Source of the DNA: a virus
Lineage: Duplodnaviria; Heunggongvirae; Uroviricota; Caudoviricetes
Length of the DNA stretch: 64,000 bases
Virus record (IMG/VR): IMGVR_UViG_3300021400_000113
Location: 40,932 to 104,931 of that record
Reading direction: 5' to 3' (one strand)
The position numbers and the translations under genes were made by a program. Positions within the stretch are counted from its first letter, which is position 1. Each line of letters starts with the position of its first letter. This document shows positions 1 through 64,000 of this stretch, piece by piece. Below the pieces are notes generated by a model. That model saw nothing but the letters and a program-made list of their open reading frames with translations, had not been told where the DNA came from and did no database searches.

Positions 1-2
1 TT

Positions 3-140
3 TTTACCTTTGAAGATTCCGACATCAAAAATAATGGATGCCAATGGGATTGGGAAGAATATATTTATTGTCCTGAATGCAAACAACAAAACATTATTCA
101 CTCCCGTAAAATTTATCAAACTTTAAACTTTAAAAAATAA
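3..140 (+). CDS. C-terminal fragment of hypothetical Cys-containing protein (partial at window start)
   Basis: Open frame 3 running from the window edge to TAA at 138-140. Contains a CxxW...CPEC zinc-ribbon-like spacing. Frame 1 is also open to 126. Confidence 0.25.
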   Translation, partial: FTFEDSDIKNNGCQWDWEEYIYCPECKQQNIIHSRKIYQTLNFKK

Positions 141-144
141 TTGT

Positions 145-173
145 TTGACTAAATGTTAAAATTATGTTATAAT
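145..173 (+). promoter_or_regulatory. conserved phage promoter copy (-35 TTGACT, 17 nt, -10 TATAAT)
   Basis: ttgact at 145-150 and tataat at 168-173, 17-nt spacer. Matches the repeated consensus. Confidence 0.5.
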
Positions 174-260
174 TTTAATGTAAGTAGGAAAGAAAAAACC
201 AAGAACGAAATCTTATTTCAAGACTAATATGATACCAGAATTAGGAGGAAGAAAATAAAG

Positions 261-401
261 ATGAACGAACTTGACGATTTTCTTTGTAATCCTAGCTATG
301 AAGAACTTGAAGAAGAATTTGAAGCTTGGCTTCAACTTCAAAATCAGGTAGAAGTTAAATACTTGACTCAAAATAAAAATTGTGATATAATAAATATGTA
401 A
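261..401 (+). CDS. small acidic hypothetical protein (46 aa)
   Basis: AGGAGG at 244-249, ATG at 261, TAA at 399-401. The 3' end overlaps a promoter copy. Confidence 0.3.
   Translation: MNELDDFLCNPSYEELEEEFEAWLQLQNQVEVKYLTQNKNCDIINM
363..391 (+). promoter_or_regulatory. conserved phage promoter copy
   Basis: ttgact at 363-368 and TGtgaTATAAT at 386-391, followed by aaatatgtaaag. Precedes tRNA-Ala. Confidence 0.55.
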
Positions 402-408
402 AGTGAAT

Positions 409-483
409 GGGGCATTCGTTCACTCGGTAGGACACGACCCTTGCAAGGTTGAAAAATCGGATCGTAACCGATATGCTCCACCA
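409..483 (+). tRNA. tRNA-Ala (anticodon TGC)
   Basis: Acceptor ggggcat pairs with atgctcc. Anticodon stem cgacc/ggttg, loop cttgcaa. T-arm atcgg-atcgtaa-ccgat. CCA is encoded. Confidence 0.5.
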
Positions 484-608
484 GAGGCCGCGAGGATGAC
501 TGGGCGACGGCAATAAGCGGAGTCATGACCGCATCGCTTTCCCGAGATACTAATAGCATCAACTCGTTAAAGGTTGAAATAGAACCGTAATATGGATGCT
601 ATACGCGT

Positions 609-681
609 GCGCGCTTAGCTCAGTTGGCAGAGCGCTTCGTTTACACCGAAGAAGTCAGCAGTTCAAATCTGTTAGTGCGCA
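609..681 (+). tRNA. tRNA-Val (anticodon TAC)
   Basis: Acceptor gcgcgct pairs with agtgcgc. D-arm tagctcagttggcagagc. Anticodon stem cttcg/cgaag, loop tttacac. T-loop ttcaaat. Confidence 0.6.
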
Positions 682-795
682 TTATAGACTCTCACAGCAA
701 ACAAACACATTCAGTGTCGTGGGTTCGATTCCCATCTTATGCGCAATAGCACGAGTAGCTCAGAGGGTAGAGTATGAAATTAGAGAGTCTAGTTA

Positions 796-825
796 TTTGA
801 CTTAAAATGAAAATTATGATATAAT
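796..825 (+). promoter_or_regulatory. conserved phage promoter copy
   Basis: ttgact at 796-801 and tgaTATAAT at 820-825, followed by aaatatgtaagaaag. Drives the tRNA-Met gene and the GC-rich island. Confidence 0.55.
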
Positions 826-858
826 AAATATGTAAGAAAGAGATAATATTTCCTTCAT

Positions 859-934
859 CGCGGACAGGACAAGCGGTTAAGTCATGGGCCTCATAAGCCT
901 CAAGGACTGGGTTCGACTCCCAGGCCCGCGACCA
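859..934 (+). tRNA. tRNA with CAT anticodon (Met, fMet or Ile-lysidine type)
   Basis: Acceptor cgcggac pairs with gcccgcg with one mismatch. Anticodon loop ctcataa. T-arm ctggg-ttcgact-cccag. CCA is encoded. Confidence 0.45.
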
Positions 935-2047
935 GCCTCTGCCGATGGGGCAATGAAACTAAATCGGTCGATTAAAGTGAAAGACGTTGGCGAACGAAAC
1001 GTTAGGGCGAAAAGGTAGGAACTGGTATGTTCGGGTTCGAATCCCGACGGAGGCAAGGGCGCATACTCCGAACCCTGATGCACTTAGAGTCTAGCCCGCT
1101 CGAAGGTGGCAACTGGAGAGCGTAACCGCACATCGTTCGCGGTATATAAATATGCGGTGTCGGCAAGCAGGGCCAAACTGCTGCAGCTCTGGTAGTCAGG
1201 CAGAGAACTAGAGGCTCCCTAGCATAAATAGAAGGAGTGACGAGGAAGTTACGCAGTTATGGCACTGCGTCTAATCCACCCAGACCAATTGGTCATGTTT
1301 TAAGACATAGAGGTAGGAGAAATTAAATGAGTCGCGCTAATAGACCGCAAGTTCGCAATAGTCTGTTTAGGAAACGCAGTTGAAAAGATACTAAGCGCCT
1401 ATTGGTGCCCAAATGCCGTAGTTAGCGTGTAAGTTTTGAAAGACTAAGACTGAGAAGCTTTAGGTCGCGCGCTAGGAAGAATGGGTTAAATGGAGTTTGA
1501 AGAACAGCCAAGTCCAAACAGTAAGGACATAAAAGAAGGAATGTGAGTTCCCGCCACGCTCAGAGTTGATGGTGCGCTACACTTCGGAAATGGGAAGTGG
1601 GGATGGACGAAGACCAGATTGAGATAGATATACAAACAATGCGCGAAAACAGGCTTGAATGTATGTAGGCCACCTCAAAAGTCATGGCTGAAAAACGGGA
1701 TGGAAGGAAACGAGTTCTCTTGTCCTTACCCAGGTTAAAACCTCGGAAAAGCGATTAATAGTAGTCGCACCCGTCACATTGCGTAGGCCAATTGAGCAGC
1801 AATGCGGTAATACCAGTGCACTGGTAGCAAAGTTACCCTGGCTCCCCAGAGTTTGGGCGCAACCTGGGTTATCAAACGCCTATATGCCCGCATCGAATAA
1901 TTGGTTAGTTCGTCACCCTTTCAAGGTGAAAATTCCGGATCGTTCCCGGATGTGGGTGCCATTACAGGCGGCACGAGTCTGTATAAAGAAACGTGTTCTT
2001 CTCTTCGGGACGACGAAGACCAGGTGAGGTAGTCAGGCTCGCCATAT

Positions 2048-2124
2048 GACCCCATAGTTCAGCTGGTTAGAATACGGCGCTGTCACCGCCGAGATCGCGG
2101 GATCATAACCCGCTGGGGCCGCCA
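2048..2124 (+). tRNA. tRNA-Asp (anticodon GTC)
   Basis: Anticodon stem cggcg/cgccg, loop ctgtcac. D-arm tagttcagctggttagaa. 3' end ctggggcc-g-cca. Acceptor has one mismatch and the T-loop is atypical. Confidence 0.5.
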
Positions 2125-2560
2125 TTCGCATCGCCTCCTTTACGATGCAAGTCTGCGGAAAATACGGATTCTCACTAACCTACGGGTAGCGCCCGCTTGC
2201 GGCTTAGCAGCAGACTATAATAAAAAGACAGGCGAAGTAAGTGACGCCCGACCCCAACAGCAGGGCGTTATAAGCGAGACACGAATCTATAAATATTGAG
2301 GCTAGCTTTATCAATATTATAGTGTTGGGACGTATGTGGCAACCAGTAAGCGCCCGAAATGCTTACGTGAGAGACATCTTATAGCTTATGGAGACGTCCC
2401 TATAATGATGTATAGCTTAGAGTGCTATTTGTCGCGCCATTTAGATGGGTCAGCAATGTTTCTTAATCGTCTGCAACACGAGAGATATGGGTTCGATTCC
2501 CGTCCAGGAAACTGGTAGCTTAATGGAAAAAGCGTTATTATAAGTCCATCTAGTTTTTAT

Positions 2561-2589
2561 TTGACTTTTTCCTAAATTTATAGTATAAT
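2561..2589 (+). promoter_or_regulatory. conserved phage promoter copy
   Basis: ttgact at 2561-2566 and tagTATAAT at 2584-2589, followed by taatacataagaaagg. Confidence 0.5.
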
Positions 2590-2621
2590 TAATACATAAG
2601 AAAGGAAAAATTCCTTTCTGT

Positions 2622-2744
2622 GGCCGATTCGCCAAGTGGTTTGGCAGGTGGCTGGTTGGATAGAATTAGTCCTAGCTAGGTGTAAGACCTAGATCCAGCA
2701 CAATTAACCACCCCAGGGGAGTTCAATTCTCTCATCGGCCGCCA
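2622..2744 (+). tRNA. tRNA-like gene with ~50-nt insert enclosed by the anticodon stem (candidate intron-containing tRNA)
   Basis: Perfect 7-bp acceptor ggccgat/atcggcc with encoded CCA. Class-II-like D-arm gccaagtggtttggc. ggtgg...ccacc encloses about 57 nt. T-arm gggag-ttcaatt-ctctc. Confidence 0.3.
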
Positions 2745-2820
2745 GCCTGAGCAAATGTGGAAAGTCGTATGTGCGGTTGGCTGACCTTAAAGCTAATTAC
2801 AATTTATGAGGTATACCGAA

Positions 2821-3354
2821 ATGATAAGACTAAAAATTCTACCCCCTTGGACAATTTTAGTCCGTAAATTAGAAGCTTTACTTGACGGTGATCCACAGAT
2901 TGCTTTTAATGTCAATTTTAGTGGGGAACATCCTACCGTTGCACTTTCTTGTAATAACGGAGATAAAGTTGCGGCTTTATAGCAAATTTTGCCTGAACAA
3001 ATTTTTTTTGGTAATGTAACATTGAAAATTATGATTGATGGTACTCCAAGTAATCGCGCTTTTACAAGTAAGGTTGAACTATTTGATACAGCGTTTAAGG
3101 GTAATCCAGCATATGCATATTCTGTATGTCCTGCTGAAGAAGGTTATCAGTGGATCGGCACAACTTATGTTGTATTTAATAATTGCGTAGTACAGTTCGC
3201 TGCGGACAACCTAAACGATTGTCATGGTATTATTAGTACTCTATATCAAGATATTGCGGATGAAATTCTAACTGGCCCAGCAACAGAAGGTGTTTTCTAT
3301 AATACTAATGTTGAGCGCGCGAATCTTGGTAAACCTCTTGGCGAATGGCCATAA
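2821..3354 (+). CDS. hypothetical protein; contains one in-frame TAG (2980-2982)
   Basis: ATG at 2821 is in the same frame as ORF 2989-3354 and separated from it only by TAG. Ends with TAA. Confidence 0.4.
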
Positions 3355-3487
3355 TTAATTAAAATTTAAGACCTGTCAGCTAATTTTCTTTTGCTTAGGG
3401 AGCACGGTGTCGATGGTTCGAGTCCATCTCTTCGCATAGCGAAGATAGCTCAGTCGGTAGAGCACGTATATAGCGGGTCTTGTATTC

Positions 3488-3565
3488 CGGGCAGTAGCGC
3501 AGTTGGTTAGTCGCGCGAACCTGATAAGTTCGAGGTCGGTGGTTCAAGTCCACCCTGCCCGACCA
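3488..3565 (+). tRNA. tRNA-Ile (anticodon GAT)
   Basis: Acceptor cgggcag/ctgcccg. Anticodon stem cgaac/gttcg, loop ctgataa. T-arm ggtgg-ttcaagt-ccacc. CCA is encoded. Confidence 0.6.
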
Positions 3566-3618
3566 CTCTCGTAAGAGACCACTTTCATGCCCTAGCCTAT
3601 TGGGTTAAGTAGGCAAAT

Positions 3619-3692
3619 GCGGTATTGGTATAGCGGCTGTGCCCTGGCCTTCCAAGCCGGTGACGCGGGTTCAAGCCCCGCATATCGCTCCA
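3619..3692 (+). tRNA. tRNA-Gly (anticodon TCC)
   Basis: Acceptor gcggtat/atatcgc. Anticodon stem ctggc/gccgg, loop cttccaa. T-arm gcggg-ttcaagc-cccgc. CCA is encoded. Confidence 0.55.
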
Positions 3693-4109
3693 TGGCCTTA
3701 GACGGGTCAAACGATGTAGGCTTTTTCCCAGCTCATTGGGTTAAGTGAGCATTAAGAGACTTGCCCACGCCTCTTAATAATGCGTACCAGGGAAGCACGT
3801 GGCTACAACGGTTAATAGTAGCAATATGGCGAGGTAGACCAATTTGGCAGAGTCAAGAGACTTTAGTAAAATTGAGCACTAAATAGGAAACTATTTATGT
3901 GAATCGCGTCAAATTCGGTGAAACTCCTTACAGGACAATACCGAGCGAAGCCTTTTAGGAACGTGTAGAGACTTGACGGCGCGCACCTAAACAGAAATGT
4001 ATGGTGAAGATAAAGTCCAGACTACAACGCTATTGCGGCCATAGTAATATGGAGTAGTAAGAAAATCTCTGTAGTGTGGGTTCGAATCCCATCCTCGCTA
4101 CCATTTATG

Positions 4110-4185
4110 TCCTCGTAACAGAATTGGCATATGTATTCGGCTCAAACCCGAAGTTCTGTGGGTCCGACTCCCACCGAGGATACCA
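4110..4185 (+). tRNA. class-I tRNA with CAA anticodon (Leu codon UUG; short variable loop)
   Basis: Acceptor gtcctcg/cgaggat with a G-U pair. Anticodon stem ttcgg/ccgaa, loop ctcaaac. T-arm gtggg-tccgact-cccac. CCA is encoded. Confidence 0.45.
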
Positions 4186-4186
4186 T

Positions 4187-4264
4187 GTCCAGTTGGCGCA
4201 ATTTGGCAGACGCGCATGGTTTAGGCCCATGTTTTTGAAGGTTCAAATCCTTTACTGGACACCA
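4187..4264 (+). tRNA. class-I tRNA with TAG anticodon (reads CUA; short variable loop)
   Basis: Perfect acceptor gtccagt/actggac. Anticodon stem catgg/ccatg, loop tttaggc. T-arm gaagg-ttcaaat-ccttt. CCA is encoded. Confidence 0.5.
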
Positions 4265-4420
4265 TTCAAATATTTAGTGGCGGAATATGTAGACGCAGAA
4301 AATACGAACAAGTCAGTCCAACATTCTAGTCATGAATAGAACCACGGTCTGCCGGACATAGGAAATACTTGCAGCTTAGTAATAGGCGAACCTGTGTGGT
4401 GAAAATCCACACCTAAATAT

Positions 4421-4446
4421 TTGACTTTCTTCAAAATTATATATAG
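4421..4446 (+). promoter_or_regulatory. variant promoter copy
   Basis: ttgactttcttcaaaattatatata. Weaker -10. Precedes the small ORF at 4458-4631. Confidence 0.3.
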
Positions 4447-4457
4447 AGGAAAGTAAA

Positions 4458-4631
4458 ATGAATAAAAAAGAAATTATTCAAAAAATTTATAAAGAGTATG
4501 GAAAAGAAAATATAAAATTTTTAACAATAGAAATAGATGAAGATAACCAAAAGGAATACTATGTTCATTATTTAGTCTTAGATGATATTAAATGGATAAG
4601 TCATACAGAATATTTTCCAATTAATATTTGA
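4458..4631 (+). CDS. small hypothetical protein (57 aa)
   Basis: RBS agagga, ATG at 4458, TGA at 4629-4631. Confidence 0.4.
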   Translation: MNKKEIIQKIYKEYGKENIKFLTIEIDEDNQKEYYVHYLVLDDIKWISHTEYFPINI

Positions 4632-4656
4632 CTTTTCTTCAAAATTATTGTATAAT
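4628..4656 (+). promoter_or_regulatory. conserved phage promoter copy
   Basis: ttgact at 4628-4633 and tgtataat at 4649-4656, followed by aattatgtaagaaag. Confidence 0.5.
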
Positions 4657-4683
4657 AATTATGTAAGAAAGAAAGAAGGGAGA

Positions 4684-4905
4684 ATGAAAATGAACCCATT
4701 AAGTTATAAACTTGGCACAAAATTCTCCGGAAAAATTCTTAATGATTGGTTATCTGAACAGATTACTAATCATGGTAGTCATGAAAAAATAGCTCAAAAA
4801 ATTGATAAACATTTTATCCTAAAAAATGATAGAAATTATCAATTAGTACAAATGTCATATCGTGATCGTGAAGAAAAAAGTTTAGGATTTATGAAGGTGG
4901 AATAA
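4684..4905 (+). CDS. hypothetical protein
   Basis: RBS aagggag then ATG at 4684 (MKMNPL...). Stop TAA. Confidence 0.45.
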   Translation: MKMNPLSYKLGTKFSGKILNDWLSEQITNHGSHEKIAQKIDKHFILKNDRNYQLVQMSYRDREEKSLGFMKVE

Positions 4906-4906
4906 A

Positions 4907-5092
4907 ATGGCAATTTTAATTAAAGGCGTATCTAAATATAATAAAGATTGTTATAATTGTCCTTTTAATGATTCAAATTGCTGGTGTAATATCACTAAAA
5001 GTGAAATAGATCGTGATGATTATACCACAGAAGCTCCATGTCCAATTATTGAAATACCAGATTCAATACTTGACTTTTTCCAAAATTCATGA
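4907..5092 (+). CDS. small Cys-rich hypothetical protein
   Basis: ORF with multiple Cys residues (CYNCPF...CWC). The 3' end runs into a promoter copy. Confidence 0.45.
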   Translation: MAILIKGVSKYNKDCYNCPFNDSNCWCNITKSEIDRDDYTTEAPCPIIEIPDSILDFFQNS

Positions 5093-5098
5093 TATAAT
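5070..5098 (+). promoter_or_regulatory. conserved phage promoter copy
   Basis: ttgact at 5070-5075 and tgatataat at 5090-5098, followed by aaatatgtaagaaagg. Drives GC-rich non-coding island 5116-5700. Confidence 0.55.
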
Positions 5099-5732
5099 AA
5101 ATATGTAAGAAAGGAAAACGAAATGTAAAAGACATTTTGTTTAGCAATTATGAACCAAGTGAAGATGTGCTAACCACACAGCTTGGGATACTTGAATAAC
5201 AGCCATACACTACGGCCCGGGATACTAGGCAAGTGCGGCCGCGAAACTAGTAATAGTTAGCGATAGTGGAGAAACTCCAAATGTTAAGAGTATGCGCCAA
5301 GTAATTTGCTTGAAAATGCACGATTCCTTACGGCGACATAATAGGAAGCCAGGTTAAGAGCCAGGCCAAATCCAGATAAGGTATTGGGGTGGTAGCCAAT
5401 ACAAACTCTGGAAAAACCACAAGTCGCTATGTCGATGAAAGCCAGAAATGGCATATAAGTAAGGTTTGCGGTTGGAGTAGCCCAATTTGACAGTAATTCT
5501 AATAATATTTGATACAGATATTGAAGATGCTGAATGGTTTGGGTGAAACTTAGAGGTAAGCAATCCTCTCTATTCTCGGCGCTTGGCGTGGGAATCGGAT
5601 GGTATAAGGTCGCTACTTATACCACAGCCCGGTTTTCAATAGTAGCATAATATTCAAGAAGAATTATGAGGTACGGCGAAGGTCGCAGTAATTGTTAAAC
5701 AAAGTGTCTTTTATATTGAAAAAGGATATAAA

Positions 5733-5948
5733 ATGAAAGCTAAATGTATCAAATGTAAAACAGTTTGGGAATATGAAGCAAATGAAATGAAAGTTGAACT
5801 AAATGGAACAGGATTAATTATAGCTTTATATTGTCCGAAATGTCATAAACAGTTTTATGGATGCAATCCAAATGAACTTGCTTTAAGTGTAACGCCTGTT
5901 TCTGTTGATCATAAAATTGAACGTAAGGCAAAGTATGATTGGGAGTAA
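5733..5948 (+). CDS. small zinc-ribbon protein (CxxC...CxxC)
   Basis: ORF with CIKCK and CPKCH motifs. RBS aaaggatataaaatg. Confidence 0.5.
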   Translation: MKAKCIKCKTVWEYEANEMKVELNGTGLIIALYCPKCHKQFYGCNPNELALSVTPVSVDHKIERKAKYDWE

Positions 5949-5963
5949 ATATAATATTGATAT

Positions 5964-5992
5964 TTGACTTCATTCTAAAATTATGATATAAT
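5964..5992 (+). promoter_or_regulatory. conserved phage promoter copy
   Basis: ttgact at 5964-5969 and tgatataat at 5984-5992, followed by aaatatgt. Sits upstream of a tRNA cluster. Confidence 0.55.
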
Positions 5993-6179
5993 AAATATGT
6001 TGAGAACGTGGGACATATAAGTTATATGGAGTTAAGGCGCCACCACGAACAGTACTATATGCGGCGATTCTCAACATTAACTAAACGTGAAGGGAACAAG
6101 TTACCTTAGAAGACTTGCGCGTCAAGTGGACCTGTAACGGGAGGAGAAGGTCGTAAATATTCTCCCTCCGCCATTTAAT

Positions 6180-6258
6180 GCCCTATTAGCTCAGCGGAAT
6201 AGAGCACCGCGCTACGGACGCGGGTTTGTCAGGCGTTCAAATCGTCTATAGGGCACCA
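6180..6258 (+). tRNA. tRNA-Arg (anticodon ACG)
   Basis: Perfect acceptor gccctat/atagggc. D-arm gctcagcggaatagagc. Anticodon stem ccgcg/cgcgg, loop ctacgga. T-loop ttcaaat. CCA is encoded. Confidence 0.65.
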
Positions 6259-6332
6259 TTAACGACGATTACAGCAATAGTTTTAACAATAAATTAGGGA
6301 TTTATTTAGTTAGAAATCGTCGTGTTATTTAT

Positions 6333-6423
6333 GCGTCGGTGTGGCTAGTGGCGAAGCCAGCAGACTGTAAATCTGCTCCCCTCAGGGTAAACATCGTAGG
6401 TTCAACTCCTACTCGGCGCACCA
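6333..6423 (+). tRNA. tRNA-Tyr (anticodon GTA), class II with long variable arm
   Basis: Acceptor gcgtcgg/tcggcgc. Anticodon stem gcaga/tctgc, loop ctgtaaa. Variable arm cccctcaggg. T-arm gtagg-ttcaact-cctac. CCA is encoded. Confidence 0.55.
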
Positions 6424-6504
6424 ATAGTGTTGCGAGCTTAGTCGCAGGAAAGTTACTACCCTAAGGCAACCGTTGTGAGTTTGGTGTTCAAAACTCTCAT
6501 ATGG

Positions 6505-6632
6505 GCGAGTAGCCAAGTGGTCAAAGGCATTGGAACCATAAATGAATCTAGTGACTAAGGTTCTAACAGCTACTTAATGGACTGTAAATCCAAGGCGAAA
6601 GCTACGCAGGTTCAAATCCTGTCCTCGCCCAT
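6505..6632 (+). tRNA. tRNA-like gene with ~50-nt insert inside the anticodon stem (terminal loop ctgtaaa, GTA)
   Basis: Perfect acceptor gggcgag/ctcgccc. Class-II D-arm gccaagtggtcaaaggc. ttgga...tccaa encloses about 58 nt. T-arm has ttcaaat. Confidence 0.35.
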
Positions 6633-6637
6633 TACAA

Positions 6638-6727
6638 AGGGGAGTGGTGTAACGGCAACACGCAGGTCTCTAAAACCTGGGCCTTCTGAGGGCGTCATTC
6701 TCGGTTCAAATCCGAGCTCCCCCGCCA
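6638..6727 (+). tRNA. amber suppressor tRNA (anticodon CTA, reads UAG), with a long variable region
   Basis: Perfect anticodon stem caggt/acctg with 7-nt loop ctctaaa, giving U33-CUA-A37. D-stem gtgt/acac. T-arm ctcgg-ttcaaat-ccgag. 3' end ctccccc-g-cca. Variable region is about 20 nt. Confidence 0.6.
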
Positions 6728-6826
6728 ATTATAGACCATTTCTGCAAATAATTAATGGATAAAGAAAATTTCTGTAAAAAATTTTTGAATAGGTTCGATT
6801 CCTATAAATTTCAAATGGTCTAGTTC

Positions 6827-6899
<73 letters not shown>

Positions 6900-7034
6900 T
6901 TAAATCACATTAGATAAAAGTACGATCAATAAAATAGTCTATATCCTTCGTTGACGCTATAAGGGTAATTAATGAAAAGTCAATTACTGTGGATAGGTTC
7001 CATTTGGAGAATCGGGAGAATGGATGTGATTTAT

Positions 7035-7107
7035 GCGCGTGTAGCTCAGTTGGTAGAGCACGTGACTTTTAATCACGGTGTCGAGAGTTCAATTCTCTCC
7101 ACGCGCA
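7035..7107 (+). tRNA. tRNA-Lys (anticodon TTT)
   Basis: Perfect acceptor gcgcgtg/cacgcgc. D-arm tagctcagttggtagagc. Anticodon stem cgtga/tcacg, loop cttttaa. T-arm gagag-ttcaatt-ctctc. Confidence 0.7.
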
Positions 7108-7129
7108 CTAATTTGAAAGGAGTATTAAA

Positions 7130-7456
7130 ATGAATACTATACTAGGTAAAATTACTAATGTAAGATTTGGTTTTATTCCGGACTATCCGTTTCTTTTTGG
7201 AATTGATTTTGATTTTTCTCTTGGAGACGGTAGTGGTATTGGCTCTGGCGGAAAATATACTGTTAATATCAGTAAAGACTGTAAATGGAGCGCGGAAGAA
7301 CGTAAAGAAGCGATTGAAAGTTCAATTGACTTCATCGTTAAAATTTTAAAAGATGCTAAAGTAGATAATGTATATGATCTTAAAAATAAGCCAGTAGAAG
7401 TATATATTCAAGATAATACTTTTGTCAATTTTAGAATTTTAACAGAAGTTCTATAA
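7130..7456 (+). CDS. hypothetical protein
   Basis: ORF with RBS aaaggag. Gly-rich segment GDGSGIGSGG. Confidence 0.5.
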   Translation: MNTILGKITNVRFGFIPDYPFLFGIDFDFSLGDGSGIGSGGKYTVNISKDCKWSAEERKEAIESSIDFIVKILKDAKVDNVYDLKNKPVEVYIQDNTFVNFRILTEVL

Positions 7457-7474
7457 CATAAAGGAGTATATGAT

Positions 7475-7843
7475 ATGACTGTTCAGGAAGTAGTTTGGTT
7501 CATGAATCATAAATACGGTGAACAAGCATATGTTGTAGAAACAAAGGAAGAAATTTTATTGTTCTCATTAAAATCAAAATGGATTATTAAAAAATCTGAT
7601 TTTAAACACTTTCATACTTATACTCTATTTCATTTTAACGATATTGAACGTGAACATTATCATGTTCAATTAAAATCTCAAAATTTAGATTATCTCGTAT
7701 ACCAAGCAATCGCACACGATAATGAAAAAATTCCATATTCTAATAATGATTGGAAACAATTTAATGAAATGTGGAATATGTATTTATTAGGTAGAGAAAT
7801 TGAAGGACGTGCGGCAGCTTGGGATTGGTTATGTGGTCGGTAG
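7475..7843 (+). CDS. hypothetical protein (terminates at TAG; see rejected notes)
   Basis: ORF with RBS aaggag. The only stop before the tRNA cluster is TAG at 7841-7843. Confidence 0.45.
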   Translation: MTVQEVVWFMNHKYGEQAYVVETKEEILLFSLKSKWIIKKSDFKHFHTYTLFHFNDIEREHYHVQLKSQNLDYLVYQAIAHDNEKIPYSNNDWKQFNEMWNMYLLGREIEGRAAAWDWLCGR

Positions 7844-7904
7844 TTTAACGGTAAAACCTCGGATTGTGGCTCCGAAGACGCAGGTTCAACTCCTGTCCTT
7901 CCAA
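7833..7904 (+). tRNA. tRNA-His (anticodon GTG) with G-1; imperfect acceptor
   Basis: Perfect anticodon stem tcgga/tccga with loop ttgtggc. D-stem gttt/aaac. T-arm gcagg-ttcaact-cctgt. Acceptor tggtcgg/ccttcca has 2 central mismatches. Confidence 0.45.
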
Positions 7905-7905
7905 T

Positions 7906-7976
7906 GCAGGTATAGTATAGTGGTAATACATCACCTTGCCAAGGTGAAATCGCGGGTTCAAATCCCGCTACTTGCT
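7906..7976 (+). tRNA. tRNA-Gly (anticodon GCC)
   Basis: Acceptor gcaggta/tacttgc. Anticodon stem tcacc/ggtga, loop ttgccaa. T-arm gcggg-ttcaaat-cccgc. Confidence 0.6.
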
Positions 7977-7982
7977 TATTAT

Positions 7983-8057
7983 GGCATGGTAGCTGAGATG
8001 GATTAGCACTTGACTGAAAATCAAGATAGGTTGGATCGTTACCAACCCATGCCACCA
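7983..8057 (+). tRNA. tRNA-Phe (anticodon GAA)
   Basis: Perfect acceptor ggcatgg/ccatgcc. Anticodon stem cttga/tcaag, loop ctgaaaa. CCA is encoded. T-loop is atypical. Confidence 0.5.
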
Positions 8058-8060
8058 TAT

Positions 8061-8132
8061 AGGTCGGTGGTGCAATTGGTAGCATAGCGGTCTCCAAAAC
8101 CGTTGATTGGGGTTCGAGTCCCTGCCTTCCTG
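8061..8132 (+). tRNA. tRNA-Trp (anticodon CCA); imperfect acceptor
   Basis: Anticodon stem gcggt/accgt, loop ctccaaa. T-arm tgggg-ttcgagt-ccctg. Acceptor aggtcgg/ccttcct has 2 mismatches, the same pattern as tRNA-His. Confidence 0.45.
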
Positions 8133-8136
8133 CTAT

Positions 8137-8208
8137 GCGTCCAATTCTCGTCGGTCGGGAGAGGGTCTGCAAAATCCTTGTTAGTTGGTTCAACTCCAAC
8201 TGGACGCT
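8137..8208 (+). tRNA. tRNA-Cys (anticodon GCA)
   Basis: Perfect acceptor gcgtcca/tggacgc. Anticodon stem agggt/atcct, loop ctgcaaa. T-arm gttgg-ttcaact-ccaac. Confidence 0.55.
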
Positions 8209-8215
8209 TTATTAC

Positions 8216-8244
8216 TTGACTTTTAGTTAAAATTATAGTATAAT
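8216..8244 (+). promoter_or_regulatory. conserved phage promoter copy
   Basis: ttgact at 8216-8221 and tagtataat at 8236-8244, followed by aaatatgtaaagaac. Confidence 0.55.
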
Positions 8245-8263
8245 AAATATGTAAAGAACATGG

Positions 8264-8420
8264 GGTGTGATTAAAGCATCAGGGTAGTTTTCGCTGTACT
8301 TAGAAATAAGTACCGGTTCCGGGCAAACAGGAGCAAGCGTAAGGGTATGAAGCATTTTAATTGCACGCACCGAAGTGGGTCCGCACATCCACTGGGGTTC
8401 AATTCCCCCACACTCCACCA
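8264..8420 (+). ncRNA. ~157-nt RNA with tRNA-like termini (GGGG 5' end, T-arm plus CCA 3' end); long tRNA-like or intron-containing tRNA
   Basis: 5' ggggtgt pairs with 3' acactcc-a-cca. T-arm ctgggg-ttcaatt-cccc. About 85 extra nt in between. Lies directly downstream of a promoter copy. Confidence 0.3.
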
Positions 8421-8484
8421 GGTTCGTCTATGATGCCTTACGTAGACCGTGGGGTACAGACCACGTTAAAATTGCTGTACGTTA

Positions 8485-8560
8485 CGGGGTGTAGCGCAGT
8501 TGGTAGCGTGCTTGATTTGGGATCAAGAAGTCGTGGGTTCAAGTCCCACCACTCCGACCA
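8485..8560 (+). tRNA. tRNA-Pro (anticodon TGG)
   Basis: Acceptor cggggtg/cactccg. D-arm tagcgcagttggtagcg. Anticodon stem cttga/tcaag, loop tttggga. T-arm gtggg-ttcaagt-cccac. CCA is encoded. Confidence 0.6.
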
Positions 8561-8736
8561 GTAACCTTTGAGAATGGGAATATATAAAGGTGTTGCCGCC
8601 GAAGCGGGTCGCGAACCAAATCGGAAAGGAAAATTCTCGTATCCCGGACGAACCACTAGGGAATCTTAAGGAGGTGGCCGCCGTAAGCCCGGTCGTTAAA
8701 GATATACAAATGTTATTGGTATATCTGGCTTATTTT

Positions 8737-8806
8737 GCTTCATTGATGTAATGGCAACATAAGTGTTTCGTAAGCACCATATAGAGGTTCGACTCCCTAT
8801 GAAGCT
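8737..8806 (+). tRNA. tRNA-Thr (anticodon CGT)
   Basis: Perfect acceptor gcttcat/atgaagc. Anticodon stem gtgt/gcac, loop ttcgtaa. T-arm gagg-ttcgact-ccct. Confidence 0.45.
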
Positions 8807-8823
8807 TCAAGAAAGGTGATAAT

Positions 8824-9147
8824 ATGAAAGAAGATCGAAAACCAATCTATCGTATCCTCTTATTTTCAAAAATTCCTACATTAGATAAACTTGGATGGCC
8901 TGATTGTGGTACTCAGGATGACGTAGGTTTTTACTATGAATATGAAACCGCAGTTCGCGCGATGCATGAAAATTGGTGTGATATTCAAGACGGCGGATTA
9001 TTTAAAGCAGGATTTATTTTAACTTCATATCCAGGTTGTTATGATAACGCGACAAAAGATCGTCGTACTTATTTTGAATGGGATGAAGAACGCGGCGGGT
9101 TTTTTGAAAAAGAAGAACCAGAATGTTTTGAACATTTTTCTTATTAA
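8824..9147 (+). CDS. hypothetical protein
   Basis: ORF with RBS aaaggtgataatatg. Confidence 0.5.
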   Translation: MKEDRKPIYRILLFSKIPTLDKLGWPDCGTQDDVGFYYEYETAVRAMHENWCDIQDGGLFKAGFILTSYPGCYDNATKDRRTYFEWDEERGGFFEKEEPECFEHFSY

Positions 9148-9158
9148 GGAGAATTAAT

Positions 9159-9329
9159 ATGATGTATTTATCAGAATTACTAGACCGCCTAGAAGATTTA
9201 CGCATTTCTGACAGCGATTTTTTTGGAAAAGATTATGCTACTCAATGTGCCTATGAAAAAGCAAACGATATGCTTGATGAATGTTTACAAATAGTACAAG
9301 ATTATTTTGGAGAGCATACGTTTGAATGA
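9159..9329 (+). CDS. small hypothetical protein (56 aa)
   Basis: RBS aaggag, ATG at 9159. TGA overlaps the ATG of the next gene. Confidence 0.4.
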   Translation: MMYLSELLDRLEDLRISDSDFFGKDYATQCAYEKANDMLDECLQIVQDYFGEHTFE

Positions 9330-9760
9330 AATTATATACTTCATATTTCGCGCAATTGCGTAATTTTCCACCAAATCTCGTAGGGCTTTCAACTGCGATT
9401 TGGAATCCTAAATGGCTTCAATCTGGACGAGATAAAAATGGAGCAATATGGTTAGATGTGCCTCCTTTAAAACCTGGCCGCGAATGTGATGGCCTTTGCG
9501 CGGGAAAATGTAATCCAAAGCATCCACAAGACTGCGCCTTTCTTAAAGTTTATTATGAACAATTAAAGAAAATAGATTATTTTAAATTTATGAATAAACT
9601 ATTTGATTTACATGATAAAATTTGTGAAAGTGAAGGAATGACTGAATTAGATTTTGCTTTTCTTGTATATGAAACGCCGCAAAATCCTTGTAGTGAACGC
9701 GCAATAATTCAAAAATGGTTTTATGAAAATGGAATGGAAATTGAAGAATGGCATAAATAA
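9326..9760 (+). CDS. hypothetical Cys-containing protein
   Basis: ORF of 144 aa. Start overlaps the upstream stop (ATGA). Confidence 0.5.
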   Translation: MKLYTSYFAQLRNFPPNLVGLSTAIWNPKWLQSGRDKNGAIWLDVPPLKPGRECDGLCAGKCNPKHPQDCAFLKVYYEQLKKIDYFKFMNKLFDLHDKICESEGMTELDFAFLVYETPQNPCSERAIIQKWFYENGMEIEEWHK

Positions 9761-9789
9761 TTGACTTTATTTTAAAATTATGTTATAAT
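9761..9789 (+). promoter_or_regulatory. conserved phage promoter copy
   Basis: ttgact at 9761-9766 and tgttataat at 9781-9789, followed by atatatgtaaaaaag. Confidence 0.55.
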
Positions 9790-9822
9790 ATATATGTAAA
9801 AAAGAAGAGGAGAAAAAAGAAG

Positions 9823-10011
9823 ATGGATGAAAACAAAAACGCTACTTTAAATTTTAATTTTTACCCTGACGACTATCCCGATGTAGATCTAAGTTTTCAT
9901 TGCAGTGAGGACCTAGATATGGCTGAACTGGTAGACTACTTTAAGCGATTTGTTTATGCAATAGGCTTTGCGCCCGGTACTGTTGAGAAATATCTTAGCG
10001 AGGATTATTAA
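9823..10011 (+). CDS. small acidic hypothetical protein
   Basis: ORF with RBS aagaggag. Confidence 0.4.
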   Translation: MDENKNATLNFNFYPDDYPDVDLSFHCSEDLDMAELVDYFKRFVYAIGFAPGTVEKYLSEDY

Positions 10012-10022
10012 TCCTCCTATAT

Positions 10023-10099
10023 CGGGCATTCGTATATTGGTATGATTACGCCAGTCTTATAAACTGGTCAGGGTGGTCCGATTCCACCATGCCCGACCA
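10023..10099 (+). tRNA. tRNA-Ile (anticodon TAT, AUA-reading type)
   Basis: Perfect acceptor cgggcat/atgcccg. Anticodon stem ccagt/actgg, loop cttataa. T-arm ggtgg-tccgatt-ccacc. CCA is encoded. Confidence 0.5.
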
Positions 10100-10114
10100 T
10101 TAAAGGAGAATACT

Positions 10115-10582
10115 ATGTGGTTTTTAAAGAAAAAAGAAGAACCAATTCAAACCTATGAAGAAAGACCAAAAGAATGCCAACATAAATGGCGTGATTTTGA
10201 TCCAATTATGAAATTTAGTTTTTATCCATATCATGAGAATGAGGATAAAAATAAAAAGGGACAATTAAAAATCAGCATGAAAGAAAGTTATGTTTGCTGT
10301 TTATGCTTAGATCGTGAAGATAGAACTTTGTGCTCTTGGGTTTTTGAAAATTTAACTCAAGAGGAAGCATATAAAAAAGTTCAAGACTTCAAAAAAGAAT
10401 ATGAAGGATTTTATAAGCCAGAAGCTAAAATTGAGGATGAAATTCTTGATATGCAATATAATATTGATCGTGAATTTTTACGCAATTTAGCTTTATATCA
10501 TCCCGAAAAGGTTGGTTCTAGTTTTCAATCTATCACTCGTGTTCCTACACTTTCTGAATTTAAAGGTGATAAAAATGCTTAA
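10115..10582 (+). CDS. hypothetical protein
   Basis: RBS aaaggag then ATG at 10115 (MWFLKKKEE...). The upstream part of ORF 10073 overlaps a tRNA. Confidence 0.5.
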   Translation: MWFLKKKEEPIQTYEERPKECQHKWRDFDPIMKFSFYPYHENEDKNKKGQLKISMKESYVCCLCLDREDRTLCSWVFENLTQEEAYKKVQDFKKEYEGFYKPEAKIEDEILDMQYNIDREFLRNLALYHPEKVGSSFQSITRVPTLSEFKGDKNA

Positions 10583-10889
10583 TTATAATTATAATAGCGC
10601 AGAAGGATGGCGGTGTCCCCATTGTGGCGCAGTAATGGCTCCTTGGTAGCCTTCTTGTATTAATTGTACTGGCAAGAGTTAGAGACCAATAGAATATCAT
10701 ACTGCTGCTCCAAATATTACTATTCAATCTGGTAAAACTAACGCAACTCCTAACACTATTACTTGGGCTAGTTCATTAGATAATTGTATTACCACTGATA
10801 AAACTATAAATTGTACTTTAACTTCAAACACTATAACTGCTCAAGATAAATTACGTACAACTTTAAAATCTGCTGGAATTGATATTTGA
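10575..10889 (+). CDS. zinc-ribbon protein (CPHCG...CINCTG) with two in-frame TAGs
   Basis: ATG at 10575 overlaps the upstream stop. Frame stays open through 2 TAG codons to TGA at 10887-10889. Confidence 0.35.
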
Positions 10890-10914
10890 CTTTTATAAAA
10901 AATTATATTATAAT
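10886..10914 (+). promoter_or_regulatory. conserved phage promoter copy
   Basis: ttgact at 10886-10891 and attataat at 10907-10914, followed by atatatgtaaagaaaag. Drives GC-rich island 11040-11640 and downstream tRNAs. Confidence 0.5.
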
Positions 10915-11650
10915 ATATATGTAAAGAAAAGAGAAAGGAAAGGTGATTGATATGCGTAAAACTCGTCGTATTGTGTTTTCTTCCTCTTGGAGTCGTGCTC
11001 GTCAGGCTAAAGAAATTGATGAGTGGCAGATTTAAGCGCTTCATCTCAGATAGATGAGATGCGAAATTGCGGCCAATCGCTATACGGCGCTACCGTTAAT
11101 ACCCTTCTAACGCCTCTCGTAGAAGCGCACCACTAGAAGGTTTATCACCCGGGTATTGTGATGTAGGACATAGGGCCTACGGTTGTATGAAACAACGATA
11201 AAAATTCATAGCGAGAAGATGTCATCAGTAAATGAACTTGATGTGCATCCTCACAAATTGCGGCCAAATTGCATCGCTACCGTATCTTGCCTATTAAGTA
11301 GGTCGGCCGCTGAAAGATAGGAAGAAACCGCTAATTGATTATGTTCCTGCGGTATATAAAAAGAACGTAATTCGCGAAGAGAAGATTCTTAGAACGGAAC
11401 ACTTCATACCCCGAGCGTGGTAAAATAAAGTCCTCTAAGACGTAGCGCGGTATATAGCGGTCGCAACAGCGTGAGAGTAAAATAAAAACGCTAACAACAT
11501 GTTGGGGTTTACGGTGTAAAAATCCCCGCTATGGCGAAAAACCGTTTCCTTTGTAAGTGGCTAAGCCGATAGCCCATACATTGTGCGGTTTGTATAATAG
11601 TTATATAGATAAAGTATAGTGTCGCCGCAACATTATACATCGGCTTATAT

Positions 11651-11741
11651 GGGGAGGTACCCAAGTGGTTTAAGGGGGCTGCCTACTAAGCAGTTAGGCT
11701 AGGTAACTAGCGCGTGGGTTCAAATCCCACCCTCCCCGCCA
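11651..11741 (+). tRNA. class-II (Ser-like) tRNA with ACT anticodon
   Basis: Perfect acceptor ggggagg/cctcccc. D-arm cccaagtggtttaaggg. Anticodon stem gctgc/gcagt, loop ctactaa. Variable arm gctaggtaactagc. T-loop ttcaaat. CCA is encoded. Confidence 0.45.
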
Positions 11742-11742
11742 T

Positions 11743-11816
11743 GGGCGAGTAACCGAATTGGCATAGGTACCAGACTAAGAATCTGGGTTTTGAGGGTTCA
11801 ACTCCCTCTTTGCCCA
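11743..11816 (+). tRNA. tRNA with AAG anticodon (reads CUU; short variable loop)
   Basis: Acceptor gggcgag/tttgccc with G-U pairs. Anticodon stem ccaga/tctgg, loop ctaagaa. T-arm gaggg-ttcaact-ccctc. Confidence 0.4.
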
Positions 11817-11821
11817 TTTAT

Positions 11822-11896
11822 AGGCGAGTAGTCTAACGGTTTATTGGACATGCGGCTTTGACCCGCAGTGAGGTGGTTCGACTCCACCCTCGCCTG
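11822..11896 (+). tRNA. tRNA-Gln (anticodon TTG)
   Basis: Perfect acceptor aggcgag/ctcgcct. Anticodon stem tgcgg/ccgca, loop ctttgac. T-arm ggtgg-ttcgact-ccacc. Confidence 0.6.
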
Positions 11897-11971
11897 CTAA
11901 CGACTCTTACAGCAATTATTATAACCGCCATTTAATTTATATACAAGGTTAAGTATAGAGAGTCTAGATAT

Positions 11972-12161
11972 GCCGCCGTGGCTCAATGGTAGAGCAGCGC
12001 ACTTGTCAAGTTAGTTTAAGAGTAAAACACCCGAATCACAGGGATAAGACCGTATTAACTAATTAATTGACGAATTAATTAGGCGAAGATATGTAAGCTC
12101 AATACTTACACTTGGCTCCAGTAATGCGCAGGTTACAGGTTCAAGTCCTGCCGGCGGCTCC
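11972..12161 (+). tRNA. tRNA gene interrupted by a ~115-nt insertion in the anticodon loop (candidate intron-containing tRNA, possible TGT anticodon)
   Basis: Perfect acceptor gccgccg/cggcggc with CCA. D-arm gctcaatggtagagc. Anticodon stem 5' gcgca and loop start cttgtca at 11997-12008. Matching tgcgc lies at 12124-12128. T-arm cagg-ttcaagt-cctg follows. Confidence 0.45.
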
Positions 12162-12431
12162 AAGCGTTTAGGCGATATCGCTCTGAGAACAACCACCCAG
12201 GCAGTGAGGGGAGATAAGATATTCGCGAACAAGAGCTCCTTAGCCCTCACAATTAAGACAGGCTTTTCGGGTTAACACAGCAAATTATTTCCGAAGTAGT
12301 ATAAAGGTAGTACACTGTGAATAAAACCTCAGAGATTTCGGTTCGAATCCGAACCCCCTGTCTGTCTTGGAATTGCGGTTGAAATCTTCGGATGAAACCT
12401 GTCCCGGAGGATGCGTCCAAAGGGATTTTAT

Positions 12432-12517
12432 GGGCAGATGGCCGAGTGGCTTAAGGCGGCGGTCTTGAAAACCGTTGACGTGATGAACGTCCGTGGGTTC
12501 AAATCCTACTCTGCCCG
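12432..12517 (+). tRNA. tRNA-Ser (anticodon TGA), class II
   Basis: Perfect acceptor gggcaga/tctgccc. D-arm gccgagtggcttaaggc. Anticodon stem gcggt/accgt, loop cttgaaa. Variable arm gacgtgatgaacgtc. T-loop ttcaaat. Confidence 0.65.
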
Positions 12518-12536
12518 CTAATTATATATAAAGGAA

Positions 12537-12815
12537 GTGTTATCTATGAGGACAATGGCAGAAAAACGACACAATGATTACGTTAAGGCAATTCGTAAGC
12601 GTAGAATCGATCGTGAAACTTCTCCTTTATGTTGGAATCACGACTGGTATGATAACCTTCATCAATATAGTAAAAATAAAATTCACTGTTCTTGTCCAAT
12701 GTGCTCTGCTAAAACGAATAATCGCGGCAGAAAAGGTAGTTGGGAACCAAATACTACTTGGAGCATTACAGATCAGAAAAAATTAAATGCGTTAGCCTAT
12801 CAGGAGGATGAATAA
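12537..12815 (+). CDS. hypothetical Cys/His-containing protein
   Basis: ORF of 92 aa ending TAA. A hairpin terminator follows. Confidence 0.4.
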   Translation: MLSMRTMAEKRHNDYVKAIRKRRIDRETSPLCWNHDWYDNLHQYSKNKIHCSCPMCSAKTNNRGRKGSWEPNTTWSITDQKKLNALAYQEDE

Positions 12816-12831
12816 TCCTCCTCTTTTTTTT
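12802..12831 (+). terminator. rho-independent terminator
   Basis: Hairpin aggaggatgaataatcctcct followed by a T-run. Confidence 0.5.
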
Positions 12832-12833
12832 AT

Positions 12834-12862
12834 TTGACTTTTTTTATAATTTATTATATAAT
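12834..12862 (+). promoter_or_regulatory. conserved phage promoter copy
   Basis: ttgact at 12834-12839 and tatataat ending at 12862, 17-nt spacer. Confidence 0.45.
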
Positions 12863-12889
12863 ATAAATATAAAAGAAAGGAGATTAAAT

Positions 12890-13360
12890 ATGAAACCTAC
12901 ATTATATATTTTATGCGGGGCGCCAGGGAGTGGCAAATCAACCTTCGCCGCGAATTTAGTCCCTAATATTCATTGGGTCTCCCGCGATGCTACTCGATTT
13001 GAATTGGTTAAAGAAGAGGAAGAATATTTCTCTCATGAAAAAGAAGTATTTAATCGTTTTGTAGAACGAATTGTAATTTCACTACAAACTGGAGCAGATA
13101 CTATCGCAGACGCTACCCATTTAAACACCGCTTCCCGTAAAAAACTTACTAACGCGATTGATTCTTATTTTGAACTATATAATATTATTTATGTAATTTT
13201 TACTGCTTCCGCCGATTTATGCATCAAAAGAAATATTAATCGCGTGGGGCGCGAAAAGGTGCCAGAAGATGTAATTCGTAAAATGCGCGCTTCTCTTACT
13301 ATTCCTTATAATGAAGATGCCCGTGAAATTGGAAAATGGATTATTGAAGGAGAGGTTTAA
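12890..13360 (+). CDS. P-loop kinase, polynucleotide kinase (Pnk)-like
   Basis: N-terminal LYILCGAPGSGKSTFA Walker A resembles the T4 Pnk kinase domain. RBS aaaggag. Confidence 0.5.
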   Translation: MKPTLYILCGAPGSGKSTFAANLVPNIHWVSRDATRFELVKEEEEYFSHEKEVFNRFVERIVISLQTGADTIADATHLNTASRKKLTNAIDSYFELYNIIYVIFTASADLCIKRNINRVGREKVPEDVIRKMRASLTIPYNEDAREIGKWIIEGEV

Positions 13361-13365
13361 TTAAA

Positions 13366-13611
13366 ATGAGCTGGGAAGAAGAAGTAGAATTTAATAAACA
13401 ATTTGTTGATAGTCTTCCATTACGTGTTCCATTAGCAGGAGAAGATTTAGATGATTATATAGGTGAAATGGAAGAAGCTTTTAAAAATCAATTTCCACCA
13501 GAATTAGAGGGTTGTTTATTTAATTTTCTGTCTTTTGAAGAAAGTATTGAATATTTAGCAAAACGCTTTCATAAACGCATTTATGAAGTTACTAAATACT
13601 ATTTATATTGA
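13366..13611 (+). CDS. hypothetical acidic protein
   Basis: ORF of 81 aa. Confidence 0.4.
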   Translation: MSWEEEVEFNKQFVDSLPLRVPLAGEDLDDYIGEMEEAFKNQFPPELEGCLFNFLSFEESIEYLAKRFHKRIYEVTKYYLY

Positions 13612-13620
13612 GGAAATAAA

Positions 13621-14244
13621 ATGAGCGAATATTTTATAACTAGTGACCTTCATATTAATCATGAACAAGAGTTTTTATATGGACCACGTGGCTTTACTTC
13701 TGTTAAAGAAATGAATGAAGCCATCGTTGAAAAATGGAACTCAATAGTTAAACCAGAAGATATAATTTATAATCTTGGCGATATAGCAATGAATGATATT
13801 TCAGGCGCGATTCCATATCTTAAACAACTTAATGGCTTTCAATGGTGGATTCGTGGCAATCATTGTACCTTAAATAAAGTAAAAAGAATTTGCGAAGAGT
13901 GTAAAAATATTTCACTCATTAGTAATCCAGAAGCCTCTTGGGCAACAATGTTTAAATACGGAAAAATTTATTGCTATCTTTCCCATTATCCAACTATAAC
14001 CGCAAATTATGATGAAAAACATTTTAACCAGCATGTACTAGCATTACATGGGCATACGCATCAGCAAGCAAATTTTATGTATCCAAATAATCCTTTTTGT
14101 TATCATGTAGGAATGGATAGTCATAATTGTACTCCGGTTTCATTAGATGAAATTATTTGCGAAGTGCGACAGCGCTGGCTTGATTTACAAGCTTTAAAAA
14201 TTCCAGTTGAAGATTTATATACTTATCCAATGAGAGGAGAATAA
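13621..14244 (+). CDS. calcineurin-like metallophosphoesterase
   Basis: Motifs DLHINH, GDIAMND, GNHC and HGHTH match the metallophosphatase signature. Confidence 0.7.
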   Translation: MSEYFITSDLHINHEQEFLYGPRGFTSVKEMNEAIVEKWNSIVKPEDIIYNLGDIAMNDISGAIPYLKQLNGFQWWIRGNHCTLNKVKRICEECKNISLISNPEASWATMFKYGKIYCYLSHYPTITANYDEKHFNQHVLALHGHTHQQANFMYPNNPFCYHVGMDSHNCTPVSLDEIICEVRQRWLDLQALKIPVEDLYTYPMRGE

Positions 14245-14245
14245 T

Positions 14246-14629
14246 ATGAAAGAAGAAACTCGAATTCGTCAGCAAGAATATAAAGTTTATGTTACTAACG
14301 ACGGAAAAGAATTTACAAGTAAACGAGACGCAGAAAAACATGAAGTAGAACTTATGCCAGAAAAACAAATTCCAAACTTCCCTATCACTTTAAGAGCAAT
14401 GGAAGAATGCGGACGCTGCTATAAAATAGAATCCGAAGCAGATTTAAATTATTTGACATACAAAGAATGGAAAATTGCTTATTATGATTATATAGGGCCC
14501 GGATGGTATATCGTAATTTCACGCGATGGTGGCGATTCAGAAGATTACTATACGATATTTCCTGCAAGTAATTATATTCAAGATCTTCAGCATGATTTAA
14601 ATGAATTAAAGGAGTTGGATACTAAATGA
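14246..14629 (+). CDS. hypothetical protein
   Basis: ORF of 127 aa. Confidence 0.5.
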   Translation: MKEETRIRQQEYKVYVTNDGKEFTSKRDAEKHEVELMPEKQIPNFPITLRAMEECGRCYKIESEADLNYLTYKEWKIAYYDYIGPGWYIVISRDGGDSEDYYTIFPASNYIQDLQHDLNELKELDTK

Positions 14630-15189
14630 AATCATTTCTTGCTGGTGCCTTTATTGCCTTAGGATGTTGTTTATATATAAGTATTCCAGATAAAATTATT
14701 GGCGCTATTTGTTTTTCAATGGGACTTCTAGGTATTAGAATATTAGGTTTAAACTTATTTACAGGAAAAACACAATTTTTCTTAAAAAAAAATTCTCCTT
14801 ATAAACCACAAGATATATTAATGATATTTGTTGATAATTGTTTCGGTGTAGCGTTTATTTTATTTCTTACTCGCTGGACTCCAATCTATACCGCCGCACA
14901 GACAATTGGGTTAGCTAAAAACGCAATTCCAATTTATACATTATTTTTCAACAGTATAATGTGTGGCATCTTAATGACTATTGCTACCTATAAAGATACT
15001 CCATTATGGGTAAGTTCTCTTGCGGTTTTAGCTTTTATCACGGCGGGATTTAATCACTCAGTAGCAGATACATTTTATTTTATAGCAATGGGTGGTTGGG
15101 TTGCTCCATTAAAAATATTAATTATAGCCTTGGGCAACTTAATTGGTGGTCGTCTCGCGGCCTTAACTATTAGATTAAAAGAAAATTAA
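14626..15189 (+). CDS. integral membrane protein (multi-pass)
   Basis: Several hydrophobic segments. Confidence 0.5.
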   Translation: MKSFLAGAFIALGCCLYISIPDKIIGAICFSMGLLGIRILGLNLFTGKTQFFLKKNSPYKPQDILMIFVDNCFGVAFILFLTRWTPIYTAAQTIGLAKNAIPIYTLFFNSIMCGILMTIATYKDTPLWVSSLAVLAFITAGFNHSVADTFYFIAMGGWVAPLKILIIALGNLIGGRLAALTIRLKEN

Positions 15190-15201
15190 TAAAAAAAGGA
15201 G

Positions 15202-15230
15202 TTGAATTTTTTTTTATAAAATGCTATAAT
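15202..15230 (+). promoter_or_regulatory. variant promoter copy (TTGAAT -35) upstream of structural module
   Basis: ttgaat at 15202-15207 and tgctataat at 15222-15230, 17-nt spacer. Confidence 0.4.
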
Positions 15231-15299
15231 TCATCTATTAATTTACCACTTTATTTTTAGAAGTATTGGTGCAAAACTAATACATAAGGGGGGATAAAA

Positions 15300-15791
15300 A
15301 TGGCTATAAATAATTTAATACCTCCTAACCCACAACATGCGGTTTTAAAAAGAATTTATCCTTGGGATAAATATAATATTAATTTAATTCTCGAATGGTT
15401 ATATGAATAGGCATAGCAAACCGGATTCACTGGATCATTTGAAGAATTTAAATTACATTATGGGGAATATGTTGATTCTTTAGATATAGAAAAAATATAT
15501 GAAATTATCGGCCTTTATACCGAATCATATCATGTAACACCAACCGAAAATGAATAGGTTCTATTGACTAAAGATAAAATATTAAATCAAAATATAATAA
15601 TTAATCCCATTCCCTCAGAACTTATTCCGCAAGAATATTCTGGGGGATATTTAGTTACTCCTCTCCCTTATGTAGATCAAATTCTAAAAACAGAAAATAA
15701 AAAAATGACAGAAAATGTTGTGGTAGAGAAAATACCATACTATGAAACTAGTAATGCCGCTAATGGAAAAACAATTTATATTGGAAATTAA
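15300..15791 (+). CDS. hypothetical virion-associated protein with three in-frame TAGs
   Basis: RBS aagggggg then ATG at 15300. Frame is continuous with ORF 15564-15791 through 3 TAG codons. Ends TAA. Confidence 0.4.
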
Positions 15792-15803
15792 TGAGGTGAT
15801 TTT

Positions 15804-16412
15804 ATGGCTAATGAGTATATAAATAAAGTTATATACGGTGGAACTACTTTAATTGACTTAACTTCTGATGATATTACAGTATCTGACGTGCTAACAGGTA
15901 AAAAATTTCACTTACCTTCTGGTGCTCCAGCCACTGGTACATGCGCCTATGATGCTGACACATCTGACGCTACAGCTGTGGCAGCGGAAATTTTATCAAC
16001 AAAAACTGCTTATAAAAATGGTAGTAAATTAACTGGTACTATGCCAAATCGTGGTTCAGTAACTGGAACTATTTCAACCGTAAGTGGAGAATATACAATT
16101 CCACAAGGCTATCATGACGGATCAGGTAAGGTTAGTATCGCTTCTTCAGAGTAGGCTAAACTTATTGCAACTAATATTCGTGAAGGTGTAACTGTATTAG
16201 GGGTAACTGGTACTATGAATGGTAGTGAAAATGTTAAATCCACTGCCGCCTCAGTCACTCCTTATACGACCGCTCAAACAATTACTCCAACTGATTTAGG
16301 AGATTTTAACTCCATTACTCAAATTAATGTCGCAGCAATTGCGTACACAGAGACTGATAACGCAGCAGGCGGTAAAACTGTTACCATTGGTACAGTAAAT
16401 CCTAATAATTAA
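15804..16412 (+). CDS. tail fibre / receptor-binding-like protein, one in-frame TAG (16152-16154)
   Basis: ORFs 15804-16154 and 16215-16412 share a frame and are separated only by TAG. The N-terminal motif is paralogous to the next gene. Ser/Thr/Gly/Asn-rich. Confidence 0.5.
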
Positions 16413-16426
16413 TGGAGGAAAGGCCA

Positions 16427-16738
16427 ATGGCAAATAATCAATATATAAATAAAATAATATATGGAAATAATACCTTACTTGATTTATCTGAAGATACCGT
16501 TTCAGCAAATAAAGTATTTGTTGGAGAAAGTTTTCATTTGCCTACTGGCCAACGAACCATTGGAACGGCAACCTCAGATGCAACTGCGGCTGCCAATGAT
16601 ATAATAAGCGGTGAAACCGCGTATGTAAATGGATCAAAAATTACTGGTACTCTAGTAATTCAACATTATTATACGGGTTCCACCGCTCCGAGTTCATCTT
16701 TAGGTAATGATGGAGATATTTATTTACAACAAGATTAA
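16427..16738 (+). CDS. tail fibre-like paralog
   Basis: MANNQYINKIIYGNNTLLDLSEDTV... parallels MANEYINKVIYGGTTLIDLTSDDITV of the upstream gene. Confidence 0.5.
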   Translation: MANNQYINKIIYGNNTLLDLSEDTVSANKVFVGESFHLPTGQRTIGTATSDATAAANDIISGETAYVNGSKITGTLVIQHYYTGSTAPSSSLGNDGDIYLQQD

Positions 16739-16751
16739 GGAGGAATAAAAG

Positions 16752-19184
16752 ATGTCACAGGTAATTAATATTACTGATAGTAAAACTATTATTCCTTCTG
16801 GTTATGATAGTAATAACTCATCATATTCTAGTATTAATAGCAGTTATCCAGTAACCAACGGTTATACTGATGCCGATTCTACCTCTTATGCTTATATAAC
16901 TTGTAATACTGGCTCTCATGCTACTACGTATATTTCTTATACTTTTGATACTTCAGAAATTCCAGAAAACGCGGCAATAGATTCTATTACTTGTAAAGCT
17001 AAAGTACGCGTAAGTTCTACTTCTTATATTTCTACCGGAGTCACATAGCTGTACACCGGAAGTATAGCGAAAGGCAGTGCGACAACTACAAGAAGTACTA
17101 CAGCAACTACATATGATTTAACTACTGGAACTTGGACCCGTACAGAACTTAATGACGTTCAAGTACGTTTTACAGGCACGCGTGGTACAAGTAATACCAC
17201 CCGTGCCGCTTATTTATACTTTTATGGGGCTACTCTGACTATAAATTATTCTATTAATGGAACATAGTATAGTATTGTAGCAACCAGTAATGTTGAAAAT
17301 TATGAAATCTCTCCAAATCATCAAAATAAAATGGAAGGAGAGGAAGCAACGGTTACTATAACCGGAAATAATTTAGAAGATATTATCGTAACAGATAATG
17401 ATATAGATATAACAGAAAATTTAATATAGCATACAATTGAAAATACTGGAAGTGTATCCGCAATCCCAGGAGAAAATTTTGAAACAGGATTTAGTTCTTC
17501 TAATGCAAATTTTTATATGTCTTCAAGTTCAACCGGAACAACATGGTTAGAATATGCAATTGGGCACTCTGCTGAAAATCCATATACTTCTTCTAGCTCC
17601 CATAATACTTATGTTAAAGATAATGACAATAATACTGCAACTGGCTGGATTAGCTTCCCATTCGATTTTAGTGAAATTCCTTTTAATGCCGTAATAGATT
17701 TGGTTACAGTTAAAGTATATGGCGCACGTGAGAATTCAACCACTGATTCTACTCACGTAGCAAAATTTGGAGTCTATTGTAATGGAGTATTAAAAGGGGC
17801 AGAATAGCAATTTACTAGTACGACAAGTGGTATTGTTACTCTAACCTCCCCCGGAACCTGGACGCGCGAAGAATTACAATCAGCAGAACTTCGTTTTACA
17901 GTTGCGTATTATGGAGGACATTTAGATGGCGCTACTTGGACTGTAAATTACAGCGTTCCTAATACAGGAAATAATTATTATTGGACTTATGATTTAACTA
18001 ATATCAATGCAGACCATGTTATTTTAATAGATTAGCGTGGTGCTTTTATTCCTCCCGAAGAAAATCCAGAATATGAATATTATCCAATAACGATTTCTAG
18101 TATTAATGCTACTACAACCCCACATAATGGCTCTACCCGTATAATAGAAGGAAGCAATCAAACTATTACTATATCTCCTTCTGACCCACAATTAACACTT
18201 GCTTTAGATAATGGAGTAGACATTACAAGTCAATTGTAGGGAGGCACCCCTGAAAATACTTATACAATAACTACACAAGTCTCAGGAGCAAGTTATGGCT
18301 TTAATCTAAATGAATCAACTGGATATTATGTTTCAACTAATAGAGGAGTTTCAAATTCAGCAGCAGTTGCTAGACTTAATATGAATTTTGAAAGTAATTG
18401 TTTAGTAACAATACAATATATCAACTATGCTGAATCTGGATATGACTATGGACTATTTGGAAAATTGGACACGGTAGTATCAACAAGCGGTCTAACCGCT
18501 TCCAGTGGTAGTTCCTCCCCATCTGATAGTGATAACTATCAGTTAGCAATGGCATCTAATAATAGTGGCACACAAACAATAACTTATGAAGTACCCTATG
18601 GAGAACATTTTATTGATATTAAATATGGTAAAGATGCTGCGACCGATTCTAATAATGATACTTTATAGTGGAAAGTATTAAGTATAGAAGCCACCAGTGT
18701 CGGTGGAGATTATACATATACATTAACAAATATACAAGAAAAACATAGTTTAATTTTCATATTTGGTAATGTAAATTATTATTTTATAAATTCTTCCGGA
18801 ACAGAATGTAAATTATACCCGGATGGATAGATGGTTAAACTGGAAGGAGATAAATATAATTTAAGAATAATTCCAAATGATGTGAAAGCAACCGTAACCA
18901 TTGTAGATAATAATGTAAATGTTACAAATTTATTATCTATAGAAGAAGGAATAGATAAAAATAACAATCCAATTATTAATTATATATATACTTTAAATAA
19001 TATTATACAAACACATAATTTAGTTATTACATGCATTACTCATCATTAGATTTTATATACTAAAATTAATGGAAATTGGATTAATTTTAGTAAAGCTTAT
19101 GTTAAGATTAATGGCTCTTGGGCAGAGCAAACAGAACTAAGGTAGGTATTCGATAGCCGATTAAATTATGTAAAAGGAAATTAA
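16752..19184 (+). CDS. large tail fibre / adhesin-like protein (~811 codons) with ~10 in-frame TAG codons
   Basis: ORFs 16752-17048, 17517-17807, 18381-18668 and 18831-19049 all share frame 0. Only TAG codons interrupt them. First TAA is at 19182-19184. Composition is Thr/Ser/Asn/Gly-rich. Confidence 0.55.
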
Positions 19185-19187
19185 TAT

Positions 19188-19216
19188 TTGACTTTTCTCT
19201 AAATTTATATTATAAT
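19188..19216 (+). promoter_or_regulatory. conserved phage promoter copy
   Basis: ttgact at 19188-19193 and tataat at 19211-19216, followed by atatatgtaaaaaag. Confidence 0.55.
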
Positions 19217-19281
19217 ATATATGTAAAAAAGAAAACCTACGGTCGTGACAACGACTAAGATGAAAAGGAGAGAAAAGGAAT

Positions 19282-20790
19282 ATGAATACTTTACTAAATG
19301 CGATGAAAAATGCTACTAATTATACTCACACCGAAAATGGAGCTATTACTCATGTTACTTCTAATTCCGCTCTACTAGACATGTTTGGTATGGGCGGTTC
19401 TATGCGCAATCGCTCTGATAATGATGTAATTTTTATGTTTAAAAAGGCATATGATGAAAATCCTGAATATGCCCTAAAGTGCTTATTTTATCTTCGTGAC
19501 GTGCGCGGTGGTCAGGGAGAACGTCGTTTTTTCCGCACTGTAATTAATTAGCTTGCTAATGAAAACAAGGAAGCGGTTATTCGCAATCTTGAGGCTATTC
19601 CTGAAATGGGACGTTGGGATGATTTATATTCTCTAATTGGTACTTCTTGTGAAAAGGAAGCATTAAACTTTATGCTTCATCAAATCACCCTTGACGCCGC
19701 AAGTAAGACTCCCTCTCTACTTGCTAAGTGGCTGAAATCTGAAAATACTTCTTCTGCGGAAAGTCGTCGTTTAGCCACTAAGACTCGTGAATATTTTGGA
19801 CTAACTCCTCGTGAATATCGTAAAATGCTTTCTAGTCTACGTACCAAAATCAATGTTCTTGAAAAGCTAATGTCTCAAAATCGTTGGGATGAAATCGAAT
19901 TTGATAAGATTCCTTCTAAGGCTGGACTTATCTATAAGAATGTTTTTGCTACTAAAGATGTAACCAAAGCTCGCTATGCGGCTTTTATGGCAAATAAAGA
20001 GACCAAGGTAAATGCTAGCGTACTAAATCCCGTAGATATCGCCAAACAAATTTTTTCCTCTAACTATGCCTCTAAGGTAGACCGTCTTGCTTGGGATAAA
20101 TATTGGGCAAATTTAAAAGACTATTACAATGGTCGTGAAGAACGCGGCATTGCCGTAGTAGATGTCAGTGGTAGTATGTATGGTACACCTCTATACGCCG
20201 CAGTATCTATGGGTGCTTATATCGCAGAACGTGGTAAGGGGCCTTTCCAGAATCACTTTATCACTTTCTCTGATAAACCTGAACTTGTTGAGTTCAATGG
20301 TATCGACCTTTATGATAAGTTCCGTCGCGCGGAAACTGCGAACTGGCAAGGTAGTACTAATGTTGAAGCAGTGTTTGACTTGCTACTTGATACCGCTAAG
20401 AAAAATCATGTGACTCAGGAAGAAATGCCTGAAACACTTTATATCCTTTCTGATATGGAATTTAATAGTTGTATGACTGATAGCACAGTTACTTACGATT
20501 ATTGGGGTCGTCCTCGCCGTAAGATTCTTGAAAATTCCGCAGAAGTAAATACTCTAATCGAAAAGAAAGCTAAGGAATGGAAGGCCGCGGGATATAAAGT
20601 ACCTAATGTGGTATTCTGGAATCTTGATGCGCGGCAAGATAATATTCCTGCAATTGGGGAAGGATTCTTTTACGTATCTGGTAATTCTATGAACGTAATT
20701 GAAAGTATTCTTTCTCGTACTCCTCCTAAAACCGCGACAGAATTAATGATGGACGTTTTAAACCGTCCTAGATATAGCAATATTCATTAA
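19282..20790 (+). CDS. vWA-domain protein (DUF2828/TROVE-like), one in-frame TAG (19549-19551)
   Basis: ORFs 19282-19551 and 19606-20790 share a frame across TAG. Has a MIDAS-like VVDVSGSM motif. Confidence 0.5.
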
Positions 20791-20800
20791 TATAAAAATA

Positions 20801-20836
20801 GGGTTAGACGAAAGTCTAACCCTTGATTTTTTTTTA
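20801..20836 (+). terminator. rho-independent terminator
   Basis: Hairpin gggttagacgaaagtctaaccc followed by a T-run. Overlaps the -35 of the next promoter. Confidence 0.6.
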
Positions 20837-20851
20837 AATTTATGATATAAT
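20823..20851 (+). promoter_or_regulatory. conserved phage promoter copy (TTGATT variant)
   Basis: ttgatt at 20823-20828 and tgatataat at 20843-20851. Confidence 0.5.
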
Positions 20852-20884
20852 ATTTTTGTAAGAAAGAAAGAAAGGATTGATCTT

Positions 20885-21475
20885 ATGCTTCCGAATTTTC
20901 ACTTCTCTATTGAACGTTGGCGCAAGAATAAGGAATATGGAGTATGGGTTAGTACAGAAGGGCGCATTCGACTTATTCAAAATAAAGAATTTCTTAATGT
21001 TCGTATTGATAAAAGTGGATATTGTGTTGTCTTTACAGAGAAAGGACAACAATTCGTACATCGCCTTGTAGCTTACACTTGGCTTGGGGACAAACGAAAT
21101 GAGAAGTATAATATTGATCATATCAATAGCAATAAACGCGATAATTCTGTGAGAAATCTGCGTTGGGTAAAAATTGAAATTAATACCCAATATGCTCAAT
21201 ATACACGAACACAACTTGATTCAATAGAGTGTATTGAAAAAAAAGAAGATATAGAGACACGAAAACAGCTATTATATCAGCGCTTTCGTAATAAGGAAAT
21301 CTATATTGGTATTAATGACAATTACTTTTCCGATTATGTAGAAATTTGTAAATTTTTACATATCTCTAATACCCCTCCTCTTAAAGTATTTTGCGCAAAT
21401 GTATTAATGGCTATTGAAAAGAATACTACATATATGGGATATATATGGAATATTAAGGAGAAGGACGATGAATAA
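20885..21475 (+). CDS. HNH homing endonuclease
   Basis: HRLVAYTW...IDHINSNKRDNSVRNLRWV is an HNH_3 / NUMOD-type motif. Confidence 0.6.
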   Translation: MLPNFHFSIERWRKNKEYGVWVSTEGRIRLIQNKEFLNVRIDKSGYCVVFTEKGQQFVHRLVAYTWLGDKRNEKYNIDHINSNKRDNSVRNLRWVKIEINTQYAQYTRTQLDSIECIEKKEDIETRKQLLYQRFRNKEIYIGINDNYFSDYVEICKFLHISNTPPLKVFCANVLMAIEKNTTYMGYIWNIKEKDDE

Positions 21476-22262
21476 GACAGAGATTTTAGAAAAAGTTAAA
21501 AATCATACCACCTTAGTAAAAGAATTTGTTCATGATTTAGGCTATCAACACATTATGACTGTATTAGTAGGTTCTCAAAATTATGGGCTAGATTCAGAAA
21601 ATAGTGATATTGATACATATTCTTTTGTTGCACCAAAGTTATACGATTTAATGACAGGCAAAGAACCACTAAGTAAAGAATATGAAGTTGAAGATGGTAA
21701 ATGCGTAGTAAAAGATATTCGTTTAGCATTTAATCTTTTACGTAAGCCCTCTCCTAATAGTGTTGAATGCTTTGTTTCTAAATATAAATATTACGAACCT
21801 GCTTATGAATCAATTCTCAAATATTTCTTAGAAACCGAAGTTGTATTACGTGTTCTTGTTCATGCCAATTTTAAAAATATGCTAAATGCTATTGCTGGTA
21901 CAGCATTTGGACTACATGGTCGTAATATGACGGAAGGCAAAAAATATTCTCATTGTTTGCGACTTGAAGAAATGATGGCGCGTTATTTAAATTGGAATGT
22001 AAGTCCATTTCTTTATTTAGATTTACATACTAAAAATCTTGCTGAAGCACGCGCCGCAAAATTTGGAGAATTAAATCTAACTGATGAATATATGCAGCAA
22101 CAGTGTGAAGCAATCGCCGAGATTCTGACCATTAAAGCAAACAACTTTATTCCTTCTGAAGGACAAATAACATATGAACATTTTAGTTTAGTATTAATTG
22201 ATTCTTTCCAAGAATTATTATTTGATAAGTATCTTGAATTAAATGGATATAAAAAGGAGTAA
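21468..22262 (+). CDS. Pol-beta superfamily nucleotidyltransferase
   Basis: GSQNYGLDSENSDIDTY matches the GS-x-G...DxD nucleotidyltransferase signature. RBS aaggagaagg then ATG at 21468. Confidence 0.5.
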   Translation: MNKTEILEKVKNHTTLVKEFVHDLGYQHIMTVLVGSQNYGLDSENSDIDTYSFVAPKLYDLMTGKEPLSKEYEVEDGKCVVKDIRLAFNLLRKPSPNSVECFVSKYKYYEPAYESILKYFLETEVVLRVLVHANFKNMLNAIAGTAFGLHGRNMTEGKKYSHCLRLEEMMARYLNWNVSPFLYLDLHTKNLAEARAAKFGELNLTDEYMQQQCEAIAEILTIKANNFIPSEGQITYEHFSLVLIDSFQELLFDKYLELNGYKKE

Positions 22263-22265
22263 GTT

Positions 22266-22658
22266 ATGAATACATTACACAAAGGCGCGCGAGTGGCGTT
22301 TCGTCGTGATATTTTTAGTCCTTGGGAAATTGGCACTTTGGATGCTGCTACATTAAACAAGCACAATCTACTATTTGGTATCTGGAAAGATGATAATGAA
22401 TATGTCGGAGAAATTAAACTTAATGGCTTATTTTGGGATATTTATGAAATGAGTCCAGATAATCCTTGGTGTGGAGATATTGTATCTCGTGAAGAATTTG
22501 CCGAATGGGTATCAGATGGTTATGTATCTAGTTATGATGGGCAAGGATTTTATTATGATGGTAAATATGAATATATGCCAGTTGATGCCGATAACGCCGA
22601 AAATGTAATGTGCTCTGTTTATTCAAATTTTCCATACGTGATTTGGTATAATAAGTGA
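22266..22658 (+). CDS. hypothetical protein
   Basis: ORF of 130 aa. Confidence 0.45.
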   Translation: MNTLHKGARVAFRRDIFSPWEIGTLDAATLNKHNLLFGIWKDDNEYVGEIKLNGLFWDIYEMSPDNPWCGDIVSREEFAEWVSDGYVSSYDGQGFYYDGKYEYMPVDADNAENVMCSVYSNFPYVIWYNK

Positions 22659-22665
22659 GGTAAGT

Positions 22666-23280
22666 ATGAAGAATAAGATTACTTTTAAAAATGCCTGGGC
22701 ACATTTTCGCAAAATTCAAACACACCGTAAATGGGTTCGTCGTTATTGCTTTATGGCAGGTATTCCTTGGCGCGGTATTACACATGATTTATCTAAATAT
22801 AGCCCTACGGAGTTTTGGGAAAGCGTAAAATATTACGTTGGAACAAGTTCTCCTATTAATGAAGCTAAAAAACAACAGGGTTATTCTAATGCTTGGCTTC
22901 ATCATCGCGGACGTAATCGCCACCATTGGGCCTATTGGGCTGATAATTTTAGTGAAGGCATGACTGTATACATGATGCCTAAAAATGATTTTGTTGAAAT
23001 GGTCTGTGATTTTTTAGGCGCGGGACAGGCTTATTCTCCTAATAAATTTACATTTGCGGAAGAGCGCGAATGGTGGCTAAAAGAACGTGACCGAGATTGT
23101 AAGGCTATGCATCCAAAGAATAAATTAATGCTTGATATTATTTTTTCTGACTTAGAAAAGGCCGAAAGCCCTGAACTCATCGGGGAAGACGGGACATTCT
23201 TTATGAAAAGTTGGGTTCCAACACCAGAACAATTAATTAAATCTGGCTATATTCAACAGGTTTGGGAGGCTAATAAATGA
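22666..23280 (+). CDS. HD-motif protein (possible phosphohydrolase)
   Basis: ITHDLSKYSP is paralogous to the HDLAKLDTP motif of gene 25153-25620. His-rich downstream. Confidence 0.4.
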   Translation: MKNKITFKNAWAHFRKIQTHRKWVRRYCFMAGIPWRGITHDLSKYSPTEFWESVKYYVGTSSPINEAKKQQGYSNAWLHHRGRNRHHWAYWADNFSEGMTVYMMPKNDFVEMVCDFLGAGQAYSPNKFTFAEEREWWLKERDRDCKAMHPKNKLMLDIIFSDLEKAESPELIGEDGTFFMKSWVPTPEQLIKSGYIQQVWEANK

Positions 23281-23492
23281 ATTGGGAACGTGCAAATAGC
23301 CCGCGTACATTAGATCAAATTTATGAAAATTTTAGAGATATTATAGCCATTAATGCTGAACCGTATTTTATGACTACTTTTAAAAAAGATAATATTATAT
23401 ATATTGCTTCTCCAAATAATTTTGATCAATATCCCGATGAAATTTTAAAGTCGATTAAAGAATTTTATTTATGGAAATTAGAAAGTGATTAA
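23277..23492 (+). CDS. hypothetical protein
   Basis: ORF of 71 aa followed by a terminator. Confidence 0.4.
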   Translation: MNWERANSPRTLDQIYENFRDIIAINAEPYFMTTFKKDNIIYIASPNNFDQYPDEILKSIKEFYLWKLESD

Positions 23493-23519
23493 TTTAAAAA
23501 TTAATCACTTGATTTTTTT
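23485..23519 (+). terminator. rho-independent terminator
   Basis: Hairpin gtgattaatttaaaaattaatcac followed by a T-run. Confidence 0.55.
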
Positions 23520-23537
23520 CTAAAATTATGATATAAT
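23509..23537 (+). promoter_or_regulatory. conserved phage promoter copy (TTGATT variant)
   Basis: ttgatt at 23509-23514 and tgatataat at 23529-23537. Confidence 0.5.
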
Positions 23538-23569
23538 ATTTATAGAAAAGAGAAAGGAAAGTGATTTTA

Positions 23570-24415
23570 ATGGCAGTTGCTAAGTCTTATGAGAAGATGG
23601 AAATTGTCGGTGAGCCCTTCCAGCAGGACGGAAAAATGTATGTAAATGTAATCGGTCCATGTAAGCGTTGCGGCGGCAGCGGCCATTATTCTTACAATCC
23701 TAAGGATGGAACTGTTTGCTTTGGTTGCGGTGGCAGCGGCAAAGAAAAACTTTCTGTGCGCTGGTACACCGATGCTCAGCGCGCGGCTATGGATCGAGCC
23801 GCCGAAAAGCGTGCTGCGGTAAAGGCCGAAAAAGATGAAGAACGACGCATCAAATTTGCGGCCCGCAATGCTTTTGGCTTTGGAGAAGATGGATATATTT
23901 TCCTTGTCTATGGCGACAATGAACGCATTAAGAGCTGGCGCGAAGAACTTCCTCAACTTACTGTATGGTATAACGAAACCTTTGGTTGGTATATTCCTTC
24001 TACTCGTGAATATGACGGACTAGAATTTCCCGAAGATATTCATTTTACTAAACTGGATTGGGAAACCGTTCGCGACAAGGAAGATAAAGAAAATCTTCAA
24101 ATGATGGATCACGCTACCGTGCGCGAAATCGTTGAGAAAATTATTTATGAGCCTAGTAAAAGTGAGTTCCAAGGTGAAGTAAATACTTGGCTAGAAAAGG
24201 AAGTAAAGATTACTAAAAATATTGCGCTTGATTCTCATTATGGCGAATCCCATATGCACATTATGGAAGATGCCGAAGGTAATGTATATGTATGGACTAC
24301 CGCCTCTAAAAATCTTGAAGAAGGAAAAACCTTTGTAATCAAAATGAAGGTTAAAGAACATAAAGAATATCGCGGTACAAAGCAAACCGTAGTTTATTAC
24401 TGTAAGATTAAATAA
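23570..24415 (+). CDS. hypothetical protein with CxxCGGSG zinc-binding repeats
   Basis: CKRCGGSGHY...CFGCGGSGKE motifs. RBS aaaggaaag. Confidence 0.45.
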   Translation: MAVAKSYEKMEIVGEPFQQDGKMYVNVIGPCKRCGGSGHYSYNPKDGTVCFGCGGSGKEKLSVRWYTDAQRAAMDRAAEKRAAVKAEKDEERRIKFAARNAFGFGEDGYIFLVYGDNERIKSWREELPQLTVWYNETFGWYIPSTREYDGLEFPEDIHFTKLDWETVRDKEDKENLQMMDHATVREIVEKIIYEPSKSEFQGEVNTWLEKEVKITKNIALDSHYGESHMHIMEDAEGNVYVWTTASKNLEEGKTFVIKMKVKEHKEYRGTKQTVVYYCKIK

Positions 24416-24426
24416 GGAGAGTAAAT

Positions 24427-24651
24427 ATGAAACTGTATTTTGAAAATTCTAATGGCGACGCGCGACAAATTGCCACTTGTAAAAATGAAACCGAAGTAAT
24501 TCAGAATATTCATAAGTTTATTAAAACTTGTAATGAACATAAACCTAAGAGTAAGCAATTTAAATCATTTTATACTCGTACCTGGACTGAAAACGGCAAA
24601 ACTTGGTATGATGTTGGCTCCCACACCGAATTTTTCTATACGGAGGAATAA
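24427..24651 (+). CDS. hypothetical protein
   Basis: ORF with RBS aaggagag. Confidence 0.4.
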   Translation: MKLYFENSNGDARQIATCKNETEVIQNIHKFIKTCNEHKPKSKQFKSFYTRTWTENGKTWYDVGSHTEFFYTEE

Positions 24652-24653
24652 TT

Positions 24654-24923
24654 ATGGTAACTAAAGCCGCAGTCGTTATTTTTGATAAACGACAGAACAA
24701 AAATATTACCATTCCTGTACATCGACATTGCGATGCTTTTTATATCTTAAAAGAATTTGGTTATAAGCTAAATAAAGATTATACTATTTTACAGCAAGGC
24801 TTTCTAAATGAACATGATGAATTTATGACACGAGTGCAGGCATATAATGAAGCTAAAAATTGTAATCAAATTATTCCTGAATCAGATTTGCCTACAGAAT
24901 TATTTTCGGAGGATTTATATTAA
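24654..24923 (+). CDS. hypothetical protein
   Basis: ORF of 89 aa. Confidence 0.4.
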   Translation: MVTKAAVVIFDKRQNKNITIPVHRHCDAFYILKEFGYKLNKDYTILQQGFLNEHDEFMTRVQAYNEAKNCNQIIPESDLPTELFSEDLY

Positions 24924-25156
24924 TGGTTGAAAAATATACAGATGACTATGTTGAAGGATATACAAAAGCAAAAGAAGAAGATAAGGAAGAAATAAATAAA
25001 GCCTATGAAATTTCTCATAAATATGAACATGAGTATGCTATTTTAAAAGAGGAAAACGCGAAAAACTCTAATTTTATTCGTGAGAATATTCAATATGTAG
25101 AATTAGGCAAAGCGCTTAAAACTATTTTAGATTATATGAAAGAAGGGGTAGAATGA
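24923..25156 (+). CDS. hypothetical protein
   Basis: ORF of 77 aa. Confidence 0.4.
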   Translation: MVEKYTDDYVEGYTKAKEEDKEEINKAYEISHKYEHEYAILKEENAKNSNFIRENIQYVELGKALKTILDYMKEGVE

Positions 25157-25620
25157 CTATTAATGATTGTCGTGTAGAAACTTACAAGCATATTGAAAAA
25201 GTACGAAAATATATTCGTTTCTTTACTGATAAACTAACTACACGCGCGGTTAAACATGACTTAGCTAAACTAGATACTCCAGAGGTAGAAATTTTTACTG
25301 AGCATACCGAAGCTTTAAAAGAAACGACTTATAATTCACCTGAATATCAGGAACACCTCGCTGCAATGAAAGTAGCATTAGATCATCATTATGCTACTTA
25401 TCGTCATCATCCTGAACATTTTCAGAATGGTATTAATGATATGAATTTAGTAGACCTGGTTGAAATGATTGCAGACTGGAAAGCAGCCAGCGAACGTCAA
25501 CATGACGGTAATCTACTTACTTCTATTGAACAAAACGCTATTCGTTTTAAGATGTCTGACCAGTTAAAACAAATTTTAATTAATACAGCTAAAATGTTAG
25601 ATGAAAGTGAGAACGAATAA
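25153..25620 (+). CDS. HD-domain phosphohydrolase-like protein
   Basis: VKHDLAKLD HD motif and DHHYATYRHH His cluster. Confidence 0.45.
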   Translation: MTINDCRVETYKHIEKVRKYIRFFTDKLTTRAVKHDLAKLDTPEVEIFTEHTEALKETTYNSPEYQEHLAAMKVALDHHYATYRHHPEHFQNGINDMNLVDLVEMIADWKAASERQHDGNLLTSIEQNAIRFKMSDQLKQILINTAKMLDESENE

Positions 25621-25823
25621 TGAGTAATGAATATAAGGATTGGCTTTGGAATACTGCCCAAGAACATGTATTAGATAATGAATGCGTACAATCTATTGAT
25701 TACTTCACCGTGTGGGAAGATGGATATTTAGCACTTTGTACTGGAGTGTATGGAGATAAAATAATGTATTTTATTTGGCTAGATGATATTGACGGATGGA
25801 GCTGCCGATTAATTGAAGTTTAA
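25620..25823 (+). CDS. hypothetical protein
   Basis: ORF of 67 aa. Confidence 0.4.
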   Translation: MSNEYKDWLWNTAQEHVLDNECVQSIDYFTVWEDGYLALCTGVYGDKIMYFIWLDDIDGWSCRLIEV

Positions 25824-25835
25824 TAAGGAGAAAAA

Positions 25836-26201
25836 ATGAAATTAAATTTTAAACATTCTGATATTGATTGGCCATGGGTTATTTTTATAATTATAGCAAT
25901 TTTAGCCGTCATATTAATTATAGGCGCGATTGGATATGGGATTCATAATCATAATGAACAACTTTTAATTACAGATGGATATGTAACTGATAAAGTTTAT
26001 CATGCACCATGGACCGGCTATCACACTACTGGCACCGAAAAAAATAAAATTAGTGTTCCAGTTTATCATGAAGCCCATTATTATATTTATGTTAAAAGCC
26101 CAGATGGAAAACATACCGCTCAATATGAAGTAACCCCTACTAAATATGAACAAATTAAAATTGGTGATTATTTAAGTAACGTAAATAGAGAATTAAAATA
26201 A
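25836..26201 (+). CDS. membrane-anchored hypothetical protein
   Basis: N-terminal TM segment WPWVIFIIIAILAVILIIGAIGY. Confidence 0.45.
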   Translation: MKLNFKHSDIDWPWVIFIIIAILAVILIIGAIGYGIHNHNEQLLITDGYVTDKVYHAPWTGYHTTGTEKNKISVPVYHEAHYYIYVKSPDGKHTAQYEVTPTKYEQIKIGDYLSNVNRELK

Positions 26202-26218
26202 GAAAGGAATGATAAATT

Positions 26219-27445
26219 ATGCTAAATGCTAAACAAGAACGCGAACTAGCTTATGTAGTCATTGTAGATGGAATTGAACCTATTCCTGGTTATGATCGCG
26301 TAGAACATGCTATTATTGGTGGTTGGCGAGTAATTGTTCAGAAAGACCAGTTTAAAGTGGGTGATCCCGCTATTTACTTTGAAATTGATTCTCGTGTGCC
26401 CGCAGATAGAGAATGCTTTGCTTTCCTTGAAAAGCGTAATTATAAAGTAAAAACTTTAAAGATGTGCAAAACTATTTCTCAGGGATTACTAATGCATGCC
26501 GCTGATTTTGGATGGCATATTGAAAATCTTGCAGAAGATGTAAATATTTGCATTGTTGATGATAAAGGCGTTCGTCATTATCCTCATGACGAATCTCGTT
26601 TCTTAACTAAGCAACTTGGTATAACCTATGCCGACGAAGAAGATAACCAACGGAAAACCCCTTCTGTAGATAAGTATAAGAAAATGGCTGGACGCCATCC
26701 TAAATTATTTAAAAAGCCTTTTATTCGTTGGTTAATGAAGTATTCTTGGGGTCGTAAAATCATGTTCTTTTTCTTCGGTAAAAAGAAGGACAAGAAGAAC
26801 GGATGGCCTGCTTGGGTTCAAAAAACAGATGAAGAAAGAATAGAAAATATGCCTTTTGTGCTTCAGAACAAGAATCCTTGGATTGTAACCGAGAAAGTGG
26901 ATGGTTCTTCCACTAGCTTTACTATGAAACGCGGAAAATTCGGTAAAAAAGAGTTCTATGTTTGCTCTCGTAATGTGTGTTTTGACAGCGTAGATAAACC
27001 TTGCTATTACGATACAAATATTTATTGGGAAATGGCACAGAAATATCATATGTTTGAGGCATTATCTAAACTTCTTGATTCTATGCCCGCGGTTGAATGG
27101 GTAACTATTCAGGGCGAAACCTATGGTGAGGGAGTTCAGCGTAACACTTATGGACTTAATTACCATGATTTTATGGCTTTTAACCTTATTACTTCTGATA
27201 AGGGCCGTTGGAATAGTTGCGACATGAAGGAGATTCTTGAAAAAGATTATAATATCCCTTGTGTGCCTATTCTTAATGATAATTATATCCTCCCTGATAC
27301 TGTAGAAGAACTTCGTGAGTATGTAAATAGTCAGCCCTCAGTTATTGATGGCAAGATGAAAGAGGGCATTGTATGTCGCTCTCCCGATGGTATTCATTCA
27401 TTCAAATGTGTTTCACCTGAATATCTTCTAAAATATCATAGTTAA
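26219..27445 (+). CDS. ATP-dependent polynucleotide ligase-like protein (KxDG nucleotidyltransferase; RNA-ligase-like)
   Basis: IVTEKVDGSS is the motif I lysine-adenylate signature of the ligase family. Confidence 0.45.
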   Translation: MLNAKQERELAYVVIVDGIEPIPGYDRVEHAIIGGWRVIVQKDQFKVGDPAIYFEIDSRVPADRECFAFLEKRNYKVKTLKMCKTISQGLLMHAADFGWHIENLAEDVNICIVDDKGVRHYPHDESRFLTKQLGITYADEEDNQRKTPSVDKYKKMAGRHPKLFKKPFIRWLMKYSWGRKIMFFFFGKKKDKKNGWPAWVQKTDEERIENMPFVLQNKNPWIVTEKVDGSSTSFTMKRGKFGKKEFYVCSRNVCFDSVDKPCYYDTNIYWEMAQKYHMFEALSKLLDSMPAVEWVTIQGETYGEGVQRNTYGLNYHDFMAFNLITSDKGRWNSCDMKEILEKDYNIPCVPILNDNYILPDTVEELREYVNSQPSVIDGKMKEGIVCRSPDGIHSFKCVSPEYLLKYHS

Positions 27446-27456
27446 AAGGAGAAAAT

Positions 27457-27642
27457 ATGAAAATTTGGCAAGATGAAAGTAAAAATATCAATATCATTAT
27501 GTCTCCAATAGAATATGAACGTATATTCGCTGCACTTGAAGATCATGGATGTGAATATTACAATAAACATGATATATTAAATACGATACTTGACCAAATG
27601 GAAAAGTTTGATGAACAAAAATATGACACAAACAACTTATGA
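27457..27642 (+). CDS. hypothetical protein
   Basis: ORF of 61 aa with RBS aaaggag. Confidence 0.35.
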   Translation: MKIWQDESKNINIIMSPIEYERIFAALEDHGCEYYNKHDILNTILDQMEKFDEQKYDTNNL

Positions 27643-27841
27643 TTTTCCTCTTCCCAATAACGGGGAGAGATATGATTTATCACTACAGGAATTAGATGAA
27701 TTATTAAGTAAAGCTTATTACAAAGGATTTAAAGATGGACAAGATTCAATTCCCGCCTATACAACAACTTCTTTAGATGATGATGATTGGTGGGATAGGC
27801 CACTAACTATGAGCAATGATCAATGGAGGTTTAATGACTGA
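27590..27841 (+). CDS. hypothetical protein (start uncertain; overlaps upstream ORF)
   Basis: ORF of 83 aa. Alternative ATGs at 27608 and 27623. Confidence 0.3.
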   Translation: MTKWKSLMNKNMTQTTYDFPLPNNGERYDLSLQELDELLSKAYYKGFKDGQDSIPAYTTTSLDDDDWWDRPLTMSNDQWRFND

Positions 27842-28106
27842 AATTTCTTGGTATAACTTTACACATCCAAATCAGGACGCTATTAAAAAAAGGGACAAAT
27901 TTTTAGAAGAGCCAGTTAAGAGTTGTATCAATTGTACGCATTTTTATTTTAATAATGATGGAAGTGCAGGTTGCGATGCCCCTTATGAATATACTTGTTT
28001 AAAACTAAAACATAAATTCTTTGAATTAATTGCTCAAAAAACCAGTGAAGAATATTTAAAAACAGTAGAAGAAGAAATTCAACATTACGGAGAATTAGAA
28101 AAATGA
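27834..28106 (+). CDS. Cys-rich hypothetical protein
   Basis: RBS ggagg then ATG at 27834. Carries a CINCTHF...GCDAPYEYTC motif. Confidence 0.4.
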   Translation: MTEISWYNFTHPNQDAIKKRDKFLEEPVKSCINCTHFYFNNDGSAGCDAPYEYTCLKLKHKFFELIAQKTSEEYLKTVEEEIQHYGELEK

Positions 28107-28564
28107 AAATGATTCATGGATTTGATAATAAATACTCCTTTCTAAGCAACTTTTATGCTTGCCAGGTAGAATATGAAGGAATCATATATCCTACTTCTGA
28201 ACATGCTTTTCAAGCCGCAAAATCTCTCGACCCAGATGTACGCAAATGGGTCGCGGCCGCGCCTACTCCTGGGCAAGCTAAACGACGCGGGCACACGATT
28301 GAATTGCGGCCCGATTGGGAAGAAGTAAAAGACAAAGTTATGCTTGATATTGTGCGTGAAAAATTCAGAAATGAAGATATGCGCGCCCGTTTAATTGCTA
28401 CAATTAATGAAGGATATAGCGGTTTCTGTGAAGATAATTATTGGCATGACAATTATTGGGGTAATTGTAATTGTTCTAAATGCGCAAACATTGAGGGTAA
28501 AAATATGTTAGGTAAAGTTTTAATGGAAGTCGCGCGCGAAGTTATTAGTGAAATTATTAATTGA
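28103..28564 (+). CDS. NADAR-domain protein (YbiA/DUF1768 family)
   Basis: FLSNFYACQVEYEGIIYPTSEHAFQAAK matches the N-terminal NADAR signature. Confidence 0.6.
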   Translation: MKMIHGFDNKYSFLSNFYACQVEYEGIIYPTSEHAFQAAKSLDPDVRKWVAAAPTPGQAKRRGHTIELRPDWEEVKDKVMLDIVREKFRNEDMRARLIATINEGYSGFCEDNYWHDNYWGNCNCSKCANIEGKNMLGKVLMEVAREVISEIIN

Positions 28565-28589
28565 CTTTTTTATAAATTTGCGATATAAT
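28561..28589 (+). promoter_or_regulatory. conserved phage promoter copy
   Basis: ttgact at 28561-28566 and gcgatataat at 28580-28589, followed by atatatgtaagaaaaag. Confidence 0.55.
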
Positions 28590-28623
28590 ATATATGTAAG
28601 AAAAAGAAAAGGAGAATGATTTT

Positions 28624-29193
28624 ATGAATAGTAATGTATTTAATGGAATGTTTGGTAAGGTAGCTCCAGGCCAGTGTCGAGTATCTATTAATGGTGAAAT
28701 CGCAATTAAAACCTCAAATGGCTACAAGACTTATAATGTTAAAACCGGAACACTAACAAACTGTGATAACTTTGCTTTTGATATTGGTGAAGATTGGTTT
28801 TTCGTTATTCCTACCAATAAGGTTGTTAAGGGCGATATTATTCTCGCCGCAGGAAAGCCACGCTGTGTAATTGAAGTTGGAAATAATGAAATTAAGACTT
28901 TCTGTTATGAAGATGGCACTATTGGAACTATTGTTCCAGAGCATCATGTATTTATGGGTAAGCAATACTTCTATGGAAAGATTGTTTCTATGTTTGGTAA
29001 TATGATGTCCGAAAAGGGCGGCATGAACAACATGATGAAGTACATGATGATGGCAGAAATGATGAAGGGCAGCGGTAATAACAACTCTATGGCAAGTATG
29101 ATGCCCATGATGTTTATGATGAACGGCGGTGGGTTCAACTTTATGGAAGGTATGTTTGATACTGACGACGACGAGAAAGAGGAGGATAAGTAA
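28624..29193 (+). CDS. hypothetical protein with Met-rich C-terminal low-complexity tail
   Basis: C-terminus MMSEKGGMNNMMKYMMMAEMMKGSG...MMPMMFMMNGGG followed by an acidic DTDDDEKEEDK end. Confidence 0.45.
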   Translation: MNSNVFNGMFGKVAPGQCRVSINGEIAIKTSNGYKTYNVKTGTLTNCDNFAFDIGEDWFFVIPTNKVVKGDIILAAGKPRCVIEVGNNEIKTFCYEDGTIGTIVPEHHVFMGKQYFYGKIVSMFGNMMSEKGGMNNMMKYMMMAEMMKGSGNNNSMASMMPMMFMMNGGGFNFMEGMFDTDDDEKEEDK

Positions 29194-29195
29194 TT

Positions 29196-30047
29196 ATGGG
29201 ATGGGGAGGTTGGGACTCTCAAACTTATTGTTCTACGGTGCGGTCTATGGGCTTTTCCAGTACAACCACTATGGCAAATGCTAGTGTACAAACAGTTTAT
29301 CGTGAAAGTCGATTACATCCATTACTTAATCCTTGTGGTGTAGTACGTGAATGCTGCGATACAGAAGAGCATCCCGAAACAATTCCAGTAATTCTCGCAC
29401 TAGATGTTACTGGAAGTATGGGCGCGGCTGCTACTATGTGCGCAAGTAAGCTTGACGAAATTATGGAAGAACTTTATGGCAAGGTTAAAGATGTAGAGTT
29501 CTTAATGATGGGTATTGGAGACCTAGCTTGTGATGATGCACCAATTCAAGCTTCTCAGTTTGAAAGCGATATTCGCATTTTAGACCAGACTACAAAAGTT
29601 TATTTTGAAGCAGGTGGCGGTGGGAACTCTTACGAATCTTATACCGCTGCTTGGTACTTTGGTCTTCATAATACCAGACTTGATTGTTGGAAACGCGGTA
29701 AGAAAGGTATTATTATCACAATGGGTGATGAGCCTTTGAATCCTTATTTGCCTGGAAAGCGTCTTAGTGAAGTACTAGGACAGCCTACCCAGGATGTTGA
29801 CACGGATACTCTTTATAAAGAAGTTTGTGAAAAATATGATGTATATCATATTGCTATTACAAACAATAGCAGTTATAATTATTATGCTGATGGTATTAAA
29901 AACACCTGGGGAAAATTACTAAATCAGCATCTAATTACTGCTTCAAGTGAAGATTTACCAGAAGTTATTAGTAATATCATTGTAGAACACGAAAATAATT
30001 TTACTGGTAATACTGTTACTGTAACAGAGGAAGGAATTAGTTGGTAA
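29196..30047 (+). CDS. von Willebrand factor A (vWA) domain protein
   Basis: VILALDVTGSMG is a MIDAS-type motif. Confidence 0.55.
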   Translation: MGWGGWDSQTYCSTVRSMGFSSTTTMANASVQTVYRESRLHPLLNPCGVVRECCDTEEHPETIPVILALDVTGSMGAAATMCASKLDEIMEELYGKVKDVEFLMMGIGDLACDDAPIQASQFESDIRILDQTTKVYFEAGGGGNSYESYTAAWYFGLHNTRLDCWKRGKKGIIITMGDEPLNPYLPGKRLSEVLGQPTQDVDTDTLYKEVCEKYDVYHIAITNNSSYNYYADGIKNTWGKLLNQHLITASSEDLPEVISNIIVEHENNFTGNTVTVTEEGISW

Positions 30048-30048
30048 T

Positions 30049-31131
30049 ATGGAAGTTAAAGTTGTAATTGGAGCTAACTACGGCGATGAAGGAAAAGGTT
30101 TGGTTTCTGGTAATCTGGCAAGAGAAGCGCAAAAAGAACAGAAAAAAACACTAACAGTATTTTATAATGGAACTGCGCAACGCGCCCATAGTTTTGGTAA
30201 TACTGTACAGCATTGGCTCGCTGCGGGAGAAATTTTTGGTAGCGATACCTTTTATCATTCAATGTTTGTAGTTGATCCAATTACACTTTGGCTTTCTAAT
30301 TCTCCTGTTTATATTGATCCACGGTGTCGTGTTATTCTTCCATGTGATGTATTTTCTAATCGTAAATTAGAAACTAGTCGTGGAGATAAACGACATGGCT
30401 CTTGTGGATTTGGACTTTTTGCCGCGGTTCAACGTAGTAAATATCCTGAATATTGTATAACTGTTAATGACTTTCAAGATCCATATAATTTATATTTTAA
30501 ATTAAAAGAAATTAATGAAAAACATTATCCCATGAATTTTGATGATATATATAATATAGATAATTTTATGAAAGCCGTTGCCCACATCACAAGCAAATGT
30601 AAAATTATTACTTTTGAAGATTTAATTCAAGAAAAAAATTATGATACTATTATCTATGAAGGCGGGCAAGGTTTGCTTCTTGATCAGACTAATATGGATT
30701 GCTTTCCGCACTTAACTCCTTCTAGTGTTGGCATGTATAATATTGCTAATGATATTAAAAGCTTAAATTGTTCAGTAGATTTATTTTATGTATCTCGTAC
30801 ATATATGACTCGTCACGGAGCTGGACCCATGGAAAGTGAATGTTTAAAACGGCATATTAATCCAAATATTGTAGACCTTGTAAATCAACCTAATAAATGG
30901 CAAGGAGAATTGCGGTTTGGACATATTAATTTAGATACTCTATATGCTCGTATTAAAAAAGATGCTAATATCTATTCAGACAATGCCAATATCAATTTAG
31001 TATTTACACAATTAAATTATACAAACAATAAAATTGATACAATTGAAGGTAAAAAAGAAATTGTAAAGCCCGGCTTTTGTTCTAAACTCTATGTTTCAGA
31101 TAATAAACTATATATTGAAAGGAAGGAATAA
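30049..31131 (+). CDS. adenylosuccinate synthetase (PurA)-like enzyme, short form (PurZ candidate)
   Basis: N-terminal VVIGANYGDEGKG matches the PurA GDEGKGK P-loop. At 360 aa it is shorter than bacterial PurA. Confidence 0.6.
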   Translation: MEVKVVIGANYGDEGKGLVSGNLAREAQKEQKKTLTVFYNGTAQRAHSFGNTVQHWLAAGEIFGSDTFYHSMFVVDPITLWLSNSPVYIDPRCRVILPCDVFSNRKLETSRGDKRHGSCGFGLFAAVQRSKYPEYCITVNDFQDPYNLYFKLKEINEKHYPMNFDDIYNIDNFMKAVAHITSKCKIITFEDLIQEKNYDTIIYEGGQGLLLDQTNMDCFPHLTPSSVGMYNIANDIKSLNCSVDLFYVSRTYMTRHGAGPMESECLKRHINPNIVDLVNQPNKWQGELRFGHINLDTLYARIKKDANIYSDNANINLVFTQLNYTNNKIDTIEGKKEIVKPGFCSKLYVSDNKLYIERKE

Positions 31132-31137
31132 TAAATT

Positions 31138-31530
31138 ATGGCTAAATATCTAATTGTTGCATATGACTCTATGTATAGTGGATTACATGGTATGGTAGAT
31201 TGGGCTTGTATTGAGGGAGATTATGAAGAAGCCTGTGAATTAGGACATGAGATGGGCTACTCTGTAATTGAATCTTATGGTACTATTATGGATTCTCTGC
31301 ACGAAGAAGCAGAAGAGATATATCGTGAAGAACTTGATGATTCTACTAAAGAACTAAATGAAGAAGATATGGATAGAGTTGATAATATTCTTGATGAATT
31401 AATTGAAGAAGATATTGAATTTTCTATCTATACATTGAAAAATGATACTCCAATTTATGAACTAAATCAAAATTCTACTATTGATTGGGAAACAATTGTT
31501 GAAGAATATCAAAAGGAGGACAATGAATAA
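31138..31530 (+). CDS. acidic hypothetical protein
   Basis: ORF of 130 aa, very Glu/Asp-rich. Confidence 0.45.
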   Translation: MAKYLIVAYDSMYSGLHGMVDWACIEGDYEEACELGHEMGYSVIESYGTIMDSLHEEAEEIYREELDDSTKELNEEDMDRVDNILDELIEEDIEFSIYTLKNDTPIYELNQNSTIDWETIVEEYQKEDNE

Positions 31531-32477
31531 TGATTCTATTTATTTTAGCTATTGTCGCGCTTATTGTGGGCTTAATTCTTGCTATTGTATCAGATGAATA
31601 TAAAGGGTTATGCGCCGCTATTGGTGTCATTTGCTCCGTTGTATTAATAATTCTTGCTAGTGTATCATATGTGCCTACTGGACACACTGGTATTGTAACA
31701 ACCTTTGGTAAAGTACATGATGAAACCCTTGAAGCTGGTCTGGCTTGGCACGCCCCATGGGATAATGTAATTAAAATGGATAATCGAGAACAGCGTGTTG
31801 CTTTTAATCTACAAGCTTTCTCCAAAGATATTCAACAAGTAGACATTCAAGGTTCCATTAATATTAATATTAATAAATCAACTGCAATGATTTTATATCG
31901 CGAAGTTGGTACAGATTATGTTAATATTTTTGTAACTCCTCGTATTCAAGAAGATGTAAAAATTGTAATTGCGGGTTATACCGCGGAAAATCTAATTAGT
32001 AATCGACAAGCCGCCTCTGATGCCATTTATGAATTAATTAAAGACGAGCTAACAGAAAAGGGAATTAATGTAATTTCTCTTGCGCTTGAAAATGTAGATT
32101 TTACCGATGCTTTTGAAGCTGCGGTTGAGGCTAAGCAAGTGGCTACTCAGGAAAAACAGCGCGCTCAAACAGAACAAGAACGTATGACTATGGAAGAAGA
32201 AGCAAAGGCCAAACGGTCTGTGATTGTGGCAAATGCCGAAGCAGAAAAAGCTAAGATTGCCGCTCAAGCAGACTTAGAAGTTGTAAAGATTCAGGCCGAA
32301 GCGGCTCTATATGCAGGTGAAAAAGAAGCAGAAATGAATAAACGTATTTCGGAAGCCTTAACCAATGAACTAATTCAATACTATTGGATTAAACAATGGA
32401 ATGGCAAACTGCCTACTGTAACTACTGACACTTCTATGCCTATCTTTGATATGGGAGGACTAAATTATGACGAATGA
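31530..32477 (+). CDS. SPFH/band-7 (prohibitin/stomatin-like) membrane protein
   Basis: N-terminal TM segment, then an SPFH-like core (VPTGHTGIVTTFGKV...) and an Ala/Glu/Lys-rich coiled coil. Confidence 0.6.
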   Translation: MILFILAIVALIVGLILAIVSDEYKGLCAAIGVICSVVLIILASVSYVPTGHTGIVTTFGKVHDETLEAGLAWHAPWDNVIKMDNREQRVAFNLQAFSKDIQQVDIQGSINININKSTAMILYREVGTDYVNIFVTPRIQEDVKIVIAGYTAENLISNRQAASDAIYELIKDELTEKGINVISLALENVDFTDAFEAAVEAKQVATQEKQRAQTEQERMTMEEEAKAKRSVIVANAEAEKAKIAAQADLEVVKIQAEAALYAGEKEAEMNKRISEALTNELIQYYWIKQWNGKLPTVTTDTSMPIFDMGGLNYDE

Positions 32478-32584
32478 AGCTAAGATTGCCATTTTAAATG
32501 CTCGAAGGCAACTACTCTTAACTCGCGGTTTTCACAATGCGAAAATCGCCGCAAAAATCGCGCGAAAAATTCGGCAGCTTGGTG

Positions 32585-32614
32585 GAACCGTTATAGAATA
32601 ACGGTTCTTTTTTT
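32585..32614 (+). terminator. rho-independent terminator
   Basis: Hairpin gaaccgttatagaataacggttc followed by T7, directly abutting the next promoter. Confidence 0.55.
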
Positions 32615-32615
32615 A

Positions 32616-32644
32616 TTGACTTTTTTAAAATTTTATGATATAAT
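32616..32644 (+). promoter_or_regulatory. conserved phage promoter copy
   Basis: ttgact at 32616-32621 and tgatataat at 32636-32644. Confidence 0.55.
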
Positions 32645-32660
32645 TATAATATGAAAGGGG

Positions 32661-33578
32661 ATGAAAATGATGCACGATGTATTTTACTTTACTGATATTC
32701 ATGGGGAATGGCGCCTATATCGTACTATGGTAGATTATTGTAAAAAACAGGATTCAGAATGCACCATAATTTTTGGCGGTGATGCTTGTGATCGCGGCCA
32801 GGACGGATATAAAATTATGAAAGATATTATTGCTGATCCTCAAATTATCTATCTTACCGGGAATCATGAATATCTTTTTGTTCGCGCTTGTGACGCTATC
32901 ATCGGTCATCATGCCCAAAGCGATGAACTTTATAATAAGCTACATTCTTATACGAAAGAACAGGCAGAATCTTTTATTCAAGAATTTGCTTTTAAAAACG
33001 TAGATGTAAATATTTCATGTGGAAATGGTGGCTTACCTACTCTGGTTGATTGGATTCTTGATGGAGCAGATGAAGAATTTGTAGATACAATTCGTATGCT
33101 TCCTTATACTTTTTCATATGAAAATTATGATTTTTGTCATGCAGGCTCAACATATTCTTATTTTAAAGAAGTAGCAGACGAGGAATATGAAAATATGCAG
33201 GCTCATTTTATCGCAGAACAAAAGATACTTTGGGATAGGGATTGTATTCCTCTTGGATGGGAAAATGGTCGTATTTGCGTTCATGGCCATACTCCTACAA
33301 TATATTTGCCTTCTCGCGCATATGGCAGCCGCGATAAAAGTCCATTACGTATCCACCCCGCAGTATGGGGAGAAATGATGGGTGGAGAAGCCAAACGGGG
33401 CGGAAAGAAAATAGATATGGATACCGGCGCTTGTTTTACTGGTCGTGCCTATTTAATGAATGTGCTTACAAAAGAAGTTATTGGATTTTATGATTCCAAA
33501 GTAACCAATGGAGATATTGATGTAATTTACATTTTTGAAAAATATACCATTGAAGAAAAAACTTTAAACGAAGATTAA
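32661..33578 (+). CDS. Ser/Thr protein phosphatase-family metallophosphoesterase
   Basis: Motifs DIHG, GGDACDRG and GNHE. The true start may be ATG at 32667 or 32670. Confidence 0.6.
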   Translation: MKMMHDVFYFTDIHGEWRLYRTMVDYCKKQDSECTIIFGGDACDRGQDGYKIMKDIIADPQIIYLTGNHEYLFVRACDAIIGHHAQSDELYNKLHSYTKEQAESFIQEFAFKNVDVNISCGNGGLPTLVDWILDGADEEFVDTIRMLPYTFSYENYDFCHAGSTYSYFKEVADEEYENMQAHFIAEQKILWDRDCIPLGWENGRICVHGHTPTIYLPSRAYGSRDKSPLRIHPAVWGEMMGGEAKRGGKKIDMDTGACFTGRAYLMNVLTKEVIGFYDSKVTNGDIDVIYIFEKYTIEEKTLNED

Positions 33579-33600
33579 TTTTATTACAAATAAATGAGGA

Positions 33601-33909
33601 ATGATAATGCGGGAAGAAATACTTGAATTTATTTATCGTCGATTTAATAATGACTGTCATTGGACAGACGGTAATTGTTATTACTTCGCAGTCATTTTAA
33701 AAGCTCGTTTTCCCAAAGGTGAAATTTGGTATGACGCAGTTGATGATCATTTCATATGTAAAATAGAAGATTTATTTTATGATTGGAATGGAACCTGTAC
33801 ACAATATCAAATTGATGAGCGATTATTAAAACATGTTTATAAATGGGATGATTACAGAAAAATTGATCCTATACATTATGAAAGAATAGTTAAAGATGTA
33901 ATAAGGTAA
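33601..33909 (+). CDS. hypothetical protein
   Basis: ORF of 102 aa followed by a terminator hairpin. Confidence 0.45.
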   Translation: MIMREEILEFIYRRFNNDCHWTDGNCYYFAVILKARFPKGEIWYDAVDDHFICKIEDLFYDWNGTCTQYQIDERLLKHVYKWDDYRKIDPIHYERIVKDVIR

Positions 33910-33932
33910 GCAAAAGCTTACCTTATTTTTTT
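33904..33932 (+). terminator. rho-independent terminator
   Basis: Hairpin aaggtaagcaaaagcttacctt followed by a T-run. Confidence 0.5.
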
Positions 33933-33947
33933 ATTGGTGGTGATAGA

Positions 33948-36821
33948 ATGGCAATAAAAAGTAAACCTCATAAATCCCCAAATTTAAATTGGCATAATAT
34001 GGGCAATTTAATTTTTTATAATGGACTAGAACCTTTTAATTTTTATTTTGATCTATTGTTAGAGGACTATGAAAAGCGTCCTCCTGAATATAATAGCTTT
34101 GCTAACGCTATTGGAGAAGCCGCGAAAAGTAAATTTAATTCAACTATAAACTCATTAAAAAATAATAAAGACGACGAAGGAATGACAAAATTAGAATCAA
34201 TACCCGCTTATTTAGAAAAAGCTATTTAGAAAGAATCAAATAATGAATTAGCTTTTTTTAAACAAAAATATGAATGGTTTAAATCAAATTTTTCTGAAGA
34301 AGAATTAAATAATTTACCAGAATTAAAATTTTTATTCGATTTTTTTTCCAATCCAACCACTCAAAGTGGAACTATTGATTATCCTCGCTTTTTAGCCGCA
34401 ATAAATATATTAATACAAGGATATGATAATGCAAAAGAAATAGTAAAATATGAGCGAAAGCGTCTAGAAGATTTAGAAAAACGATTCGCAGAAGCGAGAA
34501 AGGCCGCGGGAAGACGTGCAGTCGGATTAGCGAAAAAAAAATATGGATATGACGATATTGAAAAATAGGAATAGTGGCGAGAAACCGCAAAAATGAAAAA
34601 TCGTCGAAAAGTAGAAATTCATTATTTAAAAAATAAAAATTTCAATGATGAAAAAAAAATAAAAGGCTTAGGGTTAAAAACACGACTAGAAGGATTAGCG
34701 AAAACTGCCGATGTTGAAGTCGCAGATTGGATTACTAAAACATTATAGAATATGTTAGAATAGCCAGCAATACGTAATAAAATAGAAACATTAATTATTA
34801 AAAATAAAAACTTAGTATTTACAAATCCATAGCAATTAGCGCAAAAAGTCAAAAGCTCTTTAGTACAAAATATAACTAGTTATGGCGTTAAAAATATAGG
34901 AAAAATATTATCAAATCAAATTACTACAAAAAATCTCGATGAAATTATTTCAGAAGTTGAAAAAGATTTTACATATGATTATGAAATAGAAGGATTTTAC
35001 GAAAATTTTGGATAGTATGGTATTGAATTGGATTTTTTTAGAAATCCTAATAACTTAAATAAAGATGGCACTAAATCCGCGGAAAGACTATATGAAGCAT
35101 TAAAGCGCCTACAACATTTGCTTTCTTTATCACGACAAAAAAATAGTAGAATAAAACTTACCGACGAACAAAAATTTGTTGCTTCTGTTTTTTTTAAAGA
35201 TGAAGGAATTATTAATATAATGAGCATGATTTCTACTATTGAAAAATAGATGAAAGAAGTAGAGAAGGCAATTGAAGAAGTAAAAAAAACAGGACAGGCG
35301 CGAGATAAAACCTTAAGACTTACATATAAAGAATATATTCCCAATCAGCTCAGAGGTGAAAAAAATGATGGTAAAATTAAACTTCATATTGACGCAAATG
35401 GGAATATAGATTTAACCTCTCTTAATAGAATATATGGTAAATATACTAAAGAATTAGGATTTGGCTCTGACCGCATAAGAGCAAATACTTTATAGGGATT
35501 AGTATCAGGATTAAAATCTCGTCTAAGTTAGAAAATGCGAAATCAATTAGAAGATTTAATTTCTGGAAATACAAAAATTAAACGCAATAAAAAATTTTCT
35601 ACTTAGTCACAAATTAATCAAGCATTATAGGAAGGACTTGAAGGAATAACCGTATTTATAAGCGCCCCAGATCTCTCAGAAATTGCGCAAGGACTTCAGT
35701 TTCATATGGATGGAGATAACGTTTCTTTAATATGGACAGGACCACATAAAACAAAAAATGACTTCGTTACTATTACTATTAATACCCCAATAGCAGAAAT
35801 AAAAACAGAAGTTTCTTCTATATTAAATACTGATATTGAAAATCTTGGAGAAGATATAGAACAATTAATTTAGAATAGCAGAAAAGAAACTGCGAAACTT
35901 TTAGGAGAAGGACTAGCACACTATTCAACTAGCTTATCAGATAAAAAACAATATAATAAACAAAATGAAATTATGAAAGAATATGAAAATTCATAGAAAG
36001 AATACTTTGAACTATCTGAAAAAAATAATGAATTATTAGAAAATATGCCAAATCTTAAAGAATTATTAGAACGTGTAGAACGCACAAATAAAGGGCAATC
36101 CCCAGAACAAATTTCCGCGAAGAAAAAACAACTTCTTACAATGTTAACAGATTTCTTTTACGAATCTTCTACAATGAAAACCTTTAATCATTATGTTAAT
36201 GATGTTGGATTTGTAGGAGGAGGAATAGGAGGAGACGTCATAGCCCAAATGAATAAAATTGAAGAAATGTTTTTAAATGCAGGAATTTAGCTTGGAACTG
36301 ATAAAGATTGGTTAATAGGAGCTATTATTAACTGTTCTTCTCATAGTGTTATAGGAACTGAATATTAGAGTACTATTGAGCAATATTTAGGAGCTATAGC
36401 GGTTTTTGCAATGTTTGATGAAGGAGCCGTCGAATAGAGTGTAATAAATAATACCGCCAATATAAAAGGTAATACTAAATTTTTACATTTATACAGATTA
36501 AACGGAGGATATTATTTAGGTTCATATGTACTAACAAGAGTATTAGAATAGTTTAATGAATATATTTCTAAAATAGAAGAAGTTTCTACTAAATATTCTA
36601 ACATACACGGAGGAATTGCTATTCTAGGAGGTGGAATGACTCCACAAGATATACCAAATAGAGGACTTTATTCTTCAGAACCACAAAATCGTTCTCCTTG
36701 GCAAACTGTATCTGCTACTGCAAAAGGACGCGCATCAATATAGGTAGTATTTTTAGCAGGATTATTACAGACATTAAATTAGATTGAGGCCGCATTAAAT
36801 AATATTGAATATCCCGCCTAA
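33948..36821 (+). CDS. large (~958 codon) protein with ~21 in-frame TAGs; possible tape-measure or internal virion protein
   Basis: ORFs 33948-34229, 35028-35249, 35250-35495 and 36045-36290 all lie in frame 0. The frame is unbroken by TAA or TGA until TAA at 36819-36821. Gly-rich GFVGGGIGGDV segment and coiled-coil-like regions. Confidence 0.45.
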
Positions 36822-36904
36822 AGATTTTACCAAACTTTTTCTCCTTTTTCCCTACTTATAAATGATGAATACGGATACTTTCTGTATTCTAGGAGGGATA
36901 AAGT

Positions 36905-37360
36905 ATGCTTGCAAAAATATGGGGGTTCTTTAAAAAGATTCCCAACGCTTATTACAATTGGAAAAAACGTAACGAAGCCCTTTCAGAATTTTTAGGACGT
37001 TGTGATCAAACACAAAACGCACTTAGAAAAATTGACAATTCCGTTAATAACATTACGACTTCTGTTGGAGAAATTAAAGAACAGGTTAATGCAATTGAAG
37101 GGCAAGTAGATCAAATTAATACTAAAATTGAAACCATTAGTGAAGGGACAAAAATTGAATTATTTGAAACCTTACATAATTGGCGCGTAAGATTGGTTTG
37201 TGATAAACGATGGGCCTCTGTAGAAGAAAAAAAAGAAGTAAAAGATATTTATAATCTTTATACCGCTTTAGAAGGTAATGGACAGGGTACTCATTATTAT
37301 GAAGAAATTATGAATTTACCTGAAAGTGAAGAAGAATTAAAAAGAAAGGAGGGCAAATAA
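36905..37360 (+). CDS. coiled-coil hypothetical protein
   Basis: ORF of 151 aa with heptad-like repeats. Confidence 0.45.
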   Translation: MLAKIWGFFKKIPNAYYNWKKRNEALSEFLGRCDQTQNALRKIDNSVNNITTSVGEIKEQVNAIEGQVDQINTKIETISEGTKIELFETLHNWRVRLVCDKRWASVEEKKEVKDIYNLYTALEGNGQGTHYYEEIMNLPESEEELKRKEGK

Positions 37361-37361
37361 T

Positions 37362-37583
37362 ATGAAATATAGTTTTAAAGAATGGATTAAAGCCGCGGGT
37401 ATGCGTGCTTTAAAAACTGTGGCTTAGACAGCAATTGCTACAATAGGAACTACTGCTGTACTATCTGATGTAAATTGGGCAATAGTAGGATCTTCAGCCG
37501 CATTAGCAGGTATTTTAAGTTTATTAACAAGCATAGCTGGACTTCCAGAACTTAAAGAACCACAAGAAGAAATAAAGGAATAA
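37362..37583 (+). CDS. holin-like small membrane protein with one in-frame TAG (37425-37427)
   Basis: RBS aaaggaggg. Sequence MKYSFKEWIKAAGMRALKTVA-[TAG]-TAIATIGTTAVLSD...SSAALAGILSLLTSIAGLP has two hydrophobic segments. Confidence 0.5.
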
Positions 37584-37592
37584 ATTAAATTC

Positions 37593-37621
37593 TTGACTTT
37601 TTTATAGTTTTATAGTATAAT
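37593..37621 (+). promoter_or_regulatory. conserved phage promoter copy
   Basis: ttgact at 37593-37598 and agtataat at 37614-37621. Confidence 0.55.
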
Positions 37622-37651
37622 ATTTATAGAAAAGAAAAGGAGATTTAATTA

Positions 37652-38149
37652 ATGGAAAGACGCAGTAAGGAGCGAGTATTAAATTTAGAAATTTATACTG
37701 ACGGCTCATTAAAAAAATCTGGTAAAAGTACATTCGGTGGCTGGGCCTTTCTGGTAGTTAAAGATAGTCAACAAATTCATGACGCGGCGGGTAGTGAAAA
37801 AAATACAACTAATCAACGAATGGAATTACAGGCAATTGTAAATGCCCTTGAATACGCGACAACTGCCCGCCGCGAAAATGAAAAGGTGATTATTTATAGT
37901 GATTCTGCCTATGCTATTAACTGCTATCTAAACGATTGGTATGTCACTTGGATGAGTAATGGCTGGGTTAATAGCAAGGGCCAACCAGTGGCTAATCAAG
38001 ATTTATGGTATAAAATTATTCCTTATTTTGATAATTTCTGGTATGAATTTAAAAAAGTGCCAGGCCATGCAGGTAACTACTGGAATGAACGTTGTGATGA
38101 AGCCGCACAAGCGCAAGCGGATAACTTAAAGAAACAATGGCGAGGTTAA
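37652..38149 (+). CDS. ribonuclease H (RNase HI family)
   Basis: LEIYTDGS...TNQRMELQA...IYSDSAYAIN... matches the RNase H catalytic D-E-D motifs. Confidence 0.75.
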   Translation: MERRSKERVLNLEIYTDGSLKKSGKSTFGGWAFLVVKDSQQIHDAAGSEKNTTNQRMELQAIVNALEYATTARRENEKVIIYSDSAYAINCYLNDWYVTWMSNGWVNSKGQPVANQDLWYKIIPYFDNFWYEFKKVPGHAGNYWNERCDEAAQAQADNLKKQWRG

Positions 38150-38150
38150 T

Positions 38151-38471
38151 ATGGATAATGATATTTATGAAGTAACAAGAGATGAATATGTAGGGTTTGT
38201 AAGTGAAATTAAACAAGAATGTAGAGACGTTGAAGTTTCACATTTAGAAGATTGTACAATTATGAAAATTTTAAGTAAAAAAACCGGAACCCATTTTTGT
38301 ACTCGTATCGTTTCAGAAAATGGAGAAGAACATTACTTTATTTTTAATATGCCGTTAGATGAAGAACGACAAGCAGGAAAACCAATTTTAAAAATAAGAT
38401 TAGAATCAAGAGAAGAAGTACAAGCATTTTTAAATGCTTTATCTAAAATCTCTAAGGAGAAAAAAGAATGA
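38151..38471 (+). CDS. hypothetical protein
   Basis: ORF of 106 aa. Confidence 0.45.
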   Translation: MDNDIYEVTRDEYVGFVSEIKQECRDVEVSHLEDCTIMKILSKKTGTHFCTRIVSENGEEHYFIFNMPLDEERQAGKPILKIRLESREEVQAFLNALSKISKEKKE

Positions 38472-38686
38472 TTGAAATTTTTCCCAATATACCACAAGAA
38501 GTAAGAAATTCCGCCGCAATGATGTTTGATTTAGCTTCAATGCAACACAATCCTCTTAAAATGGTACAAATGTTAAATGAATATACCAATACTTGTGAAA
38601 ACGAAGAGGAAATAGAATTCCTTCGTTTTTATTTCAATTTAAGAATGGAGCAGATGAAAAATGAAAGTGATAATGATAAGCGGTAA
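38468..38686 (+). CDS. hypothetical protein
   Basis: ORF of 72 aa. Confidence 0.4.
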   Translation: MIEIFPNIPQEVRNSAAMMFDLASMQHNPLKMVQMLNEYTNTCENEEEIEFLRFYFNLRMEQMKNESDNDKR

Positions 38687-39227
38687 AAGCGGACATGGTA
38701 AAGATGCTTTTTCTAATGCTTTTGAACAATACGGAAAAGAAAAAGGAAATAAAATTATTGTAATTCATTTCGCTGATTTAGTTAAATATTATGCTAAACA
38801 ATATTATAATTGGAACGGCGAAAAGGATAATGATGGACGCCATTTGCTTCAATATATCGGAACCACATTAATGCGCGGGTATCGTTCTGAATATTGGGCA
38901 CAGATTGTAGCCGAATTTCTCGCTGCCGCAAGTAAAGATTTTGATATTGCCTTAATTCCAGATTGGCGTTTTGCGAATGAATTTTACACTGTATCAGAAT
39001 ACAATCCTGAAACTTATACAATTCGTGTTGAAAGACATGATGAAGAAGGAAACTTATACAAAAATCCTAATATGACAGAAGAACAATTAAATCATATAAG
39101 TGAAACTGAATTGGATCATTTTCCTTTTGACTGGAAAGTTATTAATCAAGATACTTTGGAATTTTTAGAAGGCTCAGCCCAAACATTATTTGATGTAATT
39201 ATAAATGGAGAAGATACAAATGATTGA
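38661..39227 (+). CDS. deoxynucleoside monophosphate kinase-like P-loop protein
   Basis: MKVIMISGKSGHGKD N-terminus resembles T4 Dnk (LSGVKRSGKD). Confidence 0.55.
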   Translation: MKVIMISGKSGHGKDAFSNAFEQYGKEKGNKIIVIHFADLVKYYAKQYYNWNGEKDNDGRHLLQYIGTTLMRGYRSEYWAQIVAEFLAAASKDFDIALIPDWRFANEFYTVSEYNPETYTIRVERHDEEGNLYKNPNMTEEQLNHISETELDHFPFDWKVINQDTLEFLEGSAQTLFDVIINGEDTND

Positions 39228-40338
39228 TTATTTTACTAGCGAGCCAATGAAATATTGGTCTATGCCTTCTACAATGTCTTCTTCTGCCCGTAGATTAAAA
39301 TTAGAACAAATGGCAGAAAGTGGAGAATATTTATTCGGACTAAAAACTGATGGCAATTGGTCTCGCGCCATTATCACTAATGAACGTTGCGCCTTACAGA
39401 CCCGCGGAATTTCTAAAACAACTGGAACCTATGGTGAAATTCAAGAAAAAGTTTTATTTTGGAATGAAGTATGTAAAGCCTTTCCTTATGGTACAACTGT
39501 TATACTTGGAGAAATATACCGCGAAGGCGATATTGACAAAGATATTGGCTCTGTCCTAAGATGCTTACCTCCTAAGGCATTAGCGCGACAAAAAGATAAT
39601 CCACTAAGATGGAGAATTTTTGATGTTCTTTGTATTGATGGAAAAGATTTAATGAATATTCCATTTGAAGAACGCATTGGATATATTCCAGAAGTTGTTT
39701 CTCGTATTCATTCCAATTTAGTAGAAGGGGTATCCTATTTTCCTATGGATGAAAATTTCTTTGAAAATATGGGTACAATATTCGCAAACGGCGGTGAGGG
39801 TGCGGTATGCTACAAGCGTAGTGCTTTATATGAACCTGGCAAACGCGGTCCTCATTCTTGGGATAGCGTTAAAGTAAAACAAGAAATTTCCTCTGACATA
39901 GACTGCTTTATTATTTCTACCGTACCCTGTGAAAGAAATTACTATGGTATGGATGTTCCACACTGGCAATTTTGGGAAAATGTAAGAACTGGCGAAAAAT
40001 TATATGGTAATTATTTTGGAGAGTATCAACAAGGTAAAACTTTAATTCCGGTTACAAAAAATTATTATTATAATTGGCCAGCAAGTATTATGGTTGGGGT
40101 ATATAATAATGAAGGTGAAATTGTTGAACTATGTAAGGTGGCGGGCTTAACTGAAGATTTTAAGACTGAGTTACGCGACCATTTTGAGGAATGGTATATG
40201 TGCCCTGTAAGTATTAACGGCATGATGGTCTCTACCGCGCGCGAAAATATTTCTATTCGTCATCCAGTTTTAAAATCAATTAGAAAAGAAGATATAGATG
40301 TACATGATTGTACTCTTGAAAAGATAATGGGAGCATAA
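39205..40338 (+). CDS. ATP-dependent DNA ligase-like protein
   Basis: GLKTDGNWSRAI is a KxDG motif I. Confidence 0.5.
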   Translation: MEKIQMIDYFTSEPMKYWSMPSTMSSSARRLKLEQMAESGEYLFGLKTDGNWSRAIITNERCALQTRGISKTTGTYGEIQEKVLFWNEVCKAFPYGTTVILGEIYREGDIDKDIGSVLRCLPPKALARQKDNPLRWRIFDVLCIDGKDLMNIPFEERIGYIPEVVSRIHSNLVEGVSYFPMDENFFENMGTIFANGGEGAVCYKRSALYEPGKRGPHSWDSVKVKQEISSDIDCFIISTVPCERNYYGMDVPHWQFWENVRTGEKLYGNYFGEYQQGKTLIPVTKNYYYNWPASIMVGVYNNEGEIVELCKVAGLTEDFKTELRDHFEEWYMCPVSINGMMVSTARENISIRHPVLKSIRKEDIDVHDCTLEKIMGA

Positions 40339-40356
40339 GCTCCCACTTTTCTTTTT
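40329..40356 (+). terminator. rho-independent terminator
   Basis: Hairpin gggagcataagctccc followed by a T-rich run. Confidence 0.5.
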
Positions 40357-40368
40357 ATCTATAAACAC

Positions 40369-40397
40369 TTGACAATAATTTAAATTTATGATATAAT
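40369..40397 (+). promoter_or_regulatory. conserved phage promoter copy (TTGACA)
   Basis: ttgaca at 40369-40374 and tgatataat at 40389-40397. Confidence 0.5.
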
Positions 40398-40419
40398 AAA
40401 AGAAAAAGGAGAACATAAT

Positions 40420-40722
40420 ATGGAATTTGAAAAAAGTAAAAAGAATTTTTGGGCAATCTATGAAGGGCTAGAACAACTAGATTTTAATATTGAGGATTGG
40501 ACAGAAATAATTTATGAAGCATCATCAGAAGATGTTTATGCTATGGCAGCGCTAGTAACCGTTCTAAATCATAGATGCTGGTATTGGTATGAAAAAAATA
40601 ATCAAGAACTTTCAGATCTTTATTCAGAATTATATTATAAATATAATGAAATAGAATGGGATTGGTTAGAAGCGAACGGCACAGCTGAAGAAAAAAATTG
40701 GTATTTTGAAACATTGGATTAA
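40420..40722 (+). CDS. hypothetical protein
   Basis: ORF of 100 aa with RBS aaaggag. Confidence 0.45.
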   Translation: MEFEKSKKNFWAIYEGLEQLDFNIEDWTEIIYEASSEDVYAMAALVTVLNHRCWYWYEKNNQELSDLYSELYYKYNEIEWDWLEANGTAEEKNWYFETLD

Positions 40723-40737
40723 TTTTGGAGGTGTAAA

Positions 40738-41607
40738 ATGGATAAATCCCCATTTAATTATGTTGGTAATAAATTTAAATAGTTACCGCAACTATTTTAG
40801 ATTTTCCCTACAGATATAAATAATTTTGTAGATTTATTTACAGGAGGAGCAGACGTAGCTACTAATATGATTTCACACGCTAATATCATATATGCTAATG
40901 ATATAAATAAATTTACAATAGATATAATGAAAGTTTTTTAGGAGAAATCAATTAATGAAATATTAAGGTTTATAGATAATCGTATAGCAGAATTTCAATT
41001 AAGTAAAACCAATAAAGAAGGATATTTAAAATATAGAGAATTATATAATAATGGAACTTATTCAACTCCATTAGATTTATTTACTTTAACACGATTTAGC
41101 TTTAATAATAATTTACGTTTTAATAATAATTGTTAGATGAACCAAGCCTTTGGAGCTAATCGTTCTTCATTTAATCCAGCTATGAGAAAAAATACAATTA
41201 AATTTCATAAAAATATTCAATCAATTATTTTATCATGTCAAAGTTTTGAACTATTTTCAATAAATAATTTAAATTCAAAAGATTTTATATATGTAGATCC
41301 TCCTTATTTAATTTCAGACGCTTATTATAACGTCGGCGCGAAAAATGCTGAATTAAGATGGGAACAAAAAGATGATTTAAAATTATTTGATTTTTTAAAT
41401 AAAATCAATGACAAACAAATTCCTTTTGCTATGTCAAACTTTATTCATCATAAAGGAAAAACAAATGAAAAGCTTATAGAATGGATAAATGATATGAAAT
41501 TGAATACTTATGATATTAATTCTGATTATTCTCATTGCATAGCAAATATAAATAAAAATGATAATCCTACACTTGAAGTAGTAGTGACTAATTATAAAAA
41601 GGAGTAA
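40738..41607 (+). CDS. Dam-like N6-adenine DNA methyltransferase with four in-frame TAGs
   Basis: ATG at 40738 is in frame with ORF 41137-41607. N-terminus FNYVGNKFK-[TAG]-LPQLF...FVDLFTGGADVA is a Dam SAM-binding motif. DPPY catalytic motif at YVDPPYLISD. Confidence 0.65.
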
Positions 41608-41613
41608 AATTAT

Positions 41614-41802
41614 ATGAATAAACAAAAATATGATAAGGCACAAGTATGGGAAGATATAATAACAGAATATTTCAATCGTCATCCTGATGCTGGCCTTGCT
41701 TGGTGGCAGCTTCCACTAGAAGAACAGCCCGAAGAATTTAAGGTACATATGTATGATATTATTTGGACATTTTTAAATAATAAGGAGGAAAATAATAAAT
41801 GA
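41614..41802 (+). CDS. hypothetical protein
   Basis: ORF of 62 aa with RBS aaaggag. Confidence 0.4.
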   Translation: MNKQKYDKAQVWEDIITEYFNRHPDAGLAWWQLPLEEQPEEFKVHMYDIIWTFLNNKEENNK

Positions 41803-42353
41803 AAATTTATTTAGCTGGTTCAATTTTTTATTATGGTGATGTACTTCGTAACACAGAATGGGCTAAAAAAATCCGTGAAGCAATTCCAAATGTAGATTTA
41901 TATAGCCCTATTGAAAATACAGCTATAAATGGAACTGAGGGGAAAAAGAAATTTGCGGGCTCACAAGAGATTGCGAATGGAGATAATATTCGTCTAAATA
42001 ATACAGATATTCTTGTGGCTTGTATTGATGGCGATATTCTTCCAGCAGGCACTTGCGCTGAAATTGGGAAATTTCACGAAAAAATTGAACGCGGCGATCA
42101 TAAATATATTGTTGGAATTTGTACTGATAATAGGCAAATGTTCTTAACTCACAGTGAAGCAAAAGATCAAGGCGGTGCGGCGGCACTTGGAGAACAGCAA
42201 TATAGTTATCAAAATTTATATGTTACAGGATTAATTAAACAAGGTGGTATTTTAGTATCAAATATTGATGAGGCTATCGAATTTATTAAAGGTAAAGAAT
42301 ATGAATTTAATACTGAAAACCCATTAACATATTGCGATCCAATAATTTTATAG
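41799..42353 (+). CDS. nucleoside 2-deoxyribosyltransferase-family protein
   Basis: MKIYLAGSIFY N-terminus is typical of the NDT/Rcl fold. RBS aaggagg. Confidence 0.55.
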   Translation: MKIYLAGSIFYYGDVLRNTEWAKKIREAIPNVDLYSPIENTAINGTEGKKKFAGSQEIANGDNIRLNNTDILVACIDGDILPAGTCAEIGKFHEKIERGDHKYIVGICTDNRQMFLTHSEAKDQGGAAALGEQQYSYQNLYVTGLIKQGGILVSNIDEAIEFIKGKEYEFNTENPLTYCDPIIL

Positions 42354-42371
42354 AAAATTTGTTTAAAAACT

Positions 42372-42602
42372 ATGGCAAAAGGAAAACCTATAATTTATTG
42401 TAATCAATTTTTTGCTAATAAACTAATTAATTCAATATTTAAATATACAACAACTAATAAAATAGAAGAAAAAGAAGAAGAAGAAGAAGAATTAGTAGAA
42501 GAAGGATACATAGGAAAATTTAGAGGAACTCCTGTTTATTTAATAAAACATTTTCCACAAGAAACTCCTTATGCTATTGTATTGCCAATGCTAAAGGAAT
42601 AA
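42372..42602 (+). CDS. hypothetical protein
   Basis: ORF of 76 aa with a Glu-rich stretch. Confidence 0.35.
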   Translation: MAKGKPIIYCNQFFANKLINSIFKYTTTNKIEEKEEEEEELVEEGYIGKFRGTPVYLIKHFPQETPYAIVLPMLKE

Positions 42603-42646
42603 TTCATTTGATGAAATTTTACCAATTTTGAAGGAGCAATATAAAA

Positions 42647-43951
42647 ATGAATAATATGTTATATAATATAAATGATAAACCACAAACTCTAAAAGAATGG
42701 ATTGGTTATTCTTTACAAGTTGTCTTATCTTGTATTACCGCAACACTTTTAATTTGTTTGATTGCAGGTACTAATTTAACCGCAGGTATGTGCGCGGCAG
42801 GTATTTCAACGATATTTTTTCTATTTATTACAAGATTTAGAGCCCCTATTGTAATTTCAAATAGCGGGGCAACAGTCTCCGCGGTCATTGGAGCAATTGC
42901 TCTTACAGAACCCATTCAAAAAAATTTTGCTGGGGTAATTTTAGGTGGTATAGTTATTGCCATTATTTACTGTGTCGCGGCATTATTTATTAAACGATTT
43001 GGCGTGGATTGGATAACCAAATTAATTACACCAGTAATGTCAGGAGCAATTATATTAATTATTTCTATTCAATTAGGATTCTTTATTCCTACTTATGCAC
43101 AAATTAATGGTTCTTATTCTTTACTTGGCGTCGGGATAGCATTATTTGATATGCTAATTACTTTACTTTGTGCTTTTTATGGTAAAGGAATTATTAAACG
43201 TTGGCCTATTCTTTTTGGAGTTTTAGGAGGTTATATTTTAAGTTTAATCTTAACATTAACTAATTTTGCTCCATTAGTAGATTTAACACGTTTTCAAAAT
43301 ATGAAATTAATTACCATTCCTGATTTTGCCTTTTTACACGTTTCATTTAAAAATTTTAATTGGAGTGTTTTACCACAGATTATTATTAGTTTTGCATTAG
43401 TTTCCGCTGCGGCATTAGCCGAACATCTTGGGGATATGATAAATGCTTCTAATATTTGTGGAAGAGATTTCCTGAAAGATCCTAGCTTATCTCGAACACT
43501 CTGCGGCGATGGCTTAGGCTCTTTAATTGGAACGATTATTGGTGCTCAACCAAATACGACCTATACAGAAAACCTTTCTGCTATTCTTATTAGTAAATGT
43601 GCTAGCGTATATATTACATTACTCGCGGCAATAGAACTAATTTTATTAGCATTTTTAGGACCTTTTAACGCAGTACTTCAAGCAATGCCTAATGCAGTAT
43701 TTGCGGGTGCTTCTATTTGCTGTTACGGTATGATTGGCGCGAGCGCAATGAAATATTTAAAACAAGCAAATATTAACTTTGAAAATCAAAAAACCATGTG
43801 GATTTTTGCCATTATGTTAATGGTAGGAACCTCTGGTTTAGCAATTTCTACTGGTCGTCTAAACATTAGTGGTATTTGTCTAGCTATTATAGTTGGTATT
43901 ATTTTGAATGTAGTTTTAAAAGATAAATCTACTGATTTAGAAAATAAATAA
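42647..43951 (+). CDS. NCS2-family nucleobase permease (xanthine/uracil permease-like)
   Basis: 434-aa polytopic membrane protein. N-terminal region ...LKEWIGYSLQVVLSC... resembles uracil/xanthine permeases. Confidence 0.55.
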   Translation: MNNMLYNINDKPQTLKEWIGYSLQVVLSCITATLLICLIAGTNLTAGMCAAGISTIFFLFITRFRAPIVISNSGATVSAVIGAIALTEPIQKNFAGVILGGIVIAIIYCVAALFIKRFGVDWITKLITPVMSGAIILIISIQLGFFIPTYAQINGSYSLLGVGIALFDMLITLLCAFYGKGIIKRWPILFGVLGGYILSLILTLTNFAPLVDLTRFQNMKLITIPDFAFLHVSFKNFNWSVLPQIIISFALVSAAALAEHLGDMINASNICGRDFLKDPSLSRTLCGDGLGSLIGTIIGAQPNTTYTENLSAILISKCASVYITLLAAIELILLAFLGPFNAVLQAMPNAVFAGASICCYGMIGASAMKYLKQANINFENQKTMWIFAIMLMVGTSGLAISTGRLNISGICLAIIVGIILNVVLKDKSTDLENK

Positions 43952-43965
43952 AGGAGATTAAAATT

Positions 43966-45276
43966 ATGGAATTTTTAGAAAAACATTTTCACATTAAGGA
44001 ACGCGGTTCAACAGTTTCTCGTGAAATAATGGGTGGTCTTGTTACTTTTATGGCTATGGCATATATAATCTTCGTTAATCCTTCAATTTTAGGAGCGACA
44101 GGAATGGATTATACTGCTCTAACCCTAGCGACTTGTATTAGCGCCGCAATTGGCACTCTATTAACTGCCTTTATGGCTAATGTGCCTTTCGCACAAGCTC
44201 CTGGTCTTGGTATCAATGCTCTATTTACTTATACTTTATGTATGAAGATGGGTTATACTTGGCAGCAATGTTTAGGTATGACTTTCATCAGTGGTTTAAT
44301 TTTTCTAATCATTACTCTTTCTCCACTTCGTAATAAAATTATTGAAGCCATTCCCGCACAGCTAAAGCGCGCGATTAGTGTTGGTATTGGTATGTTTATT
44401 GCTCTTATTGGTCTAATTAATGCTGGCATTGTAACTGCCAATAACAATCTACTTGACTTAGGAACTATTACTAGCGGCGCAGCTCTACTAGCAATTATTG
44501 GCCTTATTATTACTTCTATTCTACTTGTATTTAAAGTTCGTGGAGCAATTCTATATTCAATTATTGCGACAACTATTATTGGTATTCCTCTTGGAGTAAC
44601 AAATTTAAATGTAACCTTTAATTTCCAAAATCTTTCTCTTGCTCCAACCTTATTCAAGCTAACTTTCTCTGGTCTAGCTGCGTTCGGTATCTTTCCTCTA
44701 ATTACATCTATTCTAACTCTTAGTATGTGCGACTGTTTTGATACTGTTGGTACGCTAACTGGTTGCGCAGCAGGTTGTGATATGCTAGATGAAAATGGTG
44801 AAATGAAGAGCAAAGATATGACTAAGGCTCTAACCGCCGACGCTATTGCTACTTGCACTGGTTCTGTATTAGGCACAAGCACAGTTACTACATTCATTGA
44901 GTCTTCTACTGGTGTAGCTGCGGGTGCTCGCACAGGCTTTGCCTCAATAATTACAGGTGTTCTATTCTTACTTGCTTGTTTATTTGCGCCAATCGCAGGT
45001 ATTGTACCTTCCGCCGCAACTGCTCCTGCACTAATTATTGTTGGTATCTTTATGATGAAGAATGTTACTCAAATTGATTGGAGTGATATGGAAATTGCTA
45101 TTCCTGCTTTCTTAACTATCGCAATGATGCCATTTTCATATTCAATTAGTGACGGTATTGGATTTGGTCTAATTTCTTGGACGTTACTAAAAATGGTTCG
45201 TGGTAAGTTTAAAGAAATTCCAGTTCTAATGTATATACTTTCCGCATTATTTATTCTAATGTATATCGTAACATAA
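43966..45276 (+). CDS. NCS2/AzgA-family purine (adenine/guanine/hypoxanthine) permease
   Basis: FHIKERGSTVSREIMGGLVTFMAMAYIIFVNPSILG is the characteristic N-terminus of PbuG/AzgA-type permeases. Confidence 0.65.
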   Translation: MEFLEKHFHIKERGSTVSREIMGGLVTFMAMAYIIFVNPSILGATGMDYTALTLATCISAAIGTLLTAFMANVPFAQAPGLGINALFTYTLCMKMGYTWQQCLGMTFISGLIFLIITLSPLRNKIIEAIPAQLKRAISVGIGMFIALIGLINAGIVTANNNLLDLGTITSGAALLAIIGLIITSILLVFKVRGAILYSIIATTIIGIPLGVTNLNVTFNFQNLSLAPTLFKLTFSGLAAFGIFPLITSILTLSMCDCFDTVGTLTGCAAGCDMLDENGEMKSKDMTKALTADAIATCTGSVLGTSTVTTFIESSTGVAAGARTGFASIITGVLFLLACLFAPIAGIVPSAATAPALIIVGIFMMKNVTQIDWSDMEIAIPAFLTIAMMPFSYSISDGIGFGLISWTLLKMVRGKFKEIPVLMYILSALFILMYIVT

Positions 45277-45307
45277 GGGTTGAAAATTCAACCCTTTTAT
45301 TTTTTTT
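45277..45307 (+). terminator. rho-independent terminator
   Basis: Hairpin gggttgaaaattcaaccc followed by a T-run. Confidence 0.6.
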
Positions 45308-45334
45308 GACTATTTTTAAAAATTATGCTATAAT
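45306..45334 (+). promoter_or_regulatory. conserved phage promoter copy
   Basis: ttgact at 45306-45311 and tgctataat at 45326-45334. Confidence 0.5.
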
Positions 45335-45363
45335 ATAATTAGAAAGGTATAAGGAGAACGAAT

Positions 45364-45531
45364 ATGTCAATATATAGAATTTATACAAAACGAATTGCTT
45401 ATGAATTAAGAAAACAAGGTTTTAAATTTTTAGGAACAGATATAAATGAAAACTTCCCGCAATATTTAGTCTATTTATTTGAAGATACTCCTGAACTTCA
45501 TGCGGCATTAGTAAAACTCACGCATAAGTGA
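45364..45531 (+). CDS. small hypothetical protein (55 aa)
   Basis: RBS aaggag then ATG at 45364. Stop TGA. Confidence 0.35.
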   Translation: MSIYRIYTKRIAYELRKQGFKFLGTDINENFPQYLVYLFEDTPELHAALVKLTHK

Positions 45532-45544
45532 GGAGGTATCTAAT

Positions 45545-45877
45545 ATGGCAAATATTAATAATTCTCCGGCATTATATATTCGCGGGAAAAAGTGGAGAGA
45601 ACCAAACGAACAGCGCATAAGTGTGGCAGATAGATTATTGGTGGCAATAGGTCAAGAAAAGGGACTAACCGCGAATGATAGACTATTACTAATTTTACTT
45701 ATTGGTCAAACCGATGATCCAACCAAACCTTTTCATCCATCAGAGAAGTGGATTCGTGATAGAACTGGTATGTCACATGATACATATATTTCGCGGCGAA
45801 AAGCACTTGCTGAAAAAGGTATTATCAATTTTATAGAATATGATTCTATTACTGTGAATCTTGATTATTTTGAATAA
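45545..45877 (+). CDS. putative replication initiator / DNA-binding protein
   Basis: RBS gaggagg. HTH-like segment. Iteron array lies immediately downstream. Confidence 0.4.
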   Translation: MANINNSPALYIRGKKWREPNEQRISVADRLLVAIGQEKGLTANDRLLLILLIGQTDDPTKPFHPSEKWIRDRTGMSHDTYISRRKALAEKGIINFIEYDSITVNLDYFE

Positions 45878-45879
45878 GT

Positions 45880-46150
45880 CAGAAAATCCTACCTCTCAAG
45901 AGGTAGGATTTTTAGTCTATATTTTAAGTAGGATTTTCCTACCTGATATAGTAGGATTTTCCTACTTACGATATAGTAGGATTTTCCTACCCACGAGAAG
46001 CCTAAAAATCCTACCTATAACATAATATATAACATAATATATAAACATAATATAACATAAAAAATATTTATAGCACCGCCGAAAAATCCTACCTTCCTTC
46101 ATAATTAGCCGCTTCGCACTTCGTGCTTCGCCGCTAATTATGAAGGCGCA
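45880..46150. repeat. origin-like region: iterons, AT-rich direct repeats and a large palindrome
   Basis: Iteron gtaggattttcctac in at least 3 direct copies plus inverted copies (aaaatcctacct). AT-rich aacataatata repeats at 46015-46070. Near-perfect ~22-bp-stem palindrome at 46100-46150. Confidence 0.5.
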
Positions 46151-46159
46151 AGCGAACAT

Positions 46160-46188
46160 TTGACAAAAAGTAAATTTTATGTTATAAT
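46160..46188 (+). promoter_or_regulatory. conserved phage promoter copy (TTGACA)
   Basis: ttgaca at 46160-46165 and gttataat at 46181-46188. Confidence 0.5.
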
Positions 46189-46207
46189 AAAAGAAAAAGG
46201 TGAAAAT

Positions 46208-46612
46208 ATGAAACTAACTTTAAAAGATAGAATTAAATTTCTATTTCGTAAGCGTTATAGTAATAAATGTAAACTAAGTACGCGCGGCAACTATATGGTT
46301 TATTATTTAATTCGTAAATATATTAATGAAGAAAAAATTGATACCATTCAGGCTTATGAAGAACAAGTTGATAACTGCTTGAAAGAAATTAATGAAATGA
46401 AGTTTTTTGAAACAGTAACAAAAGAAAAACCTGAATATCCAGATACTCCTGAAATTCGTAGAGTTTTTGCCGCGACATTAGTTATAAATATAATACTTAA
46501 AACTGCTATTCCAGAGGATAAAGAAAAAATATTATCTTATATTTCTGAAGAAAAATATAAAAAAGATATATTAGAAATTCAACAAAAATCTGACTGGATA
46601 AAATTTATATAA
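46208..46612 (+). CDS. hypothetical protein
   Basis: RBS aaaggtg then ATG at 46208 (MKLTLKDRIKF...). Confidence 0.4.
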   Translation: MKLTLKDRIKFLFRKRYSNKCKLSTRGNYMVYYLIRKYINEEKIDTIQAYEEQVDNCLKEINEMKFFETVTKEKPEYPDTPEIRRVFAATLVINIILKTAIPEDKEKILSYISEEKYKKDILEIQQKSDWIKFI

Positions 46613-46625
46613 GAGGTGATATATT

Positions 46626-46913
46626 ATGAAAACTATTATTCGTGGCCGTGACAGCGGAAAAGCAAAAGAATTATTAGAATATGCTCAACAAAATGATGCT
46701 ATGATTATTACTCAAAATAAAAGAGCATTTAAAGTAAAAGCAGAATCATTAGGATTTAAAGATATTGAAATTATTGATTATGAAGATTTACAATATGATA
46801 ATTATGATGATAATAAACCAGTAGTAATTCACAATGGTGATAAAATGTTATATTGGCTTATTTCTCAAAAATATGGCCTTGAAACTATTGGTTTTACCGC
46901 GACGGAGGTTTAA
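46626..46913 (+). CDS. small P-loop-like protein (paralog of 48061-48354)
   Basis: MKTIIRGRDSGKAKELLEYAQQN parallels MLRIIGTRGSGKTTQLLRYAAEN. Confidence 0.45.
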   Translation: MKTIIRGRDSGKAKELLEYAQQNDAMIITQNKRAFKVKAESLGFKDIEIIDYEDLQYDNYDDNKPVVIHNGDKMLYWLISQKYGLETIGFTATEV

Positions 46914-46915
46914 AT

Positions 46916-47116
46916 ATGTTTGAAGTAGATGAATATGTAAAAATAGATAAACCATTTTTTAAAGATGGAAAAATCAGTATAAACGTAAACACAGATAAAG
47001 AAAAAATTGAAGAAGACGTAGATACATTAAAACATATTCTTTATAAATTATATAAATTATTTGGAAGAAAAATAATTCTTGTTATAGATGAAAATGGAGT
47101 AGAATTATATCAATAA
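46916..47116 (+). CDS. hypothetical protein
   Basis: ORF of 66 aa. Confidence 0.4.
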   Translation: MFEVDEYVKIDKPFFKDGKISINVNTDKEKIEEDVDTLKHILYKLYKLFGRKIILVIDENGVELYQ

Positions 47117-47117
47117 C

Positions 47118-47146
47118 TTGACTTTTTATTAAAGTTAAAATATAAT
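47118..47146 (+). promoter_or_regulatory. conserved phage promoter copy
   Basis: ttgact at 47118-47123 and tataat at 47141-47146. Confidence 0.5.
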
Positions 47147-47177
47147 ATATATAGAAAAAAGAAAGGAAGTAGGAGTT

Positions 47178-47642
47178 ATGAGAATTTATCTTGCTGGTCC
47201 TTGTGATAGTGAAAATCGTTCTATGATGGTAATGGTCGCAAAAGAGCTTCGTAATTATGACAGTGATATTGAAGTTTATTGCCCGTTTGAATTAAAAATT
47301 GAAAATGCCTGGGACTATTCTCAGGAAGATTGGGCACAAATGGTATTTGATAAAGACGTAGAAGCAATTGATAATTGTGACGTTATGTTTATGATTAGTC
47401 TTGGTCGCATTTCTAGCGCGGGAACCAACTGGGAACAGGGCTATGCTTATGCCAAGGGAAAGCAAGTTATTGTATTCCAGATTACAGAAGTTCCTACTTC
47501 CTTGATGACGTATTGCGGATGCAAGTATTTTATTAATACTACAAAAAAAGAACTAATTCATGAGTTATATTGGACTCTTGAAAAGCTATATGACAATACA
47601 CTTTGTTACTATACCGATAAATGTAGGACGGTGCTTACTTAA
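47178..47642 (+). CDS. nucleoside 2-deoxyribosyltransferase-like protein (second copy)
   Basis: MRIYLAGPCDS N-terminus. RBS aaaggaag. Confidence 0.5.
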   Translation: MRIYLAGPCDSENRSMMVMVAKELRNYDSDIEVYCPFELKIENAWDYSQEDWAQMVFDKDVEAIDNCDVMFMISLGRISSAGTNWEQGYAYAKGKQVIVFQITEVPTSLMTYCGCKYFINTTKKELIHELYWTLEKLYDNTLCYYTDKCRTVLT

Positions 47643-47893
47643 TGAAAATTAAATATATATTAACTTATGAATGGGAAGAAGATGAAGCTTCTATTTTAGA
47701 TTACATGGCGAGTAATGAATGTACGTTCGAAGAAGCTATTGAAGAATTAAAAAAATGGAATAAAGAGCAGCTTGCCGATAGGGTGGATACTCGCGCGGCA
47801 AACATTTTAGATAATTATACTTCTACTTTTAATTGTAAAGTAATACAAGAGCAAACAGGAGAAGAAAGTAATGACAGTTCAACAATTAATTAA
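47642..47893 (+). CDS. hypothetical protein
   Basis: ORF of 83 aa. Confidence 0.4.
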   Translation: MKIKYILTYEWEEDEASILDYMASNECTFEEAIEELKKWNKEQLADRVDTRAANILDNYTSTFNCKVIQEQTGEESNDSSTIN

Positions 47894-48056
47894 TGAACTG
47901 CAAAAATATCCAAAAGATATGCCAATTGCAATTTATGATGATATTAATTGGAAAAATAAAGATATACCTGATATAATACAAATACAAAAACGAGTATGGA
48001 CAGATAGTAATTATCCATATGATAAACCTGATTTTTTATATATAAATTTGGAGTGA
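47871..48056 (+). CDS. hypothetical protein
   Basis: ORF of 61 aa. Confidence 0.35.
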   Translation: MTVQQLINELQKYPKDMPIAIYDDINWKNKDIPDIIQIQKRVWTDSNYPYDKPDFLYINLE

Positions 48057-48060
48057 TAAA

Positions 48061-48354
48061 ATGCTAAGAATTATTGGAACACGCGGAAGCGGAAAAACTA
48101 CGCAATTATTACGTTATGCGGCAGAAAATAATGCAATATTTGTTTGCTCCTATCCGCCATATGCTAAGCAATTAGCAAAAAGATTAAATATTCCAAATTA
48201 TGAAAATATGGAATTTATATCCTATCATGATTTTCATAATTTTAATTATGATAAAAATCGTTTTGTTGTTATTGACAAACTTAGCGGCCTTATAAATTAT
48301 GAATATGGAGCAAAAATCATTGGTTATACAGAAGGACAAGATTGGAATGACTAA
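48061..48354 (+). CDS. small P-loop-like protein (paralog of 46626-46913)
   Basis: GTRGSGKTTQLL Walker-A-like motif. Confidence 0.45.
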   Translation: MLRIIGTRGSGKTTQLLRYAAENNAIFVCSYPPYAKQLAKRLNIPNYENMEFISYHDFHNFNYDKNRFVVIDKLSGLINYEYGAKIIGYTEGQDWND

Positions 48355-48616
48355 TAGAGAAAAATTTGAGGAAACTTTTAATTTATACGCTATAGAAGTA
48401 TGGAGTAAATCAATGAAAGAATTTTTAGAATGGGCAGACTCGGAGTATAAAGAAGTTTTAACTAATTCTAAAAAATTTAAGTGCGATAAATGTGGATATG
48501 AATATTTGACAGAAGTAGAACCGCAATGGGATGAAAATTATTGTTTTACATATTGGGAATCAAATTGTCCTAAATGTAATAATTTAAATGAAATAAATGA
48601 TTGCTATTGGAGATAA
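48347..48616 (+). CDS. zinc-ribbon hypothetical protein
   Basis: ATG at 48347 (MTNREKFEE...). Motifs CDKCGYEY and CPKCNN. Confidence 0.4.
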   Translation: MTNREKFEETFNLYAIEVWSKSMKEFLEWADSEYKEVLTNSKKFKCDKCGYEYLTEVEPQWDENYCFTYWESNCPKCNNLNEINDCYWR

Positions 48617-48621
48617 GCAAA

Positions 48622-48867
48622 ATGTTCGATGAAGAAAGAGTTATGAAAATTATTTAGAAATTAAATCAACAAATTTAGCAAGAATTAAGTGACTATAATA
48701 ATGATTATCGTCCTTTAATTTTAGCTTTTATTTTATATTGCAACCCAAATAAATAGAATAATGATAAATATAATTATGAAACATTTTGTAAAGTTTCTAA
48801 AATTATTAAAAGCAACAAAGAATTACAAGAAATTTTTATGATACGTATAGGTGAAATAAATGATTAA
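48622..48867 (+). CDS. hypothetical protein with three in-frame TAGs
   Basis: ATG at 48622. Frame is open through TAGs to TAA at 48865. Confidence 0.3.
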
Positions 48868-49171
48868 AAGTGAAGCACTTGAAAATTTAGATTGGTATTT
48901 TTCAGTTGGTGATGGATTTAACGCTGAAATTGTATCAGAAAGTTATTAGTTCATAAAAAAACGACTTGAAGACTCAGAGCAATTAACCGATACATTAATA
49001 AAAATTTTAATTTATTTATTTAATCATTATAAATAGGATTTATTTAAAAATTTTAATTGTAATGGTGATAATTGGATTGATTTATTAACTATTTATAATA
49101 AAATTGTAGATGAAATGAAAAAAGAAATGCCTGAACCTTGGTATAATTATGGAATAAAATTAAAAGATTGA
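48860..49171 (+). CDS. hypothetical protein with two in-frame TAGs
   Basis: ATG at 48860. Frame is open to TGA at 49169-49171. Confidence 0.3.
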
Positions 49172-49196
49172 CTTTTTCTTAAAATTATATTATAAT
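49168..49196 (+). promoter_or_regulatory. conserved phage promoter copy
   Basis: ttgact at 49168-49173 and tataat at 49191-49196, followed by taatatgtaaaagag. Confidence 0.55.
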
Positions 49197-49228
49197 TAAT
49201 ATGTAAAAGAGAAAGGAGAATAATAATA

Positions 49229-49468
49229 ATGGCTCGTTATTATTATCATGCATATTGTCATCATCATTCTGTATTAAAGAAAAATTTTAATGAGGAATAT
49301 CAACGATTAATGAATGTGTATGGCAAAGAAAATATTGAATTAGAGAAAGAACTTACTTTTGCATATTTGTATAAATGTTGGGTAAATGAAGCGATTGGTG
49401 AATATATTTTTGATCCTCTAATTAATGAATATGTATTTATTTTAGATGCTGAAGAAAGGAATATATAA
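49229..49468 (+). CDS. hypothetical protein
   Basis: ORF of 79 aa with RBS aaaggag. Confidence 0.4.
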   Translation: MARYYYHAYCHHHSVLKKNFNEEYQRLMNVYGKENIELEKELTFAYLYKCWVNEAIGEYIFDPLINEYVFILDAEERNI

Positions 49469-49668
49469 TGAATAAAACCATTGATAAATTTATTTGTCCC
49501 AAGTGCGGTAGTAATGATTGTTATTCATATGATACAGATGAAATTGATTTTTCTTCTGATGGCACCGGACATTATTATGTTTATTGTCATTGTAAAAATT
49601 GCAATAAAGACTTTAAACAATGCTACGAATTTAAATATGAAATCACTAAAGAATGGAGTAGATATTAA
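49468..49668 (+). CDS. zinc-ribbon hypothetical protein
   Basis: Motifs CPKCGSNDC and CHCKNCNK. Confidence 0.4.
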   Translation: MNKTIDKFICPKCGSNDCYSYDTDEIDFSSDGTGHYYVYCHCKNCNKDFKQCYEFKYEITKEWSRY

Positions 49669-50081
49669 TGCGTTTATGGCATACTCAACTTATTAATGTA
49701 TTACCACGAGAACAACTAGTAGCACAATGGCGCGAACTAAGTAGCATTGCGGGCGCAATTCAAAAGAATGGAACTCCTAATCATATTCTTGTAAATTTTG
49801 TTCTTGATTATGATTATGACCATTTCATTTCTTATGCATATTATGTGCGCGAAGAAATGACGAAACGCGGCTACCGGACAATGAATAGTGTTTGGGATAA
49901 AATTGTTTCATTGAAGAAAGATTGGACATTACTACCATTGCATGAAGTTTATAAAGAAAAAATGAATGAAGTTTATATGGAAATTTGTTCTTGGAATCTA
50001 TATGAGAAATATTTATGCGGTGGAATCGCTGAAGAAGATATGAAAAAGATAGAAGAAAAATATATTAATATTAATCAATAA
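49668..50081 (+). CDS. pyrimidine-dimer DNA glycosylase (endonuclease V / Pyr_excise)-like protein
   Basis: N-terminus MRLWHTQLINVLPREQLVAQWRE resembles the conserved start of the DenV/Pyr_excise family. Confidence 0.45.
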   Translation: MRLWHTQLINVLPREQLVAQWRELSSIAGAIQKNGTPNHILVNFVLDYDYDHFISYAYYVREEMTKRGYRTMNSVWDKIVSLKKDWTLLPLHEVYKEKMNEVYMEICSWNLYEKYLCGGIAEEDMKKIEEKYININQ

Positions 50082-50107
50082 AATATTTAAGTCAGCTAAT
50101 TAAAAAG

Positions 50108-50136
50108 TTGACTTTTTATTAAAATTATGATATAAT
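50108..50136 (+). promoter_or_regulatory. conserved phage promoter copy
   Basis: ttgact at 50108-50113 and tgatataat at 50128-50136. Confidence 0.55.
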
Positions 50137-50167
50137 AAATTATAAACAAGAAAGGAAGTATTTATTA

Positions 50168-50767
50168 ATGAATTATCTTGAACATTTTGGAAATCAACTT
50201 AAAAAAGTTGCAATGGACCCTAATGCAACTCGTAGTTCTGCACTTATTGAGCCTATGCATACAGAAATTGCAAAACAAGTAGAATCATATGGTTTTCAAA
50301 CACGAAGTTTGCAAAATAAAGAATATGAATTTATTGGGCCTTATGGTAGTAAAAAATTAGATATTGGTATTTTTAAAAATGGAAAATTAGTTGGTGCAAT
50401 TATGTTTAAAGGAATTAGAAGTGAATATAATAAAAATGCTAATAATTATTTTGAAGGAATGCGTGGAGAAAGTCAATTACTAATTGATGGGGGCGTTCCA
50501 GTATATCAGCTTCTTTTAATTCCTACCAAAGTAAAACATAAAAAAAATAAAGAAACAGTATTTGAAATTCCGTCTGAAAAACACACAATTGATTATAGTA
50601 ATTATATTAATAGTAAATATAAGCCAAATAAATTAAAAGTTGGTGTATATTACGTAGATGTAGATTATAATACATATAAAGTAAATTATTCTGATAAAAA
50701 AATTTTAAATGTTGAAGACACCATAGAAGAAGGTATTAAAAATTTTATATCCTCACTTGGAGTGTGA
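50168..50767 (+). CDS. putative restriction endonuclease (by context with adjacent methyltransferase)
   Basis: 199-aa ORF immediately upstream of a gamma-class N6A methyltransferase. No motif confidently recognised. Confidence 0.3.
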   Translation: MNYLEHFGNQLKKVAMDPNATRSSALIEPMHTEIAKQVESYGFQTRSLQNKEYEFIGPYGSKKLDIGIFKNGKLVGAIMFKGIRSEYNKNANNYFEGMRGESQLLIDGGVPVYQLLLIPTKVKHKKNKETVFEIPSEKHTIDYSNYINSKYKPNKLKVGVYYVDVDYNTYKVNYSDKKILNVEDTIEEGIKNFISSLGV

Positions 50768-50803
50768 TATAATATGGATAAAATTAAACAATTGGGTTAG
50801 GTT

Positions 50804-51952
50804 ATGACACCAATAAATATTGTCAATCATATGATTGACATTCTTTGTTTATCAGAAGAAGAAATAAAAAATAAGTTATTTTTAGATAATAGTTGTGGAA
50901 ATGGAAATTTTATTAAGGTATTAATAGATATAGGAGTACCTCCTACTCATATATATGCTTGTGATATAGATGAAGAAATCAGTCAATTAATTACCACTTT
51001 AATTCCACAAAATAACTTTTATCTAGGATCAGCGTTTAATAAAACTGATTGGTTTAATAAATTTGATTATGTTATAGGAAATCCTCCATATGTACGTATA
51101 CATAATTTAGATATTACTTTAAAAAATTTTTTAAAAACAAATTATAATACTTGTATAGGAATGTTTGATTTATATTATGGATTTTATGAATTAGGATTAA
51201 AATTTTTAAATGATAAAGGTACTTTATTATATATTACTCCTAATAGTTTTATTAAAAATGTTTCTGGGAAAAATTTAAGAGATCTTATAAAAAATAAAAT
51301 TAATCTTTGGTATTTTGAAGATTTTGAGCATCAGAATAATTTTAATAATTACTCAACTTATACATGTATTGTAGGATTAAGTAAAATAAAAAATAAAATT
51401 CCAATTCCTTGGGATACAGTACGTAATAAAATTGGATTAAGTTTTTCTTCTTTACAAAATGGTATTGCAACATTAGCAGATAAAATTTTTATACAAGATG
51501 ATTTTTCTTTTCTTGAACCTAATTTGATTCATCCAATATTAAAAGCCTCCACTGGTGAAAAAAAATATGTAATTGTCCCACCCAAAACAGAAGAAGAATT
51601 AAAAAAATTTCCTAAAACTTATGAATATTTAAATAATAATAAAAATAAGTTACTAGCTCGTGCAATTACGGGAAAGACTCAATGGTTTGAGTTTGGGCGT
51701 TCACAAGGATTAATTAATATGAATAATGAAAAAATTGCAATTCCAACTACTGTTTCATTTGATGAATTAAAAATTTATAGATTACCAAAAGATTATTATG
51801 TATATTCAGGATTATATGCAACAGCAAAAGATTTAGATAAATTAGAAAATGAATTACACAGTGAAAATTTATTAAATTATTTAATAGAAAATGGTAAGCC
51901 GATGCAAGGTAATTATGTACAAATTAGTTCAACTTTATTAAAAAATTATTAA
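50804..51952 (+). CDS. N6-adenine DNA methyltransferase (NPPY gamma-class, Eco57I/TaqI-like)
   Basis: DYVIGNPPYVRIH catalytic motif. FLDNSCGNGNF SAM-binding motif. Confidence 0.6.
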   Translation: MTPINIVNHMIDILCLSEEEIKNKLFLDNSCGNGNFIKVLIDIGVPPTHIYACDIDEEISQLITTLIPQNNFYLGSAFNKTDWFNKFDYVIGNPPYVRIHNLDITLKNFLKTNYNTCIGMFDLYYGFYELGLKFLNDKGTLLYITPNSFIKNVSGKNLRDLIKNKINLWYFEDFEHQNNFNNYSTYTCIVGLSKIKNKIPIPWDTVRNKIGLSFSSLQNGIATLADKIFIQDDFSFLEPNLIHPILKASTGEKKYVIVPPKTEEELKKFPKTYEYLNNNKNKLLARAITGKTQWFEFGRSQGLINMNNEKIAIPTTVSFDELKIYRLPKDYYVYSGLYATAKDLDKLENELHSENLLNYLIENGKPMQGNYVQISSTLLKNY

Positions 51953-51978
51953 GTCAAGTTAAATAACTTGACTTTTTC
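51952..51978 (+). terminator. terminator hairpin overlapping next promoter -35
   Basis: agtcaagttaaataacttgact palindrome followed by ttttt. Its 3' arm is the -35 TTGACT. Confidence 0.45.
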
Positions 51979-51996
51979 TTTAATTTATGTTATAAT
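51968..51996 (+). promoter_or_regulatory. conserved phage promoter copy
   Basis: ttgact at 51968-51973 and tgttataat at 51988-51996. Confidence 0.55.
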
Positions 51997-52025
51997 TAAA
52001 TGTAAAGAAAAGGAGGATTGATATA

Positions 52026-53882
52026 GTGGCTTATGATATTAATTCAATTGAAAGTTTAAGTTTTAGAGAAGGCGTCCGCACTCGTATTCAAATGTATTTA
52101 GGTTCGGATGATATAGAAGGCACCTATCAAGCCTTAAAAGAAATTATAAACAATAGCACAGATGAAGCTCTTGCTGGATATGGTAAGAAAATTCAAATAG
52201 CATTAAATGAACAAACTAATACAATTACTGTACGTGATTATGGCCGCGGAGTTCCTTTTGGAAAACGCGAAGATGGTGAAAATGTTCTGGTATCTATCTT
52301 TACTAAGCCCCATACAGGTGGCAAATTTTCTCATGATGCTTATAAAAATGCATCAGGTCTTAATGGAATCGGCGGTAGTTGTGTATGCCTTTCTTCCAAA
52401 ACTTTTACAGTACAGAGTTTTCGTGATGGAAAAAGAGCCGCGGCAATATTTGAAAAAGGAATTCTAAAGGAATATATTGAAGAAAAATGTAATAATCCTA
52501 ATGGAACTAGAATAGATTTTAGTCCTGATCCTGAAGTATTTCGTAATGGTGAAATAGGATATGAATATTCACGTATTTGTCAGGATATTCAAGATATTTC
52601 ATATTTATATCCCGGTATTGAATTTATAGTTTCTAATGATAATGAACGGCATGTCTATTGCGCGAAAAATGGTATTGTAGATTTTATTACCGATAATTTA
52701 GAAAAGCCACTTCAAAAGCATATTATTACTAGTTATGCAAGTGATGGAACCGATAGTGTAGAAATTGCTTTTCAATGGGGTACTAAACATGAAACTGGTT
52801 ATGTTTTTGTAAATGGTCTGCGCTGCCCAGAGGGCGGCTCCCCGATTACCGGTGCTCGCGCGGCCCTAACGAAAACATTTAATTCATTAGCAAATGAAGC
52901 ATTTGATGGAGAAAAGATCCGACAAAACTTGTTCTATGTAATCAATTGTAAGGTAGAAAATCCTTCATTTGCTAATCAAACAAAAACAAAAATTAATAAT
53001 CCATCTCTGCGCACGTTAGCCTCTAATGCCTTTACTGCGGCTTTAAAGGATATGAATACAAAGTATAATACAGAGTTTAATACTATTGTAGAATTACTTC
53101 GTAAGGTTGAGAAAGCAGAAGCCGCCGCAGAGAAAGCTAGAAACGCAGTTCTAAATATGGAACGCAAAGAAACTGAACAGAAGAAAAAGAAAATTACTTC
53201 TTCTGATAAGTTTAAGGATTGTGAAAAGCATGGGCAGGATTCAATGTTAATTATTTGTGAAGGCAATAGTGCTCTTGGTGGTCTTATGCCCGCGCGTGAC
53301 GTAAATAAAGAGGCGTTGTACGCGGTACGTGGCAAAGTAAAAAATTTATTAAAGCATCCACTAGATGAATGTCTTGAAAATCAAGAAGTCTCTGACATTA
53401 TTCTTGCCCTTGGATGCGGTATTCAAAATCGCTATAATAGTAAAAAATTAAATTATGGTAAAGTCGCTATTGCAGTCGATGCTGATGTTGATGGCTATAA
53501 CATTATGTGTCTAATTGCTACAATGTTTTATGTACTTATGCCTGACTTTATTAAAGAAGGACGCTTATGTTGGCTGCGTGCTCCACTATATCGTTTAACA
53601 AAAGGTGATAAGCGTGTATTTGCTTATGATGACAATGAACTTGCCGAGCTTCGTAAGAAATATCCTAATTGGGAGCAAGGACGCCAAAAAGGTCTTGGTG
53701 AAATGACAGCAGAAGATATGGAAAACTCTATGCTTCATCCTACCGAACGCCATCTTGAAGTACTTACTATTAAAGATATGGAAGCCGCGGCTGAAAGTCT
53801 TAAAATGTTAATGGGTGAAGATGTTGAACCCCGTCGTGATTTCTTGTTTGAGAATGTTGATTTTAGTATTTTGAATAATTAA
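52026..53882 (+). CDS. type II DNA topoisomerase, ATPase/Toprim subunit (GyrB/T4 gp39-like)
   Basis: GHKL motif EIINNSTDEALAGYG. Toprim motif ICEGNSALGG. Confidence 0.75.
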   Translation: MAYDINSIESLSFREGVRTRIQMYLGSDDIEGTYQALKEIINNSTDEALAGYGKKIQIALNEQTNTITVRDYGRGVPFGKREDGENVLVSIFTKPHTGGKFSHDAYKNASGLNGIGGSCVCLSSKTFTVQSFRDGKRAAAIFEKGILKEYIEEKCNNPNGTRIDFSPDPEVFRNGEIGYEYSRICQDIQDISYLYPGIEFIVSNDNERHVYCAKNGIVDFITDNLEKPLQKHIITSYASDGTDSVEIAFQWGTKHETGYVFVNGLRCPEGGSPITGARAALTKTFNSLANEAFDGEKIRQNLFYVINCKVENPSFANQTKTKINNPSLRTLASNAFTAALKDMNTKYNTEFNTIVELLRKVEKAEAAAEKARNAVLNMERKETEQKKKKITSSDKFKDCEKHGQDSMLIICEGNSALGGLMPARDVNKEALYAVRGKVKNLLKHPLDECLENQEVSDIILALGCGIQNRYNSKKLNYGKVAIAVDADVDGYNIMCLIATMFYVLMPDFIKEGRLCWLRAPLYRLTKGDKRVFAYDDNELAELRKKYPNWEQGRQKGLGEMTAEDMENSMLHPTERHLEVLTIKDMEAAAESLKMLMGEDVEPRRDFLFENVDFSILNN

Positions 53883-53897
53883 GGAGTTATAAGAATA

Positions 53898-54053
53898 ATG
53901 ATTAATGAAAACAATTTAACTATAAATGACATAGAAAATTTAATTGATTATTATTGTAGTGATTGCTGCCGCAGTTGTGATGAATGTTCTTTAAGAGATT
54001 TTAGTAATGAACTTTATTATACAATAGAATCCTATAATAAGATGAATAATTGA
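53898..54053 (+). CDS. small Cys-rich hypothetical protein (51 aa)
   Basis: RBS aaggag then ATG at 53898. Stop overlaps the next promoter. Confidence 0.3.
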   Translation: MINENNLTINDIENLIDYYCSDCCRSCDECSLRDFSNELYYTIESYNKMNN

Positions 54054-54078
54054 CTTCTCTTTAAAATCATGATATAAT
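54050..54078 (+). promoter_or_regulatory. conserved phage promoter copy
   Basis: ttgact at 54050-54055 and tgatataat at 54070-54078. Confidence 0.55.
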
Positions 54079-54109
54079 ATAATAAATAAGAAAAGGAAGT
54101 GAAACCAAT

Positions 54110-56485
54110 TTGATTTACGAAACTGATTTTCAAAAACAAATTGAAAATGCTTTCTTGACCTATGGAGCATCCGTGGCGCAAGAACGTGCCATTCCCGATG
54201 TTCGGGATATGCTCAAAATCGGCTTACGTCAAGGATTGTATGCTCAATTTACAAATAAGCTAACTCATAAAGATAAGATGCAAAAGGCACAAAAATCTGT
54301 CGCCGCAGCAATGGCTCAGTCATATGTTCACGGTGACGTAGCGATGTATGATACCTTTATTCGCGCTGCTCGTCCTTGGTCTTATCGTTATCCAGTAGAA
54401 GATGTTCAAGGTAGTTTTGGTAATCCATCTTCTCCCGATAGTCACGCGGCTGCACGTTATGTAGAAATGCGTGCAGGAGAAATTGCAGATTTCTTCTTTG
54501 CTGGGTTAAAAAAGAACGCAGTAAATGAATGGTATTGGAACTATGATGATACAGAACAAATTCCTTCTGTATTACCTTCAATTGGATTTTGGAATATTGT
54601 AAATGGATGTTCCGGTATTGCTGTTGCCATGGCAACCTCTGTGCCGCAATTCAATTTAAAAGAAGTAAATGAAGCACTTATTAAAATTATTCAAAACCCA
54701 GCAGTAGATTTTAATGATATTTATTGTGCGCCGGATTTTGCTTGTGGTGGAACAATTATCAATGCACACGCCGTAAAAGAGAGTTTAAAGGTTGGCAAGG
54801 GAGAATCGGTTCGTCTACAAGCTAAGCTTACTTATTATCCTGATCAAAATATGATTCAGGCAACTGAGTTACCTTATGGCGTATTTACAAATACTGTAAT
54901 TGACCAACTTGCAGGACTTACAGAAGAAAATCCGGATTATGGGATTGAAAAAGTTGTAGATCATACAAAGAAAGTAGCAGATATTCGTATTTATTTATCT
55001 AAGGGAATTAACCCCAAGCGAATGATTGCGAAACTTTATAAAGATACTTCCTTAGAGAATTGGTTTTCCATTAATATGATTCTTCTCGATCGGGGTCGTT
55101 TTCCTCGGGTCTTTGGCTGGCGCGAAGCTTGTGATGCTTATATTGAACATATTCGTCAATGTGAAAGAAATATTATTCAATTTGATTTAGATAAGGCCCT
55201 CGCGCGAAAAAATGCAGTTGATGGATTGATTAAAGCATATTCAATTATTGATGAAGTTGTTGCTTTAATTCGCGGTTCTAATAGTCCATCAGAAGCTTCA
55301 ACAAAACTAATCAATACTTATGATTTTAATGAGGAGCAAGCTAAGGCTATTCTGGCAATGAAATTATCCAGTCTAACTAAATTGGATATTGTAAAGTTAA
55401 ATGAGGAATGCGAAGAACTTGCTAGAAAAATTGAGGAGTATCGTCACTTATTAAATGATTCTACGGCATTAGATAATGAACTTATTAAAATTTTACGCGA
55501 AGTAATTAATAAATATGGCGACGAGCGACGCACCAAAGTATTAAATCTTACTGATTCAGAAAATGAAACAGAAGCTCCAAAAGAAGAAGAAATTGGTATT
55601 ATGTTATTTGATAATAACATGCTTCGTTTGGTGAAGAAAGAAGATTTACAAGGCGGTAAGCGAGGCAAGAAGGGAGTAAATGTTAAGCCTCCGAAGAATG
55701 CGAACTTAATTAATACTCTTTATACTACAAATCTTGGAATCGCGGCCGCATTTACAAATCTCGGTCGTATGTATAACTTCTCTTTATCTGATTTAGATTA
55801 TGATAAAGATTATTCAGTATATGAAGTAATTACTTTACAAGATAATGAAAAAGTAATGTTATTAATTGATACGACTTCATTCAATGCTTATAAGAATCTT
55901 ATTACTGTAAGTAAAAATGGTTATATTAAAAAGACTGCCACGGTTGAATATGGTTCCCGCGCGAAGAAAGGAACCGCAGCGGTAAAATTAGAGCCAGAAG
56001 ATTCACTTGTTGGAGTTTATCTTTCTATGAGTGATGAAGATAAGATTTTTGTTACTAGCAGTAGTGGATATTATAATTTTTATAAATTAAGCGAAATCTC
56101 TTCTACTGGGCGCGTAACAAAGGGCGTAAAGGCAATTAAATTAAATGACAAAGAACAGATTTGTTCCGCTACTATCGTAAAAGATAATATAAACTATCGT
56201 GGCATTTTAACTATTACAAGTGGCGGCCGCGGGAAAATTACATCAGTTGAAGATTTTAATGAAACCTCTCGTGCAGTTCGCGGTAATCAAGTAATGATAT
56301 TAAAGGATGAAAAACTTGCTGTGGTATATGCCGTACCAGAAGAGCAAGAAAAAATCTTCATTTCCGCTAATAATAAAGCGGTATTAATTGAAGTAAATAA
56401 TATTCCATTACAGAATAGAGCGACTGCTGGAGTTCGTATTATTGATGCGCGTAATGGAGAAACCAATAAAATTGAAATCATGTGA
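54110..56485 (+). CDS. type II DNA topoisomerase, DNA-cleavage subunit (GyrA/T4 gp52-like)
   Basis: Active-site region HAAARYVEMR with the catalytic Tyr. TTG start; GyrA-like N-terminus ...ERAIPDVRDMLKIGLRQ. Confidence 0.75.
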   Translation: MIYETDFQKQIENAFLTYGASVAQERAIPDVRDMLKIGLRQGLYAQFTNKLTHKDKMQKAQKSVAAAMAQSYVHGDVAMYDTFIRAARPWSYRYPVEDVQGSFGNPSSPDSHAAARYVEMRAGEIADFFFAGLKKNAVNEWYWNYDDTEQIPSVLPSIGFWNIVNGCSGIAVAMATSVPQFNLKEVNEALIKIIQNPAVDFNDIYCAPDFACGGTIINAHAVKESLKVGKGESVRLQAKLTYYPDQNMIQATELPYGVFTNTVIDQLAGLTEENPDYGIEKVVDHTKKVADIRIYLSKGINPKRMIAKLYKDTSLENWFSINMILLDRGRFPRVFGWREACDAYIEHIRQCERNIIQFDLDKALARKNAVDGLIKAYSIIDEVVALIRGSNSPSEASTKLINTYDFNEEQAKAILAMKLSSLTKLDIVKLNEECEELARKIEEYRHLLNDSTALDNELIKILREVINKYGDERRTKVLNLTDSENETEAPKEEEIGIMLFDNNMLRLVKKEDLQGGKRGKKGVNVKPPKNANLINTLYTTNLGIAAAFTNLGRMYNFSLSDLDYDKDYSVYEVITLQDNEKVMLLIDTTSFNAYKNLITVSKNGYIKKTATVEYGSRAKKGTAAVKLEPEDSLVGVYLSMSDEDKIFVTSSSGYYNFYKLSEISSTGRVTKGVKAIKLNDKEQICSATIVKDNINYRGILTITSGGRGKITSVEDFNETSRAVRGNQVMILKDEKLAVVYAVPEEQEKIFISANNKAVLIEVNNIPLQNRATAGVRIIDARNGETNKIEIM

Positions 56486-56494
56486 GGTATGGTT

Positions 56495-56875
56495 ATGGAT
56501 GAAGGATATAGAAATTTAATGATTGAAATGTGTCGTAGCGCACAAGTCGCAGCTGAGCAAGTTATGGAATATGATAGAAAACATAACGATGAAAAGGGAG
56601 AAAAAGTTGCGGAGACAATGCGCGCAGATTATTAGAAATTAGAAGATAAATTATCTAATAAAGAAGTAATCACTAAAAATGATTATCTAAAATTAATGGC
56701 GGCGGCCTATATTGTAAGTAATAATCTTCAAGATAGAGTTAATACTTATAATAAAGTAATTCAAATGTATAAAATTGATATTATTCCAAAGTTAGGCCGC
56801 ATTACTGCTGAATCTTCTAATGATGAAGGGTGTGAAAAATTAGCTCATGAATTATTACAAACTGAAAAAGTTTAA
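56495..56875 (+). CDS. hypothetical protein with one in-frame TAG
   Basis: RBS gtgaggt then ATG at 56489 or 56495. Frame is open through TAG at 56633 to TAA at 56873-56875. Confidence 0.35.
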
Positions 56876-56878
56876 TAT

Positions 56879-56907
56879 TTGACAAAAATTAAAATTCATG
56901 ATATAAT
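56879..56907 (+). promoter_or_regulatory. conserved phage promoter copy (TTGACA), first of tandem pair
   Basis: ttgaca at 56879-56884 and tgatataat at 56899-56907. Confidence 0.5.
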
Positions 56908-56979
56908 ATATACAGAAAGAGAGAAAAAAGAAAATCTCTGAAAGCCCTATTCAAAAGGGAAAAAATAATAGATAAATAC

Positions 56980-57008
56980 TTGACAATTGAATAAAAATCT
57001 GATATAAT
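56980..57008 (+). promoter_or_regulatory. conserved phage promoter copy (TTGACA), second of tandem pair
   Basis: ttgaca at 56980-56985 and tgatataat at 57000-57008. Confidence 0.5.
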
Positions 57009-57105
57009 ATGTATATAAAGTGGAGCGGAAAAACTGAATAATGAAACGCACTACTTTGATATAAAAATTAATTAATTAAATGAATTTTAAGGAGAATGAT
57101 GTATT

Positions 57106-57465
57106 ATGACAGCAAATAGTGAATTAGTTCTAAACTTTCTAAAGAAGAATTATGGTAAGGAATTTACTAAGAAGGAAATTTCAGAAGCAGTTGGTGTTTC
57201 CGTTCCCGCAGTTACTGGTAGTCTAAATGGTTTAATTAAGAAGGGTTATGCTGAAACTACTCGCACTGAGGAAGTAGTAGTATCCGAAGCGACTGAAACC
57301 CGTAAGGCTCAGGTTAAGAATGTTCTATATCATCGTCTAACCGAAGCTGGCCTAACTTATGATCCCGTAGCCGAAGAAGCCGCCGCGAAGGAAGCGAAGG
57401 AAGCCGCTAAGGCTGCTCGCGCCGCAGAACGTGCTGCTGCTAAGGCCGCAAAGGAAAACGCCTAA
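57106..57465 (+). CDS. winged-helix DNA-binding protein with Ala/Lys/Glu-rich histone-H1-like tail
   Basis: N-terminal HTH-like region (...ISEAVGVSVPAVTGSLNGLIKKGY...). C-terminus AEEAAAKEAKEAAKAARAAERAAAKAAKE. RBS aaggag. Confidence 0.5.
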   Translation: MTANSELVLNFLKKNYGKEFTKKEISEAVGVSVPAVTGSLNGLIKKGYAETTRTEEVVVSEATETRKAQVKNVLYHRLTEAGLTYDPVAEEAAAKEAKEAAKAARAAERAAAKAAKENA

Positions 57466-57542
57466 TTTAAATTATAAATGGGCGATTCATGAAAATGGGT
57501 CGCCCATTAATCTTATCACTGAAATATAAGGAGAAATAAATA

Positions 57543-58442
57543 ATGAAGACGATTAATGATATTGGAAATAACAAAGTAAATATTACAGGTAAATTACTAG
57601 ACGCAACGTTTAATAGTGGTAAGACTAAAACTGGTGCTCCATATGATAGAGCAAATTTAACGATTCGTGTAGTTCAAACTTTTGGTGGACATGAAGAAGT
57701 AAGCGAGATTCCAGTAAGTATGTTTGCTTCTAAGTTTAAGTCTGACGGCGGCCCTAATCCCGCTTTCCAGAGTATTCAAGACCTACGTGAAATGAAGACT
57801 GCGCAGAATGTTGGTATTGACAATGCAGATTCACTTCGTATGACTGGTGCGACTCTTCGTGAAAATAACTTTGTAGCAAAGAGTGGTCAGCTTATTAATG
57901 GATGGCAAATTAATGGCTCATTTATTAATAGTGCTTCAACTGCGGATGTAGCTTCATTCAACCTTGATATTTTCATTATGGATATGACTGATGAAGTAGA
58001 TCGTGATGGTGATGAAACCGGTCGTTTACTTATCAAGGGCGCACTTGTACAATATGGCGGGAAGCTAGATGTACTACAATTCATTGTTGAAAATCCAGAT
58101 ACAGTAGACTATATTCGTTCTCACTGGGAAGTAAATAGTACAGTATCTGTACGTGGACGTATTCGTGTAAATGTAATTGAAGAAAAATCTTCTGGCTCTG
58201 ATAATTCTTGGGGCGAAGAAATTCCAGAAACTACAACTCGTACAGTTCGTGAACTTATTATCACTAAGGGTGATGATGAACCCAAGGAAGAAGAATTTGC
58301 TTATGATCCCGCTGAAATTAAGAAAGGATTTAATGTAAGAAAGGCTCTAATTGAACAGATGCAGTTAGACGCTCGTAATAAGAGCACCGCTAAGCCCGCT
58401 ACGGCTACTGCTTCTGCCTCTAAGTTTGACTGGGAAGAATAA
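57543..58442 (+). CDS. putative single-stranded DNA-binding protein (OB-fold) with acidic C-terminus
   Basis: 299-aa protein. Position in the replication module and acidic/aromatic tail ...SKFDWEE. Confidence 0.35.
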   Translation: MKTINDIGNNKVNITGKLLDATFNSGKTKTGAPYDRANLTIRVVQTFGGHEEVSEIPVSMFASKFKSDGGPNPAFQSIQDLREMKTAQNVGIDNADSLRMTGATLRENNFVAKSGQLINGWQINGSFINSASTADVASFNLDIFIMDMTDEVDRDGDETGRLLIKGALVQYGGKLDVLQFIVENPDTVDYIRSHWEVNSTVSVRGRIRVNVIEEKSSGSDNSWGEEIPETTTRTVRELIITKGDDEPKEEEFAYDPAEIKKGFNVRKALIEQMQLDARNKSTAKPATATASASKFDWEE

Positions 58443-58472
58443 TCCAGTCAAACTTTTAGGAGGAATTAAGTT

Positions 58473-59471
58473 ATGGCTAATATTGATATATTTACTCTTG
58501 AGCCAAGTAAAATTTCAAGAGATTTAAAAGGTAAGTTTTTACTTATTTATGGTTTGCCAAAATCCGGTAAATCAACTTTTGGATCTTAGTTACCTCGTTC
58601 GTTGTTCCTTAATTTTGAACAAGGTACAAACGCATTAGCTGGTATTCGTAGCGTACCTATTCTTCGTTGGACAGATTTTAAAAAGGTATTAAGTTAGTTA
58701 AGAAAACCGCAAGCACGCGAAATGTATGATAGTATAGTTGTTGACACTGCTTCGATTGCTTGGCAACTATGCGAAGAATATATTAAACAGCGTGAGGGAG
58801 TAGATTCAATTCGGGATATTCCTTGGGGCCAAGGATGGAATATGCTAAAAACAGAATTTTCAGAGTGTTGGCGCGAAATTACCCTACTCGGTTTTGGCAT
58901 ATTATTTATTGCTCATAGTAAGGAAAAGCCCACAGAAATGCGCGATGAAGAAGGCAATCCTATTACAGCAGTCGCTCCCGATCTACCAAATAATGCCTAT
59001 ACAATCATTAATTCCATTGTAGACATTATTGGATACTTACAAGTTCAGATGAATCCGGACGGTACTTCTCAACGCTACCTATATACTCGTTCTACTCCAA
59101 CAGTATTCGCCGGTTCTCGTTATCAATATTTAGCGCCAAAAATTAAGTTTGGTTATAAAGAACTTGTAGAAGCAATTGGTGATGCAATTGATAAAGCGGT
59201 TGAACTTGATGGAGCAGAAGTAACAGATCATACTGAAATGGCACATATTGTAGATAGACCTTTCCAAGAAGTAATGGAAGAAGCAAAACGAATTTGGATC
59301 GGATATATAGAAAGTGCTGAAACAGAAGAAGAAAAAGAACGGCACTTAATGATTATGAAGGATATTATAAAGAAAGTATTTGGAACAGAAGATTTCAAAT
59401 TAAGTCAAGCCGTTCCTTCACAATCTAGTTTGGTCGAGTTGTTTATTGATGAAATGAAAAATCTTTCCTAA
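58473..59471 (+). CDS. Sak4-like / AAA_24 RecA-fold ATPase with two in-frame TAGs
   Basis: RBS aggagg then ATG at 58473. Walker A YGLPKSGKSTFGS. Frame is continuous with ORF 58722-59471 across 2 TAG codons. Confidence 0.55.
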
Positions 59472-59474
59472 ATA

Positions 59475-59499
59475 AAAAGAGCTATAAGCTCTTTTTTTA
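59475..59499 (+). terminator. rho-independent terminator
   Basis: Hairpin aaaagagctataagctctttt followed by a T-run. Confidence 0.55.
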
Positions 59500-59500
59500 T

Positions 59501-59529
59501 TTGACTTTCTTTTGAGTTTATGATATACT
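59501..59529 (+). promoter_or_regulatory. conserved promoter copy (-10 TATACT variant)
   Basis: ttgact at 59501-59506 and tgatatact at 59521-59529. Confidence 0.45.
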
Positions 59530-59559
59530 AATTATAGAGAAAAATAAGGAGATAATAAT

Positions 59560-60051
59560 ATGGGTGGATTACGAAAGGTTTTATTATGTCATGGTTGTCA
59601 TGATAAATTTTTAAGAGAAGAGCTGGTTTATTATACAACCGCTAGGGCACAAAAAGGATATTATTATTGTCAGAAATGCTTAAAGGAAAAGAAAGATAGA
59701 GAATTATTTTTAGAAAAAGTATGCGAAATTTTTGGTATAAAGTCTCCTGGCCAGCGCATATGGAAAGAGCGGGAACGAATTATAAATAAATATGGATTTA
59801 CTGATAAAGTAATTGTTGACTGTTTAGATTATCTTTATAACGAAGTAAAAGTGAAAAAATTAGTTGAAACAATTGTTTTAGTTAATCCTGTTAATGTACA
59901 AAAAATGCGTCAATTTCAACATGACCAGACGGCACAAGCCAATCAGATTGTAAACGCATTTAAGACAGAAGTACGCGAGTATAATATCAAGCCACGCGAA
60001 AATACAGAAGAGAAAAAAGAAGAATGGAATCCAGATGACTGGTTAGATTAA
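59560..60051 (+). CDS. zinc-finger hypothetical protein
   Basis: CHGCHD...CQKC motifs. RBS aaggag. Confidence 0.45.
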   Translation: MGGLRKVLLCHGCHDKFLREELVYYTTARAQKGYYYCQKCLKEKKDRELFLEKVCEIFGIKSPGQRIWKERERIINKYGFTDKVIVDCLDYLYNEVKVKKLVETIVLVNPVNVQKMRQFQHDQTAQANQIVNAFKTEVREYNIKPRENTEEKKEEWNPDDWLD

Positions 60052-60071
60052 GGTAAGAGAGGGGATTAATA

Positions 60072-61331
60072 TTGACATTATCAGATAAAGCTGCTTATCG
60101 TAGCGTTATCGGCAGTCTTATGCATAATCCACTTTTTTTTATAGAATATCCAGATATGGTGCCGACTGATTTTGATCAGGAAATAGCCCGTATTTGTTTT
60201 TTAATTATTAAAAAATTATATAATGAAGGCGCTGTAGTTATTACGCCAATAGAAGTAGATCAAGAAGTAGAAAGACATGAACGAACAGCAATAATATATA
60301 AAAGAGAACATGGTCTGGATTATATAAAAGATGCTTATGAGATTGCTGAACCGGGAAATTTCCCGTTATTTTATTCACGAGTAAAAAAGTGCGCATTATT
60401 ACGTCGCTTAAAAAAAGATAAATATGATATTAGTGAATTTTATATAGATGAAAAAGAAGCGGAGAATCCTTTACAGGAAGTAAAAGCACAAGAGCGATTC
60501 GAAGGTGCAACAATAGAAGAAATTTTAAATTCTGTTGAAGGAAAATACAATATTATAAGAAATGAGTTCTTAGCGGGTGGAAAAACAAAAGGAGATCCCG
60601 CAGAAGGTATATTTACATTAATTGAAGATTTAAAACAATCTCCAAGTATTGGCCCCGCATTAGAAGGAGATATTTTTAGTATGGCGTGTCGCGGAGCAAG
60701 AGCTGGATGTTTTTATTTAAAATCCGCCTCAACCAGTGCCGGTAAGACAAGAACTGCGGTATTTGATGCCTGTAAATTAGCATATCCAACAAGATGGTCT
60801 CATGAACTTGGAACTTTTGCCCAAGATGCATTTAAAACAACGGGGGAATTTGTTGAGCCACGAAAAGTTTTATTCATCGTTACAGAAATGGATAAAGTAG
60901 AATTACAAACAATTATGTTAGCGTATTTATCAGGAGTAGATGAAGATCATATTCTTAGAGGAGATTATGATATGGGAGAAGAAAGTAGAGTTAAATACGC
61001 GGCAAGAATTATTGAAAAATATAAGGGAAATTTTATTGTTGAAGAAATTAGTGATCCGAACTTAACAAATGTTGAAGCAACAATAAAAAAATATGCGACT
61101 ATTGATAAAGTAAAATATGTATTTTTTGATTATATACATTCAACCGCAAGTATGATTGGACAATTTGCTAAAAATAATATTCGTGAAGATAGTATTTTGA
61201 TGATGATGGCTAATCAATTAAAGCAATTAGCAAAAGATTATAATATTTTTATTTTTTCCGCAACACAGGTAAATGCTAATGCTATGATGGATGATGCAGA
61301 ATTTAAAAATGAAACCTGTATAAGGGGTTCC
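60072..61331 (+). CDS. DnaB-like replicative helicase, exon 1 (interrupted by intron)
   Basis: TTG start. DnaB N-terminal motif YRSVIGSLMHNP. Walker A SAGKT. ATQVNAN (DnaB SQLNR-like). Ends ...ETCIRGS immediately before TGA. Confidence 0.55.
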
Positions 61332-62319
61332 TGATAGTTGTGCCCCAAAAAACCCTAACCGCTTACCGGCGGGGTCGCAATAGCGGCTAACGAGGAAGTC
61401 CTAAAAATTTTTAGGATAATCTCGTGTCATGTAAGAAAATATCATAAATTAATTGTCGGAAAAATACTTATCTTATGACAGTAAGATAAGGAGGGATGCT
61501 TTATGGATAAAGTATCAGGAATATATGTAATAACAAATTTAATTAATAATAAACAATATGTTGGTTTATCAAAAGACTGCCATAAACGTTGGGCTGATCA
61601 TTATAATAAAAGTTATACTTCTAATAGAAAAGATGATTTAGAAAAGGCATTATACAAGGCAATGAAAAAATATGGCAGAGATAATTTTTCTTTTTAGATA
61701 ATCGAAGAATGTTCAGAAGATAAATTAGCAGAAAGAGAAATTTATTGGATTGAATAGCTTAATAGCTATGAAAAAGGATATAATGAAACTCGCGGAGGAG
61801 ATATATCAGGTCCAAATAATATTCACCTCGGAGAAGAACATGGAATGGCTAAATTAACAGAAGAAGAAGTTATTCAATGTAGAAATTGGTATAAAGAAGG
61901 AAAACGTAGTAAGGAGATATGGGAAAAATATTTTCAAAATAAAATTCAATATAGCGGATTTTAGAGAATGTGGCATGGAAAGACATGGAAACATATAATG
62001 CCAGAAGTTTTTGAAAATAATCCTCATCCGCGGAAAAAAGTAACTCCTGAAATAATATAGCAAATAAAAGATATGTATAATATTCAAAATATGAGTTGTG
62101 CTGAAATATACCATTATTTTGATGAAACAATTAGTAGAACTAGTATAAACGATTACTGTCATAATCGTAGATGATATTTTCTTAAGCGATGTATCGACTA
62201 TTCCCTTAATCGGGAAGTACAATAACTATTGGTACGTTATTGGAAACGGGTTTTCTTATCTAATTAGATAAGTAAGAAATAGTCAGTGCCATTGGTAACA
62301 ATGGAATAAACGGCAAAAG
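61332..62319 (+). mobile_element. putative group I intron in the helicase gene, carrying a GIY-YIG homing-endonuclease ORF
   Basis: ~1-kb insertion between helicase segments. Joining exon 1 (...CIRGS) to 62320 (IADKADMGFVM...) restores the conserved DnaB region (RESGSIEQDADvvmf). The insertion ends in G at 62319 and exon 1 ends in U. Confidence 0.45.
61503..62174 (+). CDS. GIY-YIG homing endonuclease with four in-frame TAGs
   Basis: RBS aaggaggg. GIYVITNLINNKQYVGLS GIY-YIG motif. Further YWIE-[TAG]-LNSYEKGYNETRGG. Frame is open to TGA at 62172-62174. Confidence 0.55.
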
Positions 62320-62660
62320 CCATAGCAGATAAGGCAGATATGGGTTTCGTTATGACGCGAATAAGTGAAAAAACTTGGAATAGCGTTGTTGGAAAATTTC
62401 GTATGGCGGCGCTGGAAGGAATAATAGATAAAGAAATAATTGATAATCCAGATAAGCGTCCAACACATATACTTGATATATATAAAATGAGACGCGGTCG
62501 TTATAAAAATGTAAGAATTTGGATTAGCTTACATCTTGGAACTGGTTATAGAAAAGATCTTATTATGACAACCGCGGATAATCAACCTATTGATAGAATA
62601 GATAAATTTAATACAACAGTTCCAATTCAGATTTCTAACTGGGCGGAGGAAATTAAGTGA
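62320..62660 (+). CDS. DnaB-like replicative helicase, exon 2
   Basis: Frame of ORF 62340-62660 extended upstream to 62320. ...IADKADMGFVM... and ...KMRRGRYKNVRIWISLHLGTG... match the DnaB C-terminal motifs. Confidence 0.5.
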
Positions 62661-63784
62661 TTTACAGTTTAAATGAGCAAGATAATGAATTAGATTTATT
62701 AGAAGCCAGTAAAATGGATATAATAAATTCAATTACATTAAATGACGTAAAAACTTTTTTAGAAAGCCTAGGAGTAGATCAAATAAGTGTTAATGAAGAA
62801 AAACAATATTTAATCTGTCCAACAATATGCCATAATCCATTACATGAAGCAGAATCAATGAAATTGTATTGGTATCAAAATAATAAAATATTTAGATGTT
62901 ATACTGAATGTAATGAAGCAATGTCTATATTCACTTTGTATAAAAAATTTATCGCGCAGAATGAAGATAGAGATATAACAGATGAAGAAGCAGAAGATTA
63001 TGTAAAGCATTGCTTAAAACAAGTTATTAAAGTAAATCAGCAAAAGGTTTCTGGGATTACATTAGATAGAGAAAAATATAAATTTACAAAAAATATTCCA
63101 GTATTAGATGAATATTCACCTAATATTTTATCATATTTTACCCATTATTATCATCCATTATGGCTGCGAGATGGAATAACAAAAGAGTCTATGGATCATT
63201 TTCAGATTGGGTTTTCCATAGCGCAAAATAAAATTATAATTCCACATTTTGATATAAATGGTCGCTTAGTAGGTATTCGCGCGCGAACTATTGATCCGCA
63301 GGAAGCCGAAGAATTTGGTAAATATAGACCAGTACAAATAGGGAATACAATATATACACATCAACTTCAATTTAATTTATATGGTATTTATGAACATCAA
63401 ATTAGTATCCAGCATCGTCGTTCCGCTATTATCGTAGAAGGAGAAAAATCAGTTTTATTAGATGACGGATATTATGGAGAATTAAGTAATACAGTGGCTT
63501 GTTGTGGTTCAACATTTAACAAATATCATATAAGTCTTTTAACTAATGTTTTAGGCGCAAATGAAATTATTGTAGCACTTGATAAGGAATATGATGATTA
63601 TAGAAGCGACAAAGCTAAAAAATATAAAGAAAAGATTGAAGGTATGTGCCGTAAATACTTAAATCAAGCTAATTTTTCATATATATGGGATAAAGAAAAC
63701 TTATTAAGAGAGAAAGATTCTCCATTTGATAGAGGAAAAGAAGTATTTGAATATTTATATAAACATAGAATAAAAGTTAAATAA
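62657..63784 (+). CDS. DnaG-like DNA primase (zinc-binding plus Toprim)
   Basis: GTG start with RBS ggagg. Zinc-ribbon CPTICHNPLHEAESMKLYWYQNNKIFRCYTEC. Toprim IIVEGEKSVLLDD and ALDKEYDD. Confidence 0.6.
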   Translation: MIYSLNEQDNELDLLEASKMDIINSITLNDVKTFLESLGVDQISVNEEKQYLICPTICHNPLHEAESMKLYWYQNNKIFRCYTECNEAMSIFTLYKKFIAQNEDRDITDEEAEDYVKHCLKQVIKVNQQKVSGITLDREKYKFTKNIPVLDEYSPNILSYFTHYYHPLWLRDGITKESMDHFQIGFSIAQNKIIIPHFDINGRLVGIRARTIDPQEAEEFGKYRPVQIGNTIYTHQLQFNLYGIYEHQISIQHRRSAIIVEGEKSVLLDDGYYGELSNTVACCGSTFNKYHISLLTNVLGANEIIVALDKEYDDYRSDKAKKYKEKIEGMCRKYLNQANFSYIWDKENLLREKDSPFDRGKEVFEYLYKHRIKVK

Positions 63785-63801
63785 AGGGGACTGATGAGCA
63801 A

Positions 63802-64000
63802 ATGAAATACCGACTAAAAAAGAATTATCCTACCAATCCAGATGAAGCCTTACCTGCAATTTTAGCTGATCGCGGCGTGAAAGAAATAGAAAAATTTTTA
63901 AATCCATCTTTTGCCTGTGAATTAAATCCATATGATTTAGAAAACATTGAAGCAGGCGTAGAAATGCTATTAAGACATTTGCGTGCGAATAGTAGCATAC
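63802..64000 (+). CDS. RecJ-like ssDNA exonuclease (DHH family), N-terminal fragment (partial)
   Basis: PAILADRGVKEIEKFLNPSFACELNPYDLENIEAGVEMLLRHL resembles the RecJ N-terminus. Runs off the window end. Confidence 0.4.
   Translation, partial: MKYRLKKNYPTNPDEALPAILADRGVKEIEKFLNPSFACELNPYDLENIEAGVEMLLRHLRANSSI

Follow-up and report, generated by a model that had tools for sequence, protein, structure and literature searches.

Why should a phage genome carry the same promoter-like sequence dozens of times, and which polymerase would read it? The window (the whole stretch of DNA analysed here, 64 kb of an uncultured ~180-kb tailed phage) holds 28 promoter copies, all on the + strand. They are one near-perfect housekeeping promoter, reused 28 times for tRNA, ROOL RNA, replication and small early genes, a design already known from other large phages. 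Judging from their sequence, we consider it likely that these cassettes are early/middle promoters read by the host RNA polymerase with its housekeeping sigma factor. The host is probably one of the rumen or gut Clostridia. From the same sequence features we infer dependence on the host sigma-A, the position of the start site and the timing of expression.

All 28 copies listed in an earlier, sequence-only reading of this DNA are present where it placed them, with the -35 hexamer of the third corrected from 796 to 797. The exact pattern TTGACTTT-N15-19-TATAAT occurs 15 times in the window vs 0.03 times in shuffles, and TATAATAAATATGTAAGAAAG at ≤3 mismatches 10 times vs 0.03. An independent generic sigma-70 scan of the 12–52 kb interval ranked the listed copies at the top; the 12 sites there with 11–12 of 12 hexamer matches were all listed copies and all on the + strand. 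A weight matrix built from the 28 copies, the check which that reading had proposed, is circular for its own copies and informative on other matches. It scored the copies at 24–42 bits, from copy 46160 (24.4 bits), the weakest family member, to copy 9761 (42.1 bits), and the best other site on either strand at 13 bits; no overlooked copy was found on either strand of the window, and none at all on the minus strand. The supposed variant at 4421 (4421..4460, +) has a -35 and spacer near-identical to those of copy 4628, carries an RBS and ATG in place of a -10, and scores below 12 bits. We read it as half of a promoter fused to a ribosome-binding site, apparently a recombination scar and a non-working member. 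The site at 15202 (15202..15230, +; TTGAAT-17-TGcTATAAT) is a generic sigma-70-like match without the family spacer or downstream features, also below 12 bits, and was rejected as a family member.

All 28 copies have a spacer of exactly 17 nt, as had been claimed. Each core consists of TTGAC(T/A), a spacer made of a T-run and then AAAwTTATG, and TATAAT. The information profile of the 28 copies has its maxima at the -35, the TG and the -10. Conserved besides the hexamers are an A/T-rich stretch from -8 to -1, the T-run behind the -35 and AAA-w-TTATG ahead of the -10. The profile also bears out the earlier statement that conservation continues beyond the -10: there follow a discriminator without C or G and then an A/G-rich, C-free tract of ~15 nt beyond the start-site purine. 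This purine stands 7 nt past the -10 in 26 of the 28 copies; copies 50108 and 51968 have T at that position and A or G one base off. In sequence, the core fits the consensus for Gram-positive housekeeping sigma factors, TRTG extended -10 included.

Several copies drive RNA genes, as the sequence-only reading had noted, with tRNA blocks behind 363, 797, 5964 and 8216 and a ROOL RNA behind 5070 (all cassettes are on the + strand, and their coordinates run from the -35 through 20 nt past the -10). The cassette at 363..411 (34.0 bits) drives tRNA-Ala (409–483) and tRNA-Val (608–682), with the tRNA start 17 nt past the -10. The one at 797..845 (32.7 bits), which has the exact downstream box discussed below, drives a tRNA at 859–931 (Rfam tRNA match) and a G+C-rich RNA block reaching tRNA-Glu and tRNA-Asp. 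The cassette at 2561..2609 (38.4 bits) lies ahead of unannotated RNA/ORFs, tRNA-Ile, tRNA-Gly, a group I intron and two tRNA-Leu; a 5' hairpin is possible in its leader. The ROOL RNA at 5131–5705, driven by 5070..5118 (41.1 bits), is full-length (323 bits, model positions 1–574) and starts 33 nt past the -10. Further tRNA genes follow 5964..6012 (40.3 bits; block at 6180–7108 with Arg, Tyr, a CUA-anticodon tRNA, Thr and Lys), 8216..8264 (41.3 bits; unannotated RNA, then tRNA-Pro, tRNA-Thr and ORF 8824), 9761..9809 (42.1 bits; ORF 9823–10011 and tRNA-Ile(tat)) and 10886..10934 (36.6 bits; a short ORF, then the tRNA block 11651–12518).

Start codons fall 19–34 nt past the -10 in 17 of the 28 copies, and the remaining copies precede tRNAs, ROOL or longer leaders. 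Genes with a recognisable product are served by 12834..12882 (37.1 bits; polynucleotide-kinase-like gene at 12890, PHROG match), 19188..19236 (41.1 bits; ORF 19282, leader 65 nt, and a DUF2828/DUF7788 gene), 20823..20871 (-35 TTGATT, 37.9 bits; HNH endonuclease gene), 37593..37641 (33.9 bits; RNase H gene at 37652), 47118..47166 (32.3 bits; nucleoside deoxyribosyltransferase gene at 47178), 51968..52016 (36.6 bits; gyrB, 52026), 54050..54098 (37.9 bits; gyrA, 54110) and 59501..59549 (-10 TATACT, 33.2 bits; ORF 59560 and a DnaB-like helicase gene). The tandem pair described earlier is present ahead of gene 57106, as 56879..56927 (34.3 bits) and 56980..57028 (28.2 bits, 97-nt leader); the product of this gene is a winged-helix (MarR-like) protein with an Ala/Lys-rich tail. 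Other ORFs follow 145..193 (TTGACT-17-TATAAT, 35.3 bits; small ORF 261–401, leader 87 nt), 4628..4676 (37.7 bits; ORF 4684–4905, start codon 27 nt past the -10), 23509..23557 (-35 TTGATT, 41.0 bits; ORF 23570), 28561..28609 (37.2 bits; ORF 28624), 32616..32664 (35.4 bits; ORF 32667), 40369..40417 (a perfect TTGACA-17-TATAAT with TG, 38.2 bits; ORF 40420), 46160..46208 (TTGACA, 24.4 bits, 12/12 hexamer match; ORF 46208), 49168..49216 (36.5 bits; ORF 49229) and 50108..50156 (40.0 bits; ORF 50168). The one remaining cassette is at 45306..45354 (33.7 bits).

Directly upstream, a terminator-like hairpin is found in 9/28 window copies. Terminators precede copies 12834 (12802–12822 + T8, immediately upstream), 32616 (32584–32608 + T7), 40369 (40328–40345) and 45306 (45275–45296), and a terminator-like hairpin with a T-run precedes copy 59501. 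At copy 20823 the last base of the terminator stem (20800–23) is the first of the -35, with the T-rich spacer as U-tract, and at copy 23509 an A/T-rich hairpin adjoins the -35, with the spacer T-run as tail. In the hairpins of copies 50108 (50089–50114) and 51968 (51951–51974), the 3' arm is the -35 itself and the tail is again the spacer T-run. Among 469 clade copies, an upstream hairpin of -10 kcal/mol or better occurs in 37% vs 7.7% in shuffles, and an inverted copy of the -35 in 55 vs 14.6 expected. Preceding genes may also end within the promoter: the TGA in the -35 is their stop codon at copies 4628, 28561 and 54050, as is the TGA of the extended -10 at copy 5070, and copy 9761 starts right behind a preceding stop codon.

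Together these parts make up a portable cassette of ~75 nt. An A/T-rich upstream stretch, which often carries the preceding unit's terminator or overlaps it, is followed by TTGAC(T/A), an invariant 17-nt spacer with the Gram-positive TRTG extended -10, TATAAT and an A/T-only 6-nt discriminator. Transcription would start at the purine 7 nt past the -10 and proceed through ~15 nt of purine-rich, C-free initial transcribed region. Where a protein gene follows, the cassette ends in a Shine-Dalgarno sequence and, 19–34 nt past the -10, a start codon. The purine tract may mainly help a very tightly bound polymerase to leave the promoter, with the leader also kept unstructured, and the repeated cassettes could act as homology patches for modular shuffling, like the PeSLs (promoter-early stem-loops) of T4-type phages.

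The family is shared by relatives from rumen metagenomes, where we found 275 copies in 48 gyrA-centred loci (GyrA 55–91% identical), none of the 275 on the opposite strand; these loci are related and hence not independent samples. A logo of 234 unique clade copies has the same spacer and the same downstream composition as the window, and its downstream columns are unbiased because the search matrix ends at the -10. The cassettes are nearly absent from the tail/lysis (late) module in the sampled parts of the relatives' genomes. For example, a 12.5-kb stretch of relative L212 with genes for endolysins, tail fibre, tail assembly and tail proteins has no copy of at least 14 bits, and copies start immediately after it. 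Similarly, in five loci the ~60 kb ahead of the tail gene gave 2 weak matches (vs 28 in the 64-kb window), and ~120 kb in six more loci reaching upstream into large tail-type ORFs, partly overlapping the previous five, gave 2. One 181-kb contig has copies also at 63–75 kb, and the "early region" is therefore not one block. The strict motif was found solely in contigs binned with Clostridia metagenome-assembled genomes, and these contigs look phage-like; this is the one pointer to the host. Nucleotide comparison of the window with deposited phages gave no detectable similarity; GyrA is ~30% identical to its best phage-collection matches, Staphylococcus, Enterococcus and Listeria phage records among them.

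The cassettes also mark the junctions at which related genomes diverge. Upstream of gyrA, whose cassette (54050) is kept in most relatives, the relatives are homologous from the -35 on and unrelated before it, and the gyrB copy at 51968 is the left homology end in 26 relatives. In the closest relative, 5 of 8 homology blocks begin ≤25 nt upstream of a -35; in relative L001, homology resumes exactly at copy 45306 and another block starts at 49161, by copy 49168. Overall, homology blocks start at 62% of promoter-led genes vs 21% of other genes, although operon starts are natural module boundaries whether or not promoters mediate recombination. In this respect the cassettes resemble the PeSLs of RB49/phi1, PST and nt-1 (PMC2839356, PMC4122927), which likewise lie at insertion, deletion and replacement boundaries of related genomes and are enriched ahead of small ORFs of unknown function. 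Both are repeated composite units of ~100 nt with an upstream stop codon in A/T-rich DNA, a stem-loop terminator upstream of or overlapping the -35 of a strong sigma-70-like promoter, and then a Shine-Dalgarno sequence and start codon. The two are analogous, not homologous: the window stems are not of the G-tract/C-tract type, only about one-third of copies have a stem-loop, and the promoter is of Gram-positive style and serves another type of host.

Such a distribution invites the explanation that the extended similarity is mainly historical, the copies descending from one ancestral promoter-plus-RBS unit that was spread and made uniform through duplication, recombination or gene conversion. 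Spacer and leader would then owe their conservation to descent and not to selection for function. Besides the mosaic junctions, it could account for the half-cassette scar at 4421, which nearly equals copy 4628, for relative L002, which has the gyrA leader and has lost the promoter, and for regional sub-variants such as the ATGTAAG type, mostly confined to the first 30 kb of the window. However, the positional profile is unchanged in relatives with as little as 55% GyrA identity and in hundreds of non-identical copies, and non-contact spacer positions vary freely, a pattern expected under selection and not from mere recency. Descent as the main cause therefore seems unlikely to us, and homogenisation and selection are in any case compatible.

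The conservation past the -10 had been taken as a sign of an extra recognition element. Its box, ATATGTAAGAAAG, said to recur at high identity, is near-exact in ~10–14 copies, and the others carry ATAGAAAAG or AAAAGAAAAAGG-like variants. Its reach into the RBS holds in part: ~9 nt of the conserved stretch are the Shine-Dalgarno site, because 17 of the 28 copies have very short leaders, whereas the purine tract is also kept in RNA-driving copies and is therefore promoter-linked. Across 452 unique clade copies the downstream region proved compositional, with a discriminator of A and T only, a purine where transcription is predicted to start and then an A/G run, and with alternative words (ATGTA 62, ATAGA 59, ATATA 25, GAAAA 25); it is thus not sequence-specific. 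In the 170 clade copies without a nearby start codon, the purine fraction is 0.74–0.96, mostly at least 0.82, at 9–22 nt past the -10; at the presumed start site it is 0.96. Away from promoters, the box has 7 matches vs 5.4 expected, no excess over chance, which speaks against a free-standing RNase site or a general translational enhancer. At 73 internal ribosome-binding sites the one signal is AGGAG between -14 and -8, and the tract is missing.

A separate sequence-specific site, be it an operator for a phage regulator (early shut-off), an RNase or RNA-processing site or a dedicated translational enhancer, could still explain why 10–14 window copies share a near-identical box, why the tract persists ahead of RNA genes, and why ATATATGTAA is invariant right behind TATAAT in 4/4 copies on each of two Clostridia-MAG multi-copy contigs. 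The window also encodes RNA-repair enzymes and the winged-helix protein behind the tandem pair. Against this stand the A/G-rich, C-free composition and several alternative words of the 452 copies, the chance frequency of the box off promoters and its absence from internal genes, which speaks against a general translation signal; nor was a cognate factor found. We regard such a site as quite improbable. Most likely, by analogy, the purine tract is an initial transcribed sequence aiding promoter escape, as in T5 N25. The native purine-rich sequence of N25 speeds escape, and a pyrimidine-rich replacement gives ~10-fold less productive synthesis (PMC12464699); purine content and GG/GA near +6 favour escape (PMC5961368), all this being E. 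coli work. The early promoters of coliphage T5, N25 especially, resemble those of the window (PMC12464699; Kammerer et al. 1986 as cited in PMC5961368): the core is close to consensus, the upstream and spacer elements are rich in A/T, and the initial transcribed sequence is purine-rich and runs straight into the Shine-Dalgarno; in N25 that sequence sets escape rate and promoter strength. The spacer A-tract/T-tract of the window can be read as resembling the N25 "spacer UP element". The N25 discriminator has a G stabilising the open complex, whereas that of the window is purely A/T, and host and phage differ.

One might suspect a sigma factor or RNA polymerase of the phage's own, in place of the host housekeeping holoenzyme, from the unusually conserved AAAwTTATG spacer and from the T at -35 position 6, invariant in most copies, the more so as our inspection covered part of the genome. 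But hexamers, 17-nt spacing and TG/TRTG all follow the textbook housekeeping consensus, and the genes served (tRNAs, replication) typify the early/middle classes read by host polymerase. Screening of ~45 window proteins (about half of the window's) revealed no sigma or polymerase domain; a phage sigma or polymerase-modifying factor might be encoded among the rest. On this evidence a phage-encoded reader is very improbable, and the phage sigma/activator site suggested earlier is not indicated by a core of canonical housekeeping consensus. Reading by the host polymerase has a close parallel in the staphylococcal Herelleviridae, whose transcriptome-mapped early/middle promoters are TTGACW-17-TRTGN-TATANT (PMC10383478). 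Phage K and vB_SauM-515A1 have the same architecture as the window, with -35 TTGACW, a 17-bp spacer, TRTGN and -10 TATANT; these promoters are read by the host polymerase, and late genes use a different promoter type (PMC10383478). The staphylococcal phages, too, express ROOL/GOLLD-like long RNAs beside their tRNA genes. In the window, the spacer (T-run and AAAwTT) and the post-start purine tract are conserved as well, and its promoters are known from sequence whereas theirs are mapped by RNA-seq.

That the family is instead a dispersed repeat unrelated to transcription, such as a mobile element end or a packaging/replication signal, might be suggested by its high copy number, its ~50–75 nt length and its place at rearrangement junctions, but is barely credible given strict co-orientation with genes (0/275 on the other strand), positions at gene or RNA 5' ends with start codons at a fixed distance, information peaking exactly at the sigma contact positions of -35, TG and -10, and depletion in late modules, all of which uphold the original promoter reading. 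The window also has a PurA/PurZ-like gene at 30049–31131, which raises the possibility of modified DNA, and this would affect promoter melting.

All 28 copies of the repeat listed in the sequence-only reading are present on the plus strand of the window, and at each position TTGAC(T/A), exactly 17 nt and then a -10 hexamer could be read; 27 of the listed coordinates were correct, and the copy given as 796 begins at 797 (copies are named here by the first base of the -35). The -35 starts with TTGAC in 26 copies and with TTGAT in the other two, and the -10 is TATAAT in 27 and TATACT in one. The spacer is exactly 17 bp in 28/28, within the 17 +/- 1 bp of housekeeping-sigma promoters, and a TRTG element occupies -17 to -14, with column frequencies in the window of T 0.87, A 0.87, T 0.91 and G 0.66; the frequency of the G is 0.77 among 234 unique copies from related phages. 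The string TTGACTTT-N15-19-TATAAT has 15 exact matches against 0.03 expected from dinucleotide shuffles, and the -10 joined to the downstream box (TATAATAAATATGTAAGAAAG), allowing three mismatches, occurs 10 times, again against 0.03. A generic sigma-70 scan of 12-52 kb, blind to the list, ranked the listed copies at the top, all on the plus strand. We also built a weight matrix from the copies, limited to the positions from -8 (counted from the -35) to the -10, and scanned both strands of the window: the 28 copies scored 24-42 bits and the next best site no more than 13 bits, a gap which shows the family to be sharply bounded, complete as listed and confined to one strand. Two variants that had been grouped with the repeats fall outside it. 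The one at 15202 is an ordinary weak consensus match, and at 4421 a -35 and spacer, almost identical to those of copy 4628, are joined directly to a ribosome-binding site; this half promoter (4421-4460) is probably what recombination within a cassette has left behind.

The information profile extends the core with A/T-rich bases directly 5' of the -35, a T-run 3' of it, AAA-w-TTATG ahead of the -10 and six bases after the -10 without C or G. In 26/28 copies a purine, preceded by T and followed by a C-free, A/G-rich run, stands at the seventh position past the -10; copies 50108 and 51968 have T there, with A or G one base away. Every window copy lies on the gene strand at the 5' end of a gene or RNA, as do all 275 copies found with the core-only matrix in 48 gyrA-centred loci of relatives, where the strand opposite gyrA had 0. 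The interpretation of the repeats as promoters is borne out, and in hexamers, spacing (17 bp) and TRTG they follow the housekeeping-sigma consensus of Gram-positive bacteria. Among deposited phages, megablast with 20 kb of the window found no relatives, giving only tRNA-sized matches, and tblastn with GyrA gave only ~30% matches. The relatives form a clade in IMG/VR, with GyrA 55-91% identical and several contigs of 179-189 kb; judged from sample numbers and the link to the ROOL RNA, they appear to come from rumen-type metagenomes.

The sequence-only reading had also pointed to conservation running past the -10 into the 5' UTR and ribosome-binding site, and had suggested an additional recognition element there. 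Since the scanning matrix stops at the -10, the downstream columns of the relatives' copies are unbiased. Among the 234 unique copies, the discriminator is C/G-free and the next 15 nt are A/G-rich, and the literal ATATGTAAG is weaker than in the window. Across the clade, 0.87-0.96 of copies have a purine, with T before it, 7 nt past the -10. The commonest words near the predicted start in 452 unique copies are ATGTA (62), ATAGA (59), ATATA (25) and GAAAA (25), and this variety means that the downstream conservation is compositional, with no single site. What is conserved is composition by position, together with a Y(-1)R(+1) start context.

In bacterial genome collections, all contigs found to carry the strict extended motif had been binned with Clostridia metagenome-assembled genomes (Lachnospiraceae, Faecalimonas, Acutalibacteraceae and Ruminococcus). 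These are probably phage contigs, since the motif is multi-copy there, and they give a hint that Clostridia are the host class. Three short contigs from the Lachnospiraceae, Faecalimonas and Acutalibacteraceae bins (L224, L227 and L228) carry two to four cassettes each, so the family is not confined to the ~180-kb rumen clade. All four copies on L224 and all four on L227 have TATAAT-ATATATGTAA, and of the two copies on L228 one has it and the other has AATTATGTAA. When a looser promoter pattern was searched over viral contigs, many unrelated contigs were among the matches listed. An alternative is that the stretch from the discriminator to about +15 (TATAAT-AWATAT-R-TAAGAAAG) is a dedicated module of Clostridia-infecting phages and more than a good escape sequence. 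It might then be a 5' leader or operator which a phage-encoded factor reads, either to time the shut-off of early transcription or to mark early RNAs, including tRNA precursors and the ROOL RNA, for processing or protection; the cassette of terminator, promoter and leader would also be a recombination linker that shuffles early genes across the clade. We consider this joint reading unlikely.

The compositional reading leaves the question of what the tract belongs to. A start codon lies 19-34 nt after the -10 in 17/28 copies, leaving a leader of only ~13-28 nt, and with leaders this short the Shine-Dalgarno sequence falls at a near-fixed distance from the promoter, which explains the 3' part of the conserved stretch. 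The box was rejected as a general extension of the ribosome-binding site, or translation signal, since internal sites are without it: 73 internal genes have AGGAG at -14 to -8 only, with background composition further 5', and the A/G run from -24 is seen at promoter-proximal genes. Purines remain frequent in 170 clade copies that lack a nearby start codon: their fraction 9-22 nt past the -10 ranges from 0.74 to 0.96, in most cases 0.82 or higher, and reaches 0.96 at the predicted start, nearly the same as at ORF-driving copies. In the window, the tract is kept at copies before the ROOL RNA (5070), tRNAs (797 and 2561) and long leaders (19188 and 56879). The box taken alone, with up to two mismatches, has 17 matches, 10 at promoters and 7 elsewhere; the latter compare with 5.4 expected by chance, and the box was therefore rejected as a dispersed independent site or free-standing RNA signal. 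With the tract kept in copies that have no start codon and the box at chance level off promoters, the tract belongs to the promoter. The conservation into the ribosome-binding site thus holds for its 3' part, whereas the rest persists without a start codon, and the proposed recognition element survives as a promoter-linked initial transcribed tract which is compositional and not sequence-specific. The ATG-TAA in the box is no start-stop mini-ORF or leaderless start, since the predicted start is the G of that ATG and a second common variant (ATAGAA) has no ATG.

A possible role for the tract can be derived from known promoters. The early and middle promoters of staphylococcal Herelleviridae, mapped by RNA-seq, have the same architecture as the cassettes, and their late promoters differ (PMC10383478); what is shared is the sequence architecture of early promoters. 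At N25, an early promoter of coliphage T5, escape is fast with the native purine-rich initial transcribed sequence, and productive synthesis falls ~10-fold when a pyrimidine-rich one takes its place (PMC12464699); in high-throughput data, purine content and GG/GA near +6 go with escape (PMC5961368). In the cassettes, too, the initial transcribed sequence is rich in purines on the non-template strand, whether or not an ORF follows. A near-consensus core would bind polymerase very tightly, such that escape would tend to be limiting, and by analogy with N25 we infer that the purine tract serves mainly as an initial transcribed sequence that favours escape. The tract may also keep the leader unstructured and put a ribosome near the 5' end of the mRNA, a position that is protective in Bacillus mRNA decay. 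A likely role of the A/T-only discriminator and of the conserved A-tract/T-tract spacer is to adjust melting and the alignment of the hexamers; N25 is reported to carry an UP-like element in its spacer (PMC12464699), and the resemblance to the cassette spacer is a lead only. Transcription is predicted to start at the purine 7 nt after the -10, by the host holoenzyme.

Upstream, many cassettes are fused to the end of the preceding unit. A terminator-like hairpin lies directly 5' of 9/28 window copies. In copies 50108 and 51968 the -35 is the 3' arm of the stem, in 20823 and 23509 the stem reaches the first base of the -35 or lies right next to it, and in all four the T-rich proximal spacer serves as the U-tract. 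Of 469 copies across the clade, 37% are preceded by a hairpin of -10 kcal/mol or lower, against 7.7% in shuffles, and in 55 the -35 recurs in inverted form no more than 30 nt away, where 14.6 would be expected. In three copies the upstream gene ends on the TGA within TTGACT, and in one a stop codon is provided by the TGA of the extended -10. The cassettes recall the promoter-early stem-loops (PeSLs) of T4-type phages, in which a consensus promoter with A/T-rich upstream sequence likewise ends in a Shine-Dalgarno sequence and start codon. PeSLs have a stem-loop at or near the promoter; here one occurs in the shares of copies given above, overlapping the -35 in a recurrent subclass, and is not universal. 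The RB49/phi1 PeSLs have G-tract/C-tract stems, whereas the cassette stems are heterogeneous and often A/T-rich, making the cassettes an analogue of the PeSLs and not a member.

The cassettes also coincide with the boundaries of gene replacement. Upstream of gyrA, most relatives are alike from the -35 onward and the DNA before it is unrelated between genomes; some relatives have no gyrA promoter, and one (L002) keeps the leader only. Between the window and its closest relative, 5/8 homology blocks begin within 25 nt 5' of a -35, one block ends just past a cassette, and the genes between cassettes have been replaced. Homology starts at 62% of promoter-led genes against 21% of other genes, counted as locus-by-gene cases in loci that are themselves mutually related. 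As judged from these alignments, cassettes appear to mark replacement boundaries, operon starts being natural boundaries in any case, and the half cassette at 4421 and the promoter-less leader of L002 are suggestive of recombination scars. The PeSLs of T4-type phages show the same boundary pattern, and by that analogy recombination might fall within the cassettes here. The family is Herelleviridae-type in architecture, PeSL-like in genome behaviour and N25-like in the design of its transcribed region.

The window holds 28 copies in 64 kb, or one per 2.3 kb, amid tRNA, replication and nucleotide-metabolism genes. The late DNA sampled, via a tail protein, was confined to tail and lysis modules. 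In one relative (L212), the 12.5 kb directly 5' of the promoter-rich region encodes two endolysins (PG_binding_1/peptidase and GH25), an HNH nuclease, a tail-assembly protein, a tail fibre and a tail protein; this tail and lysis DNA has no copy even at 14 bits, and copies start directly after it. The five longest tail-gene loci gave two weak matches (22-24 bits) in the ~60 kb of DNA 5' of the tail gene, and six further loci, partly overlapping the first five and extending into large tail-type ORFs, gave two matches in ~120 kb. PHROG searches with the large ORFs 5' of tail genes returned mostly "unknown function"; their neighbours suggest a virion role. Such a distribution of copies is expected if the cassettes are early/middle promoters used by the unmodified host polymerase and late genes are under another regime. 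A 181-kb contig has copies also at 63-75 kb, adjoining an iteron-like region, so the early genes do not form one single block. In the locus L144 (IMGVR_UViG_3300031853_000001), positions 1-640 (~63.2-63.8 kb of the record) are non-coding and contain several direct repeat families, with AGCTGGAA units, CTTTACTATGCTA units and GTCAA(g/a)TATTTGACAAGT pairs. A rightward (156) and a leftward (541) family promoter face each other over these repeats, with a rightward one at 3353 next. This region could be a replication origin or a genome end.

Our current understanding of transcription is unchanged by any of these results. What they provide is a model of the promoters in an uncultured clade of ~180-kb rumen/gut phages, based on 28 window copies and over 450 unique ones in relatives. 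With it, early regions can be told from late ones and transcription units delimited, those of the ROOL RNA and the tRNA array among them, and it points to a host that is Gram-positive and probably Clostridial. The PeSL design, a composite terminator/promoter cassette set at mosaic junctions, in an unrelated phage lineage suggests a convergent solution for safe shuffling of early genes. The cassettes are compact, strong-looking and self-insulated, which makes them candidate expression parts for Clostridia.

All genes of the window are on the plus strand; they include RNA repair, RNase H, ligases, nucleotide metabolism, gyrB, gyrA, a DnaB-like helicase and primase, with at least 25 tRNA genes at 400-12,500. 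Inside the tRNA array, a full-length ROOL RNA (5131-5705; Rfam RF03087, 323 bits, model positions 1-574) starts 33 nt after the -10 of copy 5070 and thus has its own dedicated strong promoter. A group I intron match (3854-4038; 58 bits, above the gathering score) lies just 5' of two tRNA-Leu genes. The tRNA with a CUA anticodon at 6638-6727, called "Pyl" by ARAGORN, has a long variable arm and is a potential amber suppressor; stop-codon reassignment was rejected, as TAG ends 11/90 called window genes with no sign of recoding. Between the tRNA genes are ORF-poor stretches (931-1880, 2124-3488, 8250-8485 and 10935-11650), each 3' of a family promoter, with ~44% G+C against 33% overall. They had no match above the gathering score of any Rfam family, and may be new structured RNAs or degenerate or intron-containing tRNAs. 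Sub-threshold matches to the Y-RNA-like YrlA were seen at 698-802, 2484-2533 and 3404-3468 (25-35 bits against a gathering score of 69), and a gene at 19606-20790 encodes a DUF2828/DUF7788 protein; together they are no more than a lead to a Ro/Y-RNA-type module.

The RNA-repair set beside the tRNA array (12890-14244 and 26219-27445), comprising a polynucleotide-kinase-like protein, a phosphoesterase and an RNA ligase, is of a kind typical of counter-measures against host anticodon nucleases. At 30049-31131 is a divergent protein of the adenylosuccinate synthase family, with its best PHROG match to a family annotated as a PurZ-type enzyme and scores far below the NCBIfam curated cut-offs of both PurA and PurZ; if it were PurZ-like, the DNA might carry 2-aminoadenine, altering promoter melting. 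Two tandem xanthine/uracil-family permeases (42647-45276), the second missing from the closest relative (L001), and a formate/nitrite-transporter-like protein (14626-15189) are membrane-transport genes unusual in a phage. At 45882-45990, a strong terminator with a 14-bp stem is followed by two tandem TCCTAC...GTAGGA hairpins, with TTTTCCTAC after each.

Follow-up and report, generated by a model that had tools for sequence, protein, structure and literature searches.

The window, by which we mean the whole stretch of 64,000 nucleotides of phage DNA that was analysed, holds five GC-rich segments (islands 1 to 5), all within a single-strand tRNA array in which one strong promoter of the sigma-70 type is present 11 times. 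The GC contents were 0.49 for 841-2040, 0.44 for 3700-4060, 0.42 for 5116-5700, 0.50 for 8560-8700 and 0.43 for 11040-11640, against 0.325 for 13001-64000 and 0.25-0.37 for the small ORFs embedded in the tRNA array. A preliminary description of the DNA had placed the islands at 50-55% GC; the enrichment itself was confirmed (42-50% vs 32.5%), whereas values of that height hold only in parts of islands 1 and 4. The same description had seen no credible ORFs in the segments, and this was borne out for all five under any stop-codon reassignment. Within 932-1885, the longest stretch free of stops spans 84 codons when the standard code is used and 97 if TAG is taken as sense; no reassignment of a single stop gives more than 125. 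The phage itself apparently recodes TAG: a TAG triplet lies in frame at 2980-2982, and 6638-6727 encodes a suppressor tRNA(CUA).

The promoter has the form TTGACT-N17-TATAAT-nnAnATGTAA, with hexamers matching at 11 of 12 positions plus a TG extension. It occurs 17 times in the window, always on the + strand, where 0.01 copies were expected, and 11 of the 17 fall in the first 13 kb. Each island had been described as lying directly downstream of a promoter copy. This is true of island 1 (promoter 797-835) and of the ROOL RNA in island 3, which has its own copy at 5070-5108, but a small ORF intervenes between the promoter at 10886 and island 5, island 4 is separated from the upstream promoter at 8216 by 340 nt that include two RNA genes, and island 2 has no promoter nearby. 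The recurring motifs were found again, with small shifts in position: GCGGTATATA lies at 1139 in domain B of island 1 (see below) and at 11349 and 11447 in island 5 (0.09 occurrences expected), AAATTGCGGCCAA at 11064 and 11255, and the hairpin GGTATAAGGTCGCTACTTATACC, which belongs to ROOL, at 5601 and not at 5613. The segments are not pure spacer, since 841-2040 contains tRNA-Met(CAU) and tRNA-Glu and 3700-4060 is mostly an intron-bearing tRNA-Leu(UAA).

Layout of island 1

The segment 841-2040 reads, in order, promoter, tRNA-Met(CAU), about 950 nt of RNA domains A to G, tRNA-Glu and part of tRNA-Asp. Domains A to G, in 935-1885, comprise at least seven small folded domains of 44-190 nt each, and no terminator-like site was seen on the + strand from 797 to 2560. 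The domain families were built by nhmmer against 59 related loci, and the features are as follows.

797-835, + strand: sigma-70-type promoter heading the island-1 operon (TTGACT-N17-TATAAT plus ATATGTAA; zero pattern mismatches)
859-934, + strand: tRNA-Met(CAU) (Rfam tRNA, 43.5 bits, gathering score 29; ARAGORN at relaxed threshold)
935-1125, + strand: domain A, ~190 nt (nhmmer, 16 loci; RNAalifold; confined to the clade)
1126-1212, + strand: domain B (nhmmer, 16 loci; consensus hairpins)
1213-1314, + strand: linker particular to the window (unmatched by blastn and nhmmer in the fetched loci)
1325-1368, + strand: domain C, an H-type pseudoknot (S1 GCG/CGC, S2 of 7 bp, loop GCAAGUUCGCAAUAG)
1399-1527, + strand: domain D (nhmmer, 21 loci; 21 contigs, clade only)
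1569-1632, + strand: domain E (nhmmer, 9 loci; fold z-score -2.05)
1677-1791, + strand: domain F (nhmmer, 31 copies in 26 loci; 22 contigs, clade only)
1792-1876, + strand: domain G, conserved unit with hairpin ACCAGUGCACUGGU (nhmmer, 6 loci)
1886-1961, + strand: tRNA-Glu(UUC), closing the domain string (ARAGORN and Rfam)
1962-2047, + strand: spacer ahead of tRNA-Asp(GUC) at 2048-2124 (no related sequence matched)

The tRNA-Met(CAU) at 859-934 was overlooked by ARAGORN at its default settings. Most relatives likewise have a tRNA-Met(CAU) 5' of domain A.

When the domain string was searched for known RNAs, Rfam gave no match for domains A to G in 925-1890 at E<=10. RNase P RNA, tmRNA and tRNA were not detected in 935-1885 by ARAGORN or by the Rfam models, so that nothing speaks for the RNase P-like or tmRNA-like RNA that had been suggested. 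A tRNA-Pro with an intron at 935-1055, proposed by relaxed ARAGORN only, is implausible, and the T-arm in it is part of domain A. The window has no match to the known small self-cleaving ribozymes (hammerhead, twister, pistol, hatchet and HDV-like) at the gathering score, and the same search was negative in 1-13000 at E<=1 and in 925-1890 at E<=10; the C copies of three other loci gave no ribozyme match either. GOLLD had no match within the same two ranges at the same respective thresholds. Permissive Rfam searches of islands 1 and 5, of island 4 with the tRNA-like element and of other loci bearing domain C returned chance-level matches only. Since neither 841-2040, compared by blastn, nor the canonical domain C had a match among 50,697 GenBank phages, no cultured model phage was found. 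The complement of a shared motif, UGGGUUAA, does not occur within the window, and a shared 5' tag, GGUGC, was dropped as a common cleavage signal because its occurrences were too few. The MFE of the whole 954 nt was no better than that of shuffled sequences (z -0.42), and folding of the whole island is therefore uninformative either way.

Architecture of the domains

The core of domain A consists of AGGGCGAAAAGG, a three-way junction with a hairpin like a T-arm (GGGTTCGAATCCC, 1034-1050); CCCTGATGCACTTAGAGTCTAGCC and a terminal hairpin follow. The 5' hairpins of domain A keep their architecture while their sequence varies, and the stems covary by eye. An exact 31-nt search with the T-arm region returned nothing, and pattern matches of domain A in unrelated protein-coding sequence from other environments were inspected and discarded as chance. 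Domain B, which follows A after a gap of 1-2 nt, is a hairpin CCGC...GCGG, then UAUAUAA and two further hairpins; a pseudoknot between a loop and downstream sequence (ACAUCG with CGGUGU), noticed by eye, is probable. Domain D has a stem, GCCCA (1407-1411) with UGGGU (1482-1486), around a hairpin region that varies in sequence and in length, followed by a near-invariant tail, GAAUGGGUUAAAUGGAGUUUGAAGAACAGCC. In the alignment of domain D, the insert is exchanged for unrelated hairpins between invariant flanks. A peptide in domain D (AUGGAGUUUGAAGAACAGCC read as MEFEEQP...) was rejected, as the conserved downstream nucleotides persist across frame-shifting indels. Domain E presents the hairpin CACUUCGGAAAUGGGAAGUG inside a conserved 58-nt unit. 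Domain F is multi-branched, with P1 GGCU (1686-1689) and GGCC (1786-1789), GAAAAA, and P2 CGGGA/CCCG around three hairpins; its 3' junction is UCACAYAGUGUAG. Relatives of domain G are fewer, lie elsewhere in their own arrays and are too few for covariation, and the thermodynamic fold signal of domains B and G is weak.

The domain C family begins with a 5' hairpin whose loop is AUACA(U)GAC, continues with UAUAAAAAGGUG and ends in the H-type pseudoknot, which an A-rich tract precedes. The copy in the window reads AAAUGAG where the family has AAAGGUG, with two otherwise invariant positions changed, and it lacks the 5' hairpin of the family; it may thus be decaying. Domain C is single-copy in the window and usually elsewhere; relatives carry it no more than twice, then as a tandem repeat with a period of 60 nt. 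The nhmmer search found 23 copies in the 59 related loci, and over 120 viral contigs carry the family, many of them being 20-40 kb in length. A same-strand tRNA lies within 200 nt of 107 of 134 C copies (80%), compared with 7.4% for random positions, and in cases with a downstream tRNA the searched C core ends 12-15 nt before the tRNA in 13 of 74 distinct sequence contexts. In small phages, only one tRNA precedes C, which carries a terminator-like hairpin of its own; in one of them (L068) its neighbours are tRNA-Thr, phosphoesterase and terminase genes. Rfam has no family for the canonical C copy (L072) or for two other copies in the loci searched. Among ~185,000 bacterial species genomes, domain C, alone among the domains in being widespread, matched in 7, mostly on short MAG contigs, and no bacterial locus pairing C with a toxin gene was found.

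Compensatory changes occurred in 9 of the 30 RNAalifold pairs of domain A, in 6 of the 11 predicted pairs of domain F and in 7 of the 10 pairs of domain C (11 of 15 in an extended alignment), some of these changes being inherited and not independent events because the relatives stem from one clade. In domain C, 98% of the cells were paired, and the observed score was reached by none of 500 shuffles. The extended alignment of domain C was 95.7% paired, and slid controls were all at or below 37%. The U-G pairs of domain F fix its strand, and the G-U pairs in the helices of A, C and F are compatible with the + strand only. Domains A to G are non-coding, conserved and linked to tRNAs, they lie on the + strand, and A, C and F show compensatory pair changes.

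Order and exchange of domains in relatives

The relatives carrying A to G are dozens of related uncultivated phage contigs from different metagenomes, belonging to phages of ~130-190 kb. In most cases the elements run Met, A, B, C, (C'), D, (E), (F'), F, Glu. The string from tRNA-Met to tRNA-Glu or tRNA-Thr totals 600-1050 nt, with gaps that are often 1-4 nt and usually no tRNA inside, and in many relatives tRNA-Glu or tRNA-Thr follows F after 33-36 nt. Domains E and F are split by a tRNA in loci L010 and L015, E stands either before B (L025, L041) or between D and F, and F precedes C in L009, L022 and L055. In some relatives, B or C is found alone, 6-8 nt from tRNA-Glu, and domains also occur singly adjoining other tRNAs. 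No long-range pairing between domains was seen. The arrays of the relatives also carry ROOL, group I introns, drum RNA and abiF RNA.

Other islands and neighbouring genes

The Rfam check that had been recommended was run and assigned two of the islands, one to ROOL RNA and one to a group I ribozyme intron. The features of islands 2 to 5 are listed below.

3828-4103, + strand: tRNA-Leu(UAA) with a 198-nt group I intron after U34, the core of island 2 (ARAGORN -i, Leu(taa) i(37,198))
5131-5705, + strand: ROOL RNA, full length, island 3 (RF03087, 323.3 bits, gathering score 99.1, model 1-574 of 574)
8561-8736, + strand: island 4, GC-rich, between tRNA-Pro and tRNA-Thr(CGU) (no Rfam match at E<=5)
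11035-11650, + strand: island 5, two related units (AAATTGCGGCCAA...CGCTACCGT at 11064 and 11255), two GCGGTATATA units and an abiF-RNA-like hairpin

Island 3 is the only one to qualify as ROOL, and 925-1890 gave no ROOL match at E<=10. In island 2, Rfam Intron_gpI (RF00028) matched 3854-4038 with 58.3 bits (gathering score 50) and the flanking exons form a tRNA; the insert of tRNA-Leu(UAA) is predicted from these matches to be a self-splicing group I intron. Island 4 has no relatives in the fetched loci, and island 5 has them for 11065-11155 only, in 3-4 loci; island 4 and the greater part of island 5 stay unassigned. The abiF-RNA-like hairpin at 11104-11140 scored 26.9 bits, below the RF03085 gathering score of 37, while abiF RNA passes in two relatives (L057 5450-5486 at 44.2 bits and L051 at 37.8 bits).

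Elements resembling YrlA (RF02553) lie at 698-802 (35.1 bits, local E 1.8e-6), 3404-3468 (35.0 bits) and 2484-2533 (25.6 bits), all below the gathering score of 69. They show the YrlA order of T-arm, closed acceptor and D-arm, with the tRNA-like part aligning and the Ro-binding stem aligning poorly; no YrlA match falls inside 935-1885. Just downstream of the array are RNA-repair genes, for a Pnkp-like kinase, a metallophosphoesterase, RlaP and an RNA ligase, and also a gene for a DUF2828 protein. This protein (19606-20787), looked at as a possible Ro60 (TROVE) protein, combines DUF2828 with DUF7788 and has a weak vWA match. It had no PDB sequence match, and its phage homologues are annotated as 'DUF2828' and once as 'RNA-binding protein'. 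A search for literature connecting DUF2828 and TROVE found nothing useful.

Discussion

We consider it probable that the islands are several kinds of non-tRNA cargo of phage tRNA operons, and that 935-1885 is a cassette array of small structured RNAs. The domains close locally, are conserved singly and occur apart, which argues for such an array and against a giant RNA. The preliminary description was right in guessing at structured non-coding RNA, but the main segment is better read otherwise than as a single large structured ncRNA, its domains being separable and turning up in varying combinations among related phages. A single multi-domain RNA, bounded by tRNA-Met and tRNA-Glu, with variable linkers and functionally analogous to GOLLD or ROOL, would account for the run of A-B-C-D-F that most relatives keep from tRNA-Met to tRNA-Glu or tRNA-Thr, the common gaps of 1-4 nt, the total of 600-1050 nt and the usual lack of an internal tRNA. 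GOLLD also joins a variable 5' region to a conserved 3' region, may bear tRNAs in its linker and in one case lies 3' of tRNA-Met (PMC12286853). However, every domain tested closes by a local stem without long-range pairing to another, domains stand singly beside other tRNAs, are split by a tRNA (L010, L015) or are reordered, and C extends to more than 120 viral contigs, including smaller unrelated phages that have none of the other domains. Since 925-1890 also matched neither GOLLD nor ROOL at E<=10, we regard a single large RNA as rather unlikely. The domains could instead be cis-acting precursor folds (leader, trailer or spacer) that guide or protect tRNA processing and have no role after cleavage. 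The close approach of C to tRNA 5' ends in 13 contexts, the 80% of C copies within 200 nt of a tRNA, the 33-36 nt between F and tRNA-Glu or tRNA-Thr in many loci and conserved trailers after tRNA-Arg and tRNA-Gln agree with such a role. We nevertheless think it unlikely, given that loops and junctions are sequence-invariant, that the folds include pseudoknots and multi-way junctions, and that ~950 nt would be cargo for two flanking tRNAs; C of the small phages, moreover, lies 3' of its single tRNA and has a terminator-like hairpin of its own. Known bacterial pre-tRNA spacers need far less than such invariant, pseudoknotted folds.

Some domains, chiefly C, might be decoys that mimic the antitoxin or partner RNAs of abortive-infection systems (type III, ToxI-like) and stand beside replacement tRNAs. 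Domain C is a pseudoknot of ~44 nt after an A-rich tract, and tandem pairs of it, 60 nt in period, are sometimes seen. Within the arrays of relatives, abiF and drum RNAs occur with no obvious partner gene, and the window has the abiF-like hairpin at 11104-11140. A phage-encoded pseudo-ToxI reportedly served as an escape route in the work of Blower et al. in 2012. Bacterial drum RNAs show an association with protein genes close by (PMC5737381). Against decoys, C is usually single-copy and not a tandem array, its association with tRNAs is not predicted by the idea, and the 7 matches in ~185,000 species genomes included no C-toxin locus, so that this explanation appears quite improbable. We give next to no weight to the ideas that the stretch encodes protein in an unusual code, is a set of decayed tRNA pseudogenes, derives from the host or is an assembly chimera. 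In their favour one could cite the apparent recoding of TAG, the T-arm-like hairpin of domain A and the relaxed-ARAGORN 'tRNA-Pro with intron' at 935-1055. Under any reassignment the runs reach at most 125 codons, the conserved regions tolerate frame-shifting indels, and changes fall in compensatory pairs and not at third codon positions. Default ARAGORN and Rfam find no tRNA match in 935-1885. The host-derived remnant and the chimerism that had been raised earlier are contradicted by the same domains in the same place in dozens of independently assembled phage contigs and by their near absence from bacterial genomes (C in 7 of ~185,000 species). The combination of an empty Rfam search and relatives without these spacers, named beforehand as telling against the islands, was not observed.

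If 935-1885 is a cassette array, the strong promoter that recurs in the array would drive transcription of the string from tRNA-Met to tRNA-Glu within a tRNA precursor, and RNase P and 3'-end processing enzymes would excise the flanking tRNAs, thereby freeing the ends of the string and perhaps single domains. Because the domains abut and there is usually no tRNA between A and F, one long multi-domain mature RNA is equally possible as the product. The released RNAs may be stable and act in trans during infection, and the arena would most likely be phage-host conflict at the RNA level (tRNA cleavage, repair and RNA quality control), where they could serve as decoys or as partners of proteins. 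The tRNAs, ROOL, the Y-RNA-like elements and the RNA-repair genes share this region of the genome; none of A to G could be paired with a protein or toxin partner. A bolder and tentative possibility is that domain C is an undescribed, widespread, tRNA-coupled phage RNA and that the string is a combinatorial array of partner RNAs for anti-defence or RNA repair. On that reading, C could process itself, recruit an enzyme or inhibit host defences that target tRNAs. If this were true, large phages would shuffle such RNA cassettes as they do protein anti-defence genes.

ROOL and GOLLD in phage tRNA islands are abundant and cage-forming and have attracted recent structural interest. The present window suggests that the tRNA-island niche holds many more structured RNAs, with at least seven families absent from Rfam in one operon. 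Domains A, C and F, with their clear covariation support, are short, concrete RNAs open to testing, and their genomic context is defined by a strong promoter, tRNA punctuation and neighbouring RNA-repair genes. For annotation, the warning is that 'spacers' of such arrays are genes.

Comparison with known systems

The tRNA cluster of phage T4 encodes species 1 and 2 (rnaC and rnaD), non-tRNA RNAs of ~120-140 nt inside the tRNA operon that are co-transcribed with the tRNAs and excised by the host tRNA-processing machinery. They are the closest analogue for the proposed mode of working, and no sequence relationship is to be expected. T4 has two such RNAs, whereas the operon described here has at least seven families, some of them pseudoknotted and shuffled among related phages. 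The type III antitoxins (ToxI and CptI) and the phage pseudo-ToxI resemble domain C, which is short, pseudoknotted, preceded by an A-rich tract, occasionally in tandem and phage-borne. Unlike them, C is mostly single-copy, has tRNAs as neighbours and an additional conserved 5' hairpin, and does not form repeats upstream of a toxin gene.

Domain A recalls YrlA in its T-arm-like hairpin within a multi-helix junction, partly like a tRNA, but all YrlA matches in the window stay below the gathering score (35 vs 69 bits) and none lies in 935-1885. The intron at 3854-4038, placed after U34 and passing the gathering score, is like the group I intron of cyanobacterial and plastid tRNA-Leu(UAA); in contrast to that intron, it is carried by a phage, and relatives have introns of group I size in several other tRNAs. 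Inserts of 44-116 nt also lie in anticodon loops of tRNAs. Fremin and Bhatt in 2023 predicted 8,495 candidate structured RNAs from IMG/VR, including tRNA-like candidates (PMC10690425). Their catalogue draws on the same data source and concerns the same kind of object, with no function or Rfam family names assigned, and domain C could well figure in it already.

ROOL and GOLLD are known near phage tRNA islands, and ROOL, first seen in rumen data, is typical of phages and prophages in that position (PMC5737381, PMC12286853). GOLLD is a large RNA of phage tRNA arrays that is sometimes found 3' of tRNA-Met and has a variable 5' part, and tRNAs can be embedded in the RNA (PMC12286853). Domains A to G differ from GOLLD in that Rfam matched none of them at E<=10, that a conserved 3' super-domain joining them is lacking, and that they occur singly and reordered. 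With ROOL they share the genomic niche and the promoter type; in contrast with ROOL, an RNA of ~580 nt with six multi-stem junctions, they have no sequence or structure similarity to it and are small, separable units.

Composition, promoters and Rfam assignments of the GC-rich islands

The window belongs to a large uncultivated phage with an AT-rich genome (34% GC overall), and its tRNA array occupies the first 12.5 kb, all on the + strand. Default ARAGORN called 25 tRNAs in the window, including a CUA suppressor at 6638-6727, and Rfam and intron-tolerant ARAGORN added further tRNAs to the same array. The five segments singled out as GC-rich in the preliminary description are indeed so, with GC contents of 0.49 (island 1, 841-2040), 0.44 (island 2, 3700-4060), 0.42 (island 3, 5116-5700), 0.50 (island 4, 8560-8700) and 0.43 (island 5, 11040-11640) vs 0.325 in the remainder of the window; small ORFs within the array have 0.25-0.37. 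The recurring short motifs were also found near the positions described (GCGGTATATA at 1139, 11349 and 11447; AAATTGCGGCCAA at 11064 and 11255; a hairpin at 5601).

The conserved promoter, TTGACT-N17-TATAAT-nnAnATGTAA, is real and striking, as 17 copies are present in the window vs 0.01 expected, all on the + strand and 11 of them in the first 13 kb. The statement that each island lies directly behind a copy holds only for island 1 and the ROOL RNA; a small ORF precedes island 5, and tRNAs precede islands 2 and 4. The segments also contain tRNAs that had been missed, and the observation as a whole is partly confirmed. The suggested Rfam search assigned a ROOL RNA and a group I intron.

Elements assigned by Rfam and ARAGORN
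3828-4103, + strand, tRNA-Leu(UAA) split by the intron just after the first anticodon base (ARAGORN with introns allowed)
3854-4038, + strand, group I intron (Rfam, 58 bits; gathering score 50)
5131-5705, + strand, complete ROOL RNA (Rfam, 323 bits vs gathering score 99; whole 574-position model)

The ROOL RNA starts ~25 nt 3' of its own promoter copy, and the hairpin at 5601 is one of its conserved stems. ROOL is reported from phages and prophages, close to tRNA islands, and came to light first in rumen data (PMC5737381, PMC12286853); its placement in a phage tRNA array is ordinary and already known. The arrays of relatives hold ROOL, group I introns, drum RNA and abiF RNA above the Rfam gathering scores, the last two at 6411-6504 in L034, 6134-6227 in L038, 5450-5486 in L057 and 10524-10568 in L051. 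An abiF-like hairpin in island 5 (11104-11140) scores below gathering. Island 4 and the greater part of island 5 lack both relatives among the related loci and Rfam matches, and are therefore left unassigned. Further GC-rich spacers at 484-607, 2125-2560 and 6728-6826 are conserved in 10-20 related loci and therefore probably contain additional RNA domains. Two hairpin copies (3591-3615 and 3727-3751) share an identical loop, UUGGGUUAAG, on covarying stems (GCCUA/UAGGC vs GCUCA/UGAGC), and UGGGUUAA within this loop is common to the invariant tail of domain D.

A string of RNA domains between tRNA-Met and tRNA-Glu

The 950 nt between tRNA-Met and tRNA-Glu gave no Rfam match when searched alone (E<=10, lax filters), folding of the whole stretch was uninformative (z -0.42), and no phage resembling the 841-2040 region was found in GenBank. 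Comparison with 59 related loci is decisive for how this segment is read: similarity falls into separate blocks, each in a different subset of relatives. Iterated nhmmer on these loci delimited families A-G, each with one copy in the window.

Anatomy of the domain string (families by nhmmer)
859-934, + strand, tRNA-Met(CAU) (Rfam, 43.5 bits)
1003-1124, + strand, domain A core (16 loci)
1126-1205, + strand, domain B (16 loci)
1213-1314, + strand, linker unique to the window among the 59 related loci compared
1326-1366, + strand, domain C (23 copies)
1404-1521, + strand, domain D (21 loci)
1570-1626, + strand, domain E (9 loci)
1681-1788, + strand, domain F (31 copies in 26 loci)
1795-1849, + strand, domain G (6 loci)
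1886-1961, + strand, tRNA-Glu(UUC), closing the stretch

Domains A, C and F are folded RNAs on the + strand, with a weaker case for D. In domain F, compensatory changes occur at 6 of 11 predicted pairs, both in the outer stem (GGCU/GGCC to AGGU/GCCU or CUGAC/GUCAG) and in the second stem (CGGGA/CCCG to CGAGA/CUCG, CGGAA/UCCG or CAGGA/CCUG), and its many U-G pairs could not form on the opposite strand, which fixes the + strand. Domain C is an H-type pseudoknot with 98% of cells paired and compensatory changes at 7/10 pairs over 20 clade copies; no shuffle out of 500 scored as high, and slid controls never exceeded 37% paired. The domain A core has 30 consensus pairs, nine with compensatory changes, and they include a three-way junction holding a T-arm-like hairpin (GGGUUCGAAUCCC). 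When the relatives' upstream sequence is read, domain A starts right after the CCA of tRNA-Met, and its 5' part is a series of hairpins with stems that vary in sequence yet stay fixed in place (CCAG/CUGG, CACCGA/UUGGUG, ACAUC/GAUGU, ACGUU/AACGU). In domain D the stem and a 31-nt tail are invariant, while the enclosed hairpin is swapped for unrelated hairpins of other lengths. A peptide from domain D was ruled out, since downstream conserved nucleotides persist across frame-shifting indels. Domains B, E and G are conserved among relatives, formal covariation having been obtained for A, C and F.

Could the string be one giant RNA of the GOLLD kind? Relatives usually keep the order tRNA-Met, ~60 nt belonging to A, A, B, C, (second C), D, (E), (partial F), F and tRNA-Glu or tRNA-Thr, the last gap being 33-36 nt, and adjacent domains are often just 1-4 nt apart, as such a molecule would have it. 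We nevertheless consider it unlikely, because a tRNA separates E and F in two loci (L010, L015), E precedes B in L025 and L041, F precedes C in L009, L022 and L055, B or C stands alone 6-8 nt upstream of tRNA-Glu in L013, L027 and L049, D fragments lie just upstream of tRNA-Leu in L006 and L024, and each tested domain closes on itself. These split, reordered and lone copies argue that the units are separable in evolution and in structure. That the stretch is coding, a set of pseudogenes, host-derived or a chimera is contradicted by the data and highly improbable; stop-free runs in any frame of 932-1885 reach at most 84 codons with the standard stops, 97 if TAG is read as sense and 125 for any single reassignment, and the earlier view that no credible ORF exists even with TAG as sense stands.

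Distribution and tRNA linkage of domain C

Domains A, D and F are restricted to the clade. A degenerate pattern for domain C, searched against IMG/VR contigs, matched more than 120 contigs among the matches listed, many of them 20-40 kb phages unrelated to the clade. In full, the motif consists of three elements: a 5' hairpin carrying the conserved loop AUACA(U)GAC, then the tract UAUAAAAAGGUG, then the pseudoknot. On 25 diverse copies 95.7% of cells are paired and 11/15 pairs carry compensatory changes. The window's copy keeps the pseudoknot, lacks the 5' hairpin and differs at two otherwise invariant positions. Domain C is absent from 50,697 GenBank phages and occurs in only 7 of ~185,000 bacterial species genomes, most of these hits being on MAG contigs of gut or rumen Bacillota. 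A same-strand tRNA lies within 200 nt of 107 of the 134 copies, vs 7.4% of positions drawn at random from these loci. Among copies with the tRNA on their 3' side, 13 of 74 distinct sequence contexts have 12-15 nt between the end of the searched core and the tRNA. Phages with a single tRNA also carry C adjoining that tRNA. Judged by where its sequence occurs, domain C is a widespread tRNA-linked motif, and it has no Rfam family. It may be listed among 8,495 unnamed IMG/VR candidates (PMC10690425) and is new relative to Rfam 15.

Two domain C loci have further features. In a 40-kb phage (L068, 3033-4090), a DUF1492 regulator, tRNA-Thr, domain C with a terminator-like hairpin and a metallophosphoesterase precede terminase and portal, the second co-occurrence of this RNA with a phosphoesterase gene. 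Another viral contig (L079) has a tmRNA (1385-1704, tag ANEYRMAA*) and a UUA-anticodon suppressor tRNA (2220-2295) inside its tRNA array.

Recoding, tRNA inserts and RNA-repair genes

An in-frame TAG at 2980-2982 connects two ORFs (2806-3354) and, with the long-arm suppressor tRNA(CUA), is consistent with TAG recoding. The small ORF at 2989-3351 has relatives in 59 viral contigs from IMG/VR, up to 193 kb long (63-93% amino acid identity). Several tRNAs have 44-116 nt inserted in or beside the anticodon loop, with 49 nt in Thr(GGU) (2622-2744), 47 nt in Tyr(GUA) (6503-6631) and 116 nt in Thr(UGU) (11972-12162), and inserts of 44-86 nt are found in many relatives. For the Thr(GGU) precursor, folding gives a cloverleaf whose anticodon arm is lengthened (z -2.4). 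These inserts are too small to be group I introns, and together with the phage kinase, phosphoesterase and RNA ligase genes they raise the question of enzyme-mediated tRNA splicing.

RNA-repair genes immediately 3' of the array
12890-13357, RNA repair, Pnkp-like AAA_33 kinase
13621-14241, RNA repair, metallophosphoesterase
19606-20787, RNA repair, DUF2828+DUF7788 protein, possibly Ro60-like (homologues in 703 phage records)
21414-22259, RNA repair, RlaP nucleotidyltransferase
26219-27442, RNA repair, RNA ligase related to DRB0094

An ORF at 14626-15186 has a match to the formate/nitrite transporter family (E 4.5e-19), which is unusual among phage genes. Three elements (698-802, 2484-2533, 3404-3468) align to the tRNA-like part of YrlA, a bacterial Y RNA, below the gathering score (25-35 bits vs 69; local E 1.8e-6 for 698-802), with a T-arm, closed acceptor stem and D-arm in order. 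A trailer, TAACGAC..TTACAGCAAT, is conserved directly 3' of tRNA-Arg and tRNA-Gln (6260-6287, 11898-11925), a similar string follows tRNA-Val at 683, and it may be a 3' processing signal. Directly 3' of the promoter at 8216-8254 lies a tRNA-like element of ~158 nt (8263-8420; relatives in L014 and L024) with acceptor pairing GGGGUGUG/CACACUCC plus ACCA, a T-arm and a long internal insert, called by neither ARAGORN nor Rfam.

Discussion

Two of the five islands are of known kinds, and the main island holds several RNA families without an Rfam 15 entry, in a niche where orphan structured RNAs were known before. Further RNAs in phage tRNA islands will not surprise a specialist; worth following are how many families a single operon carries, how they are shuffled like cassettes, and how broadly domain C occurs and is coupled to tRNAs.

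The RNAs would most likely act in phage-host conflict at the RNA level, perhaps as decoys or partners of repair and quality-control proteins, which is a guess at theme rather than mechanism. This reading draws on the replacement tRNAs, ROOL, the Y-RNA-like elements, the RNA-repair enzymes and the RNAs that accompany protein genes in bacteria. We give little weight to the domains being purely cis-acting processing structures, and less still to an antitoxin mimic, an idea specific to domain C.

The promoter at 797-835 would drive a precursor running through tRNA-Met, the domain string, tRNA-Glu and tRNA-Asp; no terminator-like site was found on the + strand along this stretch. RNase P and 3' processing enzymes excising the tRNAs would set the ends of the cargo, and the RNAs so released would function in trans. 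Two small stable RNAs in the tRNA cluster of phage T4 have ends defined by tRNA excision, and the domain string may be likened to them if its ends arise in the same way.

Follow-up and report, generated by a model that had tools for sequence, protein, structure and literature searches.

A probable YrlA-type Y RNA family that mimics tRNA in the tRNA array of a tailed phage, and its genomic linkage to a Ro60-like gene

What is encoded where, in the tRNA array of a phage, the 3' half of a tRNA stands directly before a 5' half? The question arose from a 64,000-nucleotide stretch of a Caudoviricetes genome (IMG/VR record IMGVR_UViG_3300021400_000113), here called the window, for which a reading made from the sequence alone had proposed permuted tRNA genes and orphan tRNA halves. 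A tRNA array of the phage type, on the + strand, makes up the first 13 kb of the window, with 25 tRNAs called by ARAGORN, a suppressor tRNA(CUA) among them. Long ORFs downstream hold abundant in-frame TAG codons (10 in 16752-19184, 20 in 33948-36821), so that TAG is read as sense, and near-consensus promoters (TTGACT-17-TATAAT) recur on the + strand. Megablast of window positions 1-9000 against GenBank phages returned just two 50-nt tRNA matches, hence no annotated close relative among those phages; IMG/VR supplied 54 related contigs of up to 193 kb. The window also encodes an RNA ligase (Table 1), which we take as context for an RNA-repair or RNA-quality-control setting only, any link to the RNAs described below being conjecture.

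At 3395-3440 the sequence-only reading had seen a 3' half followed at once by a 5' half beginning with the exact 7-nt complement of the acceptor strand, and the sequence bears this out (T-arm at 3412-3428, then TCTTCGC/GCGAAGA). The unusual order was also described correctly: variable region, T-arm, acceptor 3' strand, loop, acceptor 5' strand, D-arm. These parts lie inside a larger unit, element C, which takes up all 118 nt separating an ORF from tRNA-Ile, and whose MFE fold gives a closing stem (P1), the acceptor hairpin and the D-arm; G15 is able to pair with C48 (3411). The pattern GGTTCGANTCC-N10-30-TAGCT, a T-loop followed by TAGCT, has three occurrences in the window (at 722, 2490 and 3415), as against none in 100 shuffles, and its three sites are those that had been reported as truncated tRNA starts, an orphan 3' half and the permuted pair. 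Two further full copies, elements A and B, were delimited there, and a reduced relative, element D, lies further along the array. All share the strand of the tRNAs. They begin 1-4 nt past the upstream tRNA and stop a few nucleotides short of the next tRNA or promoter, mostly lying within a few nucleotides of flanking tRNAs or just ahead of a promoter. In elements A, B and C the closing stem opens with WAGA and is followed directly by (A/T)CAGC(A/T)A.

Several other claims of the earlier reading were recast by these boundaries. The stretch at 746-795, taken for truncated tRNA starts running into promoters, does adjoin a promoter (-35 box at 797, 6 nt beyond the end of element A, which itself starts 2 nt past tRNA-Val), but the supposed truncated tRNA is the GCACGAG-TA-D-arm part of element A. 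The 3' half at 2480-2520 is not an orphan, its T-arm (2487-2503) having its own hairpin CCAG-gaaa-CTGG and a D-arm (2518-2533) within element B, with a promoter downstream at 2561. The D-armless hairpin described at 6778-6812 is indeed a T-arm hairpin (6789-6805) without a D-arm, but its loop is TTCGATT, not GTA, and it sits inside element D (6732-6822), which has neither an acceptor hairpin nor a D-arm and is followed just after by tRNA-Thr at 6827.

One reported half lies outside the Y-like family altogether. A 3' half at 4060-4109 had been matched with a 5' acceptor at 3825; that pairing was right, but the half is no orphan: a group I intron interrupts a tRNA-Leu(UAA), of which this is the 3' exon, and so both pieces are explained. 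The Rfam family Intron_gpI (RF00028) scored 58.3 bits at 3854-4038 (threshold 50), and the intron mode of ARAGORN called tRNA-Leu(taa) at 3828-4103 with an intron of 198 nt; the group I catalytic core lies within the anticodon loop, and the exons join into a tRNA. Brute-force in-silico splicing of 3828-4103 was uninformative by itself, since many arbitrary joins were 'called'. For element C, a trans-spliced or permuted group I intron-exon arrangement was considered and rejected: the element fills the 118 nt from the ORF to tRNA-Ile, and no intron core lies nearby.

Table 1. Features of the window. P1, closing stem; R1, covariance model of the RNA family. P1, T-arm and acceptor-like hairpin of element C, and element D, were read from the sequence.
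Feature	Position	Strand	Details
Element A, second full copy	684..794	+	R1 93.2 bits; MFE fold gives all helices
Element A, P1	685-693/783-791	+	
Element A, motif ACAGCAAA	694-701	+	
Element A, T-arm	719-735	+	
Element A, acceptor-like hairpin	736-755	+	one mismatch
Element A, D-arm	758-772	+	
Element B, third copy	2441..2555	+	R1 56.0 bits, E 5e-9; short acceptor-like hairpin
Element B, P1	2442-2449/2545-2552	+	
Element B, motif TCAGCAAT	2450-2457	+	
Element B, T-arm	2487-2503	+	
Element B, hairpin CCAG-gaaa-CTGG	2504-2515	+	4 bp
Element B, D-arm	2518-2533	+	
Element C, complete Y-RNA-like tRNA mimic	3367..3484	+	R1 128.9 bits, E 4e-25; site to which the sequence-only reading pointed
Element C, P1 5' strand AAGACCTG	3368..3375	+	pairs with 3474-3481 CGGGTCTT
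Element C, single-stranded motif TCAGCTAA	3376..3383	+	directly 3' of the P1 5' strand; family consensus CAGCAA
Element C, T-arm GATGG-TTCGAGT-CCATC	3412..3428	+	
Element C, acceptor-like hairpin TCTTCGC-ATA-GCGAAGA	3429..3445	+	7 bp, perfect; TCTTCGC 3429-3435, loop ATA 3436-3438, exact complement GCGAAGA 3439-3445, then TA
Element C, D-arm GCTC-AGTCGGTA-GAGC	3448..3463	+	preceded by U8 A9
Element C, P1 3' strand CGGGTCTT	3474..3481	+	tRNA-Ile starts at 3488, 7 nt on
tRNA-Leu(UAA) split by group I intron	3828..4103	+	Rfam Intron_gpI and ARAGORN intron mode
Element D, reduced relative	6732..6822	+	closing stem and motif shared; T-arm only
Element D, P1 TAGACCATTT/AAATGGTCTA	6732-6741/6813-6822	+	
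Element D, motif CTGCAAAT	6742-6749	+	
Element D, T-arm	6789-6805	+	
Candidate partner, Ro60-like protein	19282..20790	+	502 aa, one in-frame TAG; Pfam: alpha-helical DUF2828 and vWA-type DUF7788
RNA ligase gene	26219..27445	+	Pfam RNA_ligase and PHA02142 OB-fold; PHROG 968 'RNA ligase'

A covariance model, R1, was built from two window copies and six homologues. It gave 62 full-length matches (E < 1e-5) across the window and 54 related loci, all on the tRNA strand and one to three a locus, and covariance model search brought the family to about 180 distinct relatives in phage contigs from independent assemblies. Pairing statistics were taken over 56 distinct sequences for 27 pairs in five helices. 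Standard pairs filled 98.7% of the cells of this alignment, vs. 36-42% when the 3' partners were slid by 1-3 columns; compensatory (two-sided) changes occurred in 26 of the 27 pairs, and the covariation score was 0.82, vs. 0.21 in shuffles. Such changes were seen at all eight pairs of P1, all seven of the acceptor-like hairpin, all four of the D-arm and four of the five of the T-arm, the remaining T-arm pair, G53:C61, being invariant. This alignment had been fitted to the model, so an independent check was made on 28 unaligned members; from these, MAFFT and RNAalifold arrived de novo at P1, the two arms and the acceptor-like hairpin between them, and 18 of the 19 pairs were compensated. The acceptor-like helix, 7 bp or longer in most members, is the most sequence-variable part of the family, yet is paired throughout. 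Homologues of element D (11 aligned) likewise keep P1, an inner hairpin and the T-arm paired through changes.

We show that the inner part of the RNA folds as a tRNA elbow with no anticodon arm, comprising the variable region, the T-arm, a capped 7-bp acceptor-like helix, U8-A9 and the D-arm. The place of the anticodon arm is filled by a 3-bp helix, a large asymmetric loop that holds CAGCAA, and a closing stem of 8-10 bp; the loop between P2 and P1 measures 16-38 nt on its 5' side and 4-12 nt on its 3' side. Family ends pair as WAGAC.../...GUCUWG, after which comes the near-invariant single-stranded CAGCAA (CAGCA stands directly after the closing stem in 85 of 90 distinct members).

Y RNAs that mimic tRNA, together with Ro60 partners, are known from bacteria and a few phages. 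At a relaxed threshold YrlA (RF02553) was the sole non-tRNA family of Rfam to match all three sites, with 35.1 bits at 698-802 (full model covered), 35.0 at 3404-3468 and 25.6 at 2484-2533, in alignments that span the T-arm, the hairpin, the UAGCUCA...GGUAGAGC D-arm and the enclosing stem; the window copies, like a member in Mycobacterium phage LeBron (39.8), all fall below the Rfam gathering score of 69 bits. YrlA is composed of a T-arm, an 'AS' (acceptor-stem) hairpin and a D-arm closed by a Ro60-binding stem, laid out much as in a tRNA that is followed from its variable loop around to its D-arm (Chen et al. 2014; PMC4201824). Both structural features recur in our family: T- and D-arm-like stem-loops are split by an acceptor-stem hairpin, all three helices covarying, and the ends pair into a closing stem, with eight compensated P1 pairs and agreeing MFE folds. 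The Ro-binding motif of YrlA, GNCGAAN0-1G (PMC4201824), does not recur, CGAA being absent from the 5' region of all four window elements.

The window encodes a candidate protein partner (Table 1), in which the Ro60/TROVE layout, a HEAT-repeat alpha-helical ring and, after it, a vWA domain bearing a MIDAS motif, can be recognized; the MIDAS-like motif of its vWA-type domain is DVSGS. Sequence searches give little hint of this. Pfam TROVE (PF05731) did not match the protein even at E<=1, where only DUF2828, DUF7788 and a weak vWA were found, and neither phmmer nor a 30-sequence profile returned anything useful from PDB sequences. The family is annotated as 'RNA-binding protein' in PHROG 850, and in the literature DUF2828 came up only in passing, in plants and tardigrades. 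An AF2 model of an 85%-identical homologue, made from a 30-sequence alignment, reached medium confidence (pLDDT 74.5); the best six Foldseek matches to it were all Ro60/TROVE (E 9e-8 to 2e-5, TM 0.37-0.53), the best being phage, frog and Deinococcus Ro60. The protein at 19282-20790 is thus predicted to be Ro60-like, a likeness revealed by fold comparison alone.

RNA and gene are tightly linked in phage genomes. When loci were centred on the protein, an RNA lay within 10 kb upstream on the same strand in 31 of 80. A reverse sample of 80 IMG/VR loci was picked solely by the RNA pattern CAGCAA...GGTTCRANTCC...TAGCTCA; 71 of these had a near-full-length match to the model, and 24 had a DUF2828-type gene (24-42% identity). 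In the 21 loci where RNA and gene were both present the strand was always the same, with a median nearest distance of 430 nt; 17 lay closer than 2 kb, and 18 within 4 kb. Unsupervised clustering of the ORFs within 3 kb of the RNA placed the DUF2828 family at the top, with 18 loci, the next cluster having six. The linkage is partly confounded, because RNA and gene both tend toward tRNA arrays. YrlA is characterized by lying within about 4 kb of a Ro60 gene and on its strand, and the family overall lies likewise by a Ro60-like (DUF2828) gene; in the window the strand is the same, but the RNAs of this phage lineage are 16-19 kb upstream of the gene.

Cultured phages have the same pair of components. 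The DUF2828 + vWA protein family matched 711 GenBank phage records, including Felix O1-like, Listeria P100-like, Staphylococcus, Enterococcus and Campylobacter phages and cluster L mycobacteriophages. None of the cultured-phage proteins matched Pfam TROVE even at E<=1, and they were probably missed by the 2014 survey, which was based on TROVE annotation. In Mycobacterium phage LeBron gp53, the 'Ro-like RNA binding protein', is followed 110 nt downstream by an unannotated R1 match (44 bits); in Bacillus phage PK-3 two copies stand among tRNAs, upstream of the gene; and Felixounavirus EC6 has one copy about 1 kb downstream of it. Directly upstream of its DUF2828 gene, Listeria phage LMTA-34 carries three tandem mini-elements that consist of the closing stem and ACAGCAA only, pointing to closing stem plus CAGCAA as the conserved core. 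The RNA was unannotated in the GenBank records examined, and no Rfam family reaches threshold. For a P100-like Listeria phage, a 2025 study reported unannotated regions with very high transcription in the 2 kb before the gene and speculated that these are Y RNAs (PMC12282133).

Taken together, the window likely holds three full copies and one reduced copy of a phage non-coding RNA built like a YrlA-type Y RNA, from a family linked to the gene for a Ro60-like (DUF2828 + vWA) protein that is present here. As we picture its working, the RNAs would be co-transcribed with the tRNA array and excised by tRNA-processing enzymes; the closing stem and CAGCAA are a candidate docking site for the Ro60-like ring protein, and the tRNA-like elbow may be a handle for a second factor. 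In the bacterial and phage systems already known the second factor is PNPase, tethered by the Y RNA. Here it could be PNPase, by analogy with the bacterial systems and that of phage phiLo, or else RNase P, a CCA-adding enzyme or an RNA ligase. A docked ring whose RNA offers such a handle would therefore act in RNA quality control, degradation or repair during infection. The YrlA of Mycobacterium smegmatis is cleaved by RNase P and then receives CCA, which has been put down to its 7-bp helix (PMC4201824). By analogy many members of the phage family are probably cut in the loop by RNase P and CCA-ended, as we infer from the 7-bp helix and from the N-CCA encoded by one member in five (right after the 7th pair in 31 of 158 distinct members, vs. 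about 2.5 expected by chance); many of the RNAs may mature as two pieces with a tRNA-type 3' end. We are much more tentative, and on balance doubtful, about a stronger proposal, that in most members RNase P cuts within the loop, the new 3' end is brought to CCA by trimming or extension, and the two-piece RNA, with a true tRNA-type acceptor end and seated on its Ro60-like ring, makes up a counter-defence or repair device. Such a particle might confront tRNA-targeting nucleases or toxins of the host with an imitation tRNA, or alternatively recruit a CCA-adding enzyme, RNA ligase or PNPase so as to maintain the large tRNA set of the phage. Were the two-piece, CCA-ended form real, the 'permuted' idea would be literally right at the level of RNA processing.

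Independence from the Ro60-like protein is the essence of the best-surviving alternative, in which the elements are tRNA-like processing marks (for RNase P or 3'-end punctuation, fixing where transcripts end within the array) or decoys for host enzymes or toxins whose target is the elbow or acceptor of tRNA. They do stand exactly between tRNAs or at the ends of transcription units ahead of promoters; the protein gene is 16-19 kb off in the window; and the smallest substrate of RNase P is an acceptor-like helix of 7 bp stacked on a T-arm (PMC4201824). Left unexplained are the conserved closing stem and CAGCAA, which occur together without any tRNA-like part in LMTA-34, and the fact that in distant phages the RNA lies on the strand of the DUF2828 gene and less than a kilobase from it, and we regard such a role as unlikely.

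The encoded N-CCA can also be read as the mark of a miniature two-piece tmRNA-like or otherwise chargeable RNA, its loop cleaved and its acceptor end aminoacylated for a role at the ribosome or in transfer; aminoacylation has been raised as a possibility for the M. smegmatis YrlA (PMC4201824). Like two-piece tmRNA genes, the elements have a permuted tRNA-like domain, where the acceptor 5' strand comes last, after the T-arm, the acceptor 3' strand (at times with CCA) and a spacer. The likeness ends there: at about 115 nt the whole RNA is too short to hold pseudoknots or the reading frame of a tag, its canonical D-arm is complete where that of tmRNA is reduced, and the Rfam models of tmRNA and permuted tmRNA match the T-loop only, at 9-12 bits. 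Alanine identity was tried and rejected, G3:U70 being present in only 15 of 149 members, with no enrichment; no conserved identity element or discriminator was found among the members, and 80% of them, including the three full copies in the window, have no encoded CCA. A tmRNA-like or otherwise chargeable RNA is therefore very improbable.

As for the permuted tRNA genes with which we began, their 3' half does lie upstream of the 5' half, with a short loop bridging the termini and with leader-trailer pairing, in Cyanidioschyzon merolae and some archaea (Soma et al. 2007, via PMC4090602), and our elements share this order, the bridging loop and a pairing leader and trailer (P1); the phage encodes an RNA ligase, and one member in five has N-CCA after the acceptor 3' strand. 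Genuine cases have a full cloverleaf, a bulge-helix-bulge splice site formed from leader and trailer, and a circular intermediate (PMC4090602); on this reading the phage transcript would be circularised or ligated across its ends and the acceptor loop then cut, to give a normal decoding tRNA. The cloverleaf with its anticodon arm, the bulge-helix-bulge and the protein endonuclease and ligase that serve it have no parallel in the phage elements. These are not permuted tRNA genes, because they have no anticodon arm: neither a 5-bp anticodon stem nor a 7-nt loop is present, and the P2-P1 loop does not have the geometry of 3-nt bulges round a 4-bp helix. After rotation at the acceptor loop, ARAGORN found a credible tRNA in 0 of 56 members with introns off; with introns on it called 43 of the 56, but only by dropping 12-54 nt, and the resulting anticodons (Pro, Leu, Glu, Ser, Lys and others) disagree even between orthologues. 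The acceptor helix is hypervariable across orthologues, with G1:C72 in only 76 of 149 members, and the conserved CAGCAA is without counterpart in tRNA. The proposal of permuted or split tRNA genes fails on these grounds, and what chance it retains is slight in the extreme.

The idea that the elements are decayed tRNA remnants, false positives of adjacent tRNAs, attachment-site tRNA fragments or assembly artefacts could appeal to the dense tRNA array, to partial R1 matches (model positions 40-102 only) at tRNA-tRNA junctions and to the warning that dimeric tRNAs may score as YrlA (PMC4201824), but it is refuted by covariation and has next to no probability: full-length matches take in the closing stem and motif, the hairpin strands are mutually complementary and stay paired through two-sided changes, neither 'half' has an upstream 5' half or a downstream 3' half to go with it, and the same arrangement, which the sequence-only reading had allowed might be a sequencing or assembly error, is met again, compensatory changes included, in dozens of independent contigs, the roughly 180 distinct members being from independent assemblies. 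An attachment site with a tRNA 3' half was separately rejected because of the four copies, the D-arm and the covariation. The elements resemble split or permuted tRNA genes and dimeric tRNAs, and so are able to mislead the annotation of phage tRNAs.

The preferred reading, a YrlA-type Y RNA with a Ro60-like partner, would extend the Y RNA/Ro60 system to a large class of phages; it offers a structure supported by covariance, a motif that is a candidate for protein binding (closing stem plus CAGCAA), and a prediction of RNase P cleavage and CCA ends for cultivable phages. Two systems provide the comparison. The Ro60 of Thermus phage phiLo binds two Y-like RNAs encoded beside its gene (Yrl1 and Yrl2; PDB 9KOP, 9L5Y) and complexes host PNPase, both of which were demonstrated there (PMC12135203). 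The phiLo RNAs bear the CGAA motif, the passages compared describe no tRNA-like module in them, and the phiLo protein is recognizable by sequence as TROVE, with about 15% identity to the protein family of the window.

With YrlA itself, for which the set compared includes RNAs of mycobacteriophages encoding TROVE-annotated Ro60, the elements differ in two of its features, the motif and the score: GNCGAAN0-1G is replaced in the phage family by WAGAC-N3-4-CAGCAA, and the Rfam YrlA score of the family is 25-40 bits, vs. a gathering score of 69. Their partner is a sequence-divergent Ro60-like protein, of the DUF2828/DUF7788 type and without a detectable sequence match to Pfam TROVE. The phage RNAs are moreover multi-copy and embedded in tRNA arrays, lie 16-19 kb from the gene in the window, and encode CCA in the loop in one fifth of members. 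Against these differences stand the same order of modules (a closing stem made from both ends, an optional variable hairpin, T-arm, acceptor-stem hairpin and D-arm), the same residues for tRNA tertiary contacts (U8, A14, G15:C48, G18G19, G53:C61 and the T-loop), the 7-bp helix of the M. smegmatis YrlA, and a Ro60-like gene on the same strand, usually close.

Encoded CCA ends are found in part of the Y-like RNA family of phage tRNA-mimic noncoding RNAs: 31 of the 158 distinct members (alignments A3, A5 and A6) carry N-CCA directly 3' of the seventh pair of the acceptor-like helix, and in many of these the 'discriminator' is also paired with the base preceding +1.

Among the other features of the window (see table), the ROOL RNA lies within the tRNA array, with a consensus promoter shortly upstream (5070-5098). 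Listeria phage LMTA-34 has a ROOL-like match (L256:2470-3021; 88.5 bits, below threshold) about 1 kb upstream of its DUF2828 gene, which encodes a Ro60-like protein. Three tRNA genes hold insertions below group I intron size, and each tRNA, insertion included, is conserved in one or more related contigs (L048 for Thr(GGU), L001 for Tyr(GUA), and L015 and L022 for Thr(UGU)). The G+C-richer stretches gave neither a convincing ORF nor an Rfam match and may be additional structured RNAs. Within one of them, a tRNA-like piece of 115 nt occurs at 940-1055, with paired acceptor ends, a T-arm (1031-1047) and an aberrant middle. The 182-aa ORF at 2806-3354 had no Pfam match; it is strongly conserved, at 76-91% identity across 54 viral contigs, and in every case is located in the tRNA/Y-like RNA region.

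In-frame TAG is numerous in long ORFs, with 10 in 16752-19184 and 20 in 33948-36821 (the two longest), and is absent from many other ORFs of the window. This unevenness, together with the CUA suppressor tRNA, is consistent with a reassigned TAG that only some of the genes employ. The nucleotide-salvage genes, comprising two permeases and an adenylosuccinate synthetase-like gene, are unusual cargo for a phage genome.

Features of the window outside the Y-like RNA family
Feature	Window position	Strand	Detail
ROOL RNA, complete	5131-5705	+	Rfam RF03087, 323 bits, full model
tRNA-Thr(GGU)	2622-2744	+	49-nt insertion in anticodon loop
tRNA-Tyr(GUA)	6503-6631	+	47-nt insertion near position 33
tRNA-Thr(UGU)	11972-12162	+	116-nt insertion
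Suppressor tRNA	6638-6727	+	anticodon CUA, long variable arm
G+C-richer stretches	~940-1885, 2125-2440, 4265-4420, 6000-6180	+	
ORF, 182 aa	2806-3354	+	one in-frame TAG
Xanthine/uracil-family permease genes, two	42647-45276	+	tandem
Adenylosuccinate synthetase-like gene	30049-31131	+	

A family member and mini-elements also occur in cultured phages. LMTA-34 (NC_042048.1) has three mini-elements in tandem in the 395-nt gap (L256:3606-4000) immediately 5' of the DUF2828 gene; they lack the tRNA-like part and consist only of a 7-bp closing stem (AGGAATC/GATTCCT, AGAGAGC/GCTCTCT and AGGAAGC/GCTTCCT), each with ACAGCAA. In Mycobacterium phage LeBron, a member (L255:5527-5652; about 40269-40394 of HM152763.1, where it is unannotated) lies between gp53, the 'Ro-like RNA binding protein', and gp54. 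Because a DUF2828-type protein was found by mass spectrometry in purified virions of Listeria phage CKA15 (20 peptides, 57% coverage; PMC12282133), packaging of the Ro60-like protein is a possibility.
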